In this document: one piece after another, positions 1-64,000 of the stretch | Position numbering within the stretch: the first letter of the stretch is position 1 | How the letters are laid out: every line of letters begins with the position of its first letter | Assembly: GCA_008632985.1 (NCBI GenBank) | Contig: QPGO01000012.1 | Coordinates: 186,001 to 250,000, forward strand | Length of the DNA: 64,000 bases | Origin: Psammoneis japonica | Lineage: Eukaryota | Direction: 5' to 3' | Notes under the pieces: generated by a model | What the model was told of the DNA's origin: nothing | The model's input: only the letters and a program-made list of their open reading frames with translations | Database searches by the model: none | Made by a program: the position numbers and the translations under genes

Positions 1-435
1 CTTTTCGCAGTTGTTCCCTGCCCCTTTCGACGTTTTTCTTTGCTTGTCCAGGTTCCAGGTGCGAGGAGTCGACCGAGATAGATGTTGTGCCCCGATGTCC
101 CCCGGTCGCTTGACGGACGTTTTGTCGCGCATCAAAGATCGCTCATCGCTCGAAAGATCCAAGACGAGTTGGGGGAAGTCTCCAGCCAGCTGCTGGCTGA
201 AGAATCTTGTGTAGAATTTGTACTGAAACAGTCTGTCAATCTGTGCGTTAGGGGGTTTTGGCGAGCGCTGGACAGACTCGACGTCTTTTGCGTAGCCCTA
301 CATAAAAATTGTACCGGTAGTACTGGCAGAACCACCAAACGCACTGACGAGCAGACTTTTTTCAGCCAGCAGCTGGCTGGAGTCCTCCCCCAGAGTGACA
401 AACGACAACCGACAAGAGACAGAGAGAGATCAACA

Positions 436-1693
436 ATGGTTGGAATTGCATTGTTTGCTGTCGGGGTGTTGTTGTTCAATGTGGCCACAGTTGAGAGTTT
501 TTCGAAAAGTTTGTTTCAACAAAGAAGAGCAGAGAAAGAAATTGTAGTTGTAAGACTGGGACGAAATAATGACGGCGGCGTTGACAAGGGCTTCAACTTG
601 TTGGAGACTGCATCAAAAGTTGTTCCGCAGGGGAAAATAGTACAAACCGTCAAAGAAACATGGAAATTCGGTTGGAAGGTGTGTTTTATTTGTATTACTC
701 GGAGCACAAGAACGACTTCATGTTTTTCAACGTTTTTCTGATGTCCCTGCCGTAATCTCTTGTGTGTTTCAGAGAATGATGGCGGAGCTCGCACCACAAG
801 ACAAAACCGGAAGCTACAAACGTCCGTCTTATGCCTTTGCGGGAAAAATTGGTAGTTCTGATTTTCCTGATGAGCCTGGGCGATATCACTTGTACGTGGG
901 TAATCCATGTCCGTGGTGTCACAGAGCGCGATTGGCACTGGCCTTACGGGGTATTGACACTGATGAAGTGGGTGTAACTCAACTTGTTGACGATCCTGTC
1001 AAGGCTAGTCGCGGAGGATGGGTGTTCTCGTCGTCCGACAGAGATCCTCTTGCCAATTGTCGGGACTTGAGAGAGTTATATGACAAACTGTCACCAGGTT
1101 TCACAGGTCGATGTACAGCTCCACTCTTGGTTGATCTCAAATCGAAAAAGATTGTCTCGAATGAAAGCTCTGATATTGTTAGAATGATAAATACCGCGAC
1201 ATTCGGTAAGACAGGTGAAATGCTGAATCTATATCCCGAGGCTCTGGCTTCGAAAATCGATGAAGTGAACGAGTGGGTCTATCGGTTGTTAAACAATGGC
1301 GTTTATCGTTGTGGCTTTAGTACGACGCAGGTTGCGTACGATAGGGCATCCGCAGATGTCAGGCAAGGTCTCGAACGCTGTGAAGAATTGCTTTCAAAAC
1401 AGGACTTTCTCTGTGGATCCCAGCTTACCGAAGCCGATTTGAGACTTATTCCAACCATTCTCCGGTTTGATGGTGTATATGCCCCCCTTTTTAAAGCGGG
1501 TGGAGCACACCTGCGAATAAGAGACTACCCTGCTTTGCATGCTTGGGCAAAACGGTGTTGGTCCATCAAGGGAGTTAAGGAAACAATTGATTTGGCAGAT
1601 GCCAATGCTTCCTACTACAAGCAGCTATTTCCGCTCAATCCTGGCGGAATTGTTCCAACCGAGGTAACGGCGGCCGCTCTGGGTCTCGAGTAA
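436..1693 (+). CDS. Glutathionyl-hydroquinone reductase / omega-like GST (YqjG/ECM4 family), probably plastid-targeted; exons 436-678 and 773-1693
   Basis: RYHLYVGNPCPWCHR, CTAPLLVD..SKKIVSNESSDI and NNGVYRCGF motifs. GT..AG intron 679-772 joins GWK/RMM in frame. N-terminal signal peptide ends VES-F. Confidence 0.9.
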
Positions 1694-1865
1694 AGAAGCC
1701 CGTCATCTGTTGTGTGAGATACCACCATCCAGTAGCTATGCCTGTGAAGGACTAAGTAGTGCTTTGTCCAACAGCAGCCTTTCTGGTTGACAAGATTTCT
1801 TTTCTAGACAGAGTGTTGTGCTGCCAAAGAAACAGATTTGGAGTTCGCTTGTGCCCTCCTGCCGA

Positions 1866-1936
1866 CCTCTAGAGTAGAGTAAGCTACTACTCTACACTCT
1901 AGCTCTAGCTAGAGAGTAGTAGATAGTAGAGACTAC
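1866..1936. repeat. CTAG/TAGAG/CTAC-rich low-complexity intergenic tract
   Basis: ctctagagtagagtaagctactactctacactctagctctagctagagagtagtagatagtagagactac; similar tracts at ~4352-4405 and ~8450-8530. Confidence 0.7.
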
Positions 1937-2255
1937 GAACTCAGCGAGGATGGGATGATTCTCTGAGGGATTCATTCTTCATGATGATGATCGTGTCTCG
2001 GTAATAAAATCGAGCTACTTGGCGAGAGGCGCGCGTTTGTTATCGTCTTCAAGATTCCAAATTCTATGATCTTTTTAGTCGAACAAGTCAATCGCATCAT
2101 TCGATGTTGAGGCGGAAGATTTGCGTTGAAGTCGTCTACGTGAGTTTGCGTACAATTTCTCGTACTAAAGATTTGCCACCGCCAATCTGCAAACGTTGCG
2201 CCGACGACGACCAAGGTTCCTTTCCTTTCACCAACTGTATCAAGAGAAATTGACA

Positions 2256-3025
2256 ATGAAGGTCGCCGCAGCTCTTTCTCTTCTCCTCGCTAGCGCCTCG
2301 GCGTTCGCCCCCGCTGGTGTGAACAACGTCAGGGATGTGTCTGTAATGGCTAGCATTGACGATGCTTTTGGTGTCAGTGTTGAAACGGGAAACAAGTGCC
2401 CTCCTCTTGGTGCCAGGATCTTGCAAGATGCCTCACCAGGTGCGCTCAAGTGGTTCCAGAACGCCGAGATCAAGCACGGCCGTATTGCCATGGTTGCAAC
2501 CATTGGATTTTTGACACAGAAACTCGGTGTTCACTTTCCTCTGTACTTGGGACCAACCGGATCTAACTGCTTCAACACCGCTTCCGACCAGGACTGGCTT
2601 CTCTCCTCCACCACTGGTGTCACCTTCTCGGATATTTCTGCCGCTGCTCCTCTCGAAGCCATCAAGATGGTCCCCGCTGCTGGATGGGCGCAGATCTTCT
2701 TTGTTGCCGGATGGTTTGAATGCATTGCTTACGAGCGTCAATGGAACCAAGAGAACTCCGTCCCAGGTGACTATGGATATGACCCGCTTGGCTTCACCAA
2801 GCAACCCGGTGGGTTGGAATCTGATAATCTCAAAGATCTCCGCCTGAAGGAGATCAAGAATGGACGCGTTGCTATGTAAGTTCGAGTACGCTAGCCTTGT
2901 GCCCTGCCCTTGAAACCTTTTCTCTCACACCAGTGACATCTACTTTTGTCTTTGTTAGGATGACAATCGCTGCCTGGGTTTCCAACGAGGCCATCCCCGG
3001 AGCTCTCCCCGTGTGGCACCCGTAA
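2256..3025 (+). CDS. Fucoxanthin-chlorophyll a/c light-harvesting protein (LHC/FCP); exons 2256-2875 and 2959-3025
   Basis: ASAFAP bipartite targeting motif, AEIKHGRIAMVA, PGDYGYDPLG and KEIKNGRVAM. Intron 2876-2958 restores the end M-MTIAAWVSNEAIPGALPVWHP*. Confidence 0.95.
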
Positions 3026-3398
3026 AGACTATGTTGTCGAATAATACCAATATAGATTCCGACATGTTTTTATATGCCTGCCCTATCGCGGCTAATGACG
3101 TGTGCGTTAGCTGCGATAGACAAACAAATGCTGATTACTTTCTAGATGCAATACTCTAGAGCAACCGTACGAAATCACGGCATTTAAGCAGTTGCTTCTA
3201 CTTAATTTTCGCCATGCTGAGATGAGGGAAATTGACGAAACAGTTGCCGGTAATATAAAATAGAAGAGGCATGGAAGGGACGACGATAATGCATGATGAT
3301 CCCAGGATGATCCCCAAAGTTCTATCCTGGTGTCAATTCCGGGTTCCCGCCAAAACCGCGCATGGAATCCCCCCCGTTCCACCAGTCTCAAGTTCACC

Positions 3399-4091
3399 AT
3401 GCGGATTTCTCATTTGATGTCCGCTTTTCGGTTCGTCATCGCAACCAAGGCATGGACACCATATAGGGTGACTACCAAAAGTTTCATCTCCACAGCGGCG
3501 GCAACAAGCGCTGGATCAACGGAATCCAGCGCCAATTCTTCGAAACGTCCGCCGATGGTTTCCACAGCTACTTCTAGTATGGTACGCCTTGCTACGGAGC
3601 AAGACGAGGAGTTTCTGTGGGAAATGTTGTACTTTGCTTCTCATTCACATTTGGAATCAAACACTACAATGGAAATGAACCGCGTCAATCCCGACCTTTC
3701 TCGATACGTCGCAAACTTTGGTAAACAAAAGGGAGATTTGGGCGTCGTGGCGGCGGACGGAACAACGAGTCGACTCTTGGGTGCAGCGTGGGTGAGATTA
3801 TTAAGCGGCGAGAATCAAAAGAATCTTGCGAGCTATGTGGACGATGATACACCAGAGCTGGCAATTGCAGTGCACCCGGATCTTGTCAATCAAGGCATTG
3901 GTGGAAAGTTGCTTCAAAGTTTGCTCGGGCACGCAAAAGGTCGATTCCCCGCAGTTGTCTTGTCTGTTCGTGCCAATAGTCCAGCAATACGATTTTATGA
4001 ACGTTATGGCTTTGAGACGGTCGAGACAATCAAAAACCGAGTAGGAACAGACTCGATCAAAATGATTTGCCGCTTTGAACCACACGCGTAG
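3399..4091 (+). CDS. GNAT-family N-acetyltransferase, intronless
   Basis: Motif A AVHPDLVNQGIGGKLL and motif B LSVRANSPAIRFYERYGF. Start codon chosen at the first ATG of the ORF. Confidence 0.85.
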   Translation: MRISHLMSAFRFVIATKAWTPYRVTTKSFISTAAATSAGSTESSANSSKRPPMVSTATSSMVRLATEQDEEFLWEMLYFASHSHLESNTTMEMNRVNPDLSRYVANFGKQKGDLGVVAADGTTSRLLGAAWVRLLSGENQKNLASYVDDDTPELAIAVHPDLVNQGIGGKLLQSLLGHAKGRFPAVVLSVRANSPAIRFYERYGFETVETIKNRVGTDSIKMICRFEPHA

Positions 4092-4351
4092 AAAGACTTT
4101 CCATCATTGCTCGTTCGCCACTCTTCACCGTGTTGCATCGCCAGCTAGTGCCCGGGTCTTCCATTCCTTGTTGCTTACAAGATTCCTTTAGATGCGAATG
4201 AGATTACGTTGGCCATCCAACAGTCGACAATGAATGCCGCTAGATTAACCAACGTCCCAGCGCTGGCATTTTCAGGAAGAATCAAATCCGGCAGTCAAAG
4301 GGCCGTGACATCTGAGTGAATCTTTCAATGTGGAACAGCTAGCACCACGTT

Positions 4352-4405
4352 TAGTAGTCTCTAGTAGCTAGAGAGAGAGAGAGAGTATAGACTAGTAGGA
4401 CTACG
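4352..4405. repeat. TAG/GA-rich intergenic tract
   Basis: tagtagtctctagtagctagagagagagagagtatagactagtaggactac. Confidence 0.65.
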
Positions 4406-4667
4406 GCTTACACTGTGTTAGACTAGTTATGTTAGTTTTTTTGGAGAACACAGATTCCGTCTTGCCGTTTGCCCGCCCCAGGGTGAGGAGGAGTCGTCGT
4501 CAGTCTTGTGTTCGGTTACCGTTAAAATATAGAAATATTTATTCATGAATACGTTATCCTCCAAAATGCTATTATATAAATACTTTCATGAAAATAAAAT
4601 AAAGTAACCGACGTCGGCGCTTGTTCGCGCACACACAAAACAGTGTGGGAAAATTCGACAGACGACC

Positions 4668-5286
4668 ATGGGACAGGTATTGAGACGATTGCTAGAGGTA
4701 TTCTACACCAAGAAGCTCGACATTGTCGTGATTGGCCTCGAGAATAGGTACGTCATACACGCTGTTTGCGAACAGAGGAGCGATGCAGATTCATTGAAAA
4801 ACTCTGACGTAACTTTTTTTCTCGGAAAACAGCGGAAAGACAACATTGCTCTCTGTTCTTGCACACGGAGAGCCAGTTGAGACAGTCCCTACGATAGGGC
4901 TTAATGTAAAGGTGTTTAAGAAAGGAAAAGTGGATATGAAATGCTGGGATATCGGAGGGCAGGAACAATATCGAGGCGAGTGGAGTAGATACACAAAAGG
5001 ATGTGATGTCGTCTTGTACGTTGTTGATGCGGCAGCGCCTCAGAAACTACCAACCGCCAAGAAGGAGCTTCACAAATTGCTGGATGATGGAAGCATTGGT
5101 TCAACCCCTCTTTTGGTGCTTGCCAACAAGATTGATATTCAGCCTCACGTTGGAGAATCGGAGCTTATTGAGAAACTCCAATTGAATTATGTTATGGAAA
5201 CACCATGGATGGTGCTCCCGATCAGTGCGTTGCATGTTACAAACATTGATCAGGTTGTGGAATGGTTGACAGCTCAGGGAAAGTAG
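4668..5286 (+). CDS. ARL8: ARF-family small GTPase, ARL8-like; exons 4668-4747 and 4833-5286
   Basis: Splicing out 4748-4832 gives the P-loop GLENSGKTT; PTIG, WDIGGQ, NKID and ISA motifs follow. Subfamily assignment rests on motif resemblance only. Confidence 0.85.
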
Positions 5287-5466
5287 GTCGTCGAAGAGAC
5301 TTGTCTTCCGCTGCTCAAATAAGTCAAACAGGCTTGAACATTCTCATATTTTTAGATTTGTTATGAACAAAGCCAGTCAATTTGCGAGATCACAATTACT
5401 TACTAACTACGAATACTGTACGTCTATGCATCTTATGGGATCGTTGTACGAGTATGACCGCTTAAC

Positions 5467-8091
5467 TCAAAGGAACCACGGGGCTTCCTCCTCGATCACA
5501 TGCTTATCCAACTTCTTTGTTGGAAGCAACTGAAATTCTCGTGGACGCTCTTCATCCACTAGCGCAACTCGACAGTCAAGGCGCACGTGTCTGACGGGTC
5601 TGCCGTCCACTGTAAGCACACAATCTGAATCTGTTTCGTCGTTGTCACAGTATTGGAGACTGAAATCGCCTTCTTCTGAAAAGATCTTTACCTTTTGTTC
5701 CGGACCGCACGCTGCTTGGACGGCGCGCTCTGCTAGCATGAGTTGCCAAAACTTACCGCCCACGGCATCGACGGCCAAGTGGGCAGACACCCACTGAAAG
5801 GCCCCAGCGAGAATGGACTGAACACCACGTTCGCCCCAACATCCTGCTCGCCACATGACCGCATTGAAGCCATGTCTCTTTCCTAGATGCTTCATGACAT
5901 CAATCGGCTCGCCTCCGTCGAGGACCTCCACAATGGCACCCTTGTCCTGAAGACGACGTTTCAATTCCTGATAGTCAAATAGTAAATCGAGTAAGACACT
6001 AGAGGGAAGCATGCAGGGTAACTGAATACAGCTGCTTTCCACCTACCTGAGCAGCCGCCAGTTCTTTCTGAATAAATTTGGTCGCAGCAATTGCTGCTTT
6101 TTGTTGCTCTAATGCCGCTTCTGCTGCAAGGGCAGCCTCGCCAGATTCCACCGCTACAAGGGCTGCCTTGGCTGCTTCCGCCGCAGCTTCGGCCGCCTTT
6201 GCTGCGGCAGTTGCGGCTGCCTGAGCTTGAGCGTTATCACCACGACGCAGCAAAACACGAGTGGGTCGTCGACCGTCACTTTTCCAAAAGGATTCAACGT
6301 CAACACCTCTGGGAAGATTAGGATCTTCATTGTACATTGGCAGATCCTTCAAGTCGGTGGCGTCCATGACAAGAATGCGTTCCACATTTGCAGGAAGCTC
6401 CTGTCCCTGTGTGGCCAACCACTTGAGACCATTCATCCTTGCCTGAACGGAGTCGTCGTCAGAAGGACCGTTGCCTGGCTTTGGAAATGTTGCAACGACA
6501 GCATCCACCTGATACCCAGCAAGTCCAGCGGTTGAGATTTAATGCAACACACTCACAAAACTGGGCACGAGTGAGTACCGTCCTTACCTGTTCATACCAA
6601 GGCATCATGGGGTTCTTGGCGAGATTCTCTTGAAAGTCCTCCTCTTCAAACTCCATCTTGAAAAAATCATCCACTTCGGTATCCAAATCATCCTCATCAA
6701 TATCCGTAGCCCAAATGGACTCGGGAGGAGGAGCAATGTTGTATGCCCCAAAATCACGAAAGGACAGCATCTTTCCGCCAAAATCTTTTCCGAATGCATT
6801 TCCGTGACGAGCATAAGCATCAATGTCGTCACTATCTACAACAGAACAATGTAAGAATCCCAACGGCTGCGCGATAGGATAGAACAACAATTTGCAACGA
6901 GTACGTTCAGACTATCTCCGAACTAGTAGACAGCAAAATCACAAAACCGCACGGAACTCATACGTACCCTTCCAGTCGATTTGAAATGTTTTCGAGCCAT
7001 TCTCTGCAATTTCGTCTTGGCAAGCTCCGTGTATCCTGAAATGAGTTCTTCGCACTCCTCCTGTTCCACTCCCATGCTGACACTGATACCGGCCTCATGA
7101 AGGGCCGCTGCTCCTTCCATGGATCGTTCAGCAACGGGATCAGCACAACCTATTACGACACGTTGAATGCGAGACATTTCAATCAACTGAGTCATGGGTG
7201 GCAATACTTCGCCTCGGCTTTCGGAGGAAGGCTCGAGCGTGACGTAAAGAGTCGACTCCGCCAAATCGTCCCTCAACTTCTTGTTGGATGGCCATGAAAC
7301 AACCCATTCTCGTAGGGGTACGGCAACCAAACCGGCATTGGCAATTGCAGCCTGGACAGCGTTCTGTTGATAGTCAGATCTTCCCTTTCCTAAAATCTGT
7401 GTAATGGAACCAAGGACAAGATAAGCTGATGAGAAGAATCAATTTTCACCGAGGCTATCATGAACAAGGGGAACGTACCCGACCATCCTTGGTAACAACA
7501 ACAGCGCCGACGATAGGCTTTGGAAACGGAGAAGCTCCGCCACGCTCACCTCCGCTATCATTATATTGGTAGATAATTTGAAGGTTAGCAACAAACGAAA
7601 ACCCAGGAAATATCAAACACACACGACAATACGGGCACTCACCCTGACTGAGCCATTTGAATAGCTAAGCGCATGTGTTCAGCATCAAAGGCAGCTTCCG
7701 CTTCCTCCTCTTCCGACATTAATAATTCGTCGTCGGCTACTGTTTCGTCAAGCCGCAACTGGCTGCCATCAACTGCCTCCTTTGTTTTATCAGTCTTTTC
7801 CTTTTCGTTGCTTTCCGACTTTACTACAGCATCAGTAGCGTCCTTTGTTTCATCAGTGCTCTTTTCGTTGCTTTCTGACTCTAGGTTGTGTGCCACGGCG
7901 TCGGCTGCTGCCTCCTCCACCAGAGCTGGTATATCAACATTTCCTTTCTTTGATTCCATTACTCGAGTCCAAAACGCTGTGCTTGCTACAGGTGCTCTTG
8001 TGATTGGTCGTACAGGGGCAAAGGCTCCGGTGACTGAGAACAGTGTCAAAACTTGAAGAGTCCCCATCAAGAAACGCTGTTTCTTCACCAT
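5467..8091 (-). CDS. Multi-exon plastid-targeted RibD/PyrR-like protein (riboflavin deaminase-reductase family) with a degenerate deaminase site
   Basis: TGA-FAP targeting motif; DAEHMRLAIQMA, PKPIVGAVVVTKDGRILGKG, STLYVTLEP and RVVIGCADP. The ORF pieces are linked by several short GT-AG introns. Confidence 0.75.
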
Positions 8092-8449
8092 TTTTTCCCC
8101 TTGATATCCTCTTGTTCCTTGGAGAGAGTAGGTAGATTGGAAGGTATGTTCTATGAAGACAGTGTGGTGTGTTCTTGTTGTTTCTCTATGTAGATGAGCG
8201 TTGACGTTGGATGGAGATTATGGCCATTGTGATCGAGATCAGAGATCACCCTTGGCATCAGGCATCAGCATCACCAAGCGTTTTTTTCGACGCGCGCATG
8301 ATGAGCGTTGAGCGCGAAAATGGGTGGAAATAAGGACGCGCAGACAGCATAGAGTAGATAATCGTGTTTAGGCGCTTGTGCCTTATTTGCTTTAAAAAAT
8401 GCGCTACCGAGCGCTCTGGGATGATACGGTACCATAGATGTGCCGCTTG

Positions 8450-8472
8450 TCTCTCTCTAGAGTAGTAGAGAC

Positions 8473-8507
<35 letters not shown>

Positions 8508-8531
8508 GAGTAGAGAGTAGCCTAGAGTCTA
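8450..8531. repeat. (CT)n microsatellite embedded in a CTAG/TAGAG tract
   Basis: ctctctctagagtagtagagacctac(tc)n tactagagtagagagtagcctagagtct. Confidence 0.8.
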
Positions 8532-8726
8532 AATTATGGTAATACTGGAACACCAACCGATAACGCGGTATATTGAGTAGACAAGTTATGTGCATCCTAC
8601 GATCAGGACTCAAGCAGTACGAAAAGGAACCGGTCTTTGTCATTGGGACTCTAGGCTAAAGCCGTACAACTGGCCTACTTGCGAATGATCTGCTATAATC
8701 TTAAGACGAAGAGAGGTCCCCCAACT

Positions 8727-9221
8727 CTAATGATCAGGGTCGTTGTAGTAATCAAAGCAATCCGGGCAAAGCTTTGTATGGGGATAAAGCTCCTGACCAC
8801 AATCATCACACAATATATCCCCACAGGAACCCTCGCAGTCGTTGGCGCATCCTTTACATAAGCTTACCACCTCGCATCCTTTACAGACAGTCGCACAATT
8901 TTCGCTTTCTTCCTTTTCGTCCGAGTTGCAGAGAGTTTTGTCACAGTGCTCACACTCCGTTAGACATTCGACACAATGCAAGTCCTCGCAATCATCACAG
9001 GGTAAAATATACCCGCCTTCAGGGTCAACGGAATTCCCACACAGGCACTTGAACGCGTTTTCTCCCTGGAAGTTCATACCTCTTTCCTTCTCTTGTTCCT
9101 TCAGTCGTTTCAACTTGGCGGTGACTTGTGAAACGAGAAGCTTCAGCTCATTTTGAACTTCCATGCACTCGGCGGCACAACCCGCCTCATCATTTCTGTT
9201 CTGGAAAGACGCTGAGCTCAT
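8727..9221 (-). CDS. Small acidic Cys-rich protein (coiled coil followed by repeated CxxC, putative Zn-binding)
   Basis: CDDC, CVEC, CEHC, CKGC, CDDC and CPDC motifs with natural composition. Start placed at MSSASFQ. Confidence 0.55.
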   Translation of the reverse strand: MSSASFQNRNDEAGCAAECMEVQNELKLLVSQVTAKLKRLKEQEKERGMNFQGENAFKCLCGNSVDPEGGYILPCDDCEDLHCVECLTECEHCDKTLCNSDEKEESENCATVCKGCEVVSLCKGCANDCEGSCGDILCDDCGQELYPHTKLCPDCFDYYNDPDH

Positions 9222-9580
9222 CGTTGAGAGATGGTGATGCCTTGCTTTTTGTGTTTGCAATGAAATATTGGTTATTAGATCGTGTCTTCTCTCTCGCCAA
9301 AGACGACTCCGGCTTATTCTTTCGCCGAAGACTCCCACGAGTCAAGTTTTGTTTTGGTTTTGTGAGGGCATTGTGAAAGTACTTCCATGCAGAGCGCGGT
9401 CGCTGCTTGTTTTTGTACGGGCTGCGTTCTTTGATGATGCGTTGGATGTATCGTAGTAGTACAGGAGCACCAAATGATAATGCGGTGTATCGAGTAGACA
9501 AGTTCTGTGCATAAAAATTGTGTTTGCTTGACTCAATAGACTACAGTAAAAGCTACTTCTCATACATTGGGAATAAGCTG

Positions 9581-10237
9581 TCACCGAAAAATCTGGCAAA
9601 TGTAGAGCTCTCCAGACGGCGCCGCTGCTGTTCCCATTCCCATGTACTTGTAGTTTTCATTAAGGATGTTGTTGGAGGCCGAAACAGACTTCTTCATCAT
9701 TGACTTGTGAATTCCTCGAATGTTTTTGCCCTTGGCGACGTTGGAGCCGACGCGTGAGCCAAGATGGTGGGAGAGCTTTGCCTGCAACTTAACGGTCTCT
9801 TCATGACTGGCTTCTCCTCCTTTCGAAGCCATAGATTCGGCGTGTTCCCGGGCTATTTCATCCATGGAATTACTTCGAATTACGGGGGCAATCTTTCGCT
9901 TTGTTCTTTCCTTGTTGACTAGAACGTGGTTGGATGAATAGTACCAGAGCTGGTGTCTTTTCGGGTCGACAGGAAGATTAATATCCAATTCTTCTTCCTC
10001 TTCCATTGAACTGCTGGTTGACGATGTGTCCAATGGGTGCTTCGCTTTTTCGTGCTCTGACACGGCACAACTTCCGTTCTCAAAATCGTGCCATTGTGGG
10101 TGTGTTTCTTGAACGTTGAACCATGCGCCGCTTCCTTGTAGCGGCTCTACGGTCTTTATAGTCCGTTTTCGCTTGGTATGGATTTTTTCAGATCTTCTCT
10201 CAGTAGCTGGAGAGTGTTTGCTGATGGAAAACAACAT
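9581..10237 (-). CDS. CAP/SCP (cysteine-rich secretory protein-like) domain protein; true start uncertain
   Basis: HVLVNKER...AREHAESMA...NVAKG...NILNENYKYMGMGTA...LYICQIF matches the CAP fold pattern. Confidence 0.75.
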   Translation of the reverse strand: MLFSISKHSPATERRSEKIHTKRKRTIKTVEPLQGSGAWFNVQETHPQWHDFENGSCAVSEHEKAKHPLDTSSTSSSMEEEEELDINLPVDPKRHQLWYYSSNHVLVNKERTKRKIAPVIRSNSMDEIAREHAESMASKGGEASHEETVKLQAKLSHHLGSRVGSNVAKGKNIRGIHKSMMKKSVSASNNILNENYKYMGMGTAAAPSGELYICQIFR

Positions 10238-11004
10238 GGTGAGGCAAACTATTTGGTTTTCAAGTCGTGGTCGCTGGTTTGTGCGATGGTTTTGGCTAAG
10301 GCTCTCTGCTCTCGGGCGGTTTGCGCGTTCATCGATTCGTACGGGCGGGTTGAGTCTTGGGTGGGGCAGTAGTAAGTCGGAGTTGAAGCGTTTCCAAATT
10401 TCAGTATTTAATATTCAAACTGGAATATAATGTAATAATGATTCGCGAACGCGTTGAGATGGCGGGGAAAAATTTAGTCACGCGCGTTTCCAACCTCACC
10501 GCCTTCGAACGAACCTGCGACGCGACCCTCGATCCGTGCATCCATGACCCATCCCGCACCATCAATGTCATTTCGACGTAAAAAGTAACCTGACTTGTGC
10601 TGCTTGAATGCCTGTGCAGCATGATGTGCCGTGGTCATACTCTCTCCTCGTTGGTGTTTGCTGCGATTGTGCGACTCACACCATGACATTCAAGCTTTGC
10701 ATCACGTTCGACGTTCGATGCATACAGAATGTTTCCAAACTAAGCGAAATTTGAGCACGATTTTACTAACAGAGGTCGACCGCCACCGGTGGTGGGATGC
10801 ACGGAAAAGGCTGGCTTCGTGCAGTTGAAGGCCATATGGAACTTTTATACATGGAACGGAGCTACTCTACCAGACGATTCTTTAATCATTCCGGCGGGCG
10901 ACGGATCACGGCTTACTCGAGCAGCTGTTTCACAACATCAGAGGACGGAAGGATGCGAACGTTCTCAGTTGGAGGACGCAGTCGGAGTTTTCCTTGGGAA
11001 AAGC

Positions 11005-11924
11005 TCACTTGGACCACCTCGCCGTAGCATACTTTCGCATTCCTTCTTTCAGAGCTGACATGCCATCCAAAATATTCTTTTCTAGCTTCTTTCGATTGCT
11101 GGGATACATCAACGCCGTCGCTGCCACTTGAGACAAGGTCTTGAGTTCCACTTTCTCCAATGTGCCGCGATATTTGATACCATGGCATAGGGTAGGGCTA
11201 CCGCTGCTAATTATTTGGAACATTACCTTTGTCCCCCAATATCGAGGATTCGAAGCTTTGATTTCAGCCGGAGCGCTATTATGGAGAGCATCTGATTCGG
11301 TTTCAAAGAGGACGAGATGAGGCCCCACCTTCATAAGCTGTTGATGCTCCACAAACTCAACGTCGCGGTCATTAGAACCCGTCACAAGTCTCTCGAATTG
11401 AAAGCCACGACGCTGAGATTCTGAACATACTGATGATGCTTGGTCACCATGATCAAACCATCTGTGTGTGGAACTTTAGTTACCATGTATGGCTTGCTGA
11501 CATCCTGTTGGGCGAGCATTTCAAGAGTTGACCCACCAAAGACAAAGTCTACTGTTGAAAGATTCAAACCGCGGTGTTTTGATGCAACGTGCAAACCGGC
11601 GATGCCATAGTTTCCAAAGGGGAACCTATTCTCGTACTCCTGAGGAGGCAAACTCGGGAACCTGTGGGGGAGTTGAAGACTCGATAAACGAACTAACTTC
11701 TTAGGCTCCGCTTCAACATCAATGCTGTCTTTGATTTCCTGGGGCTTTACGTTAGAAAGGCTTCGATAGGATCCACCAGGTGTCCATGAAAAGTACCCAT
11801 GGTCAGACACGGGCGAGAATATCGTCAATTCTGTCTTGTTCAACTCGCTTTCAAATGGTGCAGTGGTGCGTTTCGCACTATCCAGCGTAAGATCTTGAAG
11901 CAGGTTCTCAAGTGTTGCTGTCAT
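11005..11924 (-). pseudogene. RAI1/DXO-like PD-(D/E)xK nuclease with one frameshift near 11405 (pseudogene or assembly indel)
   Basis: Shifting frame at gtcgtggctttcaattcgag yields GFQFERLVTG, joining ORFs 11382-11924 and 11005-11385. GxxFE, ESD, EIK and K..FQ occur in the RAI1 motif order. Confidence 0.6.
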
Positions 11925-12229
11925 GGCTTCTCTCTATGATGTGAGACTGCACACAACCGGAAAAAGCGAACGAGTTTTGAGATTTATGATTGGCTGCTGA
12001 AAATTTTGACTCGGTAGGTTTTGCACATGCGCCGGAGCGATGGGATGACTGTCTCTCCAACTCGAGCCTGCCCACAATGGTTGTTGTCACGAAGGAGAGA
12101 GAGTGTGTGTGAGACAGAGCACCACTGTTCTCTATGAGATGCTGCATGTCACTATGATGCCACCACACTCTGTTGTCCACTCTCAATGCTGAGGCAGGGA
12201 CACTGTGTGCTTCAAGGGGCATTTAATTT

Positions 12230-15200
12230 GGTGGGCAGCATGCAGTGCACAGGTTGTGCAGCATTGGCAAACAACCCAGAAGAGAAGAGCAATCAATGGA
12301 AGTCTTGGATGGCAATGAAACAGCAGATGCATTGTGGAAGAGGCATGGCCAACCAGAGATGCCATGTGGTGAATGGGCTCCAAAGACACCAAAGAGCAAC
12401 AAGTCAAGAAGCGAGATGCATGTCTGAGGATCGTCCCGTCACAGCAAATGTGTCTGGCCAACCAACCATGCAGCATTCCCAGTGGTGTGTGCACATCCAG
12501 ATGGGATTGTGCAGCCTTGCAAAGCAATGATGCCATTTGGGGCCATTCTTGGTGTCTTTGAGAAGTGGGCTGAAGACAAATTTGGCACAGAAGCCAGCAG
12601 TTCACAAGTGCCTGTGGGCCTCACTGGCAGTGAGTTTTGCAGCAGCAGCACTGTGTTGGGACTGTGAAGGAATGTGGCACAGATGGCAGAGCATGCAGAC
12701 ACCAGGGCTTGGCTTGTCATTGGGATTGTGGAGGAATGTGGCACAGATGGCAGAGTCCACAAACACCACCAGGGCTTGGCTTGTGGATTGGCTTCTTTGG
12801 GGTGCAACAGCCAAAAAAGCAACATTGAAAAGTTGTCAAAGTTGCAACAAAGCATTGCAGCCAGTGCAATTGACTTTTCTTGGTGGCAATCATGGAAAGC
12901 AGTGACCCGATGGCATTGTCAATTTTGATGCTGGCAGGAATCTTGCATTGCCGACACATGATTTTCACATTGCTTTGCACTCAAGTTGGGCATGTTCTCA
13001 AACATTGAAGGTTTCAGTGGCTTTGCAATTTTGTGTGATGTTTCCCAAACTGTCCCTGGATTTGTGTTGGTGGTGGAACTTTGCAATTGTCATCGCACTT
13101 GGAGAGAGAATTGGTGACATCTTTTGGGAAGCATCTGTGCTGTGCATTGGGGCTGGGATTTGCATTGGATGGGACAGCAGCTGGGTGGGGCACAGCATGG
13201 CTTGACAGCTTGTGGCACTGCAGCAGCAGTGGTGTGGCATGATGCCTGTGGCTGCACAGATGTGGTGGCATCATGGCAACACCATGAGCTCCTGTTGCTT
13301 GGAGCAGCACAAGCTTGTGCATGTGCACAGGACAGGTCATGCCTGGTGACCCAAACAGCTCACAGGAATTCAAAGCATGCAATTGCGTGCAAGATTCAAC
13401 TGCATGTGGTGAAATCTGTCAGCCAGATCTGGCCTCATGAGATGGATTTGGCCATCTGTCAGGTTTGCTGAAAGGACCCAGTGCTCTAGAAGACAGTTTG
13501 CAGCACACAGTGTGTTTGGTTGGGTGTGACATCATCTTTGGCACCACAGGAACATTTCTGGGTTGGCAACCATGCTGGGGCATGACACACTGGCAGGTCT
13601 TGGGTGCAGCCATTGTTGTTCTTGCTGCTGGGCTTTGGCTCCTCCATGGCCACAGCAGCTGGCACCAAATGCAATCTCCTTTGGCATTTTTTGCTTTTTT
13701 CTTGGCTTTGCTGCAAGTGCAAAAGACAATGTGGTGAGCAACAATGAATCCACTTGGAGCAGGAGACATTGATGGTGTGTCCTTGAACTGACCCAGAGTG
13801 AGCTCCAATTTTCACTTTCTTCATCCGAGCTTGCGATGTTTGCATGCAGCCTCTGCAACAAAATGGAAAAAGTGCTTCATTGTTGCACCCAGAAAAGCAA
13901 ATTGACTCCTTGATGATGTGGGTGAATGCCACAACGACATGTCCCCAAATGAAGGCTGCAGGCAGCCTTGAAAATGAAAGAGTTGTGCCATGCAAGTTTG
14001 GCCATGTTGTCAAGTGCACTCATTTGTGCTGTTGCTCTCCAATGGTTTGAGTTTGTGTCACTGCTGCACCTTCAGAGCTTGTTTGAATGGTGCTGGTTTG
14101 CAAACAGCAGGCACAGGCTGGTTTCACAATTGAAAAAGACTTTTGCAATGATGGTTGAGAATTGATTTGGACAGCGCAGCACTGCCAGATGGATGATGGA
14201 CACAGAGGTTGGTTTCTTCAACAAAGTGGATTCCCAATGTTGTGGTGGGCATCATGGACAACAACTGCAAACTTGGTGTTCAAAGTGCTGCCATGCAAAC
14301 TTTCCAACACACCCAGAGGACACTGATGCATGGCAGCAGGATGAAAAGATTGGCCAGAGTTGGCATCACCAGATGGTGACATGGTGATGGGCACAGACAG
14401 TTTGAGCAGAGCACATCTGGCAAGCCACAAAGCAAGGCTGCACACTCCAATTTGGGCTTTTTTGTGCAGGATGATCAACAGGTGGCCAGAAGCATCTGTC
14501 CACACTTGTGGGTTCTAACTGTGTCAAACAGTGCACAAGGGGAGTCAACATTTTGAATTGATGAAATTGAAAATGAGCGGCACCAGCATGGATGTGACAG
14601 AGGCCAACTGCAATGAACAAACAACTGAAACTTGTCAACTTGGTCAACTCATGTTGCTGCCATTTTGGTCTCTCAGGTGCAGCTCTCTCCCAATCAAGAA
14701 ACCAAAATGCTGGCTGCTGCTGTGGCCTTGTTTTGGCTCATGTTGCACAGCACTCACATCATTGGTGCAAAAGTTGCAGAGTTTTGGGTGGGTTGGAACT
14801 GGTTGCACACTTTTGCCCACTGACTGAATGATGAAAGTAAAAACATGCCTCAAATGACATGGGCACAATGTGTCATTTGAATGTTCTCCATTGACTGCAA
14901 TGAGAAGATGATTGTTGCTGGAGAACTCAACACACACACCTCACACATGCAGTGTCATTTCCAAGTTTGACAAACACTTTGTTGGGATGAATGTGAGAGT
15001 CACACTCATCATGGATGTTTTCACAATGTCAAGTTGCACATTTGACACATGCTGTGCATTGGATGTTGGATGGTTTGCATCCTGCATTGTTGGTTGTTTG
15101 GCACTGTTGCGATTGTTTGCTTGTGAGTGGTGGCAGATTGTGATTTTTGGGAAATGTGGAACACACAGAAACCCTCATTGCAAAATGTGACAGATTCCAC

Positions 15201-18200
15201 ATTGAATTTTTTAAAAACATTTGAGTCCAAAAATCAAATGGTCATCAAAACAAAACAAAATTTGCACAACATGTGTGGGTGAGTTGAACTGGCAAGTCAA
15301 TGTCACCAAAAAGGAATCCTGCAAGGTCTCTTCTTCCACTTGTTTTTGGCAGTCTTCAGCAGCTGTGGTTTGTCTGGGCATCAAAGCAAACTCTGCAATT
15401 GCTGCAGTGCAGGTGTCTCTTGACACTGATCAACAACAATTGTGTGAAACCAAATGATTTGCTCCAAAGAGTGAGAATGAACCACACATTCAATCAACAT
15501 GGATGACACAAAGAAACATTTGTCTGATCTGTGTTAGAGACAAAAGATCTCCACTTCAATGCAACTGGATCTGGGTCTTTTGTCTTGCCCTTCCAACAGG
15601 GTGGTGGTGACTCCCAACTCCCCATCTTTTCTTGCGTGTCATGTGCCATGTGTTGAGTGTCTCCTCTCATTGGCAACAAATGGTCAACACACCAGAAAAG
15701 TGACTCCTGTGCAATCTGTTGTGCTGCTTTTGTTGCTTCTCAGCTCTAAAAACAAGGCTGGTTGCAGCTGTGTTGTTGATGTGATTGACCATGAGATGGA
15801 GCACTCTGCCCTTCCAACCAAGCTTGAATGAGCCTCACAATGTGACAACATGAGCAATCTTGACAAAATGTGGTGTGCTTCAGTGGAGTCAAGTTCACCA
15901 TTGGACCATCCACAGATCAGACAAACACACCATCTTGCATCTTTACATGCTCTGCATGAACCCAGCAGTTGTGAGACTTGCAGAGAAAATTTCAAACAAG
16001 GGCAGCCCCCCACGATGCAACATCTTTGTTGGGAGCCTGCAAGGCCCAACTTGCCACTTGAGATGTTGGCGGGCAAGCACTTGGGCACTTTCACCATGCA
16101 AGACATGAAGACAAAGGGGTGGCAGATGGCTTGACAAAAAGGGGGGGGGGGGGGGGACATGCCCACCAGTCAAAATGATGGCAGCTCTTTGTTTGCCTTG
16201 GAATTGTTGGCTTGGGCAACAACACTCTGGTGTCCACCAACTCTGCTTTTAGTTTGGTTCTGTTGTCTCTGTTGGATTTGCCATTCTCTCCACCTTCCTC
16301 TGGCATCAAAGGTTGCACCAAGGCAGCTCTTGTTTGACACCCCAGTGCTCACTTCCCACTTTGCTTGACAGCAGAAAAAAAAACAGTTTCTTCTGTTTCA
16401 ATGTCACCTTTGCAGGCCAGTTCCATCCACCTCAATCCCAAGCCAACTGCACAAAAAATTGACATTCTCAGCAAATTCCAGCTGCAGCAAATCTGGCCAT
16501 TGTGCGGACAATTGAATTTGACTGAATGACAGGTTGCATTTTGCTGCAAGTTAGAACAAACATTTTGATTTTAAATTGTCACTTGGTTGTTCCTGGCGAG
16601 CTTTGTTTTGAGTTGCCGGTAGATTGCATCACTTGTTTGGGACTTGCATTGCAGAGATGATGGCAGAGCATTGCTCAACAGCATGCAGACAGCCTTTGGA
16701 CTCCTCTGGGCAGTCAGCCATCTGGGAGGAACTCTGTGCAGCCAGCTCATTGTGTCCTTGGATGTTCCAAGCAAAACCTTGGTGCTCCATTTCCTGTTTC
16801 TGAGCATCAGCACTTGAGGCCCAAGCTGTCAAGCAGCACCCCAGGCTGCACCCTGCAGATCTGCCAGAGCTGCACCTGCTTCTGGCTTGGCTGCCACTTC
16901 CTCAGCCACCACCATGATGGGTGCTCAAGGTGCTGTCCATGACAAAGCATCTCATTGTCCTTGGGCTGTGCTGCAACACTTTGACTGTGTTTGGGTGGTG
17001 TGCAGTTGAGGATGCAGTCATGTGCTTCCTCCAGCATTTTGGAACATTCACCCAAGCCTTGGCACACTTTTGTTCTTGATGCCCATGCAGCAAGATTTCC
17101 ACAGAATGTTTGTGGCTGCATGCCATTTGGGAAGAAAACTGTGCCAGTGATTTCACTTGCTCCAAGCTGCAGCCTTGGCTGGTGCCGCTTCTTTTCAACA
17201 ACCCAGTGGCAACCTGAGCTTCACTTTGCACAAAGTTGGAGCAGCTGATGTGGGGCCAAACATTGCTGTTGATTCTGAATGTCAGCACAGTCTGAGCAAA
17301 TGCCATCACACATGATTGGTGGTTGTTCAGAGCAATGCATGGCACTTGGATTGTCAGCTGCAAACAGCCTCTGGTTTTCACTTTGCCAAAAGTTGGGACC
17401 TGCACCTGGCACACACCACCAGAACCTCAATGAGTCCATTTTTTGCAAATCTCAGTGTGTCACATTGGATGCGCCATTGACAGGCCAGATGGCAAAACAG
17501 CGGCTGTTTTGGATGCAAAAGTGCCATCCCTGTTGCAGTTTTGGGTGCACTGGAGCTGGTCACATGCTGCAGTTCAGTCAACTGTAAAGATGTGCTTTGA
17601 CATGACAGACACAACATCATCTGACCATTCTCTGTTGACTGCAACAAGATCGCAGCTTCTGTGAACTCCAGTTTGGCACCCAATTGATGCGCCAGTCAAT
17701 GTTGCACAAAAATGTTGCTGCAGAGATCTGTTGAAGAGATGCATGGATGATCATGTGTGCACCTTGCCAAAGGTGTGCCATGCAACCATTGTTGTCATCT
17801 CTGCTCTGGCGCCATCTCCAGCATTGCCAGCCAAGCTCCGCACACTCCAGAGGTGCGCGACACCTGCTCTGTGGGCAGCACATGGCACTGCAGGTCAGGT
17901 GATGCAGTGTGGCATCTGTTTGCCAGCCCAGCCCCTGAATCACCCTGACTCAGTGCCCCTTCCCCTTTCCCCAGACGAAAGGGAGAGTGCTTTGTCGGGG
18001 ACTTTGGTGCTCCGCCAAGAAGCAGCAGGGTGTGCTGCTGGCACATCTGGATGACCCAATGTTTGTCTTGATGACAAAGACCCAGACCAGCCAAATCTTT
18101 GGTGACTCTTTTGTGATCCTGGCATGGAAAGCCGTGCAACTGGGGTCTGTTGCAATGGCGAAAGGTGGGGGGGTGAAAACGCGCCACCGCCCACGGAGCA

Positions 18201-18500
18201 GGAACAATTGTTTTTGTGTGAAACAATGATGGGTCCAAGCGTTCCACCTCAGTCTGATGGTTGCAACCGTGCCAAAGATTCAAAATGCAATGTTCACATT
18301 TTACAACAGAAAAGTGTGTGGCCAGAAACTGCTGCTTCCCCTCTGTTTTCATCGCACCGGTCGTGCAAGCATTGCCAATGCTTGAATGCACACCGATTCG
18401 ATGTCTCGCGCAGCGCCGCCGCGGAGAATTCCGCGGAATTCCGAGGCGCGAGCGGCATCACATCGTCGCGCGTTGATCACGTCTTGAAGACTCACTCATC
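12230..18500. other. Hypermutated domain 1 (TpA- and CpG-depleted, TpG/CpA-rich relic DNA)
   Basis: Only scattered TA dinucleotides over ~6 kb; six-frame ORFs are Cys/His-rich and almost Tyr-free. CpG returns near ~18150-18500 while TA stays rare. Confidence 0.9.
12657..12788 (+). repeat. Two-copy tandem repeat, unit ~64-68 bp
   Basis: tggga[c/t]tgtg[a/g]aggaatgtggcacagatggcagag...caccagggcttggcttgt starting at 12657 and 12721. Confidence 0.85.
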
Positions 18501-18521
18501 ATCGCATCTTGAGCGCCTATT

Positions 18522-18772
18522 TCATCGTGAGACCCCACAAATACGGAGGGACCCTCCTGTAGAGCTCTACGCGAATTTTTGTATGTGGTACTGAAACATG
18601 TAGCCTACATACGCAAAACTGGTACAGTTTCTACGACAAAAATCCGGAAAAACGCCTAGTTCGCGAGATAGCTCTGGTACAAAACCTACGTGAACAGTCC
18701 CCATACATTCACGTAGAACTCTACACATTTCCGGGTTGCGGGTCCCTCCGTATTTGTGGGGTCCCACGATGA
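18522..18772. mobile_element. MITE family B, 251 bp, 33-bp TIRs, 4-bp TSD (TATT)
   Basis: tcatcgtgagaccccacaaatacggagggaccc (18522-18554) versus gggtccctccgtatttgtggggtcccacgatga (18740-18772), one mismatch. tatt flanks both sides (18518-18521, 18773-18776). Confidence 0.9.
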
Positions 18773-18922
18773 TATTGTTGAGCGCGATGATGATTCTGTG
18801 AGTCAGGGCGAGTTTTCCGGGAACTTCACAGCTAACCAAGCTACAGTAGAGAGGCAAACACTCGGCATCCCTTAAACCCCCCTCAACGCAACGACAACGC
18901 CAGCGGGGAGCAGAAGTTGCGA

Positions 18923-20536
18923 ATGATGGACATGAGCTCCTTCTTTGTGATTGCCGGTCAAGTGCTTGTTGCGCTTGTTCTTGTCGTTGCGTTCCTCATT
19001 TTTCGACAATTTCGTAGGTGGTATTTTTCTCCGCTGCACCAACTTCCTGGACCAAAGGAAAACAAGTCGTTTTGGTTGGGTTCGTTTCAGCAAGTCCGGA
19101 AAGAGCCCTTCATGGAACCGCATAAACGGTGGTTTAAGGATGCTGGCGAGAACACAAAAATGATTCACTACACTACCATGGTGGGTCGATCTTCGGTCAT
19201 GATTCTGGATAAGGAAATTGTCAAGACTATTCTTACGTCGCCCCCAGCAACCGACGGAAAGCGCGATCGCTTCCATAAACAAGCCGCGTTTATCCAAGGG
19301 ACTATTGGTGATGGACTAGTCACGTTGGAGGGCGTGAATTGGACACGTCATCGACGAATCCTGCAGCCATCTTTTCACACAAGTTTTGTGAAGGCAACAT
19401 TGAATGCTGTGGTGCCGGAAAAAGTTGCCAGATTCACCGAGTGCTGGACCCGAGCTGCTGACCATTCACGAGAAATTGACGTTACTTCTCACCTTTCAGC
19501 TTTAACTCTGGATATTATTGGCGCCTCCGGTTTCTCCCATGATTTCAATGGGCTTCGTGTCGTGGAGGATTGGTCACTCAAAGAAACCAATGGAGACGAC
19601 GAGCTCGCACAAGTCGACGACCCATTGATATCCGCCATCACGGATTCCCTCAAGCCCCGTCTTGTTTCAATTGTCCTCATCATTCTTGGTCTTGCCAGTT
19701 GGGACCGAATTCTCAATCCCAGAAGCCGCCGCTTGCGAAACGTGTTGAACCAAGCCGCAGAAAGAGTCATTGACAATGCCAGGAAGAGATCAAAGATGAA
19801 TGACAAGAATGATGATTCTTCCAAACTGTCTTCTAAATCTCTGTTGCAGTTGATGCTTGAAGCCGAAGATCCTACTGTGGATACGAAAGGAAGGACGCTC
19901 AACGCGTTGGAATTGCGGGAAGAAACAAAGCTCTTTGTTGTGGCGGGTCATGAAACCACCTCGACGTGGCTCTACTGGACAATGTTTGCACTGGCAAAGT
20001 ATCCAGATATACAAGAGAAGGTTTACCAAGATGTTCTCAAGCACGCTCCACTCTCCACGGCAGATATTGGCGTGGAAGCTGTCGAGAAAATGGAGTATTT
20101 GAATGCGTTTATGCAGGAAGTACTTCGTTTCTATTCGCCCATCGGTTTCATGGTTCGCGCCAATACCTATCGAGAGAATTTTGCGGGGCAGGACATACCG
20201 CCTCGGACTAGACTGACTATCCCAATTTTCTTGTTGCATCGTCATCCGCTGTATTGGGATGACCCCGAGTCCTTTCTGCCGGAACGTTGGATAAATGTGT
20301 CTGAGAAAGACGTGGAACGCCGTCGCTTTGCGTTTTTGCCGTTTTCTGCAGGATTCAGACACTGCATCGGGTACAGGTTTGCAACCATTGAAGCGCTCAT
20401 GATTGCCGCGCCGCTGATTCGAACCTTCTCCATTGGCGTCGCGCCGTCCCAACGTGACGCGGACTTTACCTTTTCAACCTTCATTACCATGAAGAGCAAA
20501 CCTCAGCTCAAGATTGCGGTAAAGAAGAGAACCTAG
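18923..20536 (+). CDS. Cytochrome P450, intronless
   Basis: N-terminal membrane anchor, LPGP hinge, I-helix AGHETT, EVLR, PERW and heme motif FSAGFRHCIG. Confidence 0.95.
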   Translation: MMDMSSFFVIAGQVLVALVLVVAFLIFRQFRRWYFSPLHQLPGPKENKSFWLGSFQQVRKEPFMEPHKRWFKDAGENTKMIHYTTMVGRSSVMILDKEIVKTILTSPPATDGKRDRFHKQAAFIQGTIGDGLVTLEGVNWTRHRRILQPSFHTSFVKATLNAVVPEKVARFTECWTRAADHSREIDVTSHLSALTLDIIGASGFSHDFNGLRVVEDWSLKETNGDDELAQVDDPLISAITDSLKPRLVSIVLIILGLASWDRILNPRSRRLRNVLNQAAERVIDNARKRSKMNDKNDDSSKLSSKSLLQLMLEAEDPTVDTKGRTLNALELREETKLFVVAGHETTSTWLYWTMFALAKYPDIQEKVYQDVLKHAPLSTADIGVEAVEKMEYLNAFMQEVLRFYSPIGFMVRANTYRENFAGQDIPPRTRLTIPIFLLHRHPLYWDDPESFLPERWINVSEKDVERRRFAFLPFSAGFRHCIGYRFATIEALMIAAPLIRTFSIGVAPSQRDADFTFSTFITMKSKPQLKIAVKKRT

Positions 20537-20601
20537 AGAGAAAGCAGTGCGCTTCTTACATTTAGATGAATTTAGTTAAGCAAACTTGTCCTTTCACCAC
20601 A

Positions 20602-21540
20602 TCAACAAGGAGTGTCATTTTTATTGTCCCCGTTTGTCGAACTTTTCTTGTCGGAAAAGGAATGCCATTTCTTCACCATGAGGTCCAACGGCTTCATGAG
20701 AGTGGTATAAATCGATGGATCATCTTCAATCGCAGACACTATCCATGCAATACATTCTGCTGTGGACAAGTGATTGGCACTCGGCGGAGTCCGGATATCG
20801 AATCGACGGGGTTGAAACTCCCTGTTAAGTAGTTGATGTGTCATTTGATTCACGCCAGAAGCCGACGCCTTCTGTTGCTTTTCTGTTTTGTCAAGCTCCT
20901 CGTCTTTGCAGTCGTCGTCATTTGCTTGTGGTTGGATTGAAACTCGAATCATGTGCATTGGGTATTGTTTTGCGGCAATATTTGCTTGTTCCATTTCACG
21001 CGCATACTTCCATGTTGCATCCAGAACAAGGACTGTAATCTTGCTGTCTTGCGTATCCTTGCTACTAGTAGTAGCCTGTGCTCTCATTGAGCGTCGCCGT
21101 CGTGTCGTTTCCAAAGCGTCTTGCAAGGGTATGGCATCACTGCTAGGAAACATCAAGAGAAGATCTCGTTCGGGATCTTGAATTTGTTTCATAATGTTTG
21201 AATCCACCTTGTCGCCTAGTCTTCGAGCAACGACAGTATGCAACTGCTTGGGTTCTGCACACGAATCGCCATCACCTCGCTTCTCTGCTTGATTCAAACA
21301 CAGTTCGACCAGGGGCAAACTACGATTCTTTCGTCGGGCTTCATGGGGGTGTTGCAAGACAATTACCTGGCACTTCTTCAACACGATTGGTGATGATGGC
21401 AGAGCCTCACAAACACATGCGCGTTCTTGAGGTCGGTGGCATGTTTCGCAAATCTGTCGCTTTGCCTTTTTCTTGGGAGGAGACGGTGTTTTTGCGCTTG
21501 GCTCGTAAATGCCATCGCTTGCTGCATCAGAGGACGACAT
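20602..21540 (-). CDS. DTWD2: DTW-domain tRNA-uridine aminocarboxypropyltransferase (DTWD2/TapT-like)
   Basis: CETCHRP..ACVC, VLQHPHE, VLDATW (DXTW motif) and LSTAEC. Confidence 0.85.
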   Translation of the reverse strand: MSSSDAASDGIYEPSAKTPSPPKKKAKRQICETCHRPQERACVCEALPSSPIVLKKCQVIVLQHPHEARRKNRSLPLVELCLNQAEKRGDGDSCAEPKQLHTVVARRLGDKVDSNIMKQIQDPERDLLLMFPSSDAIPLQDALETTRRRRSMRAQATTSSKDTQDSKITVLVLDATWKYAREMEQANIAAKQYPMHMIRVSIQPQANDDDCKDEELDKTEKQQKASASGVNQMTHQLLNREFQPRRFDIRTPPSANHLSTAECIAWIVSAIEDDPSIYTTLMKPLDLMVKKWHSFSDKKSSTNGDNKNDTPC

Positions 21541-24365
21541 TGTCGAATGGGTACGGGATGGGAGATGGAGATGAAACCAGAGATTGCATTTATGTTCGCT
21601 TCCAGGTTGAAAAGAGAGTCAAGAGTAGCATTAAGAGCGTTGGGCGTTGGAGTTTGGAGTGATTGCGACGCGAGAATTTCAAAATGGGCGTTTAGCTTTC
21701 TTTTCTCGCGCACGTGTGCGCGGTTATTAGACTGTGTAGGTGTGTGTACGTGTGTGAGGTGTAAGTAGGATATACGTAGAATTACTACTGAGTGATTGAC
21801 ATGCCGTGGATTTTCCGCCGGTACACAATCTACGTGGTCTACATGGAACATAAATTTATGTTGGTCTCTGAAGCTATTACATATCATTGATTTTGCTGAT
21901 GCCTCTAATATATGTATATACCAATTCAAAAGTCTGACAGAACACCCCGAAAGAACTCTGGAATCTGAATAAAAAAAATTTCTATTTAACGGTCCGAACA
22001 GGGTCGCCCCGAAGCGCTTCTCAAAATAATAACTACAGATTGAATATAGTGAAACATCTACTATTACCAAAACACAGGGACTATCGGATAAATAGATCCC
22101 GTGGTCTTCGCGCGCAAACAACACGATAACGCACAACAACACCATGGCGAGAAACGCGAACGCCGTCCCCTCATCTACAAGCTCGGAATACGAGATACTG
22201 TTGAAGTGGTTGGACAATATGTATGCGCTGTATTCATGGGTCAAGTTGGGTTTCTTCTCGCTGCTTGTTGTTGCGTCATTTTACAACGTTTTGACCCACG
22301 CCGTTTTCTTTGCTTTGTTGCTTCTGCTCGCGCGCCACCAACAGCTCTTCCTCCAGGGTGTGGCTAGTTGCACGGCTGCATCGAACCCAAACGTGCGCGA
22401 CCAACTAGCCCTACCCCGGCTAACTCATATTTTTGTTATTATCGATCCCGTCTGACCGTGGCCACCAAAAAATTTTCACCGCGAGAAAAAAATCTTTTTT
22501 TTGTGAACGCCACATCCACCATGCTATGTACCGCCGGCCTCAAACGTTCCCGGCGTCCGTGACTGAAATTTCACCACGATGAAGTACGTGAGTCGAATAA
22601 GTCGATTGGACTCAAACGTTCCCGATTTGGCATAAAAAACGGCATGTTGCACTTTGATGTGTCTCGACATGGCAAACTTCGTTGGGTCGACGTATCTTTC
22701 TTGGGGGATCTTTTTCTATTGTTGTTATAAAGAGGTTGATACATTGGTTTGGTTTCCGGGGGGGCTTCGGTTGCGACACACGGTATAAACGGTTGCGTGC
22801 CTCGACTCGTGACTCGATTGCGTCACGGTACACGGTACGGGCTACATCTGAATGGTCGACAACGTTACAGAGGTAAGTTCTTTCTTTGTTTTCTCATTTT
22901 ACACCAATTACATGCTCACTAAAGATGTTGTTTGCGCTTTGTTAAAGCTTCATAGGTGGATTGATCGTCTCGTGCGGTCGATTGTTGCATCTGTGATGTT
23001 GGTGTTTTTTTCGCGGCGTTTGCACCACCACAGCGTATCCGTTTGGGAGCCTTATGCCTCATCCCACTCTACATCCTTTGGTGTACCTATTATGTATATT
23101 AATATGGATTTGTGACGCGCTTGATATCCTTCTTGGGGGCTTGGTCGGCGCATAATCATGGCAAAAGGTTTTCGGCCGTCACAATATTTGGAAAGTGCAT
23201 GCCGTGAAAACAAAACGACGCGATGGAGCCTGGAGGACATTTACGACATTGGCATTTGTCAGACAGTCTTATCATAGTCCAAAAAAGGTAATCCTATGAG
23301 TACAATGTGATTGATTGGCTTTTAGACTCGTTTTGACGAAATTCTCATACCTCACGAGCCTTTTTTTGTGCGTCTCGTTCATGCGTGCAGGTATCTGGTC
23401 CTTTTTGACCCTTTCCACCTACCCTTCAACCGCATTATCATCATTATCTAAGACATGATATTGTCCGCGTTATTTTGGGAGATCTTTGTGGTGTAACTAT
23501 GACTCTAGGCTTTGCAATGGGTAAAATGGGGAGGTTGATGCTTGTGTTGGCGGGCTCATCGCCTCCTCTTGAATGCGTGGATGCCACGAACCGCTGATGG
23601 TACTTGGGGGCATAATAATTGGTAAGGCGGCTCAGCTCTACCTCTAAAAGGTGCACTAGTGAGTATACTGTGATGTGTAACCCCAATGGATTGTCATTGT
23701 GTACGTTGTTCCACTCATATTTTAATTTTGCCTGTCATTTTCCAGCATGACTATCGTTGGCTGTTAAAGCTTGCAGTGGCATTTCCAGGCCCACATTCTA
23801 CATGATAGATATCTTTTGATATTCTTTACTCATATGGGGAAATCAGATCCTGGAGCTCTCAGTTCCTAGTCGGATCTAGTAGAGATGTGTGACTGTTCGA
23901 TGAAATGTGGGATGGAGTGTAGGCGTAAAAGCTGTTGCTTCTGGACGGTACGTACCGCATGCTTACTGTAGAGTGTGTGTGTGCGTACTTCACCATTTCG
24001 AATGATGACTTACCGATCTACTATTCTAAGTCACAGGAAAGATGTCTCTCTACTAGCAGCAGGGAGCACGGTGCCGGCTGTGCACGAGAAGCCACATGGC
24101 AATGAAGACGGTGCCGGCCTAAGCGCAGAAGTCTCCGCTATTGTAGGATGAACTCTCTGGTAGAGAGTGCCACTACTTTTGATTAGAACTTGGTGCAAAA
24201 GGTAAGTGTGATTGAGAAGTTGTGCATTATATATCCCCTTTTAGCACTGAGACTAACGCAGTTCATTGTTCTTTTTGACCCGCACAGACAGCTTCGCACC
24301 GGAGGACAATGCGCGTGAGACAGCAGCTGTCAAAGCTACAGAGGGACACCATTTGTCTCTAGGTC

Positions 24366-27300
24366 CTAGTTCAGGTGAATCTGAAGCAACCCGAAGCTTT
24401 CGAATCCAGGGGAGTTAGAGATATTGTCTTCGCCGAGACAGAGATCGTAGGCAAGCTCAGCCAGATAACCTGCCATTGCCAATTTCTTGGACCAAAGAGT
24501 GCCACCGACTTTAGACTCTTCTAGGTGTTTCAAGGCCTCGGCATCCCATTGGAACAAGCCATCAGGGCCTTCTGAGGTAAGCAAATTTGTGACGTCTTTA
24601 TCACTGCGTGACCACCCAAAGAATGTGACCATCTCAAGATCCTCATACCATCCTTTCTGTTGTGACTTGATTTGCTCTTTCATGTCTCGACCGATTTCCT
24701 TGGATGGATACGAGGAATAGAGAGCATTGTTGATGTGCTTAGATTCGGTGAGCTTAGAGCACTTTAGATGCTCATCGTCTCGCACTCCAAAATTTGTGTT
24801 GGCACCTGAATTCTTTCCCGACCTGACGGGTGTGCAGAAGTGACACAATCCGTGCGCACCTTCCTTCATGCGACGATCTCCAGTGCACTTCTCAGACTGT
24901 GCCTTTGGGTGGAGTAACAAGGATGTAGTGCCACTCCGAAACTCAATGTTTGGGAGGATATGGCCGCGGCTGACCATCAAAGCCGCCATCAGCGTTAGAT
25001 TCTGTTCTGCCCATTGGAGTGTCCAGTGGTTGCGGTGAGTGTCATAGTTCTTGAGTCACTGACGTTTGTGTGTCTCGAGTCGTTGCATCAGAATCGGAAC
25101 TAACTGCACGGTTTGTTGCATTTGCTCCGGACCAAAAGACATGAACTCGTCTACAACCTTGACCGCACTCGCTTGCCACATCGGATTCTCACAGCACGGA
25201 CGACTAACCTCATGGTTAGCAGGATCAACTGGAAGGACAGGAGCAGGAGCTGTGGTCTCACTGGGTAGTTCCTTTTTTTCATAAATGACAGGAAGGTGCC
25301 GAGCCTTGTAACATGAGTAGATGAGCTTGTGAACGAGCGAAGTCGGAGGGGAATCGAACCGCCAACCGGAGTTTTCATCATTCTCAGATTCATCCCTTGC
25401 CTCCGCCAACGTACCCTCATTTGTGTGAAACTTTGACGGCTTGTTTTTCATTGATCGGAAGAAGCGCACATTCATGAATGACTGCAACTGTGAAACGGCA
25501 AGTTTTGCGCACATGTCGATCGATGCCTGTGCCACGATTGGTCCGTCTGACTCATCCATTGCTTGAAGACTCTCGTCGCTGCTCATCATGTCCAGCATTT
25601 TGGATTCCGCTGCCACAGCTTCATCACATGCTTTGTTGTGTGCTGCAATTTCACGGACAAGTTTTGCCTGCTTCTCGGCCCGCAGGCGATCCTGTCGTTC
25701 CTTCCGGGCTGCCCTTTGACCAGCAGAGTCAAGGAGTTTGGCACGCTGCAGGGGTTCTTGCGAAATGCCGGCATCACGCCGGCACATGTTCCCGGCGGGA
25801 TCACGGTCCTCGGGGAAATCGAGTTCATCAAAAACCGTTTCGGGGATGTGACCCCCGTTGTCATCCCACGCTTTCATCAAGGTGGGGAAGGATCGGAGGC
25901 AAAGATCGCACTCTTCTTGGGAGACTTGCCGTTTGACAGCAGACATGACGGACTCAAAATCAGGACAACGCAGAGTTTTCTGGTCAATGACACCGGAGAC
26001 CACGAATCCCTTCAGAATCTTCTTCCGTTGCAACGACTGACGACGATTGTGTCCTTGTCCTTTCCAAGCTGAAGGGGAGTCTTTTCCAGGGCTCTTGCAG
26101 CCTCCAACTTGTTTGCGTGAGCATGGATGTCTAACTCTGTGGTTGTGGCTTGTTTCTTCAGGACAGATTTCGCAGCACTGAAGACATCAGCTTGATCGCA
26201 AGACGCTTCCGATCCGGTCCTTGCAGGGTTGGTCTTGCCGGAGGTTGTCTTCTCTTCATCATCAATTTTCGTCACTTCTGGGGAAACCGTGTTTGCATCA
26301 ATTTGTCCACGGTCACCATCCATGACAAGAATGCTGCGCTCGTCTTCAGCAGGTGCTTGGTCCAAGGCACCCGTGCGGCCTCGCAACTTGTGACGCTGTC
26401 TCTGCATGTGAGGCAAATGGACAAACTTGCGATGCATCACCATGCGCTTGAGCTCAGCTTTGTCAACGCCATCCCTCATGAACAGGACAAAGCCGACACC
26501 AGCATCGACTTTCGCATCGCCTCCTGGACACAGCCCGTGCACGTCCACTGAATGTGCACCGTCCTCGTTGCCGCGCGCATCTTTCGTGTGTCCTTTTCGG
26601 AGTTGACGTTCCGTCATCTTCTTGAACGTCAACATGACTGGCGCGGCTTCTCCAGAAGCAACCATTGTGATGGCAAGTTTCGCTCTGAGGCACTCAAATG
26701 ATGGATCTTTGCCTTTCTCACACTTTGAGTGATTTCCTGCATCTGCGTTGTCTTTGGCAGCGACAACGCGCCATTCTAAAGGGTCTCCAGGTTGGGGGCC
26801 TTTCATGGCAGCAAGCCCAGTGTCGTCCATTCCCATGTTGAGGGATGTGCTCATCGGATGTGCTTTGTTTCCACGACATGTTTCAACAAGGTCAAGAAAG
26901 GTTTTTGCACCTGTGGTCAGGTTGGAGACCACGTTTTCAAAGGCTTTGTCCTCCCCATCGACAAACATCGTATCGGCGCACAGAATGACCAAGGTTGCGG
27001 CGGCTCGCAAGGAGCGTTTGGCCGTGGCGCGATTGTCGGTCTTGCACTGCGTCGTCTTGGTTGTCGACAATTCACCATTCTTCCCCAGAGCCAACCTGCG
27101 ATGCCTCTTGGCTTCTCTTGTGGACACGGCCGTGTTTTCCGCTGTCGGAACGACACTGCGCTCCATCATTTTGGTGCATTTGTGATCTGCCAAAGCTGTC
27201 TTCATTTCGTCGAGCCCGAATGACTCACCGTCGTTTTGAACTGACTTCTTGCCAATCACTCGAATCTCGTCGTTTGAGGCAACTGGTGCGTTTCCCCTGG

Positions 27301-27922
27301 CGTGCCATTCTGTGTGCATGGGGTTGCCACTCGAGCGACTTTGAACCATTTTGTTGCCAGCTCGTCGCGCAGTGAAGGGAACCAGCGAGTGTTCCATTGC
27401 AAAGTCAATGGCTTTGGCGCGATCTTGTTTGGGAATCGTCAAAGCCATGTCAGCAAATTCCATCTTGCTGCACATTTGTGTTTCCTTGTTTGCAGGCATG
27501 CGGAAGTTTGCATGAAGATGACGCGGTGGCTCAAGCAGTCGCGGTCTCTTGTTTGTGGCATGCGCCCCTGGTTTCGGCGGCTGGTTTTCTTTGTCATTCG
27601 CACTTCGGCACACGTCCTCTGGCACGGCGAGGGAATTGGACGGACGTTTCGGACCGGCGGCTCTTGATTCTTGCGATCGGTCCATGCTCACATTCTCTTG
27701 CATTTGCTTCTGGCGGGCTTTTTCACCATTCAAATGACAGTGGATGTGCTGAACGTTGGGGAGTTGAGTGGCGCGAGCTGCTGTCATGGTCGCTCCTTTT
27801 GTCGTCGCTTGCGAAATGGAAAGGCTGTTTTCGACAACTTTGAGCTTGCTAACGACTTCTTTCAACTTCCGCTGTGATGCTTTCTTCCCACTGTTCAATG
27901 TGTTCTGAACCTCCATCAACAC
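24366..27922 (-). mobile_element. Degenerate large ORF, probably a pogo/Tc1-mariner-like DDE transposase, broken into three ORFs (26012-27922, 25056-26033, 24366-24989)
   Basis: Candidate catalytic triad MDDT / ILVMDG / KTNPARTGSEASCDQADVF, resembling DET / LLLDG / P..T...QP.D..VF, followed by ILKGFVVSGVID. No TIRs found. Confidence 0.55.
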
Positions 27923-28860
27923 GTTTTGCTGGTGTCACATGTCTGAAGCGACAGCAGAACTGTCGAGAAGACCGTCGAATGCATTGTCCATTTGGGATTT
28001 TCGCATCGACACAGCGGCATTTTCTTCTGCATCCTTGAGCGATAAAGCAGCAGATGAAGTGTGCAGATGACTCATGGTTTGTCGCTGTTCTTTGCAGTGT
28101 TTGTTGGAGCTGTGGCTGCATTTGAAACAATGGCGGCATGGTCATTGCGGCGTTGGCGTTGACCCGTCGCGTCGGAGGGAATTCAAATCTTGCGCGCGTC
28201 ATCCTTCACGCGCGGCGGGAATGTTTGAGGCAACGGCAACGTTTGAGGCCGCCGGCAGCATGGCGACATCTTGATCTCAAGCAGGTCCAGTGGGCCGTTG
28301 CGGCCTCTCCATGAACCAACATGGAGCGCACTTAAAGAACAGCACTTCGTGCGGAATTGCCAAGAAGACGGAGGTCGCTGCTGTTTTCTGTCGACTCAAA
28401 ACTCCTGGTCACCATGCTTTTGTCCGGAAGCCCGCACACAAAACACGCCAAAGTGTCCCGAGGTTTTGCAAACAATGCAATCGATGAAATGGAACAAGGG
28501 TGGTCAACAGATCCTTTGAAGACACTGAAGCGGTCTGGGGGTGTTGACTCTTGGTTCTTTAAGAAGACAGACGAGCTTGTTTTGTTGGAACAATTGCACC
28601 GCGAACAACCAACCGCGCAGCCTTTGAAGCTGTCGCAGGCAGCTTTTCGGCACGCAGGAACACTGGCATCAGAAATGATGATTTCCATTGCTGGTTTTTC
28701 ATTGATTTGTGCATGGCAAGAGGATGTCTCCGACATGGAGATGTGTTGGCACTCGACAGTGCGTCGACTCACCTTTGTCAATCTCTCGATGAGTGGCTTT
28801 TCAATGAATTTGTCATTTTGCTTCTATTTCTGCTGTGCCAACTTGCTCCCTCAAGTTAAA

Positions 28861-29249
28861 GACACGTTCCAGGTCCAGGTGGGACCTCGCACTGCTGAGC
28901 TGTGACATCGACAGTTTTTTGAATTGCGTTGTATGTCGCGCACATACATTTCTACGTGATTTTGGCAAAATTTTGCATCATTTTGCAGTGCAATTGTCAG
29001 GCGATCCATTCAACAACTTTTAACATTTTTTTCTTCTGCGCCATTCTCGAGTGTCTTAAGAATGGCGCAGGGCAGGCGCGTTGTCCAAAACTTCAAGTAC
29101 GAACAGAGACACATGTGCTGCAAACTTGGCCGTTCATTTTGTGTTGAAGACAAACATGCCCATTAACCAGAGCATGAACTGCAGAGCTCGCACACAGAAT
29201 TCTGCGGGGCAAATGTCACAAAAAGTCCCACCCAGGACTGGAGCCCGTC
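28861..29249 (+). mobile_element. MITE family A, copy 1 (389 bp), TSD TAAA
   Basis: gacacgttccaggtccaggtgggac ... gtcccacccaggactggagcccgtc; taaa at 28857-28860 and 29250-29253. Colinear with the copies at 60741 and 63054. Confidence 0.92.
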
Positions 29250-29739
29250 TAAATCCCACAGAGAGGATGTGGCATGCACCAGTGCCCACTTGCCGCAGGG
29301 GGGNNNNNNNNNNNNNNNNNNNNNNNNNNNNNNNNNNNNNNNNNNNNNNNNNNNNNNNNNNNNNNNNNNNNNNNNNNNNNNNNNNNNNNNNNNNNNNNNN
29401 NNNNNNNNNNNNNNNNNNNNNNNNNNNNNNNNNNNNNNNNNNNNNNNNNNNNNNNNNNNNNNNNNNNNNNNNNNNNNNNNNNNNNNNNNNNNNNNNNNNN
29501 NNNNNNNNNNNNNNNNNNNNNNNNNNNNNNNNNNNNNNNNNNNNNNNNNNNNNNNNNNNNNNNNNNNNNNNNNNNNNNNNNNNNNNNNNNNNNNNNNNNN
29601 NNNNNNNNNNNNNNNNNNNNNNNNNNNNNNNNNNNNNNNNNNNNNNNNNNNNNNNNNNNNNNNNNNNNNNNNNNNNNNNNNNNNNNNNNNNNNNNNNNNN
29701 NNNNNNNNNNNNNNNNNNNNNNNNNNNNNNNNNNNNNNN

Positions 29740-30270
29740 GATCTTGTTTCTTGTTTGTCCTTGCTGCTGGCAGCCTTTGCACACAAAGAGCATCTTTGTT
29801 GTGTCATGTCCAATGCTTCCTCCAAGGGAATGGCATCATTGCTTGGAAACACTCATGAAAACATCTTGTGCAGGATCTTGAATTTGTTTCATCATGTTTG
29901 AATCCACCTTGTCACCTGATCTTTGAGTGGTGACAGCGCGCGGCTGCTTGTGTTCTGCACTCAAATTTCTGTCACCCTGCTCTTGCAATTGTCTCAAATG
30001 CAGAAGTTTGACCAAAGGCAAGCTGCAACTCTTTTGCCAGGCTTCATGGGGGGCATTGCAAGACAGTTGCCATGGTGCCTGTTGTGAGCACAATTGGTTG
30101 TGATGGCAGAGCTTTGCCACAAACACATGCCCGCTCTTGCAGTCAGTGGCATCATGTGTCACAAATCAGTCACTTTGCCTTTTTTTGGCAAAGACAATGT
30201 TTTTGTGCATGGCTTGTGAGTGTCATTGCTTGCTGCATTGGACAATGGCATCTCTGAACAAGCATGAGAT
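29740..30270 (-). pseudogene. Hypermutated partial duplicate of the DTW gene (5' half)
   Basis: 29881 aatttgtttcatcatgtttgaatccaccttgtcacctgatctttgag aligns to 21181 aatttgtttcataatgtttgaatccaccttgtcgcctagtcttcgag. Peptide remnants GDKVDSNMMKQIQDP and FPSNDAIPLEEAL. Confidence 0.92.
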
Positions 30271-30429
30271 GGGGGGTGGGGAGGGAGTGTGTTGCACTTT
30301 GTTTGGTGTTTGGGCATCTTGCACTTTAGATTGTTGGCAACCCTGTGTTTCATGTGACTGCAGGATCCTCTCACAAACATGCTGTGGTCACACATGGCAC
30401 CTGTCCAGACAGAAATTCACTGTCAATGT

Positions 30430-31140
30430 CAGACATGGCTTTGACCATTTTGGCAAGGATGGCTGGTCTTCTGATGCAAGACTTCACAATGTCCTCTCTG
30501 CTGCTGCCAGAAACTTTGGGTCATGGGTGTGGCCTTGAAAGCTTTTTTTGTCCTTCTGCTTGGGGCACTGAGCACAGCTCTCATTGCATCAGCAAGAATC
30601 ATGTGCATCTCACACCTGTGCTCTCGGCAGTTTGGAGAGCACACACATCTTGGCAACCTTGAGCAGAGCAATTGGTCAGTTCTTGGTGTTGGCCTCAAAG
30701 TTGGACCTGGTGAGCAAATGTTGTTCTTTGTGGCCTCGGAGCACCTTTCCCAGAGCAAGGCATGAGCCTCAATGAGGCCTTTCTCACAGGTCTGAGTCCT
30801 CTTGATGTGAACAATGTCACACTCTGTCTTGAGCTCAACATTGGCAAACTGCTTGTTCTCAGCTGTGGCAGATTCTTCAAAGCAGCTGCAGTGTCATTTC
30901 CATTGTCATGAGCCTTCTCTTGATGTGGTTGACAATGAATGGAACAGCAATCTAACAATCAGATGCTTGGCAGAGCCAACATGCTGGCAGGCACAATTCT
31001 TGATGCCCTTCCTCTTGGCAGTGGCAAACTTGCCACTCTTGCTTTCCTCTTCCAACAAAGGATCCTTTTCCTTGGCTTGTCCTTCCATTTCTCTGTCTTG
31101 TTCTTCCACTCATGATGGATTGATGAGACGGCAAAAACAT
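30430..31140 (-). mobile_element. Probable Ty1/Copia (CoDi-like) gag relic
   Basis: Fragments AHALLWERCSEATKNNI and NCREHRCEMHMILADAMRAVL resemble diatom copia gag as recalled, with Tyr positions read as His/Cys. Not database-verified. Confidence 0.5.
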
Positions 31141-32599
31141 CTCCACCAAAATCTGTGAGGTGACTCTCGTTTGCTCTGTTTTGTGGATTTCTCACAGCTT
31201 CAAGCTGGACCTGTGTCTCTTTCATCTGTTGAAATCTCCCCCCCTTCTGTGGCCATTCCAAAACCACTTTCAGTCCTCTGAGGCTGATCCTGGGGGGGGG
31301 GGGGGCAAGATTCAAACAAGATCAATGGCTGTTTCCAAGCATCAGATCACGTGCCTCGTGGGTGATGTTGCAACAAGCATGTTTTTCCTTCTTCCACATC
31401 ACACTGTCTCTCTTGGGCAGTTGAGCTTTTGGCCCAACGATCAATGAGCGAGCAAGTGGAGACAATGAGTGATGGCAAAAACACCTTGAACCTGTCACAC
31501 TGCACCAGGTGCAGCATCCAGGCAGATCCCAACTTGAACCCTTGTGTGATGCACCTTGGTCCAAAGATCTTAAAGAATGGCCCAAACTGTCAGATTTGAA
31601 GGCTTCTTGTGCGTGGCACAACAATTGCTTCCGCAGTTGATCACCATGAGAGGAAACAAGTCCAAGGCCACATGGGCGAGAGTGGCAAGCCAGCGATCAC
31701 AAGCTGCCAAAGCATGCTGCCCTTCAACTGCAACATTTGTGACTTGGGGAACCACTGGATGAGTGGCAGTGTTGTTTGCAGGAGGGTTGTCAGGGAAGGG
31801 AGAACCAGCGGGCATGCCACAATCCGGTTGCTTTTTGATGGGCTTGACAAAAAGGCAACCAAGATTTGTGAGACCGGCAGCAACAGTGATGCTGGGGCCC
31901 AGAACTTGAGGATTCAACATCTAAAAGCCCATGGTCAGAAAGAAGAGAGTTTGAACAGGAAGCAAAATTGAAGAAGCATTGCAAGAGACATTGCAATTTG
32001 TGACATCTGTGCATCATGGATGAATGATGGAACCACACTGCCATCACAATGCTGTCTTCCATGATGCATGATGTGAAAGAACAAGAAATGGTCAACACCC
32101 ATCACATCTGCCCTTTGCCGTCAAAATGGATGCAATGCTCCAACATGTGTGCAACAAGCTCACATTGTGGGGGCTGTTTTGATGAGTCCATGTGTGCACC
32201 ACTGATGGAAGACATTGGGCACCTCTCTGCCAGATGACACCACATCACAATCTTTGCTCGAGCAGATTTTTAATCTAAAGCTGACCAAGTGGCAGGTAAA
32301 ATCTTACAAAAATGTCCTGGACCTGACAATCCGAATTTAGTCGGGGACAAGTGGATGTGCAGGAAAGTGGCCAGCTCGGCCAATCTAACCCTGGCTGGCA
32401 CTCTAACTAGAGGCAGTCACTTGCACCACCACCGCCGTTGTCAAGAGAGTGCTGCAATGTCCCCAGATTGCTGTGGGACTGCACAGACTGGGAGCCAACA
32501 CAAGTGCAGTTTGCAACAACAAGAGAGCACCAAATTTGGTGTGGCATTGTTTCCTGATGGTTGAGTCGTCACTTGGCACTTTGTGCTTGGTTGTCTTCA

Positions 32600-32990
32600 A
32601 CAATGGTGACAACAACACTCAGGAACTGGTGCACTCCCACCACCACTTGCTGACCTTGACATGTTTGCATCCATCAGTGGCACAAGGTTGGTCATTTGGG
32701 ACATCACCAAACACGCCATCAGTGGCCGCATCAATGATGGCATGAGCAGTGTCATCACCAACAGTGTCACACATGCACAAGTTGAACTTGGTGTCATGCG
32801 TGCAATCCCATTTTGGACTCATGCCATCAAAGGGACAAGGTCCACAAGGAAAGTCATCAAAATCCTCCCCAGTGGGGACCAATGTCCCATCCGCCACTGT
32901 GTTGGCACAAGGAATTCTGTGCTGGCCCCGGACCAATGCCAAAGGAAGAAGTGCAGCCACAAGTGCAAAGAGAAGAGAGTTCTTGATCAT
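32600..32990 (-). pseudogene. Relic of a secreted Cys/Asp-rich protein gene
   Basis: Signal peptide MIKNSLLFALVAALLPLALVRG; ends in VKVSKWWWECTSS, a motif shared with the relic at ~33.9-34.3 kb. Confidence 0.45.
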
Positions 32991-33929
32991 TGTCATCATT
33001 GTCAACAACAAATGAATGGCAAAAGAGAATGCAACCAACAACACCAAGAGGCGCTAAAGTGTGTCTTGTGAAGACGCAGCATTGTCAGCAGAATGAGGGG
33101 CTTGCCAGTCAATGATCTGTTTTGATGCTGGCCACATGCCACACGTCAGCAATCCACATCAGCACTGTGCACCACAGACCTGCTGCACAGCAGATGCATC
33201 ACTGCACACACACACAGCAGCATCATTTCCTGTCATTGTTTTTGTCCATGACGTGTCATGGTGATGCCAGCTTCTTTGCATGTGCCCATCTACAGCAGCT
33301 GCTTGTGCAGTGCCAGCAGCAGCTGGCTGGAGCAGCAGCAGCAGACGGAGGGTCCCACCAGCACACACCTCGTGCAGTGCAGCACTGTGCATGGCATGCT
33401 GCACCTGCAAATTCTTCATCATTTAAGACATGGATTTTTGGGTCTTGAGGAGCTCATGACATTTGTCTTTTTCTTGGCCAATGTCCCATTGGATGGAATG
33501 AAGATGACCTGTGCATTGAACATCTGCCACATTGTTTGCTGTGCAGTGTGTCTCATGACACAAACTTGCTCGACAGAAGAACAATCTCAAACAAACACAA
33601 AAATTCTGATGTCATCACTTCCAGGAACATCGTGCATGATGTTGTGATGGTTTTGACAGATGTTGTTCTCATGGCAACAGCCCAGAGATGTCTGAGCACA
33701 GAGTTTTGGGAACAAGCCGTGTCAGGATTTTTGCAAGAGCACTCTGAAGTTTGAAGCTCCCCACAACTTTTTTGCCAGCTCGCTGCAACAAGCTCAGCCA
33801 TCTTCATCATGTCTCAAGAGCTCACAACCAGTGCTCAGCTGGCTGCTCAAGGAACATGAGAACATGCACTTTTTCAAAACAGCATGATGCTCAAATTGCC
33901 CACCAGTGGGGGCAAGTGGGGTGAGGTCA

Positions 33930-34340
33930 CCAAAAACCACCGTGCTGGTGGCTTTGATGGCCATGCTCCTGCTCACACTGTTGAATCAATTGCAAGCATT
34001 TTCAGCTCCATTGCAAGAAAGTCAGGATGGTGTCAAGTTTTCAAAATGGTGGGTTGAGTGCACAACCAGCCAAAGGGCAGACATTGGCAATGCCAGTGCG
34101 GAAAGGTTTGACCTTGTTTGTGGGCAAAAACCCAGCAAGTTGGATGATGTTTGTGGTGTGCTCAACATGGGTCTGCCTGTGAACAAGCCAGCCTCTCCAA
34201 ATGAAGACAACAATTTTCTTCCTCAGCCAGACAAAGAAGATTTGGCTCCTGAGTTTGAAATGCCGCCCCTTCCCAGTGAGGGCCATGTCATGGGTGCTCA
34301 AGCTCCTGCACCACCCCCTCAAGAAAACCCAAGAAGACCA
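33930..34340 (+). pseudogene. Relic of a related secreted protein gene
   Basis: Hydrophobic leader VLVALMAMLLLTLL, then VKFSKWWVECTTS and a Pro/acidic tail. Confidence 0.4.
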
Positions 34341-35169
34341 TGTGCCACTGGGCATCTGGCAAATCTTGCCAACACAGCTCCACATGCCAATGTTTGCAAG
34401 AGAGTGGTGCTGGCATGCCCAGTGGCATTGGCTCAGGGCATGGCATTCACTCTTTTGGAGGTGTCTGTGGGGCAACCTTCTTCACAGCAGCACCCCTCAA
34501 GGCAGTGGCTTGGCACATCATGGCACCAATTCCCTCAACTTGTGCACCCACCTCCTCTCATGTCCTTCTGCATTGTCAGGTGATTGCAGGTGTGCTGCAG
34601 CAAGTCCAGTGAGTGAGATGTCCAAACTTTTCCAGAAGCATCAGATGCATGTGGAGAAAGAGCATGGATGTCACAAGGAGGAGTGTTGCAAACATGGTCA
34701 GATGACCAACTTGTTGACTGGAGCAATTGCTGGTGCTCTTGTGACATGCATGCACTCCTCCTCTTGCTCTCATGATGATGATGAGCAAAAGCCAAGTGTG
34801 TGTCATTGGGGCTGGGACTCAATTGTTGCAGCTTCATTTCAACAGTTTGCCACTGCTGTTGTGTCAGCAGTTCACCAGGCAGTTTCAACAGCAACTGTTG
34901 TGATGATGATGACAAGAGTCAACCATGCATGCACCATTGTGACCAACTGTCATGAGGACTGCATTGCTGCATTGTTTTGCATTGTTGTGCTGGCACAGCA
35001 CAGTTTTCACAGCAAACCACACAAAAGACTGTCATGGTCATGATGACAAGTGGCAGCCATGTGTGCTTCATTGTGATGTGTGAGACAACTCAATTGTTGC
35101 AGCTCAGTTTCAACAGTGCAACAGTTGCTCTGCTTCATTGTCATTATGGCACTGATCCAAGATGCAACC

Positions 35170-36300
35170 AGCATCAAACAACATTTCTGGCATTTGCACA
35201 CTGGCAATCTGATTCATGCCAACTCAAGAAGTTGAAAAGTTGTGCAGCAGAACCATCAGATGAATTGTGGTCCTGCACTCTCCCTGTTCTTTACAGATGA
35301 TCTTTTCTGCAATTTGTTGGTTGCTGCCTTGAATGGCCTGTGCATGTCCCACTCAGAAAGCTGCCACACAGGTGTGGCATCTCAGCCAATGAGAAGGTCT
35401 TTGGCATTCATGGCATCTTGTTGAGATGATGTGATGAAGTGCTTTTTGTTGCTCAAATTTAAAGCAGAGTCCACCACTGCCTTTGCACCTGTTTCCCTGC
35501 ACACTTGCTCACACTTGTGGCAAACAAGGCCATTGTCAGCTTGCACTGAGTTGTGCCACACACTCCAGGGGATTGATGTGCTCTGCAAGTGAGAATCTTC
35601 CCTTTTGCATTAAAAAGAAAAACATGCTGTTCAAACAATGACCATGCATCCATCTGTCATTGAAAATTGTGCTCTGCATTCTGCCATCCTTGGAGGCTTC
35701 CATGGGTGACTTGAGGCCACCAACCATCATCCCAGACACCTTTGGTTTTCAGGAATGGGGCACTTTGGCTCTGTTGTGATGATGCACCTCAACACCCTTG
35801 CTGCCAGTGAACTCTCTGCCTTTGTGTCAGGACAACCTTGCAAAGCAAAAAGAAGCACCATCATCCAAACTGTGAAAAGTCACACAAAACTGTGTTGCAG
35901 TGCCGGTCATTGTGCAAAGACCAAGAAACAGCCCCTTTTGTCCAACACCAAGCATCCAACAATGTAAAAGGAATGTGACCTTTTGGGCAGTTCTTTGACA
36001 AACCTTGCAGCAGTGCATGGTGTGTGCATGTCATGCAATGGTTGGAATGCATCCAATGGAGCCTCAAAGGCATCATGATGATCACGTCCTGCTGCTGCAG
36101 CAATGAGAGCTTGGTCATTGTTAAATTCACACAAGTGCTGAAAGGTGGACGAACTCAGGCCCTGAAGACATGGGCGTGTGGGACATGCTTGTCTGTGCCT
36201 GCATCAACCCTCCATGGACAACATGCTCCTGAGTGAAACGCTGTTGTCCTGGTTTCTCACATGCCCCTCCGTGATGAAAAAGGGTTGAGATCATTTGCAG
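35170..36300 (-). mobile_element. PIF/Harbinger-like (DDE_Tnp_4) transposase relic
   Basis: Ordered remnants DQALI..GRDHHDAF, VGGLK (DGLK), PWSVWHNS (PGSWHDS), GAKAVVDSAL, DATPVWQLSEWDM (ATSVRQLSEWGM) and HLMVLLHNF; frameshifted. Confidence 0.75.
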
Positions 36301-38739
36301 GGTCAAGCATCGTTCATGCTGGCAACAACAATGGCACATGAGTGATTTTTGTGCCACACACCATGCAATTTTTCAGATGTCTGTCAGAGTGAAAACAAAG
36401 ATTTGCTCTAAAAGTTTGTGTGCTCTGAAAAAGATTTAGATTGGTGGCCCAGGTGGGCAGCTAAAAAATCTGTCAAAAACACACAAATCTGTGCATTTGT
36501 GCATTTGTTTTTCAGAGCAGCCCAGTGCTGCACATGCATGGCCCTGTCACAACAGGCCCTGCTTGTCAACTGCCAGGTCATTGTGACAATGAGCCAAGAG
36601 GATGCATTCAGGATGATGCAACGGATGGACCAGGTCAACGGCAAAGTTCAAATTGTTTGGCTGGTGGTGTCCATTGTGTTGTGAACATGGAGCCTGTCCA
36701 TGACACACTGTGTTGTTTTAATTGCAGTTGTTGCATGCCAATCACAGCTGTGCTGTTCCAAATGTGGTGGTTTGCTTTGTGTTGGTTGTTTGTTCTGCCT
36801 TGTTGTTGTTGTTGTCTGCAAAGCAAAATGCAGCAGCGGCAGCATCATGTCAGTCATCAGAAGGAAATGTCAGGGAAGCACCATGTGGTGGTTCTTGTTT
36901 TTGCTTGGCACTGACTGCACTGCTGCTGTTGCTGCTGTCATCATGGCTGTGGTGCAGTGGGTCATTCTTCTTGTCATGACAATGTGCGTGCATCATTGTC
37001 TCCAAACCAACAATGAGCCTTGCCAAGCAGCAGCAACACTGATGTTCACGACCATGTCCTTTTGGCACCTTGTGGCAACAACAAGATCTAGAACACCCCA
37101 ACAAAAAGAGCAAACAAGACACATCACAAGATGCCAGTCCTTGGCATTTTTGGGATGATCAAGAAGATGATCAACCCACCCAACTAGATTGTGCTGCTTG
37201 TTCTGCTTGTGATGTCTTATCAGCAGAAGGCTGTGGTGTGACATGATGTGGCAAATCAATGCCATTTTCATCAACCACACTCAAGATGCCAGACAAGACA
37301 TGATGAAACAAGTTCAAGAGGTGCGCCATTTCTGTCAAATGTGGATGTGCATGTGCCCAACATTTGGACATTGCAAACATTGCACAACAAAGTCAAATGT
37401 TCAAGTGGGAAAAAAGAGAAAGCANNNNNNNNNNNNNNNNNNNNNNNNNNNNNNNNNNNNNNNNNNNNNNNNNNNNNNNNNNNNNNNNNNNNNNNNNNNN
37501 NNNNNNNNNNNNNNNNNNNNNNNNNNNNNNNNNNNNNNNNNNNNNNNNNNNNNNNNNNNNNNNNNNNNNNNNNNNNNNNNGGGGGGGGGGGGGGGGCAGC
37601 TGGCACAGGAAATCTCTTTCAACAATCCAATGCCGTGCAAATGCGTCATGTCATGGCACTTGTCTTGGCCTGTCTGGGAGTTAAATTGACAACACTTGAC
37701 CTGACCAATGTGTTGCCATGCAGGATTGGTTGCCATGGGATTGGCCAAGATGCAGGGCAGTGCCAGTGCAGAAACTGACTTGATGGTTTGGGGTGTGAGA
37801 CATGCTGAACACAGCTGATGCTAAAAGGATTTGTTCTTGCAACAAGCACTGCTGCAAAGCACCAATGGCAAAGCACCCATTGTCTGGATGTGTGGATCCA
37901 AATCAGACTGGAGCTTCTTGTTGCAAATGATGACACAAGTTGTGATGGTGGATGCTGTCCCATTGTGATTGCAGCTTGCAACATTTGGGGTGTGTTGACA
38001 TGCTCCTGATGAACATCATGCCTGCTGTTGGATCAACCACATGGATGTCCCCATTTCCAACATGTGCTTTCCCAATGTCACACAGGCAAAGCACAGCATC
38101 GCACCAGTTTGAGTGGAAACCAGGTTGGCACCAATGTCAGCAAATGGGACAACTGCCTCCCCCTGTCTTGCTCAGTGCCTCACAGGCCAAGATGCCCTGC
38201 AAGTCTTCATGAATGGAGCCATGGTTGGGCTGCCCTTGGGTCCCTGTGATTGGCACATGACAGAATGCCACCAAATCATCCAAGCCAAGTTGGTGACTTT
38301 TTGTTGGAGCCCACCACCACAGATGGTGCACCAAATGGCAAGGCATGCTTCCTGCATGGGTCCACACTCTGGCATTGCAGGGAAATGAAAAAGTGCGCGC
38401 AGCTGGCATGCCAAAGCATTGCCAACCTTGTCAAGCCAGTGGTGGGTGTGGCAACATTCCCGCCAATGCTGAGTCCTCCCTGAAAAGGACACGTGCACAT
38501 GGAAGGACACAACATGCATGTGATGCTTGCTTTGACAATCCAGACCAAGGGTTGCCCAACACCTGACATTGTCAGCAGCATGTCAGGACAAAGACACCTC
38601 ACATCATCAGAGGGCAATGTTGATGATGAAGAGGATGCTCTCATCAAGGACATGCCACTGGCACTTTCATGGATCCACTTCTTGTTGCTCTTCTTTTTGT
38701 CCTGGCACTCCCCATGTTTTGACATGGAGAGGAGTTGCA

Positions 38740-39095
38740 ATTGCGCGGCAATGTCTTTGAACCACTTGCCAAGGCTGGCCTTGTTGGCAATGTCATTGTG
38801 GGTTCAAGATTTTGCCAGTGTGAGCTGGACTTTTCAGCAGAGTCCAAGGCAATGCATGGTTTGCCCTTGCCAATGACAGCAGTGGAAGTGACAATGCTGT
38901 ACAATGAAGCAAGAGTGTCTGTTGATGAATTTTCTGAAGAAAGGACAAAAAACCAGTGACACCCTCTGGCCTGGTCTCATGTGGAACACCCCACATCACA
39001 AATTCTTGGATGTGTGATCCTGTGTGGTGTTTGCTTTGGCATGCTCACAAGTGGATCAAGAGCACATTTTGTGCTTTTGAAAGGGGACACAGTGA
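38740..39095 (+). repeat. Diverged direct repeat, copy 1, of a protein-coding relic domain
   Basis: VFEPLAKAGLVG..GSRFCQ..AMHGL..SVDE..LWPGLM..TPHHKFLD..ACSQVDQEHILCF; matches 42720-43110. Confidence 0.85.
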
Positions 39096-42000
39096 ATGAT
39101 CAGTGATGCATGTTTCACCGGGCAGGAAAGTCACCTCCCTTCACATTTTTGAGAACTGGATGCTGGAATTTATTCTCACTGATCTGCTTCATCACAAGAC
39201 AACTTGTCTCTTTCATTGTCCAGAACTTTCTTGTTGCCAAAACATCAGTGGCACATTTCTCTTTTGACCTGGTCATTCAGTCAGCTGCTCACCACCACAA
39301 CCTGAAATGGCCTGGTCTAAAATGCAAGTGCTGCATGGGCAGAAGCAACTGAAGATGAAGGAGCCACAAAATGTGTTGGACATGCAACTTGCATCAGGCA
39401 GGGCCACACACGTCATTGTTTCATTTGCAAATCATGTTGTCTGTGAGAGCTGTGGTGCTGGGGAAACAATGTTTGCTCTCTTCAGAAGCACCGCAGCACT
39501 GGCACCTGGGTTGTCCAAAGGAGTGCTGGCATTTTTTGGCATCACTTCAACAATTTGAGTGTGTGTTGCATTGCCAAAAAAGCATGCTGTCTTTCAGTCT
39601 GGCCGGGCCTTCCTGTGTGGGGCAAGATGATGTTCAAAAGGAACAAACAGATGATGATGGATGGCAAGCAAAAATTGGCTCCTCCTTTGTGGTGGGAACC
39701 CTGGACACAGCAAAAGGAGGTGTGAAACCCGGGATGGTTTGTGCTGACATGCACACAAGTGTCAACTTTCTGAGCTTTCCCCTTGACTTGCCACCAACCA
39801 CATTTAAAAAATTGCATTGTCAACTGACAAGTTTGCTGTCAATTGAAGTGCCGTCAAATGCACGCACACAGAGTGGCACACAACACATGAGTGGAGTTCT
39901 GTGATTTAATTGTTTGGGCTTTTCTTGCACTGAACAATGTGGAGGCAACATCATGATGATCTGTGCATGAATTTCTGCTGTTGTCATGATGAGATGACTG
40001 GGTTCTTGAGTTTGGTTGCATTCTGTGTTCTCAAATCATTTTTTGTCCTGATTGTTCTTTCCTTGGTGGATCATGCTCTTTGTTTGATGGAGCAATGACA
40101 TGCAACATGCAAGGCACAATTTGCAACATGCTGGTTTTGTTGCAATTGCTGTGGTTCACACCCACAATGCCGGTTGTGTTGCATGTGCTGCGCAGTTTGC
40201 AGAGAGGATTGTGACATGGGCAAGCAGATGCAGGCAGCATTTGTCTGTTGTGTGGTGACACTGTGGTGGGAAATAGAAAGAAGTGCCCTTGCAATCAGAG
40301 ACAAAATTTCAAAAATTAGAACAAATGCTCAGAAGCAGTTTCTTTTCAGTGTTGTGTCATTTGCCAGATCCCAACATCTTGTTGCACTGCTCTTTGGTTC
40401 CATCAACTAGAGCAGGGCTTTACACCCATCCAGCAGCATGCACAGATTTGAGCCTCTCTTCAGCAGCTGTTGAAGATGCAGACCATTTCTGGTTTTAACC
40501 CCAGAGAGCATGACATGCACCCAGTTTTTAGTGTGGTTCCAGCTGTGTGCAAAAACATTGTCTGCACCACTTTCTTGTGGCTTTTGTCCAGTTGTTGCAT
40601 TGTTTGTTGCAAAGGGCACTTGGCTTGCTTTCAGGGACAGTGCGTGCTTCTCTCTTTCATTTGCAATCATGTCTTGCATTGGGTCTTTGATGCAGGCTTT
40701 GAATTTGGTTGATTTGAGCTTGAGCAAAAAGGTTGGCACAGGTCAATGCTTTTGTTGCTGTGGTTGAGCACTGCATGATCCACCTGGGATGCTGTCACAC
40801 CTGGAGCAGATGCCCCACAGTCTAAAACAACTGGTGACAAACTCTTTCACAGTTTCAGCATGACTTTTGCTGTGGTTGCCTGTGTTTTCTGTTTGCAATG
40901 CCACTGGCCACATTGTTGCTGTGCAGTGGCTGTCATCACTCTGCACCCTGCGTGTGTTTGCAATGACACTGGATGAAGTCTTCCCAGCTGCATGACCACC
41001 TGCTCTCTCCACAGTTCTTCCAGAATGTTTTGTGCACAGGAAGAGGTCCCACCATGCATCCAACACCACTTGACAATGTCAATGTGAGTCTGCTTGCTTG
41101 CCAGCCCCCCACCAACATTTGTTGTGGCTCCAAGCAAGACCCATTGTCGCAGAGCAAAGGCAGCAGCATGCAAATGACAACAGATCATTGTTCCACATTG
41201 GTTTGCACTGCACACCACTGAACCATTGTCAACTGCACTCCATTCAGCAGCAGAGCATTGGTGTCATCACCCCAGTGGCAACATTGACAGATTTGGGGAT
41301 GAACACAAAGATGCTTGCATTGGATTTGAAGATGACACCAGCTCTAAAACACAAATGCTGCAATTTCATTCAAGGAAAACTTTTCTGATGAACCCCGTGA
41401 GCAGACAAAAACAATGACGCTGACATCTTTCACCAACAAGCAGACTTGCCATTGCCTGCCTGCTCTCCCTTGGTGGAAAAAGCTGCTGCGTAGATTCGAG
41501 ATGTGGGAACAATTTGCAATGACATGAACGTGATGCTGGTGGAAAATGCCATTCTTTTCAACACCTTGACCAAGGTGGGTGCACATGTGCAAAATGCAAA
41601 ACAGCCATTTGCAGTGCAGTCTGTCCCTTGGAACGTGCTGCAGACTCAAAAGGAACACTCAGAACACACACCATTGCACTGCAAAAATGTGTGCTTTGTT
41701 TTAAGATTCCAAGATGATTTGTCTCAAGTTTCTGGCACTGCATTGGGTTTGTTTGGAAAGCAGTTGTTTTGCCATTTGCAATCCCTGCACACCACCCAAA
41801 ATGGCTGTGGCAAATCCTGTGACAATTCCTTGTTTTTGAGCGGTCATCCTCCAGACTTGGAGATGTCATCCAAGGCGTTTTTGAGGCTGCCCCTGCTTGT
41901 CAATGTCAACAGATCATTTCAAATTGGCAAACCATGATGCACAGAGCTCCAAGATGAGATGAGGACATTTGCATTGTCATTGAGCAGTGCTTGTTCCACG

Positions 42001-42719
42001 TGTGCAGCCGGCCTTTTGGAAACCATGGAGACATCCCAGCAGGACAACTTTGCAAGTCCACAGCATTGTGCAGCATGCAAGTGACATCAGGCATGGTCTC
42101 CTGTGCTGTCAGCAGGGCCTCAACTCATTGCATCTTGCATCTTGCTTGCTTGCTTGCTCCAAGGGGCCAAAGGAGAAAGGGGAAGGTGACCAACCATGGG
42201 AGGCACTCCTGATGCTGACATTCAGGCCATTGCCAGTTTCTGTCATTTCTTCATGGAACACAGTGATGACAGAATTGTCCCAACTTTGGATTTGTCTCAT
42301 CAACAGGATTTAGGAATCCCAAAAGACAACCACAGGGATGTCATCCTTGCAAATGACAAGGTTGTCAAGCATGAGGAACAGAAAACCCAAAAGCAGCAGA
42401 TCAAATCACATTGTTGTCGACATCCATTGTTGCAAGATGAGCTGACACAGGAGGAAGTTTTGGCTCTCCATGTTGCTGTGCTCCATGTCTCCTTGCAGAC
42501 TCAAGACTCCACTTTGTTTTGCAGCCCACTTTCTGATTTTTGTGCAAATTGACACTGTCCAAAAAGAGTTGAATTTTGGAATGAGTTTGAGCCATCTGCC
42601 AACAATTCTTGTGCTGGCCAAGAGCAAGAAATCATTTCAGTTCTAGATTCCACAATGATGGACAGCACGGGTGATCTTGGGGGTTGCGTGGAAGAGAAAG
42701 ATGAGAAGAAATGCACAGA

Positions 42720-43110
42720 TGACAGAGTTTTCCAACCCCTCAAAAAAGCTGGTCTCATTGGCACTGCAACAAGAGGCTCAAGATTTTGCCAGGGCAACCC
42801 CAACTTTTCAGTGACAGTGCCAAGCAACAAAACAAAAACAGTTGGAAGGGCCAAGAAGGCAATGCATGGTTTGCTCTTGTCAATTGCTGCACAGGAAGCA
42901 GCAGTGCAGTGCAATGATGTGAGGGCATCTGTTGATGAATTGGATGACGAGAGGTCAAACCACCAGCGCAACGCCCTCTGGCCTGGTCTCATGCACGGCA
43001 CTCCACATCACAAATTTTTGGACACATGGTCCTCAATGGTGTTTGCTGTGGCATGCTCACAAGTTGATCAAGAACACATTTTGTGCTTTTAAAGAGGGGC
43101 ACCGTGACAG
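42720..43110 (+). repeat. Diverged direct repeat, copy 2
   Basis: VFQPLKKAGLIG..GSRFCQ..AMHGL..SVDE..LWPGLMHGTPHHKFLD..ACSQVDQEHILCF. Confidence 0.85.
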
Positions 43111-43947
43111 GTGAGAAGAGGAAGTGTGCGCCAGTGATGCACAGTTCATTGGGCAAGAAAGTTGCCTCCATCCGCGGGCCTTCTTCTGCTTGATTGAATG
43201 CAACAATGTACAACCACACCTTGACAAAAATGGGCTTGCTCAGGAATGGCCCAAAGGAAAACCAGATGAGCTGAAGAAGAGACCCATTTCTGGGTCCGAT
43301 CAAGGAATGTCCAAAAGAACACTTTGTTTTAAGTGTGGTGGCTTTGATGTGGGTGAAAGTCAAGACAGTTCAAAATCTTGGAAGCTCATGATCTGCAATT
43401 GTGGCATGAAGACACCAATGACAAAATGCTCTGCTGGTTGAAACATCTTCATTTTTGAACACTGTCTCACCCTGGTGCTGCACTGAGTTGTTTGCATTCC
43501 TGTCCATTTTGACTGTCACATGGAGATTGAACATGCAGTCAACCAATTGGCACACACGATGATTTGCAGAAAGCAATTGCCAATTTGGCTGGGACCTCCA
43601 CCTCCAAAAGTTGGACCTGTCACTTCAAAAAGTTTTTTGATGTTGACAGACGGAAAAAGAATTTTTGTGGAAATTTGAGATCAATGCTGCACATGTCCCA
43701 CTGCATCGGCATTGGTGTTGCTGATCAATGAAGCAAGAAAAGACACGCAAGTGCAACTTTGGGACACATGACTGAAAATCATGTCCCCGCTCATTTATTT
43801 AATTCGGGAAAAGTAATAAGGCGCTGCCAGACTGGCTGACTGACTCGACGGAATAGACCAGATTGAACATCAACTTGCCCGCTGCTCCTGACTCGATCGC
43901 ATATATTACGTTTGAGTCTTGAGCAATTTCAATGTCGAAAACTGGAT

Positions 43948-46834
43948 TCATTTTTTAGTGTTGACAATCTGTCCACGGAATCGTTTGATCCTTCTATCCT
44001 TTTTGTCCAAAACCAGGTCCACAAATTTGGATGCTTTGTAAACGCGTCGGGGTGTACCATCTTGCGCTTCTTCTCCGGGTGGCAACATAGGGACATCGAT
44101 TGTTGTGTTTCGGGAGAGAAAATACATTTCTTTGCCTGCGTCATAAAAGACTTTCACCTTGACCAGTGTTTCAACGCCCTCTTTCACGGCGTCCCCTATG
44201 CGTCGGAAGTCACCCTGAACATTGGCCCTGAAATACATTCCTGGCGGCAAAGCAACCGGGTCCTGTCTTACAACTGCTTTACCGTTTCGCCTCAATCGTA
44301 TTTTAACGAGCACCGGATCTTGAAGATACATGTATTTGGTGGTATCAACAATGGCATCAAAAGGCATTGACGATGACTTGATCTGGAGTGCCGAATCATT
44401 CTCATAGTTTGCTGTACCGTATCGTTGATAATCGTTAGTCTTGCAGTAGTCGTTGAGGTGGTTGGGAGACACATTGAAAACTTCGCAGTACTTCGGGAAA
44501 GCTTTTGTAAGCGAAAGGTACGTGCAGCATGAAAAACGTTCGTTCACTGCCCCCACAGTCCCACTCAAATCTTGCATGTATGTTTTTCCTGATATAAAGT
44601 ATTTGCTTCCTTGGCAGCCTGGAATGCACCTGACCTTGTCGTATCCTGCGGGTGTGTTCCCAACTAGGTCAGCCCATTTCTCGCATGAGCTCGTGACAGA
44701 GCAGTTAGGATCATCGCCACTTCCATCTCCATAGGTATATTCATCATTTAATTCAAATAACGAGTGACCGAGCTCATGTACTGCAACGAGGGCTCCTGCT
44801 GGATGGGTAGACATAGTGGCAATGTTTTTCGATGGATAGCCAGCGCCCCCATATCTGGCATCATTGTGGATTGCAACGATCTGTAAATTGGCACCAATTG
44901 AAAAACATTTGCTCGCAAGGGTTTCAGTAATCTCAATATCGCAACACCTGCGAGTGAAAAATATTCATTTAATTGGACGTTCCCTTGAAGCGCAAGAAAA
45001 AGTCCTGTTGTGACCAAAAACTTACAGTAGACGATCAATACCGGCACATCCGTAATCACAGAAAGATCCGCTCATTCCAGGGGGGTCGACATAAAACACA
45101 TTCAGCTGATCTACATCTTTCCCAAACATGTTGTAGTTCCCGAAAAAGTGAGTTGTCTTCATAACGTGTTCACGCCAGGCCTCGTGCGTGCTCGAGTTGA
45201 ATGCAGATCCAACAAACACAACGATAATCGCGTTGGTGTGAAATGGAGTCCCGTAGTGGTGCTTAATTGGGTGGCACTCAACCGAGGCCATGCAGACTCC
45301 ACTACGACATGTTCTTGAAATGCATTCCTTGTTTGAAGAACATGTCATTCCTGTAGTTTTTGGGGTTATTTCTTGAATCGAAATCGTAGGGGTATGTGTT
45401 GGCGCCTCCGCTTTGGAAACCGGCGGATGAGGACGCTTGAGCATCGACTCATGTATTTGTTCAGTGGCAGATAACGATGGGGGGTCCGTTGGTACTAGAC
45501 TAGCGGTAGGAGTAGGCATCAGACTACGGCTCAGCGTGGATTGCGCGGTGGGGAGTTGTGTTGTTCCCCTGGTAGGTTCAGGAGATGGCGCCAAAGATTT
45601 AGAAGCAGTAGGTAGCTCTGTTCTTGGTCGTGTTGGTTTGGAAGAAGGCGAACTTGTCGGAGCCGGTGATGGCCGCAATGTAGGTGAAGTGGTGGGTTGA
45701 CCTGATGGATATTTTGTGGGAGTTAATGTTGGCACCGCTGACGGAGTGGGGGTTGCTTTGACGTTGGGGAAAAGTTGGTGAGCGTGATGGCGTTCTAGTT
45801 GGTGATTGCGTAGGCAACACCGTAGGAGAAATCGTCGGAGACCCGGTAGGAGTGACAGTTGGCCGCAAGGTGAGCGAAATAGAGGGATGTTGTGTAGGCG
45901 AGTGACTCGGATTCTCAGTAGATATCAGCATGGGTCGCAAAGAAGGTGTTGGATCCAGCTTTGCAACCCGTTGGCCACCGCCGCATGCACAACAGGCTTT
46001 CGCTGCAACGGTGCCTTTGTTTTCGAAAAAATCTCCATACTGCCGACAGTTATCGTCCTCTCCATACCAATCGCAGTCGTACTGCTCACCGTCACCGTCA
46101 TACCAGCCTGCAGGAGAATCACTACAAAACAATTCGATTTCATCTATTGTTGGCTTGGCGCTCGGTGACATGGTCGGCTCGAAAGTTGGGAAAGCGGTTT
46201 GTTCAACAATCGGAGGTGGCAAAATGCAAGTGACATCCAACAAGGGCTCTTTCCCTCTTTCCTCTTTCGAATAGTACTTTATCATCCAGTTCCCATCACT
46301 GGATTCGTCTGTTGTAAGAGCAAAAGAAACTACAGAATCTCCTTCTTTCACCTTTGCGTCAATGTAAGACGTGACATCAAACAAAACATAGTTCTCTTGA
46401 TCATGAAATACTGTTTGGCTGTCAATGACATGGCCAATGGGTGGTTTATTCTCCCACGTTATTGTTGATTCATCCCAAGAATCATCGTTCACGGCGTGAA
46501 TGTGATGCAACACCGGGATATCTCGATCTCGGAATACCTTGAGCATCACTTTGGCCTCCGAAACTTTGCCATTAATCCTTCCTAAATTAAATTTGAGAAA
46601 AGAATGGCGGGTTCGCCCTCGTTGCCGCATCACCTGTAGTATTTTCACGTCTCTGGCATATGGTGGAGACACGCCATTTCTAACCGTAGGATATTGCTCG
46701 TTCGTAAAAGCGTCATCGATTGGCATTTCAACGAATTCCCTTAACGAGCATGTAATAGGAACAATCAGATGCGTGGCTAGTAAAAGAAAGAGAGAAACAG
46801 CTGCCTGGCGGATTGTGCATTTTGCTTGCAGCAT
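43948..46834 (-). CDS. Secreted modular protein: DNRLRE/CBM96-like domain, small Cys-rich domain, Pro/Thr/Ser stalk and peptidase M64-like zinc metalloprotease; intron 44948-45025, frameshift near 45740-45795
   Basis: Signal peptide; SFLKFNL..SWDESTITWENKP..FDVT; PTxSPT repeats; the spliced exon gives HNDARYGGAG..VAVHELGHSLFELNDEY. Confidence 0.8.
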
Positions 46835-48719
46835 TTTCGTTACCTACTTCGAAACTTCGACTTGTGTGTACATACAGTATTTCGAACACAAAGAAATATC
46901 CAGCAGGAGGAGTCTCTCAACTGCGATGACCGATGATAATGTGGTCGCAGCGTAGCGCGGGAAGCTCAAGCACCCAACAGGACTCCCACTGCTCGAGTGT
47001 GAGGGGGCCTAAGTAATTCTAAAAACCGTTAACGGCCGTTACTATGTAATTTGGTAGTATTTTGGTACTCTATATATGAGGCATTTATGTAGAAATTACG
47101 TACGTACAAACATAAGGGGAAACGAGCGTGGAGAAGAGACGACGCGAGCGAAGCACGAGCGAAGAGACCGACAATGATGGATGCAAGTGCCGGAGAGAGA
47201 CGCAAGGAGAGCAATCCAACGATATTGCAAGGGCGCAAAAGAGAGAAACGATCTATTTGAGTTAGTGCCATATCTTCAATAAAAAGAACAAAGCAAGAAG
47301 ACATTGGCATGCACAAAAACTTACACAAAGAAGCACGGCACCAGCGCCTGCAGAATGACCACATCTGCGGTGACATGGAACAACACAAGGAGGTGAGAAC
47401 ATACTTTTCTACAAATACAACGCAACAACGAGCAAACGACCAATAGAAACTCACCAGTAGGGTCAAAACTTGGGGTGCCTGGATCGTCAACGGCGGGAGG
47501 AACGACAGATGAAAGAGAGTCTGCTGGTTCCACGGAGCAGGACGACAAAAGCAGGCGGTAGATCGGCATGAGCAATGGTAGAAAGTTGGCACTTGGGATC
47601 GAGTGACTCGTCCAGTCCATAAAAGTCGTGGTAGTAGCTTGGAGAACGGAGGCAGCGCCATGGTGGGACGGCGTGGACCGGGACAGAAGCAGCACGCCAT
47701 GGTGGAACGGTGACGGAGCCAAAAACGGTGACGGCGACGGTGCACACCCATGGACTTCGATATCCCCATCTTCGAGTCCTATACATCAAGATGCGGGACA
47801 AGGAGGTTCAAGGTGAGCGCCATTGCGAACGAGAACGGGGGAAAACGAGACCTGATTCCGTGAGAATCAGAACTCACCACATTTTGAGTCATTCTGACCC
47901 ATTCTAGAGCCGTGGCTCACTCACATGGCACGACCCAATGGCGTACAACACTATCAAGCAAGGTAGGGGTCGGGAGGCGGTGTCGTACCGGTCAAATCGG
48001 CCAAAAGCGCCATTGTCGGAGGGAGCGGTGGTTGTCGATCGGCCGCTCGGAAAAATTATGAGCCATCAACTCGACCGCGCACCGTTCGGAGTCGAACAAA
48101 ATTTCTCCGGTACAAAATGTACACAAATGTACGTCAGTATAAAAATCGTGTAGAAGGGTTGTAAGTAGAACCGTTACTCTCTCTATGTAGACTACAAGGA
48201 TTCTGCCGTTAAACTATACCAATATGTATAATTCTACGTGGTCGATTTGAATCAATCCCACCAACGTTTTTGAATTTCGATCGTAATAACGGCTTTAGGT
48301 GCTGAGATGAATATAATATATAAGTTTGAATTAAATATCATATATAGCGTTAATAATTTTGAATGATGCGCGACTGCCAGTCGGCACCAAAAACCGTCGC
48401 CAATAAGTAAACCTGCAGTACAAAAGTACTCTTTGCAATACGTTGGTACTTCAGTCTTGCACATGAAAGCGCTCCCTAAGTATTTAACGGTCGAACTATA
48501 TATATAAAATCCTCACAGCGGGAGACCCTATATACGCTCCCGTGTGCACTCAACGCGCCTCGGTTACGACCTTCTCGTTGGGTTGCACAATGGCGAGAAC
48601 GACCCCAGCGAGGAGGGTGGACGACGAGGAGGGCTACCTCGTCGGTCTCCACCTCGTTGCTTGGACCCTTCTCGTCGGGTTCGGTGGGGCCGAACCCTCC
48701 TCGTCAGGCTCCATGAGTG

Positions 48720-51700
48720 CACAGGGCGCGCACCCACAGCACTTCAGGAAACACCAACTCCAACAAGTCCAAGGATGGCGATCGTGGAGACCTTCTCGGC
48801 ATGAGATTTTGGGACAGAAGGACAGACATGGTGACGGACATTCGCATCCCCGACACGGACGCGAAGTCACACCCATCCAAAACACCAGAAGAAGTCCCAG
48901 CAAGCCACGAACGTGAAAAGAAGCGCAAGTGCCTCCAGCCTTGTCTGGAACAATGCCATCATTTCACACCATTCGTTGCATCATGCAACGGGCTTTTCGG
49001 CAAAGAAGCCAAGGCGATGCTCCACAAGATGGCGTCAAAACTTTTGGACAAGTGGCAAAAGCCACATTCTGAAGCATGCGGCTGTGTCAACGCGAGGATG
49101 AGTGTCACCACAGTCAGGGCAACCCACCATTGCCTCAGGGGATCCTGCATTCCTGCCTCTCAGATCAGCTCCAGGCAACCCCAGTGGGAAGATGGTGCAG
49201 GTCTGTCCCTCTGCAAACACCAAAAGACCCGGACACAATCGACTGCCACCTGCCCAGACCGCATGCCAAACGACAGTCCACAGAGCACACTGACACCATG
49301 CCTGGAAGACAACAAAAACCCACCATCACAATGGAACATGGTGCCAGAATCAGTTCAAAATTTGCTCGCACTGCCTGCGGAAATGCGCGCGTCAACTGCC
49401 CCTCATTCGCGCAACTGCGCTGCTGCACAGTGTCCATTTTCACCATGTGTGCCCCGCTGCAATGACGCCAAAGGAATGAACCCTGTGGCGGCTCTGAATG
49501 ATTTCAAATTGGGAACCAATCAGATGTGGTTATCATGGGATGGCATTTAGAGGGGGGTGAAATGGGGAAGTTGTCATGCTCAAACTCTTTGACACTCACA
49601 AGAACAGTGAAAGGGACGTGTTTGAGCAAGAGACAAAGGCTTTCGAGCATTTGAGAAAGGCGAGGTTTTGTGTGAAAAATTCAGCAGACTGACCATGCTG
49701 CCCACATTTCACAACCCACTTGCAGAGCTGTGTTCAAGGAAAATTGACAAACATTGCAGGGTGATGTTTAAATTTCCTGCACTCTCTTGCTCAAACTGTG
49801 TTGTTTCTTGTCCTTGGAACATTGGCGTGGTGACACCATGGTGCTTGTGTGTTTTGTGTGTCTTGTGTGAAGAACAATGACTGGGATGCAAACAACTCAC
49901 AGTCTTTTGCTGACCCTGAGTGGTGGCAAGTTATCTTGAAAGGTGTGTGCAAGATTGCTTGGTCAAGCTGCTTTCGTCATGTGAAATCTTTGAGAGGCTC
50001 TTGCACAGCGTGGGGCTCTGTGACATGCAATGCCAGGTCATTCTTGATGTGCTTGTCCCCAAGTCTTGAGCGTGTGCTGGCGCACCATCCTTCACACAGG
50101 CGTGGGATGTCATCATGTGCAGGTCACTGGCAGAACTTCCACACAGCAGTGTTTTGTCTTTTTGCTTGTCAAAGAGATTGGTGGCAGGGTTCTATTGGAG
50201 GTCAGAGATGGTGTCACACATCACTCTTTGTCATTGGTCAACTTGTGGTCAAGGACAATGAGCTGAAGGCCATTGGGCACCTTGACTCATTTTGGGATTT
50301 GTGCCAACAACACTTCATTGTGGGAGAGCTGTGACAATGAACAAAGGATGAAATCATTGTGTTTGTTGTCAAAAAGCAAACATGCAAAGTGCCAGCAGCA
50401 ATTGTGCAATGACTGAAATGAACTCCTTGAGGTTGTGGCCTGTCAATGTTTTCTGCAAAGCACTGGGGGAGGTGCATCATGACAAAAACAAAAGGGGGGC
50501 TGACTCAGACATGCTGTGCTGTGGCTCACAGGGCTTTGAGAGCAAGCCCATGCTTTGGTGCTGCAGCGTTGCATGTGACACAACATGGAAAAGGCACTGC
50601 TCACTGCTTCTCTTCAAATTGGAGCAAAAGATGTTGCACAAGACTGGCCATTTCACCGCAATTTTCTGCAGAGATGACAGTCATGTTCTAAAAGTTTCCT
50701 CTCATTCCAGCACTTTTAACCAGCTGCTGTTGCCATTTCCACAATCCAAGCACACAAAACCAAATTCTGACAAACACCCAGATGTGCAGCATTTCCTGGC
50801 TGTGGGCATTTCTGGACCAAGAAGAAGCAGGGTGGAGTGCAGTCTCTGTTGCAAAAGCAAACAATGACTGTGCTGCATGAGATTTGGGGGGACACATGAA
50901 TGGCAATGCTTTTGTGCTCTTGCTGTGGGTGCCATTGCTGCCACTGCCACAGGTGATTTGGAGACCTTGAGTCAAATGATGTGCCAGCACCTCATCTCAA
51001 CCCTCAGATCAAGAAGCCAGCGCGCAGCACCGCACACTTGACAGCTGATTTTGGGGTGCAGGTGCTGCCATGCAAGATGTGGCTCACCTCAGTTGGTCAT
51101 GGTGCTGGTGGGTCATGGACATGATTTCTTGGAGGGCACCAAGTGCCACAGCAGTGGAGTCATGGAAAGCACGCAGAGTCGAGGCATCAGCACCTCTGCG
51201 ACATTTTTGGCCTTTTTTGGCAGAGTCGCTGGCAAAGAAACCTTTGCACCTGATGCAATGAAGGAGTGCTTGCATGGCTGCATCCACAATTGGGTTCACT
51301 GTTTCTTTGCAGTTGAAGCACTGGACAGCCCAGCTTGAAAACAAAAGCAGCCAAAAAGGCAAGTGAGAGGAGCAGCTCTCGCATGACTTCTGCTCGAGAG
51401 ATGCACACACAGGCTCGAGGACACCTGCCAAAAGCCACCAAAGAAGGCATCCATCTGTTCTGTTGGAAAAACTCAGAGAGTCACAAGAGACTGTTTGAAA
51501 GCAGGAAAGGAACAAGAAATGCAACAATCATTGTGTTAACTTAAAACTTTAGCCTGTGCATTGTGCTGGCAAAACCCAAACGCACAGACGGACAGAAATT
51601 ACTTGCGCAAAAACATCATAAATCAGCATAAATCCATCAGAATCATCCTCCAATCCTCAACGGACGCGACACGCGACGCCACACAAGACTCGACATCACA

Positions 51701-51730
51701 TGCATGATGGCAACAGATGCCACATAATGC
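48720..51730. other. Hypermutated domain 3
   Basis: TA almost absent. CpG is partly retained at both edges and lost in the middle. Confidence 0.88.
48770..49210 (+). mobile_element. 3' fragment of an RLE-type (CRE-like) non-LTR retrotransposon
   Basis: RGDLL..FWDR..DIRIPDTDAKSH..HEREKKRKC..FTPFV.S..GLFGKEA..ARMS...VRATH.CLRGS..QWEDGAGL is a restriction-like endonuclease C-terminus. Confidence 0.8.
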
Positions 51731-51780
51731 CAAGGCGGAGAGACGTCGAATACCGGTATTGACTTGCAAGACGTCAAACA

Positions 51781-52638
51781 ATGAAGCTACTTCCATTCTT
51801 GCTTGCCTCACTGTTTGGACTGGTAGTTGTGAACGCTAGCAGTAGCGCTTCGACATCCGTGCCGACAAGCTTGAAGCAAGTATCGGCACAATCTCCAGCT
51901 GACACCGTCGAACTTCAGTCGATTGATCGACGGGGCTTTTGGGAAAGAAGGACCAAACAGTCCTTGAATGGTGGAGCCCAACAAGGCAGTGAAGCAGTCG
52001 GCAAGCCGAAAAGTAGTTTGGGAGAAAAGTTGCAAGCCGTGGTGCATGGCAAGGCACGAGGAGCTGTGGAAACCTTTCTTGAACAAACTCTTTATAGCAA
52101 AGAGAATCAACCCGAATCAAACAGACATGCCGAATGGAATGGCTTTCTTAGCGCATGGCTGCTTGTTGCCATTCCCGTACCTTTGCCGATTCTTGCGGCT
52201 GCGCTGAGTCTAAACGTGGCAATTCTGTTAGCATCGAGCTGGGACGATGCAATCAAAAACAAGTTTTTGATTGGGCTTTCTCACGGAACCATGGTGTTTT
52301 TGGTTCTTCTGCGAACACTGGAGGACATAGTTGAGCCTGAGGCCTTTCTTGTCTCTCCTCGTGTTGCTGCGATTGGCCTTAACTTGGGAACGAATCTATT
52401 CTTTGGTCATGCCGGGAGCTATAGGATCACAAAGTACCTGATGGACTCTGCTATTGGGCAGCGATGTTTTACATTCTCTTCGAATACTTACGCTAGGGGT
52501 CCGGGGTACGGCATCGTCGTTGTATCTTCTGCTAGGGCTACAGATTGCAGTGGATGGAACGCCGGGCTAACATATGTTTCGGCGCATGCTTTCTTACACC
52601 GGCATAGTCGTAGTTTCATTATAATGTGGTATTGTTAA
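51781..52638 (+). CDS. Hypothetical membrane protein with signal peptide; 3' structure uncertain
   Basis: MKLLPFLLASLFGLVVVNAS leader, several hydrophobic segments and normal dinucleotide composition. Confidence 0.5.
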   Translation: MKLLPFLLASLFGLVVVNASSSASTSVPTSLKQVSAQSPADTVELQSIDRRGFWERRTKQSLNGGAQQGSEAVGKPKSSLGEKLQAVVHGKARGAVETFLEQTLYSKENQPESNRHAEWNGFLSAWLLVAIPVPLPILAAALSLNVAILLASSWDDAIKNKFLIGLSHGTMVFLVLLRTLEDIVEPEAFLVSPRVAAIGLNLGTNLFFGHAGSYRITKYLMDSAIGQRCFTFSSNTYARGPGYGIVVVSSARATDCSGWNAGLTYVSAHAFLHRHSRSFIIMWYC

Positions 52639-52870
52639 GGTCGCACATCATGCCAGAGCAGTCGAAATCTGTATCTAGTCTAGCTTTGTTCGCGTCTTCA
52701 GCAGTTTTGGGTTGTTGTTTTCTCTCACAAGCGGCTTAACAACAGCGATTGTATGACTGGTAGACCAGATAGTCGAAGATGCTGACTTAACCAAGGCTAA
52801 AAGCATTACAGATCGACGTAATCGATTCGAATAAAAGCGCCTCTTTCTATTTATTTTTAATTCGCCGACA

Positions 52871-55800
52871 CTACTCATCAGCAAGAAAATGCTTCGTAGC
52901 CTTTCCAATCTGAACTCGACGCATCTTGGACGCAAACTTGAGTGCGCAAGCCGTTTCTTGCACATCCTTGGGATCAGAACTGACGCACACTACCATTAAC
53001 ACCTTTGTGTCTGCCTGAAGGCTGTCCCGAAGCAAATGTGTCAGTGTCGAATTTCTATAGGGGACGGATTGATGAAACTGCACTTGTGCATTTACGACAT
53101 CACTCAAAGCTGCCAAGGACTTGTTGGCAAACTTCCACTCTCTGTTGTTGCCCACACCAGCAAGCATCCCGTCCCCGGACGATTGCTTCGTTTTGCTGCT
53201 GCTCGGTGGTTTGCGTGGCAGCTGGACGAGATCCGCTGCAGCAAGATCAGCAAATGAATCTTACCCTCGGTAGCAACGCCGGTAGCAATGTTTGTTGAAG
53301 TGACCTTCAAGGTTGCAATGACATGGCTTGCTGCTTCGTGGCTTTCTTGGCTAACGCCATGTTCTGTCAACCTAGCTGCACGATGAGCAAGGCATTGCTC
53401 CCATACTTTTCGAACGTCGTCAAAGCTCTTGACCGGAACAGACACTAATCCCTGAACGACAATATCGCCATCGTGGCCGGTCCGGATTTCTAATTTGTTT
53501 GGTCGGCCACTTCTGGAGCAAGCACTGGTTCCCTGATGCGAGAAGGAACTCACGTCGTCTTCTGTGTTTGATCTACTTCGACTCCGGCTGCCTCCCTTTT
53601 TAGAGCCACCACTGGTGGCTTCTTCTAGAAGTAGCTGGCCCCGTTCCTCGCCAATCTTGGTTCCAGCAATCAGATCATTGAGGCGCTCATTATGCACCTC
53701 GACAATTGTGAGACAAAATACGTCTACATACCGCGCATTACGGTGCTCTGAAACCGTGAAGAGTTGCTGCGCTGCCTGTAATTGAATACCGTGGTCACAA
53801 ATTTCGATACGGGTAAGTCTGCACCAGGTGTAGTCTTGACCTCTCCCAGCAACGTAAAAGTTTTACCGCTATTGGACTGTCCATACGTCATGAGACACAC
53901 ATGGTATCCATCCAAAGCACTCAACACAAGTTCCTCCGCTTCAGAGTACACCTCTGATTGCTTTACATCTGGTTCGAACACCCGGTCAAACTCAAAGCTC
54001 AACGGCCTGCTATTATCCGAGCCGTCCCTTTGTAAGGCGATAGTTTCTTGTGACGGAAACGAAACCGCGGTGCTGGAGCCGCCAAAAGCGCGAGGGCGAC
54101 AATACACACGAACCGTTCCTCGAAGATCTTGCACCTCATGCAACAGCTTTCGTCTCGCTGCCGATTCCAGCGCAAGCTTTTCTCGCAAGCGCTTAACTTC
54201 TGCTTGAGACGAGTTCAATTCTTCGGATGCTTGATCGGCCCATTGAGTAGCAGTATCCGGTAGCGTCTCCAATTCGTCTACCGTGGCGCGACGCAAAAGC
54301 TCAAACTGTTGCCGAACTGCAGAGGCCTCAGCGTGCAGCTTCAATACACTCTCGGCATTAACTGCTTCCAAGGTGCCCGACCCGGATTCTTTAATGTCAA
54401 GCATGTGATTGCTTGAAGAGCTTCCCTCGCTACTACCTAGCAACGACGTGGAATCTCGATCACCCGCCTGGTATTTGGCATTTTTGCGTCCCATAAAGCC
54501 CAACTTCTTTCGGTTGGATTGGTGGTGCTTGTCACTACTGCTGCAATAAGTTACGATAACGGAAGGGTGAGCAAGACCTACTTAAACGATTTCACACGAC
54601 TCCACAGGAAGAAGACTCACATGTCAGCCAACGTTTCTCCAAGATACTTGGCCTCTTCATGTTTGGACTCCAAATCCCGTCGGGTCCCATCCAATTCAAT
54701 TTCCAAAGCCCGATTCCGCTCCATGGCCGCCTCCAACAATTCTCGTTGATTGGATTCGGCCTGCGTAAAACGCTGTTTGAGTGAAGCCGCATATACGTTT
54801 GCCTTTTTCCGTTCCGATTCCAACTCCTGCGACATGCTCGCGCGCTGCACTTCGGCGGCAGCCGCACGGGTTTGCAAGACACCCGCCTCCTCTTCTGCAG
54901 CTTCGGCCTGTCTTCGCCAAAACTCGGCATTCTTGCGTTCTCCCGCAAGCCGTTCTTCGGCGACTCGTTGCTTGGCAATGGCTTCGGCGGATCGTTTTTG
55001 GGCTTGTGCGGCCGCTTCGGCAGCCTTGTGTGTGACAGTATTGTTCCAGTCACTTGCATTGCTCTTTTCAGCGCTCTGAATGGCTTGTTCCGCCACCTTG
55101 ACGGCACGGGCAGCTTCCGCGCGGCTCGATTCCAGCTCGGCTCTCAGCTCTGTTAGAGCCTGGTGCAACTCTTCCACAATCTCTTGATCAAAGCCAGCAC
55201 CCGTCAATGACGATACGACAGTACCTTCTTCAATTTCATGCGACGTATTATTTTTGTCGGTGGATACACGAGAAGTAACAGCGTGTTGTGACGTCTGTTG
55301 CGATGACGGCATGTTGAGAGAGGTATTGGCAGACGGCCTGGCTGCAGATGCGACAACCGCCGACTGAGACGCCATCATCAGCAGAGATGTGGGTTCATGC
55401 GGGAGTCCACCTTAAGCTCGAGCTGCTGACCAAGGCTTGCCGATGCAGCAGTCAAAACCACGGGGGGTGACTTGAGTGGTGCTATCCTTGAATCATGCTT
55501 ATCGTCCATGATTGTGTTTGGTACATCCAGACTGGCCGACATCAGATTCTTTGGTGCTCCAGCCGGTTTGCTATCTGTGAAACGATTGAAAATATCGCGA
55601 GAAAGAAGCGTTAGATGTGCATCAAAAGCAACAGAAAAGCAGGAGACAAGTATTCTCACCTCCAGCACCCTCTTCAGTTTCTAAAGGAACATTCAAAAAG
55701 CGTGCAAAGGCTCTGGCAAACTTGTCTCGGTCCAGCGTCGTCGGTGCCTCAATATCCAACGAGCTGCCATCGTGTGTCACGAGCGACAGCAATCGACACG

Positions 55801-56662
55801 CAGGACTGGAATTCTTGACGGTTCGCTCCGTAGTTTTTCCCTTGCGAACACTGGCAAATCTTTCCAAGCTAATTTTGGTGTCCTTCTTTTTTCCCCACGA
55901 TAGTGCTCGTTTGCGCGTATTTAAGGAACTGTTGATAAGATGACTGCGATCATCGCTTTTGCGAAAACTCCGAACCAAACTCCCAACACTCTTGTTGGAC
56001 AGGCTCTTGCTGGAACGGACGCTCCACCCATCCTCGTCGAGAGGAACACACTTCACGTAGCGTAAGGTAGATTTGCCATTTTGATTAATTTTCCTCACCG
56101 CCACGCCATAGGCATCCTCACAAAGGCGTTGTTCAAATAGAGCTTGTTCTTGTGCATCGGGATCCGATTGTTGAATCCACTGCAAATCCGCTTGTTGTTG
56201 TTGCTGCTGCGGAGTGGTCGTACCGGATCGACTCGTTCGACCCGATCGTAAACTCCCGATGCTTGTCGATGCGGAAATGATTTTGTGTTTGTTGCGTCGC
56301 TTGGGAGATGACGATGTCGTATCTCGTGGATTCTTTGGAAACGGACGTTGATCGAGTGGTGGTCGTTGCTTTTGTTCCAAATGATTCTCAGTCGACGACG
56401 CCATGCTCCCATTGGCGTTTGGTGGGAGCAGACGGGGCGGCGTGGACCTCGTCGTAGAATCTGTACCAAGCCTACGGTCGGACGACGTCATGTTGCTGTT
56501 GTCGTTCTTGTACACGCCCACAATGCGTTCCAGCGATTGAGCATTGGCGTGATTCTGTCTTTTGAGATTGTTGTTATCACCCGCAGCAAGAGCATCGGCG
56601 GATCGCATGGTTAATGGTTTTCTCGATGTTTCTGCTGCTATCATAACGTTGTTTTCACTCAT
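52871..56662 (-). CDS. Kinesin-14-like protein (N-terminal PH-like domain, coiled coil, C-terminal motor); multi-exon, with two apparent 1-bp frameshifts (~53810, ~53250)
   Basis: RRKLLHEVQDLRGTVRVYCRPR, FEFDRVF, YGQSNSGKT, NKSLAALSDVV, VPYRNSTLTHLLRDSL and ETACALKFA. Confidence 0.88.
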
Positions 56663-57735
56663 TGCGTTTTTTGTAGCGTAAGTTTTTTTAGCCGGGATTC
56701 ACGAGCCGAGGAAACCGCAAACCACGATCCAACCGAAAGATATATGTGTCCTGTGTCTTCGGCCGGATTCTTATGACGATTTCGAGGTCTGTTGATGATT
56801 ACAACACAGCTAAGGACCTCTTTTTGCCGATGAAACAAACAAGCTCCTGCTCCGGGTTATTCTGTGAAAATTGGGAAAGGTAACTCCACTACACCGACGT
56901 TGTTTTGTAGCTTATTTCTCTTTCTTCCGTACAAAGAATCCCAGCACTCGTTATACTTTTGTTCTTCTTCTTGTCAATACTGTTGTTGTTGCCATAGAGC
57001 ATATCGTTTTCTGTCTTTCTTGTGCGTGTTGGCTTGTGCGCTGTGTTCTCATCGAAAACAAGACGACGATGATGCGCACACTGCCTGGCGCTGAGTGCGT
57101 TCAAACACACACTGCCCCATTGGGTTCTTGCACATAATAATCTATTTAACAAACTTTTTCAAACTGACCGTTGAGGGAAGTATTCTAATATTGACACTTT
57201 AAGCTAACTTTTATGTTCTTTCGAGCCCGTTCCGCGATTCAAACAAAATGTAAATAAGATTGAATATATATATTCCCTCGGAGTCGCCATTCAAGATTAT
57301 GTCTATACAAATCCAAATAAAATAATTCTAGCTTTCGCACGATTGCAGGTGCGCCACCAATATTTATGAGATAGGAACTTGTGCTGTATCGTCACTTTTC
57401 TAAGTTGTACTCGAGAACCTTCAATCAGAATGCGACGTGCCTTATGAAAGTTGGTGACAATCTTTTTCCTATAGCAAGCTATGTTATGCGAAATGTGGGC
57501 ATAGCATTTGATTTGACAAACTCAAGAATGATAGGCATGAGTTTAGGCAACAAGCTTTACGTAATAAGATACCGGTATGACCCTATCACAGACTGATGTG
57601 TGATTTGACCAAACGAAGATGGAGGAATTGTAATCATTTAAGATAATGAGGAAAGCCGCTGCAGTGGGTGTCACTACTAATTATGGATGATCGAATCTAG
57701 TATTGCCACGCATTGATATGCATCTTTGTTGTTTT

Positions 57736-59457
57736 CTAGTCAACATTGCAGGCTGCAGGATAATGCACCGCCAGCATCTCAGGCAGGACCACTTCTCCAA
57801 AGGCTGTGAGCACATCTTCCTGTAGGTCCCAAAAGTCGGCTCTCAGATAGCGCGGGAATTCAATTTGAACGCCATCAATCGAACCTCCATACTGACTTCC
57901 ATGAGTTTCAATGTTGTAGCCACCTTGAAAATACGATTCTCCTTCCGCCGGAGCGCCGACCTGGGGTGATGGGACAGACAAGTATCCAGTCGCATTTGCA
58001 GCCGTCGGCATCTCAAACAACGCCCCCATACTCGAGCTGCCACGGACGACACTTGAAAAGGAAGCGCTCTTGTGCGTGGGCATATTCTTGATGGAGCTCG
58101 TATAAGCCAGACCGTCAACAGACGAGTCATCTTGGCGCAGTTGGCTAGAACTGATCTTGTATCCCAGCTCAATACGTGCTTCGGGATGAGTGTGCCCATG
58201 AAAATCGACAAGCAGACCTGCACCACATAGGTGGTTGTTTTCGATGTAAGCTCGGGCGGTTGCGGTAAAGTTGTGGAACTCGTTGTAAGCATCAATGGCC
58301 GTTTGGTCAAATTGCGCTGCCTCTTCGACTTCGCGGTTGGGATCGAGTTTGATTCGACCAAGACGGTTGACCACTAAATGACACGTTTTGTTTGTATAGG
58401 CTTCAAAGATATCGTTTGCCCTGCGGGCCATATCTTGGGTGTTTTCGTCGTTTGCGGTAACGGCACGACATTCATCCGGATCCTCTGGTGCACACGTTTT
58501 GCTCCAGTCACAGCTTGAACCATCCCAGCATCCGTGGGTACGGTCGTCAATGTCACTGGGATAAACATCGCCGTCGTGACCCGTGAGAATGATACAAGCA
58601 GCCGTTCCGGGGATGTATTCAGTGTACCCATTTGCTCCGCGCTGACCTGTGCGAATAACAAAGGGAGTTGACGGTGCTTGGTAGTCAGAAAGACGAGTTG
58701 TACGGGAAGATGTTGTCTTGAAGCGTTTACGATTGACCATCCACTCCTTGAGGGTTTCGAGTGTGGCAGACTGCAAGCAACACAAAGAGGAAAGAGCGAC
58801 AAAATGGTGAGAGAAATAATTTCTATAGAAGCTCGTCTCTCGTGTATTGGTTTAATTTTCGTTTCTTACCTTGGCATACCAGGGTCGGTACCAAAAGCTA
58901 TCCGAATGAGAGAATGAAACCGCGGATACTCCATCCACGAGACCCGTTGGCAGGGCGCTCTGATCGTAACTCGTAGCGCTTGCACAATCTTCCCAACCTC
59001 CAGTCGAGTCAAACGCAAAAATCAAGCTGGGATTCGTCGTGCTACCTTGATAGACAATGAGCTGGTCGCCATTTCCAGTGGAAAACGAGACGGAGCCAGA
59101 CAGAACCTCCCACTCCGGTCCTTGAGTGCTGCCGTCGTCGACAAATTCAAAAACGCTTCCGGCCGTTACGGTCGTTTGGGCGGTGAATTTGATGACAGAT
59201 TCACCGGATTGAAAGCCAGTGCAAGTCCATCCTTTGTCGGTAAAGAAGATTTCCGTTCCTGCATCGAGTGCCACCCAAGTCACGAATGCAAAAGCGTCAG
59301 GGTTGTCCGACGCAAACGCGACAATTTGAATGTCGTTGGGAGAAAGGACTGTCGCAGCGTTGCAACAGATGGATCGATTCGAAGATAACAGCAACGCCGC
59401 TACTACTGTTAGAGCGGCGTTCGAAAAACGACGAATAAGCGGTGCTAAGCCAACCAT
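57736..59457 (-). CDS. Secreted protein: lamin-tail-like beta domain fused to an N-formylglutamate amidohydrolase-like (Zn-carboxypeptidase fold) domain; intron 58771-58869
   Basis: Signal peptide; IFFTDKGW, GDQLIVYQG and LPTGL; then GHDG, D.NT, RIKLDPNR, LLVDFHGH, YFQGGY and VQIEFP. A phase-0 intron joins YAK/SAT. Confidence 0.75.
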
Positions 59458-60740
59458 GTCTGTGAAAAAAGTGAACTAATATGGCTTAGAGCTGAAGATG
59501 AGTATGAACGGATACGCGGGAGACAAACGAGATGGCGTAGTAGTGAGCCACGTATTCCGATCACGACTGAGAATGCGCGGAAGACAAAGGATATGATGGA
59601 ATGACGTCGTTGTAGGGCCCTATTCCGATAACGAGTGGCAAACAACGACAATGAAGAGTGATGATGACTGATGAAAGAGAGAGAGAAAATAGTAATAGAG
59701 TCGATCATCGATCACGAGTGGAGAAGATCGAGTGAAGTCATAAGTGTCATACTGCATGCAACAGATGCTCATCATAAACAAAGCTTGCCACGTTAATCTT
59801 GCTTCAACCACATACATAAATAAAACACGCATCATGCACAATCTTATGATACTGTACTGTAAAAAAAAATACGTACTGAACATAGCAGACAGACATTTGC
59901 AAAGGACATTATTTTCTTATCTTGCCGACTCCTTTTTCGATGACCCTATCACACAAGATACAACTTCAAGGGTTGCATTGCATCCGATGCTTTGCGTGTT
60001 GCGTGGCGGCCATCTTGTTCCAGATTTCAGACCACCTCCACACTCCACAATCGAGAGCAGTTTGCGATTGGAAGTCAGCAAGATTTGAGATGCCAGAAGA
60101 ACCAAAGAAGAGCACACATGAAGTTGTTTCAAGCACACTTTCAGCCAGTTTTTCAAGCACACTTTTGCGGTGCACAACCAGCGTTTTTTTTTTGCAGCCT
60201 TGTCTTTCAGCTGCAGAGAAGAAGCTCTCTGAATGCTCACACCGCCCTGCTGTCAGTGCATGACAATGCACTGCACATCTTTTGCAGCACCAGGTGCAGC
60301 TCTGTGTGCACTGGCATTGAAGTTGCCTGCGTGTTTTCAGCGCCAGGTTCCCCGCAGAACAGCCAACCACCATGGCGTCTTCTTCCGTCACTGACGGCAG
60401 CCACACCCCAACTAACACCAATGGTGCCACTGTGGCAGATGATGTCACTGTTGACCAGTCCTCCATCAAACTTTCTTCCAAGCCGACAGAGCGTCAGTTC
60501 GAAGAGATCACCACCCGCTTTGAGGTTCATGGCAAAGAATCGTCATGCAAGCCCATGACCCTCGCTGCCGCCCATCTGCAAGTCTTACAGCAAATTTTGT
60601 TCACTTGCCACAAGGACATTCAGATTCTTGACAACCACAACAACCGAGTTACGAGTGTCAACGTGGCAGAATGGATTGCTTCTCTCCAACATGAACAACA
60701 CTTTACCATCATGACGAATCGCAGCGGCAAAAAACGTCCG

Positions 60741-61132
60741 GACGAGTTCCAGGTCTAGGTGGGACCTTGCACTGCTGAACTGTGACATTGATGGTTTTTT
60801 GAATCGCGTCGCATGTCATGCACGTACATTTCTGCGTGATTTTGGCAAAATTTTGTGTCATTTTACAGTGCAACAATTGTCGGGCGATCCATTCAACAAC
60901 TTTTGACATTTTTTTCTTCTGCGCCATTCTCGAGTGTCTTAAGAATGGCGTGGGGCAGGCACATCATCCAAAACTTTGAGTGCGGGCAGGGGCAGATGTG
61001 CTGCAAACTTGGCTGTTTGTTTTGTGTTGAAGACAAACATGTCCATTGGCCAAAGTGCGAACTGCAGAGCTCGCACGTGGAATTCTACGGGGCAAATGTC
61101 ACAAAAAGTCCCACCCAGGACTGGAGCCCGTC
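60741..61132 (+). mobile_element. MITE family A, copy 2 (392 bp), TSD TCCG
   Basis: tccg|gacgagttccaggtctaggtgggac ... gtcccacccaggactggagcccgtc|tccg. Confidence 0.92.
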
Positions 61133-63053
61133 TCCGGCAACTCATCATTCATGTCACCGCATCCTCACAAAGACTCCACTTCATGAAATTTGCTCCCATC
61201 CACATGTCCAGAGCATTCTGGACTCAAACAACATGGGCATGAAACGTCATTCTGGAACGAGTCGGACATTGACACGGCTGCTCCGGCATGTCACATTGCT
61301 GCCGCCACTGAACATGCTCCGGTTGACAAAGCTGCCAAGTTGTTCATCAGTGACCTCGGAAGCTTCCAGACTGGGGTGCCACAGTTTTGCCTGGCAGCTG
61401 CTTCAATCCGTGCCGATGACGACGGACTTGCCACCCCACTTCGCACAGTGACTTTCACCATTGAAGCATTGCAAGGAGAATGTCGCACTGCCGGCAAGGT
61501 CTTGCTTTGCGCTTCAAACAAACTTCTGACTCATGTTGTGATGGCAAAAACTTGTTGCACCTCTCCTCTTGCCTTCTGCAACGCGGTCAAAATGCAAGCT
61601 TGACGCAATGAAGATGCCTTTGTTGCGCTGCTGTTGAACACTGCCCCGGACATGATGTTTTGTTTCAAGAACCACCTCAAGGCATTGACTGGTGTGAAGG
61701 ACATGTTCAAATCAGCGATTGTTGATGGACGTTGCAACATTCTCGTGGACCGTCGGAACTTCAAAACCATCTGAGCAGAGATTTCAACGTGCGTCATGAA
61801 TTTGATTCCATCTGTTTCAAAAGAATCCCACCCATCTCCCACATTTTCGGAACCCCCTCAAGTGTCTGGAGTCCTTGAAGAATTGTCAGACACTAGCAAA
61901 TCCATCGTGTTGGCTGGCATTCACAGTCTTGAATCTCTTGCATTTTCGGATGTCTCTCCATTGACTGATCATCAAGCTTCCGGTCTGACTCAACCTTCTC
62001 TGAATCAACCTGCTGGCTGAGGATGCGCTGGAAGAGGTCTCCCTGGATGAGGAACCACTCAAGGCTCGGCGGCACCTCCTCACATTTTCACTCACTGCTC
62101 CCAGTTTTTGCCACCCACCTTTGGATTTCCAGGATGTTGAAGCTTGACGTCTTCCCCGCATTCTCGCGCACAAGCCACACAGACAACCACTGGCTCATCA
62201 ATTGCATCAGTGCAATTGGCTGAAGTCCAACAGACCATGAATCAAGTGCAAGAGAAACATGACAAAGCCCTTGCTGAGATGCGTGAACAACATTCTCGGG
62301 ACATTGAGGCACTGAACACTGCCTTCACTGCTCAGCACATGAATGATGTGATGGCCATGCAGGACCGCTGCTCCCAACAACTGTCTGGCATGCAGTCACA
62401 GATGAATCAGATTGTCCAATTGTTGCAGGCAAGCCAACCCACACAGAGCATCATGCGGAAATGTCCTGACAACAATGAGACGCCAGAAAGGTCTGTTGAC
62501 CATTGAGACAAAGAGAAGGATTTGTCGCACTTCTCAGTGTCGCAAGTTCTCATTTCAAGCTGCCTCAGAACCTCTGCATTGTTGTGAGCCCCAGTCTTCT
62601 CCTTGGAGGAGCGCGGCCCAACCATGAACAGCAAGTCTTCCTCAGCTGCACCTTCGACTGCATGGCAACACACACATTAGATGGCAGACACCACACTCCT
62701 TCAGCAGATCGTGGAATTGACTTCTCCTGTCTCAAGACAAATGGGCCGATTGGGCACGAATTGAGGTCCAAGCTGCCACACCACACTGGACTCTGCGCCT
62801 TCAATGCCAATGGATGCAAGTTTGACAAGCGCGGCGGGGATCTTGATGTTTGCTGTCAGATTGCTGATGAAATCCAAGCGGACGTGGACAGAGTTTTGGA
62901 AATGTGTTTGGATGCCACCCAGTTTGATGTGCTCTCAGTGTGCAGGTCTACGATTTCAAAGTCCCTCCTCCACAGGAGAGGCACCTTTTCTTGCAGTTCC
63001 ACACCCTTTTCTACCCAATGCAAACCGGGCGGCACTGCAATCACATCGTGCAA

Positions 63054-63443
63054 GACGCGTTCCAGGTCTAGGTGGGACCTCGCACTGCTGAACTGTGACA
63101 TCGACAGTTTTTTGAATCACGTCGTATGTCGCGCACGTAGATTTCTACGTGATTCTTTTGATATTTTGTGTCATTTTACGGTACACTTGTTGAGCGATCC
63201 GTCCAACAACTTTTGACATTTTTTGTTACAGCGCGATTCTATAATGTCTTAAGAATCGCGTAGGGCAGGTGCATTTGCAAAAACGTCGAGTGGTAAGAGG
63301 CATAATTGTACCACAAACTTGGCCGTTTATTTGATGTTGAAGATAAATATATCCATTAATTAAATTCTCGTACTACGGAGCTCGCACGTAGAATTCTACG
63401 GGCCCAATGTCACACGGAGTCCCACCTAGGGCTGGAACGCGTC
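63054..63443 (+). mobile_element. MITE family A, copy 3 (390 bp, least eroded complete copy), TSD GCAA
   Basis: gcaa|gacgcgttccaggtctaggtgggac ... gtcccacctagggctggaacgcgtc|gcaa; 25-bp TIR with 2 mismatches. Confidence 0.95.
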
Positions 63444-63629
63444 GCAATTCCATCTCGGCCCGACTCCGTTCCCAGGAGTTTGATCCATCAGGTTGGTGGT
63501 CCATTCAAGTGTTTGACGGTCGCAATGGGTGTCAAGTTGTGTGTGTCTCATGCTGCAGAGTCTGCACTAAGAACCAATGACAACCAGGGAAGACTGCAGC
63601 CTGCGCTCAACAATTGCATTTGCTGCATC

Positions 63630-64000
63630 GACGCGTTCCAGACGTAGGTGGGAATCCGTGTGACATTGGGCCCGTAGAATTCTACGTGAGAGCTCCGTAG
63701 TAAAATTATACGGTAATTATAATGTCAATGTTCGCCAACAGAAAATGAGGCAATTTTGCGAACGCACAAACTCGCACATGATTGAAGTACATCGATTTTT
63801 ACTTAGCCAGTTACATTCTTCAGACATTGAAGAATGTAACTGGCGCATTATTGTTTCTATAAATGCGTCATGTAAAACGTCTGGGGCTTCGCAAAACAGC
63901 AAGTCTGGACAATTTTTTTTAAATATCACACGTAGAAATGTACGTGCGAAACATACGACGGATGATGAAAATTATTTGTGTCACACGTCAGCACTACGAG
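63630..64000 (-). mobile_element. MITE family A relative, copy 4, inverted and truncated by the window end
   Basis: Begins gacgcgttccagacgtaggtgggaatccgtgtgacattgggcccgtagaattctacg, close to the reverse complement of the copy-3 right end. The window end matches the reverse complement of the left subterminal region; the middle is diverged. Confidence 0.88.

What the first reader, a model, noticed from the sequence alone, without database searches (positions are those of the whole stretch)
12230..63629. Domain-restricted TpA->TpG/CpA hypermutation of repeats: a candidate reverse-RIP genome-defence system
Seen: four multi-kb domains (~12.2-18.5, 25.4-43.8, 48.7-51.7, 60.0-63.6 kb) have almost no TA and a large TG/CA excess, while neighbouring genes have normal TA. 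Every recognisable transposon protein relic lies in or runs into these domains, and expected Tyr positions read Cys or His (TAY->TGY/CAY), e.g. RLE KSH/KRKC/KPH/CGC and APE SCCRVC. Established: 5mC deamination explains CpG->TpG/CpA, and diatoms methylate transposon CpG via DNMT5, but that does not remove TpA. Fungal RIP makes CpA->TpA, the opposite direction. Inference: a second, strand-symmetric A:T->G:C process acts at TpA in silenced chromatin, for example a DNA adenine deaminase, a mutagenic base modification or biased error-prone repair. I know of no description of this, but a literature check is needed.
Basis: partly seen in the sequence, partly recalled or inferred. Interest (0 to 1): 0.95.

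Follow-up and report, generated by a model that had tools for sequence, protein, structure and literature searches.

The report
TpA-erasing hypermutation of diatom transposon islands
Silent, transposon-derived islands in this diatom-like genome have had almost every TA step rewritten to TG or CA, the same foreign-DNA mutation recently measured in an unrelated alga, so this defence may be widespread.

Summary
Five sub-domains (28.9 kb in all) hold 97 TA where the flanks' density predicts about 1,190. TG and CA nearly double.

Polarised comparisons show conversion in place. In a copied host-gene fragment inside a domain, 0 of 14 TA and 1 of 32 CG survive. A repeat with 25 aligned TA outside keeps 5 in each inside copy, with 14-15 now TG/CA.

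TpA loss is separable from CpG decay. D2a has TA o/e 0.08 but CG o/e 0.91.

Surviving TA sites are mostly YTAR (64 of 97). This points to a preference for an A followed by a pyrimidine.

One R2-like endonuclease relic is confirmed, and its conserved Tyr positions read Cys or His. The 'APE' relic is not confirmed.

A 2026 preprint measured TpA->TpG/CpA hypermutation of integrated viral DNA in Bigelowiella natans. My searches found no diatom report.

Verdict: a new member of a very recently described kind. The enzyme is unknown and chromatin targeting was not tested.

The parts
12225..18517 (.). Domain D1: TA-free and CpG-poor block, fully degenerate
   Evidence: over 12250-18200, 12 TA and 37 CG in 5,951 bp (o/e 0.03 and 0.11), with TG 1.88 and CA 2.02. 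The last TA before it is at 12224. TA returns at 18302 and becomes dense from 18518, while CG is already dense from 18353; the longest ORF is 177 aa, no longer than in shuffles. X1 contigs match about 5.0 kb with 0 differences.
25413..29303 (.). Domain D2a: TA-depleted but CpG-normal block with long Tyr-free ORFs, read as a young hypermutated element
   Evidence: TA o/e 0.078, CG o/e 0.914 and GC 0.518, against about 0.48 in the flanks; the last dense TA is at 25412; see the ORF entry below.
26015..27934 (-). 640-aa open frame with 0 Tyr. A 376-aa frame at 25059-26186 (-) runs across the domain edge
   Evidence: 0 Tyr in 640 residues; it is longer than the longest ORF in all 200 dinucleotide-preserving shuffles (maximum 376). 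Searches found no Pfam family, no homologue and no viral relative.
29740..43795 (.). Domain D2b: TA-free and CpG-poor block, interrupted by an N run at 37425-37580
   Evidence: TA o/e 0.054-0.055 and CG o/e 0.13; dense TA returns at 43796.
29741..30238 (+). Copy of a host DTW-domain gene fragment (source 21038-21527) lying inside D2b. It serves as a polarised witness of the mutation
   Evidence: 75% identity. 0 of 14 source TA are kept (9 became TG/CA) and 1 of 32 CG is kept (26 became TG/CA). Bases in other contexts changed at 17-22%. The source gene keeps normal TA.
48636..51536 (.). Domain D3: TA-free block with CpG partly lost
   Evidence: TA o/e 0.041 and CG o/e 0.36. The last TA is at 48635 and the next dense TA at 51537. 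A (TA)n-rich stretch at 48.3-48.53 kb, just outside, is intact.
48609..49418 (+). 5'-truncated relic of the C-terminal zinc-knuckle and restriction-like endonuclease region of an R2-like non-LTR retrotransposon
   Evidence: 2,226 homologues, with the match at the C-terminus of proteins of about 1,000-1,160 aa; one of these, P0189, has a weak RVT_1 match; the top 7 fold hits are all R2 proteins; conserved Tyr reads H, C, H, C and RR reads CH; this is the only relic of the family in the window, and it starts at the D3 edge.
59960..62948 (.). Domain D4: TA-free block with CpG about half retained
   Evidence: TA o/e 0.063 and CG o/e 0.58. The last TA is at 59959. TA is dense again from about 63.0 kb.
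60746..61133 (+). High-copy repeat, copy inside D4. A sister copy lies inside D2a at 28866-29250
   Evidence: 86% identical to the 28.9-kb copy. 8 of the 17 adjacent double differences between the two inside copies are TG<->CA.
63054..63443 (+). Copy of the same repeat outside any domain, with normal TA
   Evidence: it has 25 aligned TA. The inside copies keep 5 each, and 14 and 15 are TG/CA. The reverse case (inside TA against outside TG/CA) occurs 0 and 2 times.
38846..39095 (+). Direct repeat pair with 42856-43107 inside D2b
   Evidence: 75-79% identity. 6 of 28 adjacent double differences are TG<->CA.

Best explanation
The window comes from a diatom, or a very close relative. It alternates gene-rich stretches with islands of inserted DNA: a truncated R2-like retrotransposon, a high-copy short repeat, a captured gene fragment and unidentified elements.

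Two DNA-level transition processes have acted in place inside the islands.
1. A TpA-targeted A:T->G:C hypermutation turns TA into TG or CA. It hits either strand site by site and works fastest on an A followed by a pyrimidine (5'-TAY-3'). It stops within about 100 bp of the island edge.
2. CpG->TpG/CpA decay, as expected from 5-methylcytosine deamination in methylated diatom repeats.

The TpA process is faster, so young islands (D2a, D4) are TA-free but still CpG-rich, while old islands (D1, D2b) have lost both. TA->TG/CA can never create a stop codon, so it kills proteins by saturating missense changes (all Tyr to Cys or His, and others) while reading frames stay open.

The most likely chemistry is enzymatic deamination of adenine to hypoxanthine in DNA, by a deaminase recruited to silenced or foreign DNA. 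This is what has been proposed for the same signature in Bigelowiella natans.

Shown here: the conversion, its context, its direction, its domain restriction and its independence from CpG loss. Inferred: the deaminase, the methylation, the silencing and the defence function.
For: Scale:
- 97 TA in 28,859 bp of domains, against 1,287 in 31,303 bp of flanks. TA+CG lost is about 76 per kb and TG+CA gained about 83 per kb.

Direction and in-place action:
- Host DTW gene fragment against its copy in D2b: 0 of 14 TA kept (9 TG/CA) and 1 of 32 CG kept (26 TG/CA). Other contexts changed at 17-22%, with A>G about equal to G>A.
- Repeat outside against inside: 25 TA outside, 5 kept in each inside copy, 14 and 15 now TG/CA, and the reverse only 0 and 2 times.
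- Pooled transitions: 42 of 130 at TpA bases against 64 of 586 at other A/T bases (odds ratio 3.9, p 1e-8). The reverse-polarity control shows no excess. The three comparisons are not fully independent.
- 8 of 17 adjacent double differences between the two inside copies are TG<->CA, which means independent hits on the same ancestral site.

Both strands, with no clustering:
- TG and CA counts are similar in every domain, and the runs-test z is -0.6 to +2.0.
- Tyr became both Cys and His within one relic.

Not a property of the element family:
- 80 of 80 related metagenome loci have TA o/e 0.41-0.86, and 0 of 1,165 windows of 800 bp fall below 0.25.

Separability from CpG decay:
- D2a has TA 0.078 with CG 0.914, and its GC is raised to 0.518, as TA->TG/CA alone predicts.
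- The TA-free zone overshoots the CG-poor zone at the D1 right edge and the D3 left edge.

Context preference:
- 64 of 97 surviving TA are YTAR, against 227 of 1,286 in the flanks (odds ratio 9, p 2e-23) and 20.9% in the 80 related loci (odds ratio 7.3).
- Per-kb survival is 30% for YTAR, 2% for RTAY and 4% for mixed contexts.
- Polarised products: YTAY gave 9 TG and 1 CA. RTAR gave 7 CA and 4 TG.

Open frames:
- The 640-aa Tyr-free frame in D2a exceeds all 200 shuffles.

Precedent and background:
- De novo TpA->TpG/CpA hypermutation about 1,000 times background was measured in B. natans viral insertions, with TpA-poor, CpA+TpG-rich clusters enriched in transposon domains.
- Diatom repeats are CpG-methylated in blocks of up to 30 kb beside unmethylated gene-rich blocks (passages of PMC5124317).
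Against: - No enzyme, methylation, histone or small-RNA data exist for this genome, and the whole genome was not available. Deaminase involvement and chromatin targeting are therefore untested.
- The polarised samples are small (14 and 25 TA sites), and the two repeat comparisons share one reference.
- The product-asymmetry test for the TAY preference is significant only in D1 (p 0.003) and D2b (p 0.013). It is not significant in D2a (0.084), D3 (0.73) or D4 (0.69).
- Only one island component is identified as a transposon. Most of D1, D2a and D2b has no recognisable origin.
- The only sequencing run that holds the region may be the assembly's own source.
- The age ordering of the islands rests on assuming both decays run in the same DNA for the same time.
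- CpG loss by methylation is inferred from other diatoms.
Confidence: 0.6

Rival explanations
1. The same in-place, TpA-specific and domain-restricted process occurs, but the chemistry is not adenine deamination. In one version the thymine of TpA is enzymatically modified (5-hydroxymethyluracil or base-J-like, by a TET/JBP-type oxygenase) and mispairs with G. In another, a biased repair or error-prone polymerase step writes G:C at TpA in silent chromatin.
For: The data fix only the dinucleotide, the direction and the flanks. 'A followed by Y' on one strand is the same statement as 'T preceded by R' on the other. From recall, not from any call: dinoflagellates replace thymine by 5hmU preferentially in TpA and TpC, and TET/JBP genes are common in algae.
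Against: No modification data exist for this genome. I know of no case where such a modification erases 95% or more of its own sites. The only study of this signature favours an ADAT2-type deaminase, also without proof.
Confidence: 0.2
2. Editing took place before integration. Retroelement RNA was hyper-edited by an ADAR-like enzyme, or its cDNA was deaminated, and the element was inserted already TA-poor.
For: The D3 edge coincides with the 5' truncation point of a non-LTR retrotransposon relic. ADARs favour a 5' U, as stated in the preprint's Discussion.
Against: - Both strands are hit within one relic (Tyr->Cys and Tyr->His), and TG is about equal to CA in all domains. A single RNA or cDNA strand would give one product only.
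- A host gene fragment and a short non-coding repeat are converted when they lie inside a domain but not when outside.
- Inside copies differ by TG<->CA at the same sites.
- Domains of 6-18 kb span several unrelated pieces.
Confidence: 0.04
3. The islands are foreign or ancient DNA whose TA- and CG-poor composition is intrinsic, either ancestral to the elements or produced by selection against TA and CG. On this view no in-place mutation occurred.
For: Most island sequence has no identifiable ancestor to compare with. D2a is multi-copy in run X1, so part of its TA-poor state could be inherited from a TA-poor master copy.
Against: - Polarised comparisons show loss relative to an unmutated host gene and an unmutated repeat copy.
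- Relatives of the one identified element have normal TA in 80 of 80 loci.
- A working 640-aa protein with no Tyr is implausible.
Confidence: 0.04
4. The pattern is a sequencing, base-calling or assembly artefact at modified bases.
For: Only one study holds the sequence, and it may be the assembly's own data. Depth in D1 is about 38 against about 56 in the flanks.
Against: - Contigs built by a different assembler from a public run match about 5.0 kb of D1 with 0 differences.
- A strand-specific miscall at palindromic TA would give conflicting TG and CA reads at every site and no clean contigs (inference).
- Substitution patterns behave like evolution: there is background divergence of 17-22%, and the two inside copies made independent TG/CA choices.
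- 8 of 150 homologous proteins from other public metagenome sources are likewise Tyr-free.
Confidence: 0.03

Closest known systems
TpA hypermutation of integrated giant-virus and virophage DNA in the chlorarachniophyte Bigelowiella natans (Mettrop et al., bioRxiv 10.64898/2026.01.13.699255; abstract, Results, Discussion and term searches read)
   Same: - A:T->G:C only at TpA, giving TpG or CpA according to strand.
- Confined to discrete regions of foreign origin beside normal genome.
- Long-term footprint of TpA-poor, CpA+TpG-rich clusters enriched in reverse-transcriptase and transposase domains and in unannotated ORFs.
- Proposed as a genome defence running in the opposite direction to RIP.
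   Different: - That work measures the rate directly in mutation-accumulation lines. Here only the end state is seen.
- The lineage differs: Rhizaria there, a diatom-like stramenopile here.
- The B. natans regions are far from saturated (NCLDV region rho TpA 0.45), whereas here o/e is 0.03-0.08.
- That text does not mention CpG, diatoms or bases flanking the TpA.
- New here: nesting with CpG decay, the TAY over TAR preference, an edge that coincides with a transposon truncation point, and the stop-neutral logic.
- Its supplementary tables could not be opened, so its flanking context could not be compared.
Repeat-induced point mutation (RIP) of ascomycete fungi
   Same: A DNA-level, context-specific transition hypermutation that inactivates repeats and transposons in place and leaves sharply bounded, compositionally aberrant islands.
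   Different: - RIP makes C:G->T:A, mainly CpA->TpA, and so creates TA and stop codons. The process here destroys TA, raises GC and cannot create stops.
- RIP mutates all copies of a duplication. Here the source gene of a duplicated 490-bp fragment is untouched.
CpG decay of methylated transposons (5-methylcytosine deamination). Diatom repeats are CpG-methylated (PMC5124317, passages)
   Same: This explains the CG->TG/CA half of the pattern in D1, D2b and part of D3 and D4. 26 of 32 source CG became TG/CA.
   Different: It cannot remove TA. D2a shows TA loss with CpG intact.
APOBEC3 and ADAR hypermutation of retroelements and viruses
   Same: A deaminase-type, neighbour-dependent transition signature used against mobile or foreign nucleic acid. 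ADAR shares the 5' U/T preference.
   Different: Those enzymes act on single-stranded cDNA or double-stranded RNA before or during integration, and they give strand-biased, clustered changes. Here both strands are hit equally, without clustering, in resident DNA.
R2-type non-LTR retrotransposons with a C-terminal restriction-like endonuclease (applies to the relic at 48.6-49.4 kb only)
   Same: The family's C-terminal region folds like R2 proteins. The top 7 Foldseek hits are R2 structures, E 1.4e-4 to 1.8e-2. The region sits at the C-terminus of proteins of about 1,000-1,160 aa, one of which has a weak RVT_1 match.
   Different: No Pfam family covers the domain. The window's copy lacks the reverse transcriptase and is a dead, 5'-truncated, hypermutated fragment.

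Membership tests
TpA-targeted hypermutation of foreign DNA (as in Bigelowiella natans) | A:T->G:C transitions concentrated on TpA, giving TpG or CpA | tested here: met
   0 of 14 and 5 of 25 ancestral TA are kept, and most became TG/CA. Transitions: 42 of 130 at TpA bases against 64 of 586 at other A/T bases. There is no general A>G excess outside TpA.
TpA-targeted hypermutation of foreign DNA (as in Bigelowiella natans) | Confined to discrete regions, with neighbouring genome normal | tested here: met
   TA o/e is 0.03-0.08 inside and 0.58-0.69 outside. Edges are sharp to about 100 bp or less, with an intact (TA)n stretch about 100 bp outside D3.
TpA-targeted hypermutation of foreign DNA (as in Bigelowiella natans) | Targets are of viral, transposon or otherwise foreign origin | tested here: inconclusive
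   One R2-like relic, one high-copy repeat and one captured gene fragment are identified. The bulk of D1, D2a and D2b has no recognisable origin.
TpA-targeted hypermutation of foreign DNA (as in Bigelowiella natans) | De novo rate orders of magnitude above background, measured in living lines | not testable with these tools
   No mutation-accumulation or population data were available. Only one study holds the sequence.
Fungal RIP | C:G->T:A transitions (CpA->TpA) that enrich TpA | tested here: not met
   TpA is depleted about 12-fold per kb and CpA/TpG is enriched, which is the opposite direction.
Fungal RIP | All copies of a duplicated sequence are mutated | tested here: not met
   the DTW gene segment at 21.0-21.5 kb keeps normal TA and CG, while its copy at 29.7 kb is converted.
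CpG decay of methylated repeats | CpG->TpG/CpA with CpG o/e far below 1 in repeats only | tested here: met
   26 of 32 CG became TG/CA. CG o/e is 0.11-0.13 in D1 and D2b, against 0.95-1.07 in the flanks.
CpG decay of methylated repeats | The regions carry 5-methylcytosine | not testable with these tools
   No methylome was available. Methylation of diatom repeats is taken from PMC5124317.
ADAR/APOBEC-type pre-integration editing | Strand-biased, clustered changes inherited from one edited strand | tested here: not met
   TG is about equal to CA, the runs-test z is about 0, and Tyr->Cys and Tyr->His occur in the same relic.
R2-like RLE non-LTR retrotransposon (relic 48609-49418) | C-terminal zinc knuckle plus PD-(D/E)xK-type endonuclease fold | tested here: met
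   the family model has mean pLDDT 77. The top 7 PDB matches are R2 proteins (probability 0.97-1.00), followed by cap-snatching PD-(D/E)xK endonucleases at non-significant E-values. Catalytic residues were not checked individually.
R2-like RLE non-LTR retrotransposon (relic 48609-49418) | Reverse transcriptase upstream in the same ORF | tested here: inconclusive
   1 of 4 homologues over 1,000 aa in the 6-protein scan (P0189) matches RVT_1, at 28.3 bits against a cut-off of 29.6; no RT remnant lies upstream in the window, because the copy is 5'-truncated.

The most novel reading that the evidence does not exclude
Diatoms and chlorarachniophytes, and many of the marine protists behind Tyr-free transposon relics in metagenomes, share an ancient guided genome-defence system. 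In it a natural DNA adenine deaminase with a 5'-TAY-3' preference is directed, with insertion-edge precision, onto newly integrated DNA. The guide could be small RNA, homology or a chromatin mark. The system erases every TA within an evolutionarily short time, well before CpG methylation decay becomes visible, and kills the element by saturating missense change while leaving its reading frames open.
Probability: 0.3. Interest if true: 0.92.

Novelty: new member of a known kind. Interest (0 to 1): 0.72.

Why it matters
- A mutational genome defence that works on adenine or thymine at TpA was unknown until a 2026 preprint on one rhizarian alga.
- Finding the same signature at saturation in a diatom-like genome, and as Tyr-free relics in several marine metagenome sources, suggests it is widespread in the SAR supergroup rather than a curiosity.
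- It would be the A:T->G:C counterpart of fungal RIP.
- It bears on how diatom genomes tame transposons. It also affects repeat and gene annotation: hypermutated elements escape Pfam and leave long, meaningless open frames that can be called as genes.
- It points to a possible natural enzyme that deaminates adenine in genomic DNA. Engineered versions of such activity are the basis of adenine base editors.
- The TAY preference and the separation from CpG decay give concrete handles for finding the enzyme.

Tried and rejected
- The whole genome is not held. No genome-wide scan and no search for deaminases was possible.
- Six-frame read-through of D1 with X at stops gave 0 Pfam families.
- 253 domain ORFs of 70 aa or more gave none at gathering score. 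Sixteen ORFs in 21.9-25.0 kb also gave none.
- Rfam over the whole window gave 0 matches.
- The 640-aa and 376-aa frames of D2a had no homologues in two word-indexed searches, no Pfam match even at E 10 and no relative in viral contigs. The ESM Atlas gave only sub-threshold leads (0.83, DUF8286), which I do not use.
- A profile of the relic family against PDB sequences gave nothing significant (best E 0.24). The fold search was what identified it.
- 'APE SCCRVC' was rejected: no Pfam match, and it lies outside the TA-poor zone.
- Strand-coordinated clustering of TG and CA, as expected from a processive single-strand deaminase, was not seen.
- Sequencing runs: no RNA holder is listed. Run X2 behaves like RNA, with GT..AG joints of 89-103 nt, and has no cover over D1.
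- Metagenome loci of the relic family were scanned for TA-poor stretches and none was found. The search favours intact copies, so this is a control on family composition, not evidence that other organisms lack the process.
- Earlier notes of this scan held nothing on this genome and only unrelated phage dinucleotide cases.
- Literature searches for a diatom or stramenopile report of TpA hypermutation found none. The P. tricornutum mutation-accumulation paper (PMC6604790, passages) reports CG, CC and TG as the mutagenic contexts and a GC->AT bias, with no TpA effect. Subscription journals are largely outside that library.
- The first alignment given to the metagenome scan was too diverse. A narrower one worked.

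Full report
**1. Observation**

In 1-kb windows, TA observed/expected falls from 0.4-0.9 to 0.00-0.13 over 12-18 kb, 26-43 kb, 49-51 kb and 60-63 kb, while TG and CA rise to about 2. At 200-bp resolution the edges are abrupt.

I define five sub-domains.

| Sub-domain | Coordinates | TA o/e | CG o/e |
|---|---|---|---|
| D1 | 12250-18200 | 0.03 | 0.11 |
| D2a | 25450-29300 | 0.078 | 0.914 |
| D2b | 29740-43400, split by an N run | 0.054-0.055 | 0.13 |
| D3 | 48650-51400 | 0.041 | 0.36 |
| D4 | 60000-62800 | 0.063 | 0.58 |

- Four flanking stretches have TA o/e 0.58-0.69 and CG o/e 0.95-1.07.
- In total there are 97 TA in 28,859 bp of domains, against 1,287 in 31,303 bp of flanks.
- Per kb, TA+CG falls by about 76 and TG+CA rises by about 83. 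The other dinucleotides are roughly unchanged. This is what a conversion of TA and CG into TG/CA predicts.
- GC content agrees. D2a, which lost only TA, is at 0.518 against about 0.48 in the flanks. D1 and D2b, which lost both, stay near 0.48.
- The domains are complex sequence, not microsatellite.

**2. Is the sequence real?**

- One public study holds the region.
- Contigs that a different assembler made from run X1 cover about 5.0 kb of D1 in five pieces with 0 differences, at depth about 38.
- That run may be the assembly's own source, so this rules out an assembler error but not a chemistry error.
- Against a chemistry error, a strand-specific miscall at a palindromic TA would give contradictory TG and CA reads at every site (inference).
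- The sequence also shows ordinary evolutionary divergence (section 3). Proteins from other public metagenome sources show the same damage (section 6).

**3. Direction of change**

A self-comparison of the window gave two natural experiments.

(a) A captured gene fragment.
- A 490-bp piece of the neighbouring DTW-domain gene (21038-21527, normal composition; Pfam DTW E 1e-31) has a 75% identical copy inside D2b at 29741-30238.
- I take the gene as a proxy for the ancestor. Then 0 of 14 TA survive (7 TG, 2 CA, 5 other) and 1 of 32 CG survives (14 TG, 12 CA).
- Bases in other contexts changed at 17-22%. The four transition types are roughly balanced: A>G 13, G>A 14, C>T 13, T>C 13.

(b) A short high-copy repeat.
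- It has one copy outside any domain (63054-63443) and two copies inside (60746-61133 and 28866-29250).
- The outside copy has 25 aligned TA. Each inside copy keeps 5, and 14 and 15 are TG/CA. The reverse case occurs 0 and 2 times.

Pooled results.
- Transitions hit 42 of 130 TpA bases against 64 of 586 other A/T bases (odds ratio 3.9, p 1e-8).
- With polarity reversed there is no excess.
- The three comparisons are not fully independent, and the counts are small.

Independent hits.
- The two inside copies differ from each other by TG<->CA at 8 of their 17 adjacent double differences.
- A pair of direct repeats inside D2b does so at 6 of 28.
- This can only arise if the same ancestral TA or CG was hit independently on different strands after the copies separated.

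The change therefore happened in place, on DNA, at both strands.

**4. Two processes, not one**

- D2a has lost TA but not CG. D3 and D4 are intermediate.
- At the right edge of D1, CG is dense again from 18353 but TA only from 18518. At the left edge of D3, TA stops at 48635 while CG stays dense to about 49.0 kb.
- TpA loss is therefore separable from CpG loss, and it is either faster or wider.
- If both decay in the same DNA over the same time, the ratio of log survivals gives TpA at least about 3-20 times faster. This is a rough inference, and a lower bound because TA is at a floor.
- CpG loss is the expected footprint of 5-methylcytosine deamination. Diatom repeats are CpG-methylated in blocks of up to 30 kb next to unmethylated gene-rich blocks (PMC5124317, passages read). 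Methylation of these particular islands was not testable.

**5. Anatomy of the TpA process**

Strand behaviour.
- TG and CA counts are similar in every domain.
- The order of TG and CA along the sequence is random, with runs-test z between -0.6 and +2.0.
- Events are therefore single-site and hit either strand. They are not processive runs on one strand.

Survivors.
- The 97 surviving TA are not a random sample. 64 are YTAR (CTAA/TTAG 31, TTAA 25, CTAG 8).
- This compares with 227 of 1,286 in the flanks (odds ratio 9, p 2e-23) and 20.9% in 288 kb of related elements from metagenomes (odds ratio 7.3).
- Per kb, survival is 30% for YTAR, 4% for YTAY/RTAR and 2% for RTAY.
- In YTAR both strands present the adenine as T-A-purine. 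In RTAY both present it as T-A-pyrimidine.

Products.
- In the polarised alignments, YTAY sites gave 9 TG and 1 CA, and RTAR sites gave 7 CA and 4 TG. That is 16 of 21 on the strand where A is followed by a pyrimidine.
- Composition agrees in D1 (p 0.003) and D2b (p 0.013). It is not significant in D2a (0.084), D3 or D4.

I conclude, with moderate confidence, that 5'-TAY-3' is the preferred target. This is equivalent to 5'-RTA-3' if the thymine is the base attacked.

**6. What the islands are, and what the mutation does to genes**

Pfam and the one recognisable relic.
- Pfam recognises nothing in the islands.
- The frame 48717-49547 has 2,226 homologues at E 0.001 or better among 1.84 billion representatives. 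It matches the C-terminus of proteins that reach about 1,000-1,160 aa. One of these has a weak RVT_1 match.
- A model of the family's C-terminal region (pLDDT 77) finds R2 retrotransposon proteins as its top 7 PDB matches.

Damage to the relic.
- In the alignment the window's copy reads KSH, KRKC, KPH and CGC where the family has KSY, KKxKY, KPY and CGY. It reads CH where the family has RR.
- In a 150-homologue alignment, the three columns with at least 50% Tyr read C, H and C in the window.

Position of the relic.
- It is the only relic of this family in the window. It begins at 48609, which is also the left edge of D3. No RT remnant lies upstream, so it is a 5'-truncated insertion.
- A TA-rich microsatellite about 100 bp outside is untouched.

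Family composition.
- Relatives in metagenomes have normal composition. 80 of 80 loci have TA o/e 0.41-0.86, and 0 of 1,165 windows of 800 bp fall below 0.25.
- The TA-free state is therefore not a family trait. That search does favour intact copies.

The same damage elsewhere.
- 8 of the 150 best homologues have no Tyr at all, and 12 have Cys/His at two or more of the three Tyr columns.
- They come from JGI, ENA and Logan metagenome contigs.
- The same damage therefore exists elsewhere. A caveat is that a mutated query attracts mutated hits.

Stop-neutral logic.
- TA->TG or CA cannot create a stop codon. TAA can become TGA, but every other outcome is a sense codon. This follows from the codon table.
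- D2a fits this. It keeps a 640-aa frame, longer than in all 200 dinucleotide-preserving shuffles (maximum 376), yet with 0 Tyr and no detectable relative.
- D1 has no frame beyond chance.
- Hypermutated elements thus become invisible to domain searches while still looking like genes.

**7. Mechanism**

- Shown: an in-place, DNA-level, TpA-specific, strand-symmetric, site-independent A:T->G:C process. It is restricted to inserted DNA with edges sharp to about 100 bp, is faster than CpG decay, and has a flank preference.
- Inferred: enzymatic deamination of adenine to hypoxanthine, which pairs as G, by an enzyme recruited to silenced or foreign DNA. I put this at about 0.5-0.6.
- Alternatives: a thymine modification that mispairs, or biased repair, at about 0.2.
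- I reject pre-integration RNA or cDNA editing. Both strands are hit within one relic, a host gene fragment and a non-coding repeat are converted only when inside a domain, and sister copies made independent choices.
- The trigger is not RIP-like pairing of duplicates, since the source DTW gene is intact.
- What marks the edge is open. It could be small RNA, a chromatin mark or something else.

**8. Comparison with what is known**

A full-text search found one: Mettrop et al., bioRxiv 10.64898/2026.01.13.699255. I read its abstract, Results, Discussion and term searches.
- In Bigelowiella natans mutation-accumulation lines, 231 of 302 nuclear mutations fell in two integrated viral regions.
  - All but one were A->G or T->C, and all of those were at TpA.
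  - The rate was about 1,000 times background.
  - The effect appeared in only some lines.
- That genome also has 124 TpA-poor, CpA+TpG-rich clusters, enriched for reverse-transcriptase and transposase domains. An ADAT2-like deaminase is proposed as the cause.
- That text mentions neither CpG, nor diatoms, nor bases flanking the TpA.
- Eight searches for a diatom or stramenopile counterpart found none. The P. tricornutum mutation-accumulation study reports no TpA effect (PMC6604790, passages).
- The window's P450 gene has its best named relatives only in diatoms. All named hits among the best 120 are diatoms, at 42-52% identity. Its own protein is not in the database. The host is therefore a diatom or a close relative not represented there.
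- This is a new member of a very recently described kind, in a second eukaryotic lineage and at saturation. It is not a categorically new system.

**9. Verdict**

- Interest is 0.72. The phenomenon is striking, barely described and mechanistically open. This locus adds lineage breadth, a flank preference, separation from CpG decay and the stop-neutral logic.
- The core discovery is already in a preprint, and nothing here identifies the enzyme.

Noticed in passing
window 21400-25400: This stretch has normal TA, no Pfam or Rfam match and very high summed contig depth in run X1 (about 340-5,800, against about 55 for single-copy flanks). Run X2 shows splice-like GT..AG joints of 89-103 nt at 23.3-24.3 kb. 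It may be an expressed multi-copy gene or an active element lying directly beside the hypermutated D2a. One open frame (25059-26186, minus strand) crosses the TA boundary at 25.4 kb.
   Followed up: partly
window 28866-29250, 60746-61133, 63054-63443 (inverted partial copy at 63629-63702): This is a short repeat of about 390 bp with very high copy number (summed X1 depth about 36,700 in bin 28387-29000). The copies inside domains are only partly TA-depleted (5 of 25 TA kept), so they may be recent insertions caught in mid-conversion.
   Followed up: partly
proteins P0132, P0178, P0219, P0225, P0241, P0257, P0262, P0269 (public metagenome contigs): Eight of the 150 best homologues of the R2-like endonuclease domain contain no tyrosine at all, and several read Cys/His at the conserved Tyr columns. 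The same TpA erasure therefore seems to occur in other environmental eukaryotes. Their DNA could not be fetched.
   Followed up: partly
window 48300-48540: A (TA)n-rich microsatellite lies about 100 bp outside the left edge of D3 and is fully intact. This is a natural marker of how sharp the edge of the mutated zone is.
   Followed up: yes
window 12656-12784: A 64-bp unit is tandemly duplicated (2 copies, 86% match) inside D1.
   Followed up: no
window 641-1693, 18836-20536, 20602-21618, 43948-44964, 45599-46843: The flanking genes have ordinary composition. They are a GST-like protein, a cytochrome P450 (best named relatives all diatoms), a DTW-domain protein, a peptidase-M64-like protein and a CBM96 protein with a PT repeat.
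   Followed up: partly
window 10001-29000, run X1: Contig depth over D1 is about 38, against about 55 in the single-copy flanks. This could reflect hemizygosity, a coverage bias against this composition, or nothing at all.
   Followed up: no

Follow-up and report, generated by a model that had tools for sequence, protein, structure and literature searches.

TpA loss extends beyond CpG decay and stops inside a transposase-like pseudogene of a diatom-like alga

Introduction

In the 64-kb stretch of DNA analysed here (the window), some tracts have lost nearly all of their TA dinucleotides, and one such loss ends within a gene. This locus raises the question of whether TA disappears as part of the decay of CG or by a process of its own, and of what sets the point at which it stops. 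An initial annotation had argued that TA erosion is not a by-product of 5-methylcytosine (5mC) deamination and that its front lies inside one transposase-like gene.

TA loss without CG loss

The claim that 25.4-28.8 kb is rich in CG yet nearly free of TA was borne out by counting. Between 25413 and 28824 (3412 bp) there are 7 TA against about 117 expected at the window's normal TA observed/expected ratio (O/E) of 0.62, and 218 CG against about 237 expected at O/E 1.02; the CG-rich 33-mer quoted in the initial annotation was located at 25768-25800. Two zones can be delimited:

25413..28824, no strand: TA-free, CG-keeping zone (TA O/E 0.02-0.06, CG O/E 0.84-0.99, GC 51-53%)
24366..25412, no strand: partial TA loss, a transition from normal DNA to the TA-free zone (O/E 0.48, then 0.36)

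Read from the left, TA O/E falls from 0.88 (23500-24366) to 0.48 (24366-24800), 0.36 (24800-25412) and finally 0.02 (25413-26500), with a fitted TA change point at 25320 and the front at about 25.3-25.4 kb. Further left, at 23889-24285, contigs of a public sequencing run also show other copies with TA where the window reads TG or CA. The GC content of the TA-only zone is raised by about 4 points, as a change of TA to TG or CA predicts.

TA and CG O/E are 0.04 and 0.94 at 25.4-28.8 kb, 0.06 and 0.57 at 60-63 kb, and 0.05 and 0.12 in the domain cores. These ratios do not fit one process of fixed rate, so the two losses are separable; moreover, the change at TA is A to G or T to C, which 5mC deamination cannot produce. 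On both grounds the initial annotation was right to treat TA erosion as more than a by-product of 5mC.

The front lies inside one gene

Three minus-strand open reading frames (ORFs) cover the region:

26015..27934, minus strand: N-terminal and catalytic part of the transposase-like pseudogene (640 codons from stop to stop, without Tyr)
25059..26186, minus strand: middle part of the same gene in a different frame, colinear by blastp, containing the TA front at about 25.32-25.41 kb
24369..25055, minus strand: C-terminal part of the same gene by blastp, separated from the middle part by one stop codon and sharing its frame (Tyr 2.6%, normal)

All three are colinear in blastp with the same relatives of about 1150-1260 aa: the N-terminal part has 105 relatives at E<=1e-3 (best 1.4e-26), the middle part matches, among others, residues 706-840 of relative P0019 and 655-857 of P0010, and the C-terminal part matches residues 1019-1247 of P0019 and 976-1208 of P0066. 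Judged by these alignments, the ORFs represent fragments of a single gene, about 1200 aa long, in an unannotated family, and the front does fall inside a single gene, as had been proposed. TA loss does not account for the 640-codon frame: with TGA as the sole remaining stop its probability of being open is about 5e-7, and the sister frames on the same strand hold 21 and 22 stops. The possibility, named in advance, that 24.4-25.4 kb is a different, younger insertion is ruled out, this segment being the C-terminal part of the same gene.

The description of the gene as transposase-like stands by predicted fold and fails by Pfam, where no family was matched by the window ORFs or by the relatives (17 and 21 scanned). 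The AF2 model (pLDDT 87.2), made for relative P0001 and not for the window's own eroded protein, matches the Mos1 mariner transposase (E 7.7e-5, probability 1.00), and also the catalytic domains of Metnase and Sleeping Beauty. The TM-scores are low (0.28 and 0.41). The acidic motifs MDDT, MDGDRGQI and CDQAD are retained in the window protein, and the D/D/D columns are invariant in the alignment of relatives. The model and the motifs support a predicted mariner-type transposase fold for the gene core, RNase-H-like with three acidic residues, and the gene would best be filed as a new family with a Tc1/mariner-like fold.

The element belongs to a multi-copy family, with 1809 contigs of one run covering 23800-29200 at 85-100% likeness. 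A search for inverted repeats returned short inverted subterminal motifs (pairs I1, I3 and I8), and the candidate element ends showed neither a clean terminal repeat nor a target duplication:

22531..22624, plus strand: candidate left subterminal motifs, two GGCCTCAAACGTTCCCG-like copies in inverted-repeat pairs with 28206-28255 (tentative)
28206..28255, minus strand: candidate right subterminal motifs, inverted, from inverted-repeat pairing and alignment

If these motifs are real, the element would tentatively span about 22.5-28.26 kb, with the TA front near its middle.

Tyrosine is lost up to the front

The protein follows the dinucleotides. We counted no Tyr in the 636-aa ORF, five in the 207-aa ORF, and in the ORF between them none before the codons at 25317-25319, 25308-25310 and 25281-25283 (LIYSCYK, VIYEKK); the counts and the position of LIYSCYK agree with the initial annotation. 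In relatives Tyr makes up 2.59 +/- 0.87% of residues, Ile 5.75% and Met 2.56%; the corresponding shares in the 640-aa piece are 0%, 2.0% and 4.2%. Naturally Tyr-free homologues are ruled out, since the relatives carry 2.6% Tyr. In the TA-free part Tyr is kept in 0 of 8 consensus-Tyr columns (His in three, Cys in one, other residues in four). A Tyr invariant in 15 of 15 relatives is His in the window. The C-terminal piece keeps Tyr in 2 of 4 such columns; there His already stands in one column where 9 of 10 relatives have Tyr.

Direction and specificity of the changes

Paralogous copies give the direction of change:

29741..30238, plus strand: eroded copy of a DTW-domain gene fragment, 75% identical to the non-eroded source at 21038-21527
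28866..29250, plus strand: partly eroded copy of an approximately 390-bp repeat, matched by self-BLAST to 60746-61133 (87%) and 63054-63443 (79%)

Compared with its intact paralogue, the eroded DTW fragment has changed CG to TG or CA at 26 of 32 sites and TA to TG or CA at 9 of 13. The 390-bp repeat is present in very high copy (summed contig depth 147,109, against about 35-40 for single contigs), and the interval around its partly eroded copy, 28825-29270, holds 10 TA and 18 CG. The copy in normal DNA at 63 kb has 26 TA, of which each eroded copy keeps 5 and shows 15 as TG or CA, although this reference copy belongs to another subfamily, 40-41 transversions away from the other two, so some of the "losses" are inherited. 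Three sites are TG in one eroded copy and CA in the other, which shows independent hits. Among the 40 differences listed between the window and transposon copies in the public-run contigs (497 more exist), 10 are TA where the window has TG or CA and 3 are TG/CA swap pairs. In these comparisons TA changes to TG or CA, and CG changes to TG or CA.

The changes are specific. ApT is unaffected: normal DNA has an O/E of 0.93, the cores 0.89 and the TA-only zone 0.91, and neither AA nor TT is lowered in eroded DNA. Codon junctions show no strand asymmetry, with 87 cases of NNC followed by A and 76 of NNT followed by G. Of the TA in normal DNA, 224 of 1318 lie in YTAR; of those that survive in eroded DNA, 59 of 88 do (odds ratio 9.9, p 3e-23), pointing to a preference for T-A-Y as target; surviving CG has no comparable context bias. 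Eukaryotic ADAT2/3 tolerates purines 3' of its target and ADARs prefer a 3' G, and the T-A-Y preference fits bacterial TadA better than the eukaryotic candidates that have been proposed.

CG loss is nested within TA loss

Change-point fits set the edges of four eroded domains and their TA-only rims:

12225..18515, no strand: Domain 1 (TA loss 12225-18515, CG loss 12095-18130; TA-only rim at 18.13-18.52 kb)
29700..43795, no strand: Domain 2, the core adjoining the 25.4-28.8 kb zone (TA and CG nearly absent, CA/TG O/E about 1.9)
48570..51535, no strand: Domain 3 (TA loss 48570-51535, CG loss 49490-51580; TA-only rim at 48.57-49.49 kb, none on the right)
59960..62945, no strand: Domain 4, an intermediate state (TA O/E 0.06, CG O/E 0.57)

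At the right end of Domain 2 the two edges coincide (CG 43705, TA 43795). Between the 25.4-28.8 kb zone and this core, a gap of 592 N at about 29.3-29.7 kb masks the exact onset of CG loss. One of the four TA-only rims initially claimed is absent: that at 18150-18500 was recovered (18.13-18.52 kb by the fit) and that at 48720-49100 proved wider than described (48.57-49.49 kb), but at 51560-51730 the change points of TA (51535) and CG (51580) lie no more than 45 bp apart, and TA is already at 3-4 per 100 bp.

Across 124 N-free intervals of 500 bp, CG was low in none of the 63 with normal TA, while 13 of the 54 with low TA had mid or normal CG. The eroded domains gave no credible Pfam domain among their ORFs of at least 70 aa, the six families reported being all below curated cut-offs; the scan covered 242 ORFs in total, of which 28 lie in the 24.4-28.8 kb stretch. 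The same holds for the 107 ORFs of at least 70 aa in Domain 2, where the sole family at E<=0.001 was CANIN, with 20.2 bits under a curated cut-off of 25 bits.

Proposed mechanism

We consider it reasonably likely that silenced foreign or repeat DNA in this diatom-like alga is subject to two mutational processes, distinct from each other and nested. The first would convert TpA to TpG or CpA, that is, A to G on either strand, hitting T-A-Y far above T-A-R; it would be fast and span the whole silenced tract, periphery included. The second would be ordinary decay of CpG to TpG or CpA, presumably by deamination of 5-methylcytosine, slower or more narrowly targeted and confined to the cores. The 25.4-28.8 kb zone would then be the part of a DNA-transposon pseudogene saturated by the first process and barely touched by the second. 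As the change of TA to TG or CA can never create an in-frame stop (TAA to TGA stays a stop, and TAA or TAG changed to CAA, CAG or TGG lose theirs), the frame would stay open while codons for Tyr, Ile (ATA) and similar ones are rewritten. In the cores, frames would be broken by CGA to TGA. For the eroded DNA of this organism, "silenced", "5mC" and "ongoing" are inferences.

The precedent is the chlorarachniophyte Bigelowiella natans, whose mutation-accumulation lines, as reported in a preprint, showed hypermutation in two integrated viral regions, NCLDV and virophage (Mettrop et al., bioRxiv 10.64898/2026.01.13.699255). A to G or T to C changes made up 230 of the 231 de novo mutations, and each of these GC-biased changes fell on TpA. 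An ADAT2-like enzyme was proposed as candidate, and the Discussion notes a preference for a 5' U or T among adenine deaminases of the TadA/ADAT/ADAR lineage (bioRxiv 10.64898/2026.01.13.699255). A local increase of about 1000-fold in the mutation rate of living lines is a hallmark of this type of hypermutation. By analogy, our first process may be the same kind of host-directed editing, performed by a TadA/ADAT-like adenine deaminase acting on DNA, and the front may mark the end of most editing tracts, or of the silencing mark that guides them. One point counts against simple spreading: the drop of TA O/E from 0.36 to 0.02 over about 100-700 bp is sharp for a simple diffusion-like process.

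That abrupt drop at about 25.41 kb, together with the many copies of the family (the 1809 contigs), would also suit a recombination or gene-conversion joint between an eroded copy on the right and an intact one on the left, with no spreading along the chromosome; such a recombinant, or tracts of limited length, would mimic the front set by chromosomal position that the initial annotation had proposed. We find this fairly improbable, given the graded loss left of the step (0.88, 0.48, 0.36), the shortage in the left part itself of TAs present in other copies, and the TA-only rims of two other domains. Moreover, a joint would account for the front alone and not for the TA process.

Chemistry on T in place of A is also unlikely. 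A modified thymine in R-T-A (for instance a 5-hydroxymethyl-uracil-type oxidation in silenced chromatin) could pair with G and yield T to C; TA to CA on one strand is indistinguishable from TA to TG on the other, R-T-A is the complement of T-A-Y, and hydroxymethyluracil prefers TpA in dinoflagellate DNA. The sole experimental precedent, however, proposes adenine deamination, itself without proof there (bioRxiv 10.64898/2026.01.13.699255).

Somewhat less probable still is deamination coupled to transcription that starts at a promoter of the element itself, on the model of somatic hypermutation of antibody genes, by which the 5' 2.5-3.5 kb would be eroded and the 3' end spared. The gene does run from 27934 to 24369 on the minus strand, with TA loss on its 5' two thirds and about 0.9 kb upstream, fading toward the 3' end. 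Such a process is nevertheless hard to reconcile with the strand symmetry of codon junctions and Tyr replacements (Tyr to His 3, Tyr to Cys 1), with rims at 18.1-18.5 and 48.6-49.5 kb that always adjoin CG-poor cores, and with entire domains of 6-14 kb that are TA-free.

We give little credence to a single deaminase attacking both the A of TpA and the C of CpG, with the TA-only zone as an earlier time point. CG loss never occurs without TA loss in the 500-bp intervals, and ADAT2 enzymes are cited as editing both A and C in DNA (bioRxiv 10.64898/2026.01.13.699255). Against one enzyme, ln(CG)/ln(TA) differs more than 10-fold between regions (about 0.03 at 25.4-28.8 kb, 0.25 at 60-63 kb, 0.85 in cores), surviving CG lacks the context bias of surviving TA, and the B. 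natans hypermutations are the near-pure A to G or T to C set given above (bioRxiv 10.64898/2026.01.13.699255).

A sequence poor in TA by nature (from selection or a foreign composition), or an artefact of sequencing or assembly, suggested by bare composition alone, is scarcely credible given the normal Tyr content of relatives, the conserved Tyr columns that are His or Cys in the window, the direction of change in paralogues, the presence of normal DNA only a few hundred bases away along this scaffold, and public-run contigs identical over TA-free sequence such as 27231-27468 (a run that may be the assembly's own sample and so not independent).

Two nested processes, the outer one directed at TpA, thus remain our preferred reading, and several things follow if it is right. 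A literature search for TpA-specific hypermutation of foreign DNA gave a single report, the preprint on one chlorarachniophyte (bioRxiv 10.64898/2026.01.13.699255). The TpA process in the window matches that hypermutation, probably in a second lineage; what is new here is that CpG decay lies nested inside TA loss and that T-A-Y is the preferred target. If a diatom-like genome carries a saturated footprint, the process would be no peculiarity of a single lineage, and the footprint would be readable in any assembly as TA-free, CA/TG-rich tracts. The window adds that the TA process is distinct from CpG decay in where and how fast it acts, always encloses it, and can stop within a single gene, and the 3' pyrimidine preference constrains the enzyme. 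For annotation, eroded tracts are rich in long spurious or fossil ORFs without Tyr, because TA loss removes TAA and TAG and creates no stops. We see an even chance that diatoms share the TpA-directed DNA-editing defence first measured in a chlorarachniophyte, one that acts on chromatin tracts and not on repeats as such, prefers T-A-Y, reaches saturation quickly on an evolutionary scale, and both comes before CpG methylation decay and extends beyond it. It would then be an old layer of genome defence, possibly SAR-wide and independent of 5mC, and the first case of a natural DNA editor of adenine type whose footprint can be read in many algal genomes.

Comparison with known systems

The transposase-like gene resembles the Tc1/mariner DDE/D transposases (Mos1, Sleeping Beauty, Metnase) in the predicted core fold of its relative and in three conserved acidic motifs. 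Unlike them, it is three to four times longer, at about 1200 aa, with a large conserved C-terminal module; it matches none of their sequence profiles, and clean terminal inverted repeats or a TA target duplication were not found.

Like RIP in Neurospora and other ascomycetes, the erosion is a transition-only hypermutation of mobile DNA that leaves kb-scale domains of skewed dinucleotides beside normal genes. RIP changes C to T mainly at CpA, so that TpA rises and CpA/TpG fall, and it is triggered by duplication and hits both copies. In the window the direction is the opposite (TA O/E 0.04-0.06, CA/TG O/E 1.3-2.0 in affected DNA), and only the in-domain copies are eroded, the source DTW gene (21038-21527) and the repeat at 63054-63443 having normal TA and CG. 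The signature expected of CpG decay by 5mC deamination in methylated transposons is seen in the 26 of 32 changed CG sites of the eroded paralogue and in the CG O/E of 0.12 in cores, but such decay cannot yield TA to TG or CA, and its signature is absent from the 3.4-kb zone (CG O/E 0.94).

Deaminase hypermutation, by AID/APOBEC, by ADAR in hyper-editing of dsRNA or by TadA-derived adenine base editors, shares with our case clustered transitions with a fixed neighbouring base. AID/APOBEC differ in giving C to T. ADARs act on RNA, and their hyper-editing prefers a 5' U and a 3' G; ADAR-type editing of an RNA intermediate was rejected, as there is no strand bias, a host-gene fragment and flanks are also hit, and T-A-R sites survive in the eroded DNA. 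To our knowledge, no natural eukaryotic enzyme has been proven to deaminate genomic dA at this scale.

The closest parallel is B. natans, where the preprint describes 124 TpA-poor clusters, with DDE and RT domains enriched in TpA-poor coding sequences (bioRxiv 10.64898/2026.01.13.699255). Some features differ. The host here is diatom-type by its light-harvesting protein, which makes it probably a second lineage; erosion is saturated (O/E 0.04) against a Rho of 0.45 in their NCLDV region; TA loss is nested around CpG decay, and a 3' pyrimidine is preferred, while "CpG", "context", "trinucleotide" and "flanking" are absent from the preprint's main text. Set against its cluster cut-off of Rho CpA+TpG >= 1.52 (bioRxiv 10.64898/2026.01.13.699255), from which our O/E may differ slightly, the cores have TA of at most 0.1 and CA/TG of 1.7-2.4 (much of this excess from CpG loss), and the TA-only zone is within the range for TA and narrowly under the cut-off for CA/TG (1.36-1.50). 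The target at 25.4-28.8 kb is of transposon origin, being a transposase-fold gene of a multi-copy family. The mutational spectrum in the preprint is essentially without C to T, which fits a TA process running without CpG loss. In both cases only TpA is hit, becoming TpG or CpA on either strand, in local kb-scale tracts of foreign DNA, and the outcome is TpA-poor, CpA+TpG-rich clusters with DDE-type genes among the TpA-poor coding sequences.

Results

Composition and gene content

GC content is ~48% throughout the window, and the long open frames of its compositionally normal parts encode ordinary eukaryotic proteins.

Proteins encoded by long open frames in normal DNA
Glutathione S-transferase
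Light-harvesting chlorophyll-binding protein
GNAT acetyltransferase
CAP-domain protein
Cytochrome P450 (single 566-aa frame)
DTW-domain protein
Kinesin

Diatom proteins make up the named relatives of the light-harvesting protein (65–79% identity); among them are one from Fragilariopsis annotated 'fucoxanthin chlorophyll a/c protein' and transcripts labelled Eucampia, Thalassiosira, Leptocylindrus, Attheya and Pseudo-nitzschia. On this basis the host is taken to be a diatom or closely allied to one.

Pooled over 31.5 kb, this normal DNA has observed/expected (O/E) ratios of 0.62 for TA, 1.02 for CG and 1.15 for CA/TG, to be compared with the TA-eroded parts.

Dinucleotide O/E in TA-eroded DNA
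12.3–17.6, 30.0–43.4 and 49.3–51.0 kb, cores of eroded domains: TA 0.05, CG 0.12, CA/TG 1.88–1.98
60–63 kb, intermediate stretch: TA 0.06, CG 0.57
25.4–28.8 kb, TA-only zone: TA 0.04, CG 0.94

The initial annotation had described 25.4–28.8 kb as full of CG and nearly free of TA, and the counts bear this out: positions 25413–28824 hold 7 TA against 117 expected and 218 CG against 237 expected. The raised GC content of this zone (51–53%) matches the expectation if each lost TA became TG or CA. The O/E of ApT remains flat everywhere (0.93, 0.89, 0.91), which confines the loss to TpA. Eight TA (O/E 0.25) are present at 32001–32500, within an otherwise TA-free 14-kb domain; this patch may have been inserted more recently or have been less exposed.

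CG loss is nested within TA loss

The edges of the eroded domains were located by change-point fits.

Domain edges by change-point fit
Domain 1, left: TA 12225, CG 12095
Domain 1, right: TA 18515, CG 18130
Domain 2, right: TA 43795, CG 43705
Domain 3, left: TA 48570, CG 49490
Domain 3, right: TA 51535, CG 51580
Domain 4, right: TA 62945, CG 63025

Three TA-only rims emerge, at 18.13–18.52 kb, at 48.57–49.49 kb and from 25.3 kb to an N gap at ~29.3 kb. Two of the CG-retaining, TA-poor rims proposed initially are thus recovered, but a further one at 51560–51730 is absent, the TA and CG edges lying together at that end of domain 3. The gap (592 N, 29.3–29.7 kb) separates the TA-only zone from the neighbouring core and makes the start of CG loss unreadable there. 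In 124 N-free windows of 500 bp, TA and CG are both low in 41, and TA alone is low in 13, where CG stays at a mid or normal level; CG is not low in any of the 63 windows with normal TA, so that CG loss is always nested within TA loss. Towards the front, the position at ~25.3–25.4 kb where TA loss stops inside a transposase-like gene, the O/E of TA runs 0.88, 0.48, 0.36 and then 0.02; 28 TA persist in 24366–25412.

Two local features were observed near or within domain 1. The outer end of its TA-only rim carries 17 CG per 100 bp at 18400–18500, ~340 bp upstream of the P450 frame (opening at 18836), and could represent either a CpG-dense promoter or the end of an element. Inside the domain, a 64-bp unit is present as two tandem copies with an 86% match (12656–12784).

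Sequence context of the surviving TA

In 28.9 kb of pooled eroded DNA 88 TA survive, and 59 of them are Y-TA-R (Y, pyrimidine; R, purine), against 224 of 1318 in normal DNA (odds ratio 9.9, p 3e-23). These survivors are TTAA (21), CTAA (19), TTAG (11) and CTAG (8), and R-TA-Y are the fewest, with 4 against 387 in normal DNA of similar length. The paralogue alignments described below show the same trend in small numbers (Y-TA-R kept at 4/12, R-TA-Y at 1/18). Since a hit on the A of either strand removes a TA step, the persistence of Y-TA-R implies that an A before a purine is a poor target; the preferred target is T-A-Y. No comparable context bias was found for the surviving CG of eroded DNA, a further sign of two processes.

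Direction of change in paralogous copies

Self-BLAST of the window provided paralogous pairs with one member in normal and the other in eroded DNA. A fragment of the DTW-domain gene (21038–21527) has a 75%-identical copy at 29741–30238, in which 26 of the 32 CG and 9 of the 13 TA of the intact copy are TG or CA. This fragment of ~500 bp was duplicated into the eroded domain, and only the in-domain copy is mutated.

The second case is a ~390-bp repeat.

Copies of the 390-bp repeat
63054–63443, plus strand: normal DNA, 26 TA and 31 CG
60746–61133, plus strand: eroded DNA
28866–29250, plus strand: eroded DNA
63630–64000, inverted: runs off the window end

Compared with the 63-kb copy, each eroded copy keeps 5 of 26 TA and has TG or CA at 15 of 26, and CG is still CG at 13–14 of 31 sites. 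Three ancestral TA sites were resolved to TG in one eroded copy and to CA in the other, and six further TA losses are private to a single copy; these hits are independent. On the other hand, of 12 TA sites changed in both eroded copies 9 agree, so some of the difference was inherited; in addition, the 63-kb copy differs from each eroded copy by 40–41 transversions and is therefore of a different subfamily, an imperfect ancestor. For these two reasons the repeat was set aside as a weak clock of relative TA and CG decay.

In contigs of a public DNA run from the same organism, the repeat reaches a summed depth of 147,109, against about 35–40 for single contigs, and so it exists in thousands of copies. 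The two copies at 63.05–64.0 kb face each other, ~180 bp apart, in compositionally normal DNA; repetition alone is thus insufficient for erosion.

Double differences of the type CA<->TG, expected where an ancestral TA or CG gave different products in the two copies compared, occur at 7 of about 75 CA/TG sites of the DTW pair and between transposon copies (e.g. 26246–26247, 26257–26258 and 27595–27596). They may prove a useful marker of independent erosion.

Other copies of the transposon

The public run comprises one sample of one study, possibly the assembly's own, and is not independent of it. Within it, 1809 contigs match 23800–29200 at 85–100% likeness (281 at ≥99%, 496 at 95–99%, 683 at 90–95% and 349 below 90%), and they confirm the letters of the window sequence without being independent of them. 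They differ from the window at 528 places, 454 of which are transitions. Among the 40 differences listed (497 more exist), 10 are TA in other copies against TG or CA in the window, and 6 are CG in other copies against CA or TG in the window; 3 pairs are TG<->CA swaps, and in 4 cases CG is retained by the window but is TG or CA elsewhere. Some of the TA-type differences listed fall at 23889–24285, indicating that the left part of the window copy also lost a few TA, in agreement with the graded O/E ahead of the front.

A single transposase-like gene spans the front

The frame of 636/640 aa in the TA-only zone gave no hit in a word-indexed protein search; an exhaustive HMMER search returned 105 relatives (P0001–P0105) at E ≤ 1e-3, of which 37 also pass E ≤ 1e-10 and the best reaches 1.4e-26. 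P0084 (Tyr 0.16%), considered as another eroded relative, was dropped as a weak four-stretch match to a fish protein. Three minus-strand frames of the window are colinear with the same long proteins.

Window frames and matching residues of P0019 (1258 aa)
26015–27934, minus strand: residues 177–652
25059–26186, minus strand: residues 706–840
24369–25055, minus strand: residues 1019–1247

The same order is found in P0010, P0035, P0066 and P0005, and the frames therefore form a single gene (about 1200 aa) that is interrupted by one stop at 25056–25058 and, near 26.04–26.08 kb, by one or more frame changes. The possibility that 24.4–25.4 kb is a different, younger insertion is ruled out, as this part encodes the C-terminal quarter of the same protein.

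The relatives constitute an unannotated family of ~1150–1260 aa, drawn almost exclusively from metagenome assemblies, with a catalytic part predicted to fold like that of mariner and, at the C-terminus, a conserved ~230-aa module. An AlphaFold2 model of P0001 (39-row alignment, mean pLDDT 87.2) has the Mos1 mariner transposase as best structural match (E 7.7e-5, probability 1.00), followed by the catalytic domains of Metnase, Sleeping Beauty, Mu and TnsB. The three invariant acidic columns of the family read MDDT, MDGDRGQI and CDQAD in the window copy. The modelled fold and the retained acidic motifs support the original label 'transposase-like' for a family that has no name in any profile library.

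Pfam gave no credible match for the three ORFs or for 242 ORFs of ≥70 aa across all eroded stretches (six families were reported, all below curated cut-offs), nor any domain in the relatives (17 and 21 scanned), and a profile search of PDB sequences returned nothing meaningful. DDE_1 clusters of the ESM Atlas, with scores of only 0.75–0.78, are a lead rather than evidence. No other transposase copy was found elsewhere in the window by tblastn with the 105 relatives, and the only match of 24.0–29.27 kb to the rest of the window by blastn and tblastx is the 390-bp repeat. Short inverted motifs at 22531–22624 and 28206–28255 suggest an element of ~5.7 kb with the front near its middle; no clean element ends were found.

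Tyrosine loss and open frames

The initial annotation reported a 636-aa ORF without Tyr, a next ORF with none until LIYSCYK and five in the last; these details and the string it quoted all hold. Natural absence of Tyr from homologues is ruled out by the relatives longer than 300 aa, in which Tyr makes up 2.59 ± 0.87% of residues; it is absent (0%) from the 640-aa piece and reaches 2.62% in the C-terminal one. We compared, by residue pairs only, the columns with Tyr as the consensus of 15 full-length relatives. In the TA-free part none of 8 such columns keeps Tyr (three are His, and Cys, Arg, Leu, Ala and Phe take one each), and in the C-terminal piece 2 of 4 do; the single invariant Tyr (15/15 relatives) is His in the window. 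Ile is also low in the 640-aa piece (2.0% against 5.75% in relatives) and Met and Ala are high, as predicted for ATA->ATG/ACA and GTA->GCA.

With TGA as the sole remaining stop, the probability of 640 open codons is about 5e-7, and the strand's other two frames contain 21 and 22 stops; the open frame is a real coding history. By the genetic code itself, TA->TG/CA never makes an in-frame stop and removes TAA and TAG, and CGA->TGA makes stops, hence the open frames of the TA-only zone and the shattered ones of the cores. All eroded tracts contain many overlapping Tyr-free ORFs of 120–290 aa on both strands because TAA and TAG are gone, and gene finders would overcall there.

Discussion

Taken globally, the TA-only zone is a stretch saturated by the TA process and so far barely touched by CpG decay. 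Expressed as ln(CG)/ln(TA), the apparent decay ratios are about 0.03 in this zone, about 0.25 at 60–63 kb and about 0.85 in the cores, and such unequal values do not fit one process of fixed specificity. Two readings predict the nesting seen here: the zone is young and CpG decay just proceeds at a far lower rate, or the territory of CpG methylation is smaller than that of the TA process. As for the front, its place within the gene may correspond to the limit of most editing tracts, to the end of a guiding chromatin mark or to a recombination joint between copies. For the enzyme we infer an adenine deaminase; chemistry on the T of R-T-A instead of the A could equally operate.

The initial annotation had interpreted TA erosion as faster or further spreading than CpG decay and as no by-product of 5mC deamination. 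This is largely right, but the phenomenon has a precedent in the preprint of Mettrop et al. (bioRxiv 10.64898/2026.01.13.699255), the sole relevant paper in a full-text literature search that found no report of TpA hypermutation in diatoms. According to its main text, mutation-accumulation lines of Bigelowiella natans had 302 nuclear mutations, of which 231 fell in one integrated giant-virus region and one virophage region; 230 of the 231 were A->G or T->C, all these GC-biased mutations were on TpA, mutations arose at about 6e-7 per site per generation, and hypermutation was confined to some lines. The same text describes 124 TpA-poor, CpA+TpG-rich clusters, enrichment of DDE and RT domains in TpA-poor coding sequences, and an ADAT2-like adenine deaminase as the proposed enzyme. 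From its figures (211 mutations, 6169 TpA, 3132 generations) we calculate about 1.1e-5 per TpA per generation, at which the O/E of TA would fall from 0.62 to 0.04 in about 2.5e5 generations, an extrapolation from another organism.

The window carries the same TA signature as that reported for B. natans in a host that is not a chlorarachniophyte, and its process is of a kind described once before, now in a new host lineage. The main text of the preprint does not cover CpG, context beyond the dinucleotide or boundaries, and its supplements may hold per-site contexts. To the known kind the window adds the nesting with CpG decay, a preference for T-A-Y targets and a front that lies within one gene.

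Follow-up and report, generated by a model that had tools for sequence, protein, structure and literature searches.

Loss of TA dinucleotides in repeat-rich domains of probable diatom DNA, with copies of a MITE as a likely record

In integrated viral regions of Bigelowiella natans, 230 of 231 de novo mutations changed TpA to TpG or CpA (Mettrop et al., bioRxiv 10.64898/2026.01.13.699255). The same preprint describes a de novo rate of about 1e-7 per site per generation in some lines only, an enrichment of transposase and reverse transcriptase (RT) domains among TpA-depleted coding sequences, and an ADAT2 homologue as the proposed agent (bioRxiv 10.64898/2026.01.13.699255). This 2026 work is the one experimental precedent for A-to-G mutation directed at TpA in DNA, and the probable diatom case described here adds to a known kind. 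Our literature search found no report of TpA-directed mutation in diatoms, yielding only that preprint and papers on fungal RIP, and nothing specific on diatom MITEs.

Fungal RIP resembles the process described here in being a transition-only hypermutation that inactivates repeats and leaves domains with skewed dinucleotides. However, RIP consists of C-to-T changes, mainly at CpA, and raises TpA, whereas here TpA is destroyed by A-to-G changes. RIP was rejected as a candidate, as TpA falls to an o/e of 0.03–0.1 and CpA rises. The decay of methyl-CpG in silenced transposons, which turns CG into TG or CA in repeats, accounts for the CG half of the pattern. It cannot remove TA, however, and would instead create it, and TA is lost here where CG is intact. 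The tRNA adenosine deaminases TadA and ADAT2 and their DNA-acting derivatives convert A to I at an A that follows U or T, and are comparable by analogy only. The native target of bacterial TadA carries a pyrimidine after the A, in which it may be likened to the TAY context proposed below.

The DNA considered here is a window of 64,000 nucleotides (the whole stretch analysed) that is most likely diatom nuclear DNA. As the preprint describes for the NCLDV and virophage insertions of B. natans, TpA has become TpG or CpA on either strand, and the long-term trace is a depletion of TpA with an excess of CpA and TpG. In both cases the change is limited to discrete foreign or repetitive domains, the depleted sequences reported from B. 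natans including TE-type coding sequences. The host of the described process is a chlorarachniophyte, whereas here it is probably a diatom (stramenopile), and the targets are a MITE and repeats with no family match rather than recognisable viral DNA. Depletion is much deeper in the window (o/e 0.00–0.1, compared with a Rho of 0.45 given for the B. natans NCLDV region). In addition, CG decay is superimposed on it, whereas the main text of the preprint makes no mention of CpG, and we propose a 3' pyrimidine preference where the preprint text does not use the words 'trinucleotide' or 'context'. The B. natans process was measured in real time, and the present one is known from its trace in the sequence alone.

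Depletion of TA in the window is confined to discrete repeated DNA, and genes are spared. In 2-kb bins TA o/e is 0.03–0.13 in the depleted domains compared with 0.37–0.78 in the remaining bins, which is also the range of the bins containing genes, and TG and CA rise to as much as 2.0. At 500-bp resolution the domain edges are sharp. Neither AA nor TT shows depletion across the window (o/e 1.17 and 1.18). At 12000–18300 both TA (o/e 0.04) and CG (0.04–0.13) are lost. Another domain depleted of both, at 29740–44000, lies to the right of MITE copy 1 and past an N gap; its 2-kb bins from 30001 to 44000 have o/e values of 0.03–0.10 for TA, 0.03–0.28 for CG and 1.65–2.07 for TG and CA. The repeat that hosts MITE copies 2, 3 and 4 (60000–63628) has a TA o/e of 0.00–0.14 and a CG o/e of 0.37–0.68 outside the MITEs, and is moderately repeated (depth 113–881, compared with about 35–41 for single-copy contigs).

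The domain at 25500–28860, to the left of copy 1, is depleted of TA only (TA o/e 0.00–0.17, CG 0.74–1.07). Across 25.5–28.5 kb the 500-bp bins have TA o/e of 0.00–0.07 while CG o/e remains 0.74–1.07. This loss of TA without loss of CG at 25.5–28.9 kb indicates that two processes overlap. Two copies of one repeat show six TG/CA discordances in about 250 bp, reflecting independent hits. TG and CA are not clustered by strand in any of six depleted stretches (runs test, z −0.58 to +1.94), so single-strand bursts receive no support.

All four copies of the MITE in the window sit within depleted domains. The element is about 390 bp in length with 25-bp inverted ends, and shows the features of its class (inverted ends, target duplications, small size of 389–392 bp, and high copy number). 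Copy 1 (28861–29249, forward strand) is 389 bp and flanked by TAAA (28857–28860 and 29250–29253), copy 2 (60741–61132, forward strand) is 392 bp and flanked by TCCG (60737–60740 and 61133–61136), and copy 3 (63054–63443, forward strand) is 390 bp and flanked by GCAA (63050–63053 and 63444–63447). The 4-bp direct repeat is thus present in three of three complete copies. Copy 4 (63630–64000, reverse strand) belongs to a related subfamily and is incomplete at the window end. Its final 74 nt and the end of copy 3 are 95% alike, but its interior is far more diverged (nhmmer E 1e-34, compared with 1e-141 or better for copies 1–3). The 25-nt arms of copy 3 agree at 23 of 25 positions, those of copy 1 at 20 of 26 aligned positions. 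Contig depth summed over copies is 16,000–294,000, compared with about 40 for single-copy contigs. Other contigs bridge copy 2 (60736 or 60741 to 61152) and copy 3 (63041 to 63444), which shows that the host repeat also occurs without the MITE. These MITE-less junction contigs may be host-repeat paralogues and not alleles.

The MITE strings quoted in the earlier note all occur in the window as read there, and the site to which it drew attention is indeed TA in copy 3 (63387–63390, CGTA) and copy 4 (63683–63684), CA in copy 1 (29193–29196, CACA), and TG in copy 2 (61076–61079, forward strand, CGTG). It is not the sole case, as three aligned sites are CA in copy 1, TG in copy 2 and TA in copy 3. 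More generally, TA o/e forms a three-step series within the same depleted domains: 0.00–0.14 in the host repeat, 0.19–0.29 in the eroded copies (0.29 in copy 1, 0.19 in copy 2), and 0.80–0.87 in copies 4 (0.80) and 3 (0.87). This series bears out two claims of the earlier note, that the MITEs retain more TA than the host they interrupt and that loss grows with age. Copy 3 contains 26 TA, 28 CG, 26 TG and 24 CA; the corresponding counts are 7, 18, 32 and 43 in copy 1 and 5, 17, 41 and 36 in copy 2. Copies 1 and 2 each retain five of the 26 TA of copy 3 and have TG or CA at 15.

Changes on individual branches were examined in an alignment of three full copies and one partial copy, all from within the 64-kb window. 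Copies 1 and 2 are 87% identical, and each is 78–79% identical to copy 3. With copy 3 as the outgroup, six of 11 TA were lost on each terminal branch, compared with changes at seven of 41 TG and CA sites in copy 1 and four of 41 in copy 2 (Fisher p 0.019 and 0.003). A-to-G hits on either strand, as had been claimed, are supported, and both strands are mutated within single copies. The 22–23 private changes per copy are focused on TA and CG, and 44 of 45 are transitions; the transition to transversion ratio is 44:1 on the terminal branches compared with 30:27 on the deep branch (p 8e-8). The conversion of CG to TG or CA makes up about one third of the private changes by manual classification (8 of 23 in copy 1, 7 of 22 in copy 2). 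This share was omitted from the earlier note. The spectrum is not exclusively A-to-G and T-to-C except at 25.5–28.5 kb, a C-to-T component attributable to CG decay being present. In copy 2, A-to-G changes also occur outside TA (60986, 60992 and 61049), and two private changes of copy 1 created TA (29022 and 29099). Taken together on the same strand, A-to-G and C-to-T changes stand at 17:4 in copy 2 (p 0.007) and at 15:8 in the opposite direction in copy 1 (p 0.21); we place no weight on this skew. Nine TA sites of copy 3 carry the identical TG or CA in both copies 1 and 2, a point that the earlier note leaves out; these differences are shared by descent and are not independent hits, and may predate insertion, having been present in an already mutated master copy.

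That TA is the ancestral state, as the earlier note held, is upheld by evidence other than that which it offered. It had relied on the palindrome that TA completes, but the palindrome alone is not decisive, because a passage from CG through TG or CA to TA by CpG decay would yield the same series. The direction of change is given by an intact DTW-domain gene, a fragment of which (21038–21527) has a mutated duplicate in a depleted domain (29741–30238, forward strand). The duplicate kept none of 13 TA (seven are TG, two CA) and one of 32 CG (14 TG, 12 CA), while retaining 31 of 42 TG and 29 of 37 CA. The comparison thus shows TA and CG becoming TG or CA. At position 61079, where copy 2 has G, 59 contigs read A in 25,723 of a depth of 31,319 (82%), so the family majority at this site is TA; this is the one TA site at which the majority is directly visible, and the contigs come from public runs that are probably of the assembly's own sample and thus not independent. 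Among the 40 high-share variant rows listed of 591, copy 3 differs from the family majority at one and copy 2 at 12, the departures of copy 3 being the fewest.

Among surviving TA dinucleotides in the two largest classes, YTAR remains at 26–33% of its normal density compared with 1–5% for RTAY, RTAR and YTAY, so that TA flanked by Y and R survives about 10-fold better, relative to a baseline of genic tetranucleotide frequencies and with events that are partly non-independent. This protection is symmetric on both strands. The products in excess in the TA-only domain are TGY and RCA. Additionally, polarised TG gains have Y at the +1 position 16 times and R six times, and the counts for CA gains are five Y and 12 R. 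The survival of TA between Y and R suggests that the target motif of the putative mutator is 5'-TAY-3'.

In the repeat domains nearly all TA, and in most of them nearly all CG as well, has been converted to TG or CA, and a high-copy MITE entered these domains at different times. We consider it probable that the MITE copies record this conversion, which would combine a TA-specific A-to-G mutator with methyl-CpG decay. Copies 3 and 4 are unmutated, copies 1 and 2 are short of roughly half of the TA and a third of the CG present at their divergence, almost entirely through transitions, and the host repeat is saturated. The CG component presumably reflects the usual decay of methylated CpG. The TA component is probably a context-specific A-to-G mutator of DNA that acts on either strand in silenced or repeated sequence, a process of one kind with the TpA hypermutation of B. 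natans; its likeliest agent would be an adenine deaminase preferring 5'-T-A-pyrimidine-3', and its rate on the young branches would be roughly 15 times background per dinucleotide. The earlier note took the process to be possibly ongoing; the presence of untouched copies 3 and 4 in depleted DNA fits equally well with very recent insertion and with a process that is episodic or has ceased.

The series could also be read backwards, from a CG ancestor that methyl-CpG deamination carried strand by strand to TG or CA and then to TA, leaving copies 3 and 4 the most decayed. Such a reading agrees with the fact that all states differ by transitions alone, with the palindrome, which would be just as perfect if both arms carried CG instead of TA, and with one site where copies 1 and 2 have CG (tcgagt) and copy 3 has TA (tataat). 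However, copy 3 is also the richest in CG (28 CG, o/e 1.51) and closest to the family majority, which is A at 61079, and TA is lost, not gained, in the depleted domains, in the direction that the gene duplicate displays directly; we regard the reversal as very improbable. If instead copies 1 and 2 derived from a different or pre-mutated master, the series would reflect the source copied and not erosion in place. The 27 transversions and nine identical TA-to-TG/CA differences that these copies have in common against copy 3, and their greater identity to one another, would follow from such a source. This explanation is unlikely, since each copy has its own private transitions at TA and CG, the G of copy 2 at 61079 is a minority letter in the family, and the same process has saturated the DNA on either side of both copies.

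Two further agents were weighed for the TA component. A polymerase eta-like enzyme prefers A after A or T, and error-prone synthesis by such an enzyme, brought in when deaminated methyl-CpG is repaired in heterochromatin, would account for the co-location of TA and CG loss in most domains and for the A-to-G changes at AA and GA beside TA hits in copy 2 (60985, 60986, 60992 and 61049). We find it a rather poor candidate, as TA is erased at 25.5–28.5 kb with CG intact, AA and TT are not depleted, YTAR protection is strand-symmetric, and the gene duplicate has A-to-G changes at 12 of 13 TA sites compared with about 13% of AA/TT sites by our own calculation. ADARs are known as an animal family, and A-to-I editing of element transcripts by an ADAR-like enzyme that favours a 5' U, with the edited RNA then reverse-transcribed and reinserted, is scarcely credible: inverted ends and target duplications mark the element as a DNA transposon, both strands are changed within one copy, and DNA that has not transposed (the gene-fragment duplicate and entire domains) is affected without interruption. 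The 5' T preference does agree with the ADAR neighbour preference given in the preprint (bioRxiv 10.64898/2026.01.13.699255).

If the preferred reading, a TA-directed DNA mutator alongside CpG decay, is a second and distant case, then the process would not be a quirk of one lineage. The trace in the window is much deeper, affects ordinary transposons, and can be told apart from CpG decay. A second host would narrow the search for the enzyme to genes common to both, and the sharper motif (TAY, with YTAR protected) would be usable in biochemical tests. We tentatively put forward, as a possibility short of likely, that diatoms have an enzymatic A-to-G mutator at 5'-TAY-3' in silenced repeats, akin to that of the rhizarian B. 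natans and perhaps homologous with it. In that case the SAR supergroup would have an old genome defence, a 'reverse RIP' directed at TpA and independent of cytosine methylation, that strikes viral insertions and ordinary transposons alike.

Saturation deprives a domain of TAA and TAG stop codons, so that long spurious ORFs arise, and transposons within it become unrecognisable to annotation. An ORF of 640 aa (26015–27934, reverse strand) in the TA-only domain has no Pfam match and no homologue at E 0.001, and its Atlas look-alikes score 0.83 or less, which is below usable. Pfam searches of 16 and then 137 ORFs identified no TE or viral family. The host element had been called a LINE, which is unsupported: among 137 ORFs of at least 90 aa in the depleted domains none matches a reverse transcriptase or endonuclease family in Pfam at E 0.01 or better, although heavy mutation could mask one. 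Two MITE motifs were also used to scan metagenomes and located no true copies, one being found at zero loci and the other at six; the six are chance matches, because the nhmmer family model matched five of them and over the 22–28-nt motif only. The window also encodes a P450, the named relatives of which are all from diatoms.

By self-comparison and profile search we identified four copies of a MITE of ~390 bp in the window, three of them full and one partial. The full copies are located at 28861-29249 (copy 1), 60741-61132 (copy 2) and 63054-63443 (copy 3), and the partial copy (copy 4, 63630-64000) is on the minus strand and truncated at the window end. Every full copy has inverted ends of about 25 nt, of which 23 of 25 positions match in copy 3 (counted by hand), and is flanked by 4-bp direct repeats (TAAA for copy 1, TCCG for copy 2 and GCAA for copy 3). 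Copies 3 and 4 are arranged tail to tail with 184 bp between them. Their final 74 nt (63371-63444 and 63629-63702) are 95% complementary, although the interiors differ; the two copies belong to separate subfamilies with common ends.

Contigs of public run X1, which is probably the assembly's own sample, were aligned to 60500-64000 at 80% likeness, yielding 5960 pieces. Summed contig depth over the MITE copies is 16,000-294,000, compared with about 35-41 for single-copy contigs, which suggests that the family has hundreds to thousands of members in the assembly. The flanks formed by the host repeat, the TA-depleted sequence at 60000-63628 that carries copies 2, 3 and 4, have a depth of 113-881. 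Some contigs span the copy 2 site without the element, joining 60736 or 60741 to 61152, and others span the copy 3 site in the same way, joining 63041 to 63444. These joins represent either host-repeat paralogues that lack the MITE or empty alleles. Taken together, the depth over the copies and the joins across copies 2 and 3 argue that a high-copy MITE inserted into a pre-existing, moderately repeated host.

The dinucleotide content of the window is strongly bimodal. Bins that bear genes have a TA observed/expected ratio (o/e) of 0.37-0.78 and a CG o/e of 0.79-1.18. The intact genes encode a GST (641-1693), a P450 (18836-20536), a DTW-domain protein (20602-21618) and a CBM96 protein (45599-46843). 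Among the 120 matches listed for the P450, the best named relatives are all diatom proteins (40-52% identity) and no near-identical entry occurs. This eukaryotic sequence thus most likely comes from a diatom, and not from Bigelowiella natans. The depleted domains, repeat-rich stretches with low TA, often low CG, and an excess of TG and CA, occupy 12000-18300, 25500-28860, 29740-44000, 50000-52000 and 60000-63628. At 12-18, 30-44 and 50-52 kb TA o/e is 0.03-0.13, CG 0.03-0.36, and TG and CA are each 1.65-2.16. The 60-63 kb stretch has a TA o/e of 0.00-0.07, with 0.20 in the single 500-bp bin that contains copy 2, and a CG o/e of 0.37-0.86. Between 25.5 and 28.5 kb CG remains at 0.74-1.07 despite a TA of 0.00-0.07, and this near absence of TA beside normal CG indicates that TA can be lost without CG loss. 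A 64-bp tandem duplication of about 85% identity (12656-12784) lies within the first depleted domain.

The host repeat had been described in the earlier note as a LINE, which is wrong or unproven. Within the depleted domains, 137 stop-to-stop ORFs reach at least 90 aa, and none of them matches reverse transcriptase, endonuclease, or other transposable element or viral Pfam families; the host is thus a repeat of no assigned class rather than a demonstrable LINE. Two long minus-strand ORFs (640 aa and 376 aa) in 25500-28860 have neither a Pfam match nor a homologue, and the 640-aa ORF, which adjoins copy 1, also lacks a usable Atlas match. Both are probably spurious reading frames that opened up as TAA and TAG stops were lost.

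All sequence strings quoted in the earlier note are present in the window, and the site it flagged reads CGTA in copy 3, CACA in copy 1, CGTG in copy 2 and TA in copy 4. The same split among CA, TG and TA recurs at two further sites. Copy 3 contains 26 TA, 28 CG, 26 TG and 24 CA, copy 1 contains 7, 18, 32 and 43, and copy 2 contains 5, 17, 41 and 36. The sum of these YR dinucleotides is nearly constant (104, 100 and 99), which is what a conversion of TA and CG into TG and CA would give. In copy 1 and in copy 2 alike, 5 of the 26 TA of copy 3 are kept and 15 are now TG or CA; its 28 CG are kept at 14 positions in copy 1 and 13 in copy 2.

Using copy 3 as an outgroup, we assigned 23 private changes to copy 1 and 22 to copy 2; all of the former and 21 of the latter are transitions. 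These terminal branches differ from the deep branch, which has 30 transitions and 27 transversions (Fisher p = 8e-8). On each terminal branch 6 of 11 TA and 6 of 19 CG are gone, compared with changes at only 7/41 and 4/41 TG and CA sites. By hand classification, each copy has about 6 private changes at TA, 7-8 at CG and 8-9 elsewhere, the last amounting to roughly 3% of other sites. According to our own calculation, loss per dinucleotide is about 15x background for TA and about 7x for CG. The earlier note left out the decay of CG, an ordinary CpG decay that overlaps TA loss. In copy 1 TA became CA four times and TG twice, so A to G changes affected both strands within a single copy. No strand clustering of TG versus CA was seen in the depleted domains. 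The private changes of copy 2 have a strand bias of 17:4, and A to G changes outside TA occur on its plus strand at 60985, 60986, 60992 and 61049, where the family majority is A.

The ancestral state at the flagged site had been taken as TA because TA completes a palindrome. This argument is insufficient by itself, since a palindrome with CG in both arms is just as perfect, and CpG decay on two strands could run from CG through TG or CA to TA. TA is nevertheless ancestral, as four independent lines agree. At position 61079, the G of the TG in copy 2, the contigs carry A in 25723 of 31319 depth (59 contigs). Among the best 40 of 591 variant rows, 12 fall in copy 2 and one in copy 3 (63155), placing copy 3 near the family majority. 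Copy 3 has the most CG in addition to the most TA, and hence is not a product of CpG decay.

The fourth line is a duplicated gene fragment that serves as a natural control for polarity. A 500-bp segment of the intact DTW-domain gene (21038-21527) recurs as a duplicate at 29741-30238 (75% identity), inside a depleted domain and just past the N gap that lies on the right-hand side of copy 1. With the intact functional gene as the reference, the duplicate has kept 0 of 13 TA (7 are now TG and 2 CA) and 1 of 32 CG (14 TG and 12 CA), compared with 31 of 42 TG, 29 of 37 CA and 20 of 30 AT. A second repeat pair (38846-39095 and 42856-43107) shows six TG/CA discordances, as are left when one ancestral dinucleotide is resolved independently in each copy.

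All four MITE copies lie within depleted DNA. TA o/e is 0.29 in copy 1 (flanks 0.08 and 0.02), 0.19 in copy 2 (flanks 0.14 and 0.00), 0.87 in copy 3 (flanks 0.05-0.11 on the left and 0.09 on the right) and 0.80 in copy 4. These three levels, namely the flanks, copies 1 and 2, and copies 3 and 4, fit a process that acts on whatever stays in the domain long enough, and also fit episodic activity that was over before copies 3 and 4 arrived. Copies 1 and 2 have nine TA differences in common, so they may have been partly eroded before they inserted. In its core, that TA is ancestral, that changes occur on either strand and that loss is progressive, the original reading is right.

A similar signature has been described in B. 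natans, where, according to a preprint (bioRxiv 10.64898/2026.01.13.699255) that was the one directly relevant paper in a full-text search, 231 of 302 new mutations in a mutation accumulation experiment fell in two integrated viral regions. There 230 of the 231 were A to G or T to C, all of those at TpA, with a rate of about 1e-7 per site per generation in some lines only. DDE and RT domains were enriched among the TpA-depleted coding sequences, and the authors proposed an ADAT2-like deaminase. The signature in the present case is of the same kind and comes from another supergroup branch. However, its targets are a MITE and repeats of no assigned class, it is much nearer saturation, and CpG decay overlaps TA loss yet is separable from it. 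The terms CpG, MITE, trinucleotide and context do not occur in the main text of the preprint, and our full-text literature search found no diatom report of TpA-directed mutation. Fungal RIP is the opposite process, as it makes TpA, which is lost here. RNA editing is ruled out, since changes occur on both strands, untransposed DNA is affected too, and the element itself is a DNA transposon. We infer an enzymatic mechanism for the loss of TA.

The surviving TA dinucleotides number 111 in 28.6 kb of depleted DNA, whereas 30.8 kb of normal DNA contain 1252. The survivors are preceded by a pyrimidine in 86 of 111 cases and followed by a purine in 81 of 111. Where TA alone or both TA and CG are depleted, YTAR persists at 26-33% of its normal density, and RTAY, RTAR and YTAY at 1-5%; in the small class at 60-63 kb, survival of YTAY equals that of YTAR (16-19%). 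The domain depleted only in TA has an excess of TGY of 15.7 per kb versus 2.8 for TGR, and of RCA of 8.9 per kb versus 4.5 for YCA. Among the polarised events, which are partly non-independent, TG is followed by a pyrimidine in 16 and by a purine in 6, and CA by a pyrimidine in 5 and by a purine in 12. Together, these sequence patterns suggest that the adenine changed is that of 5'-T-A-pyrimidine-3' on either strand, a feature that is new here. Most surviving examples are Y-TA-R, including TCTAAA, TTTAAA and TCTAGA. The TAAA target duplication of copy 1 (28857-28860 and 29250-29253) has kept TA on both sides in surroundings with a TA o/e of 0.02-0.08, and its context, YTAR, is the protected one.
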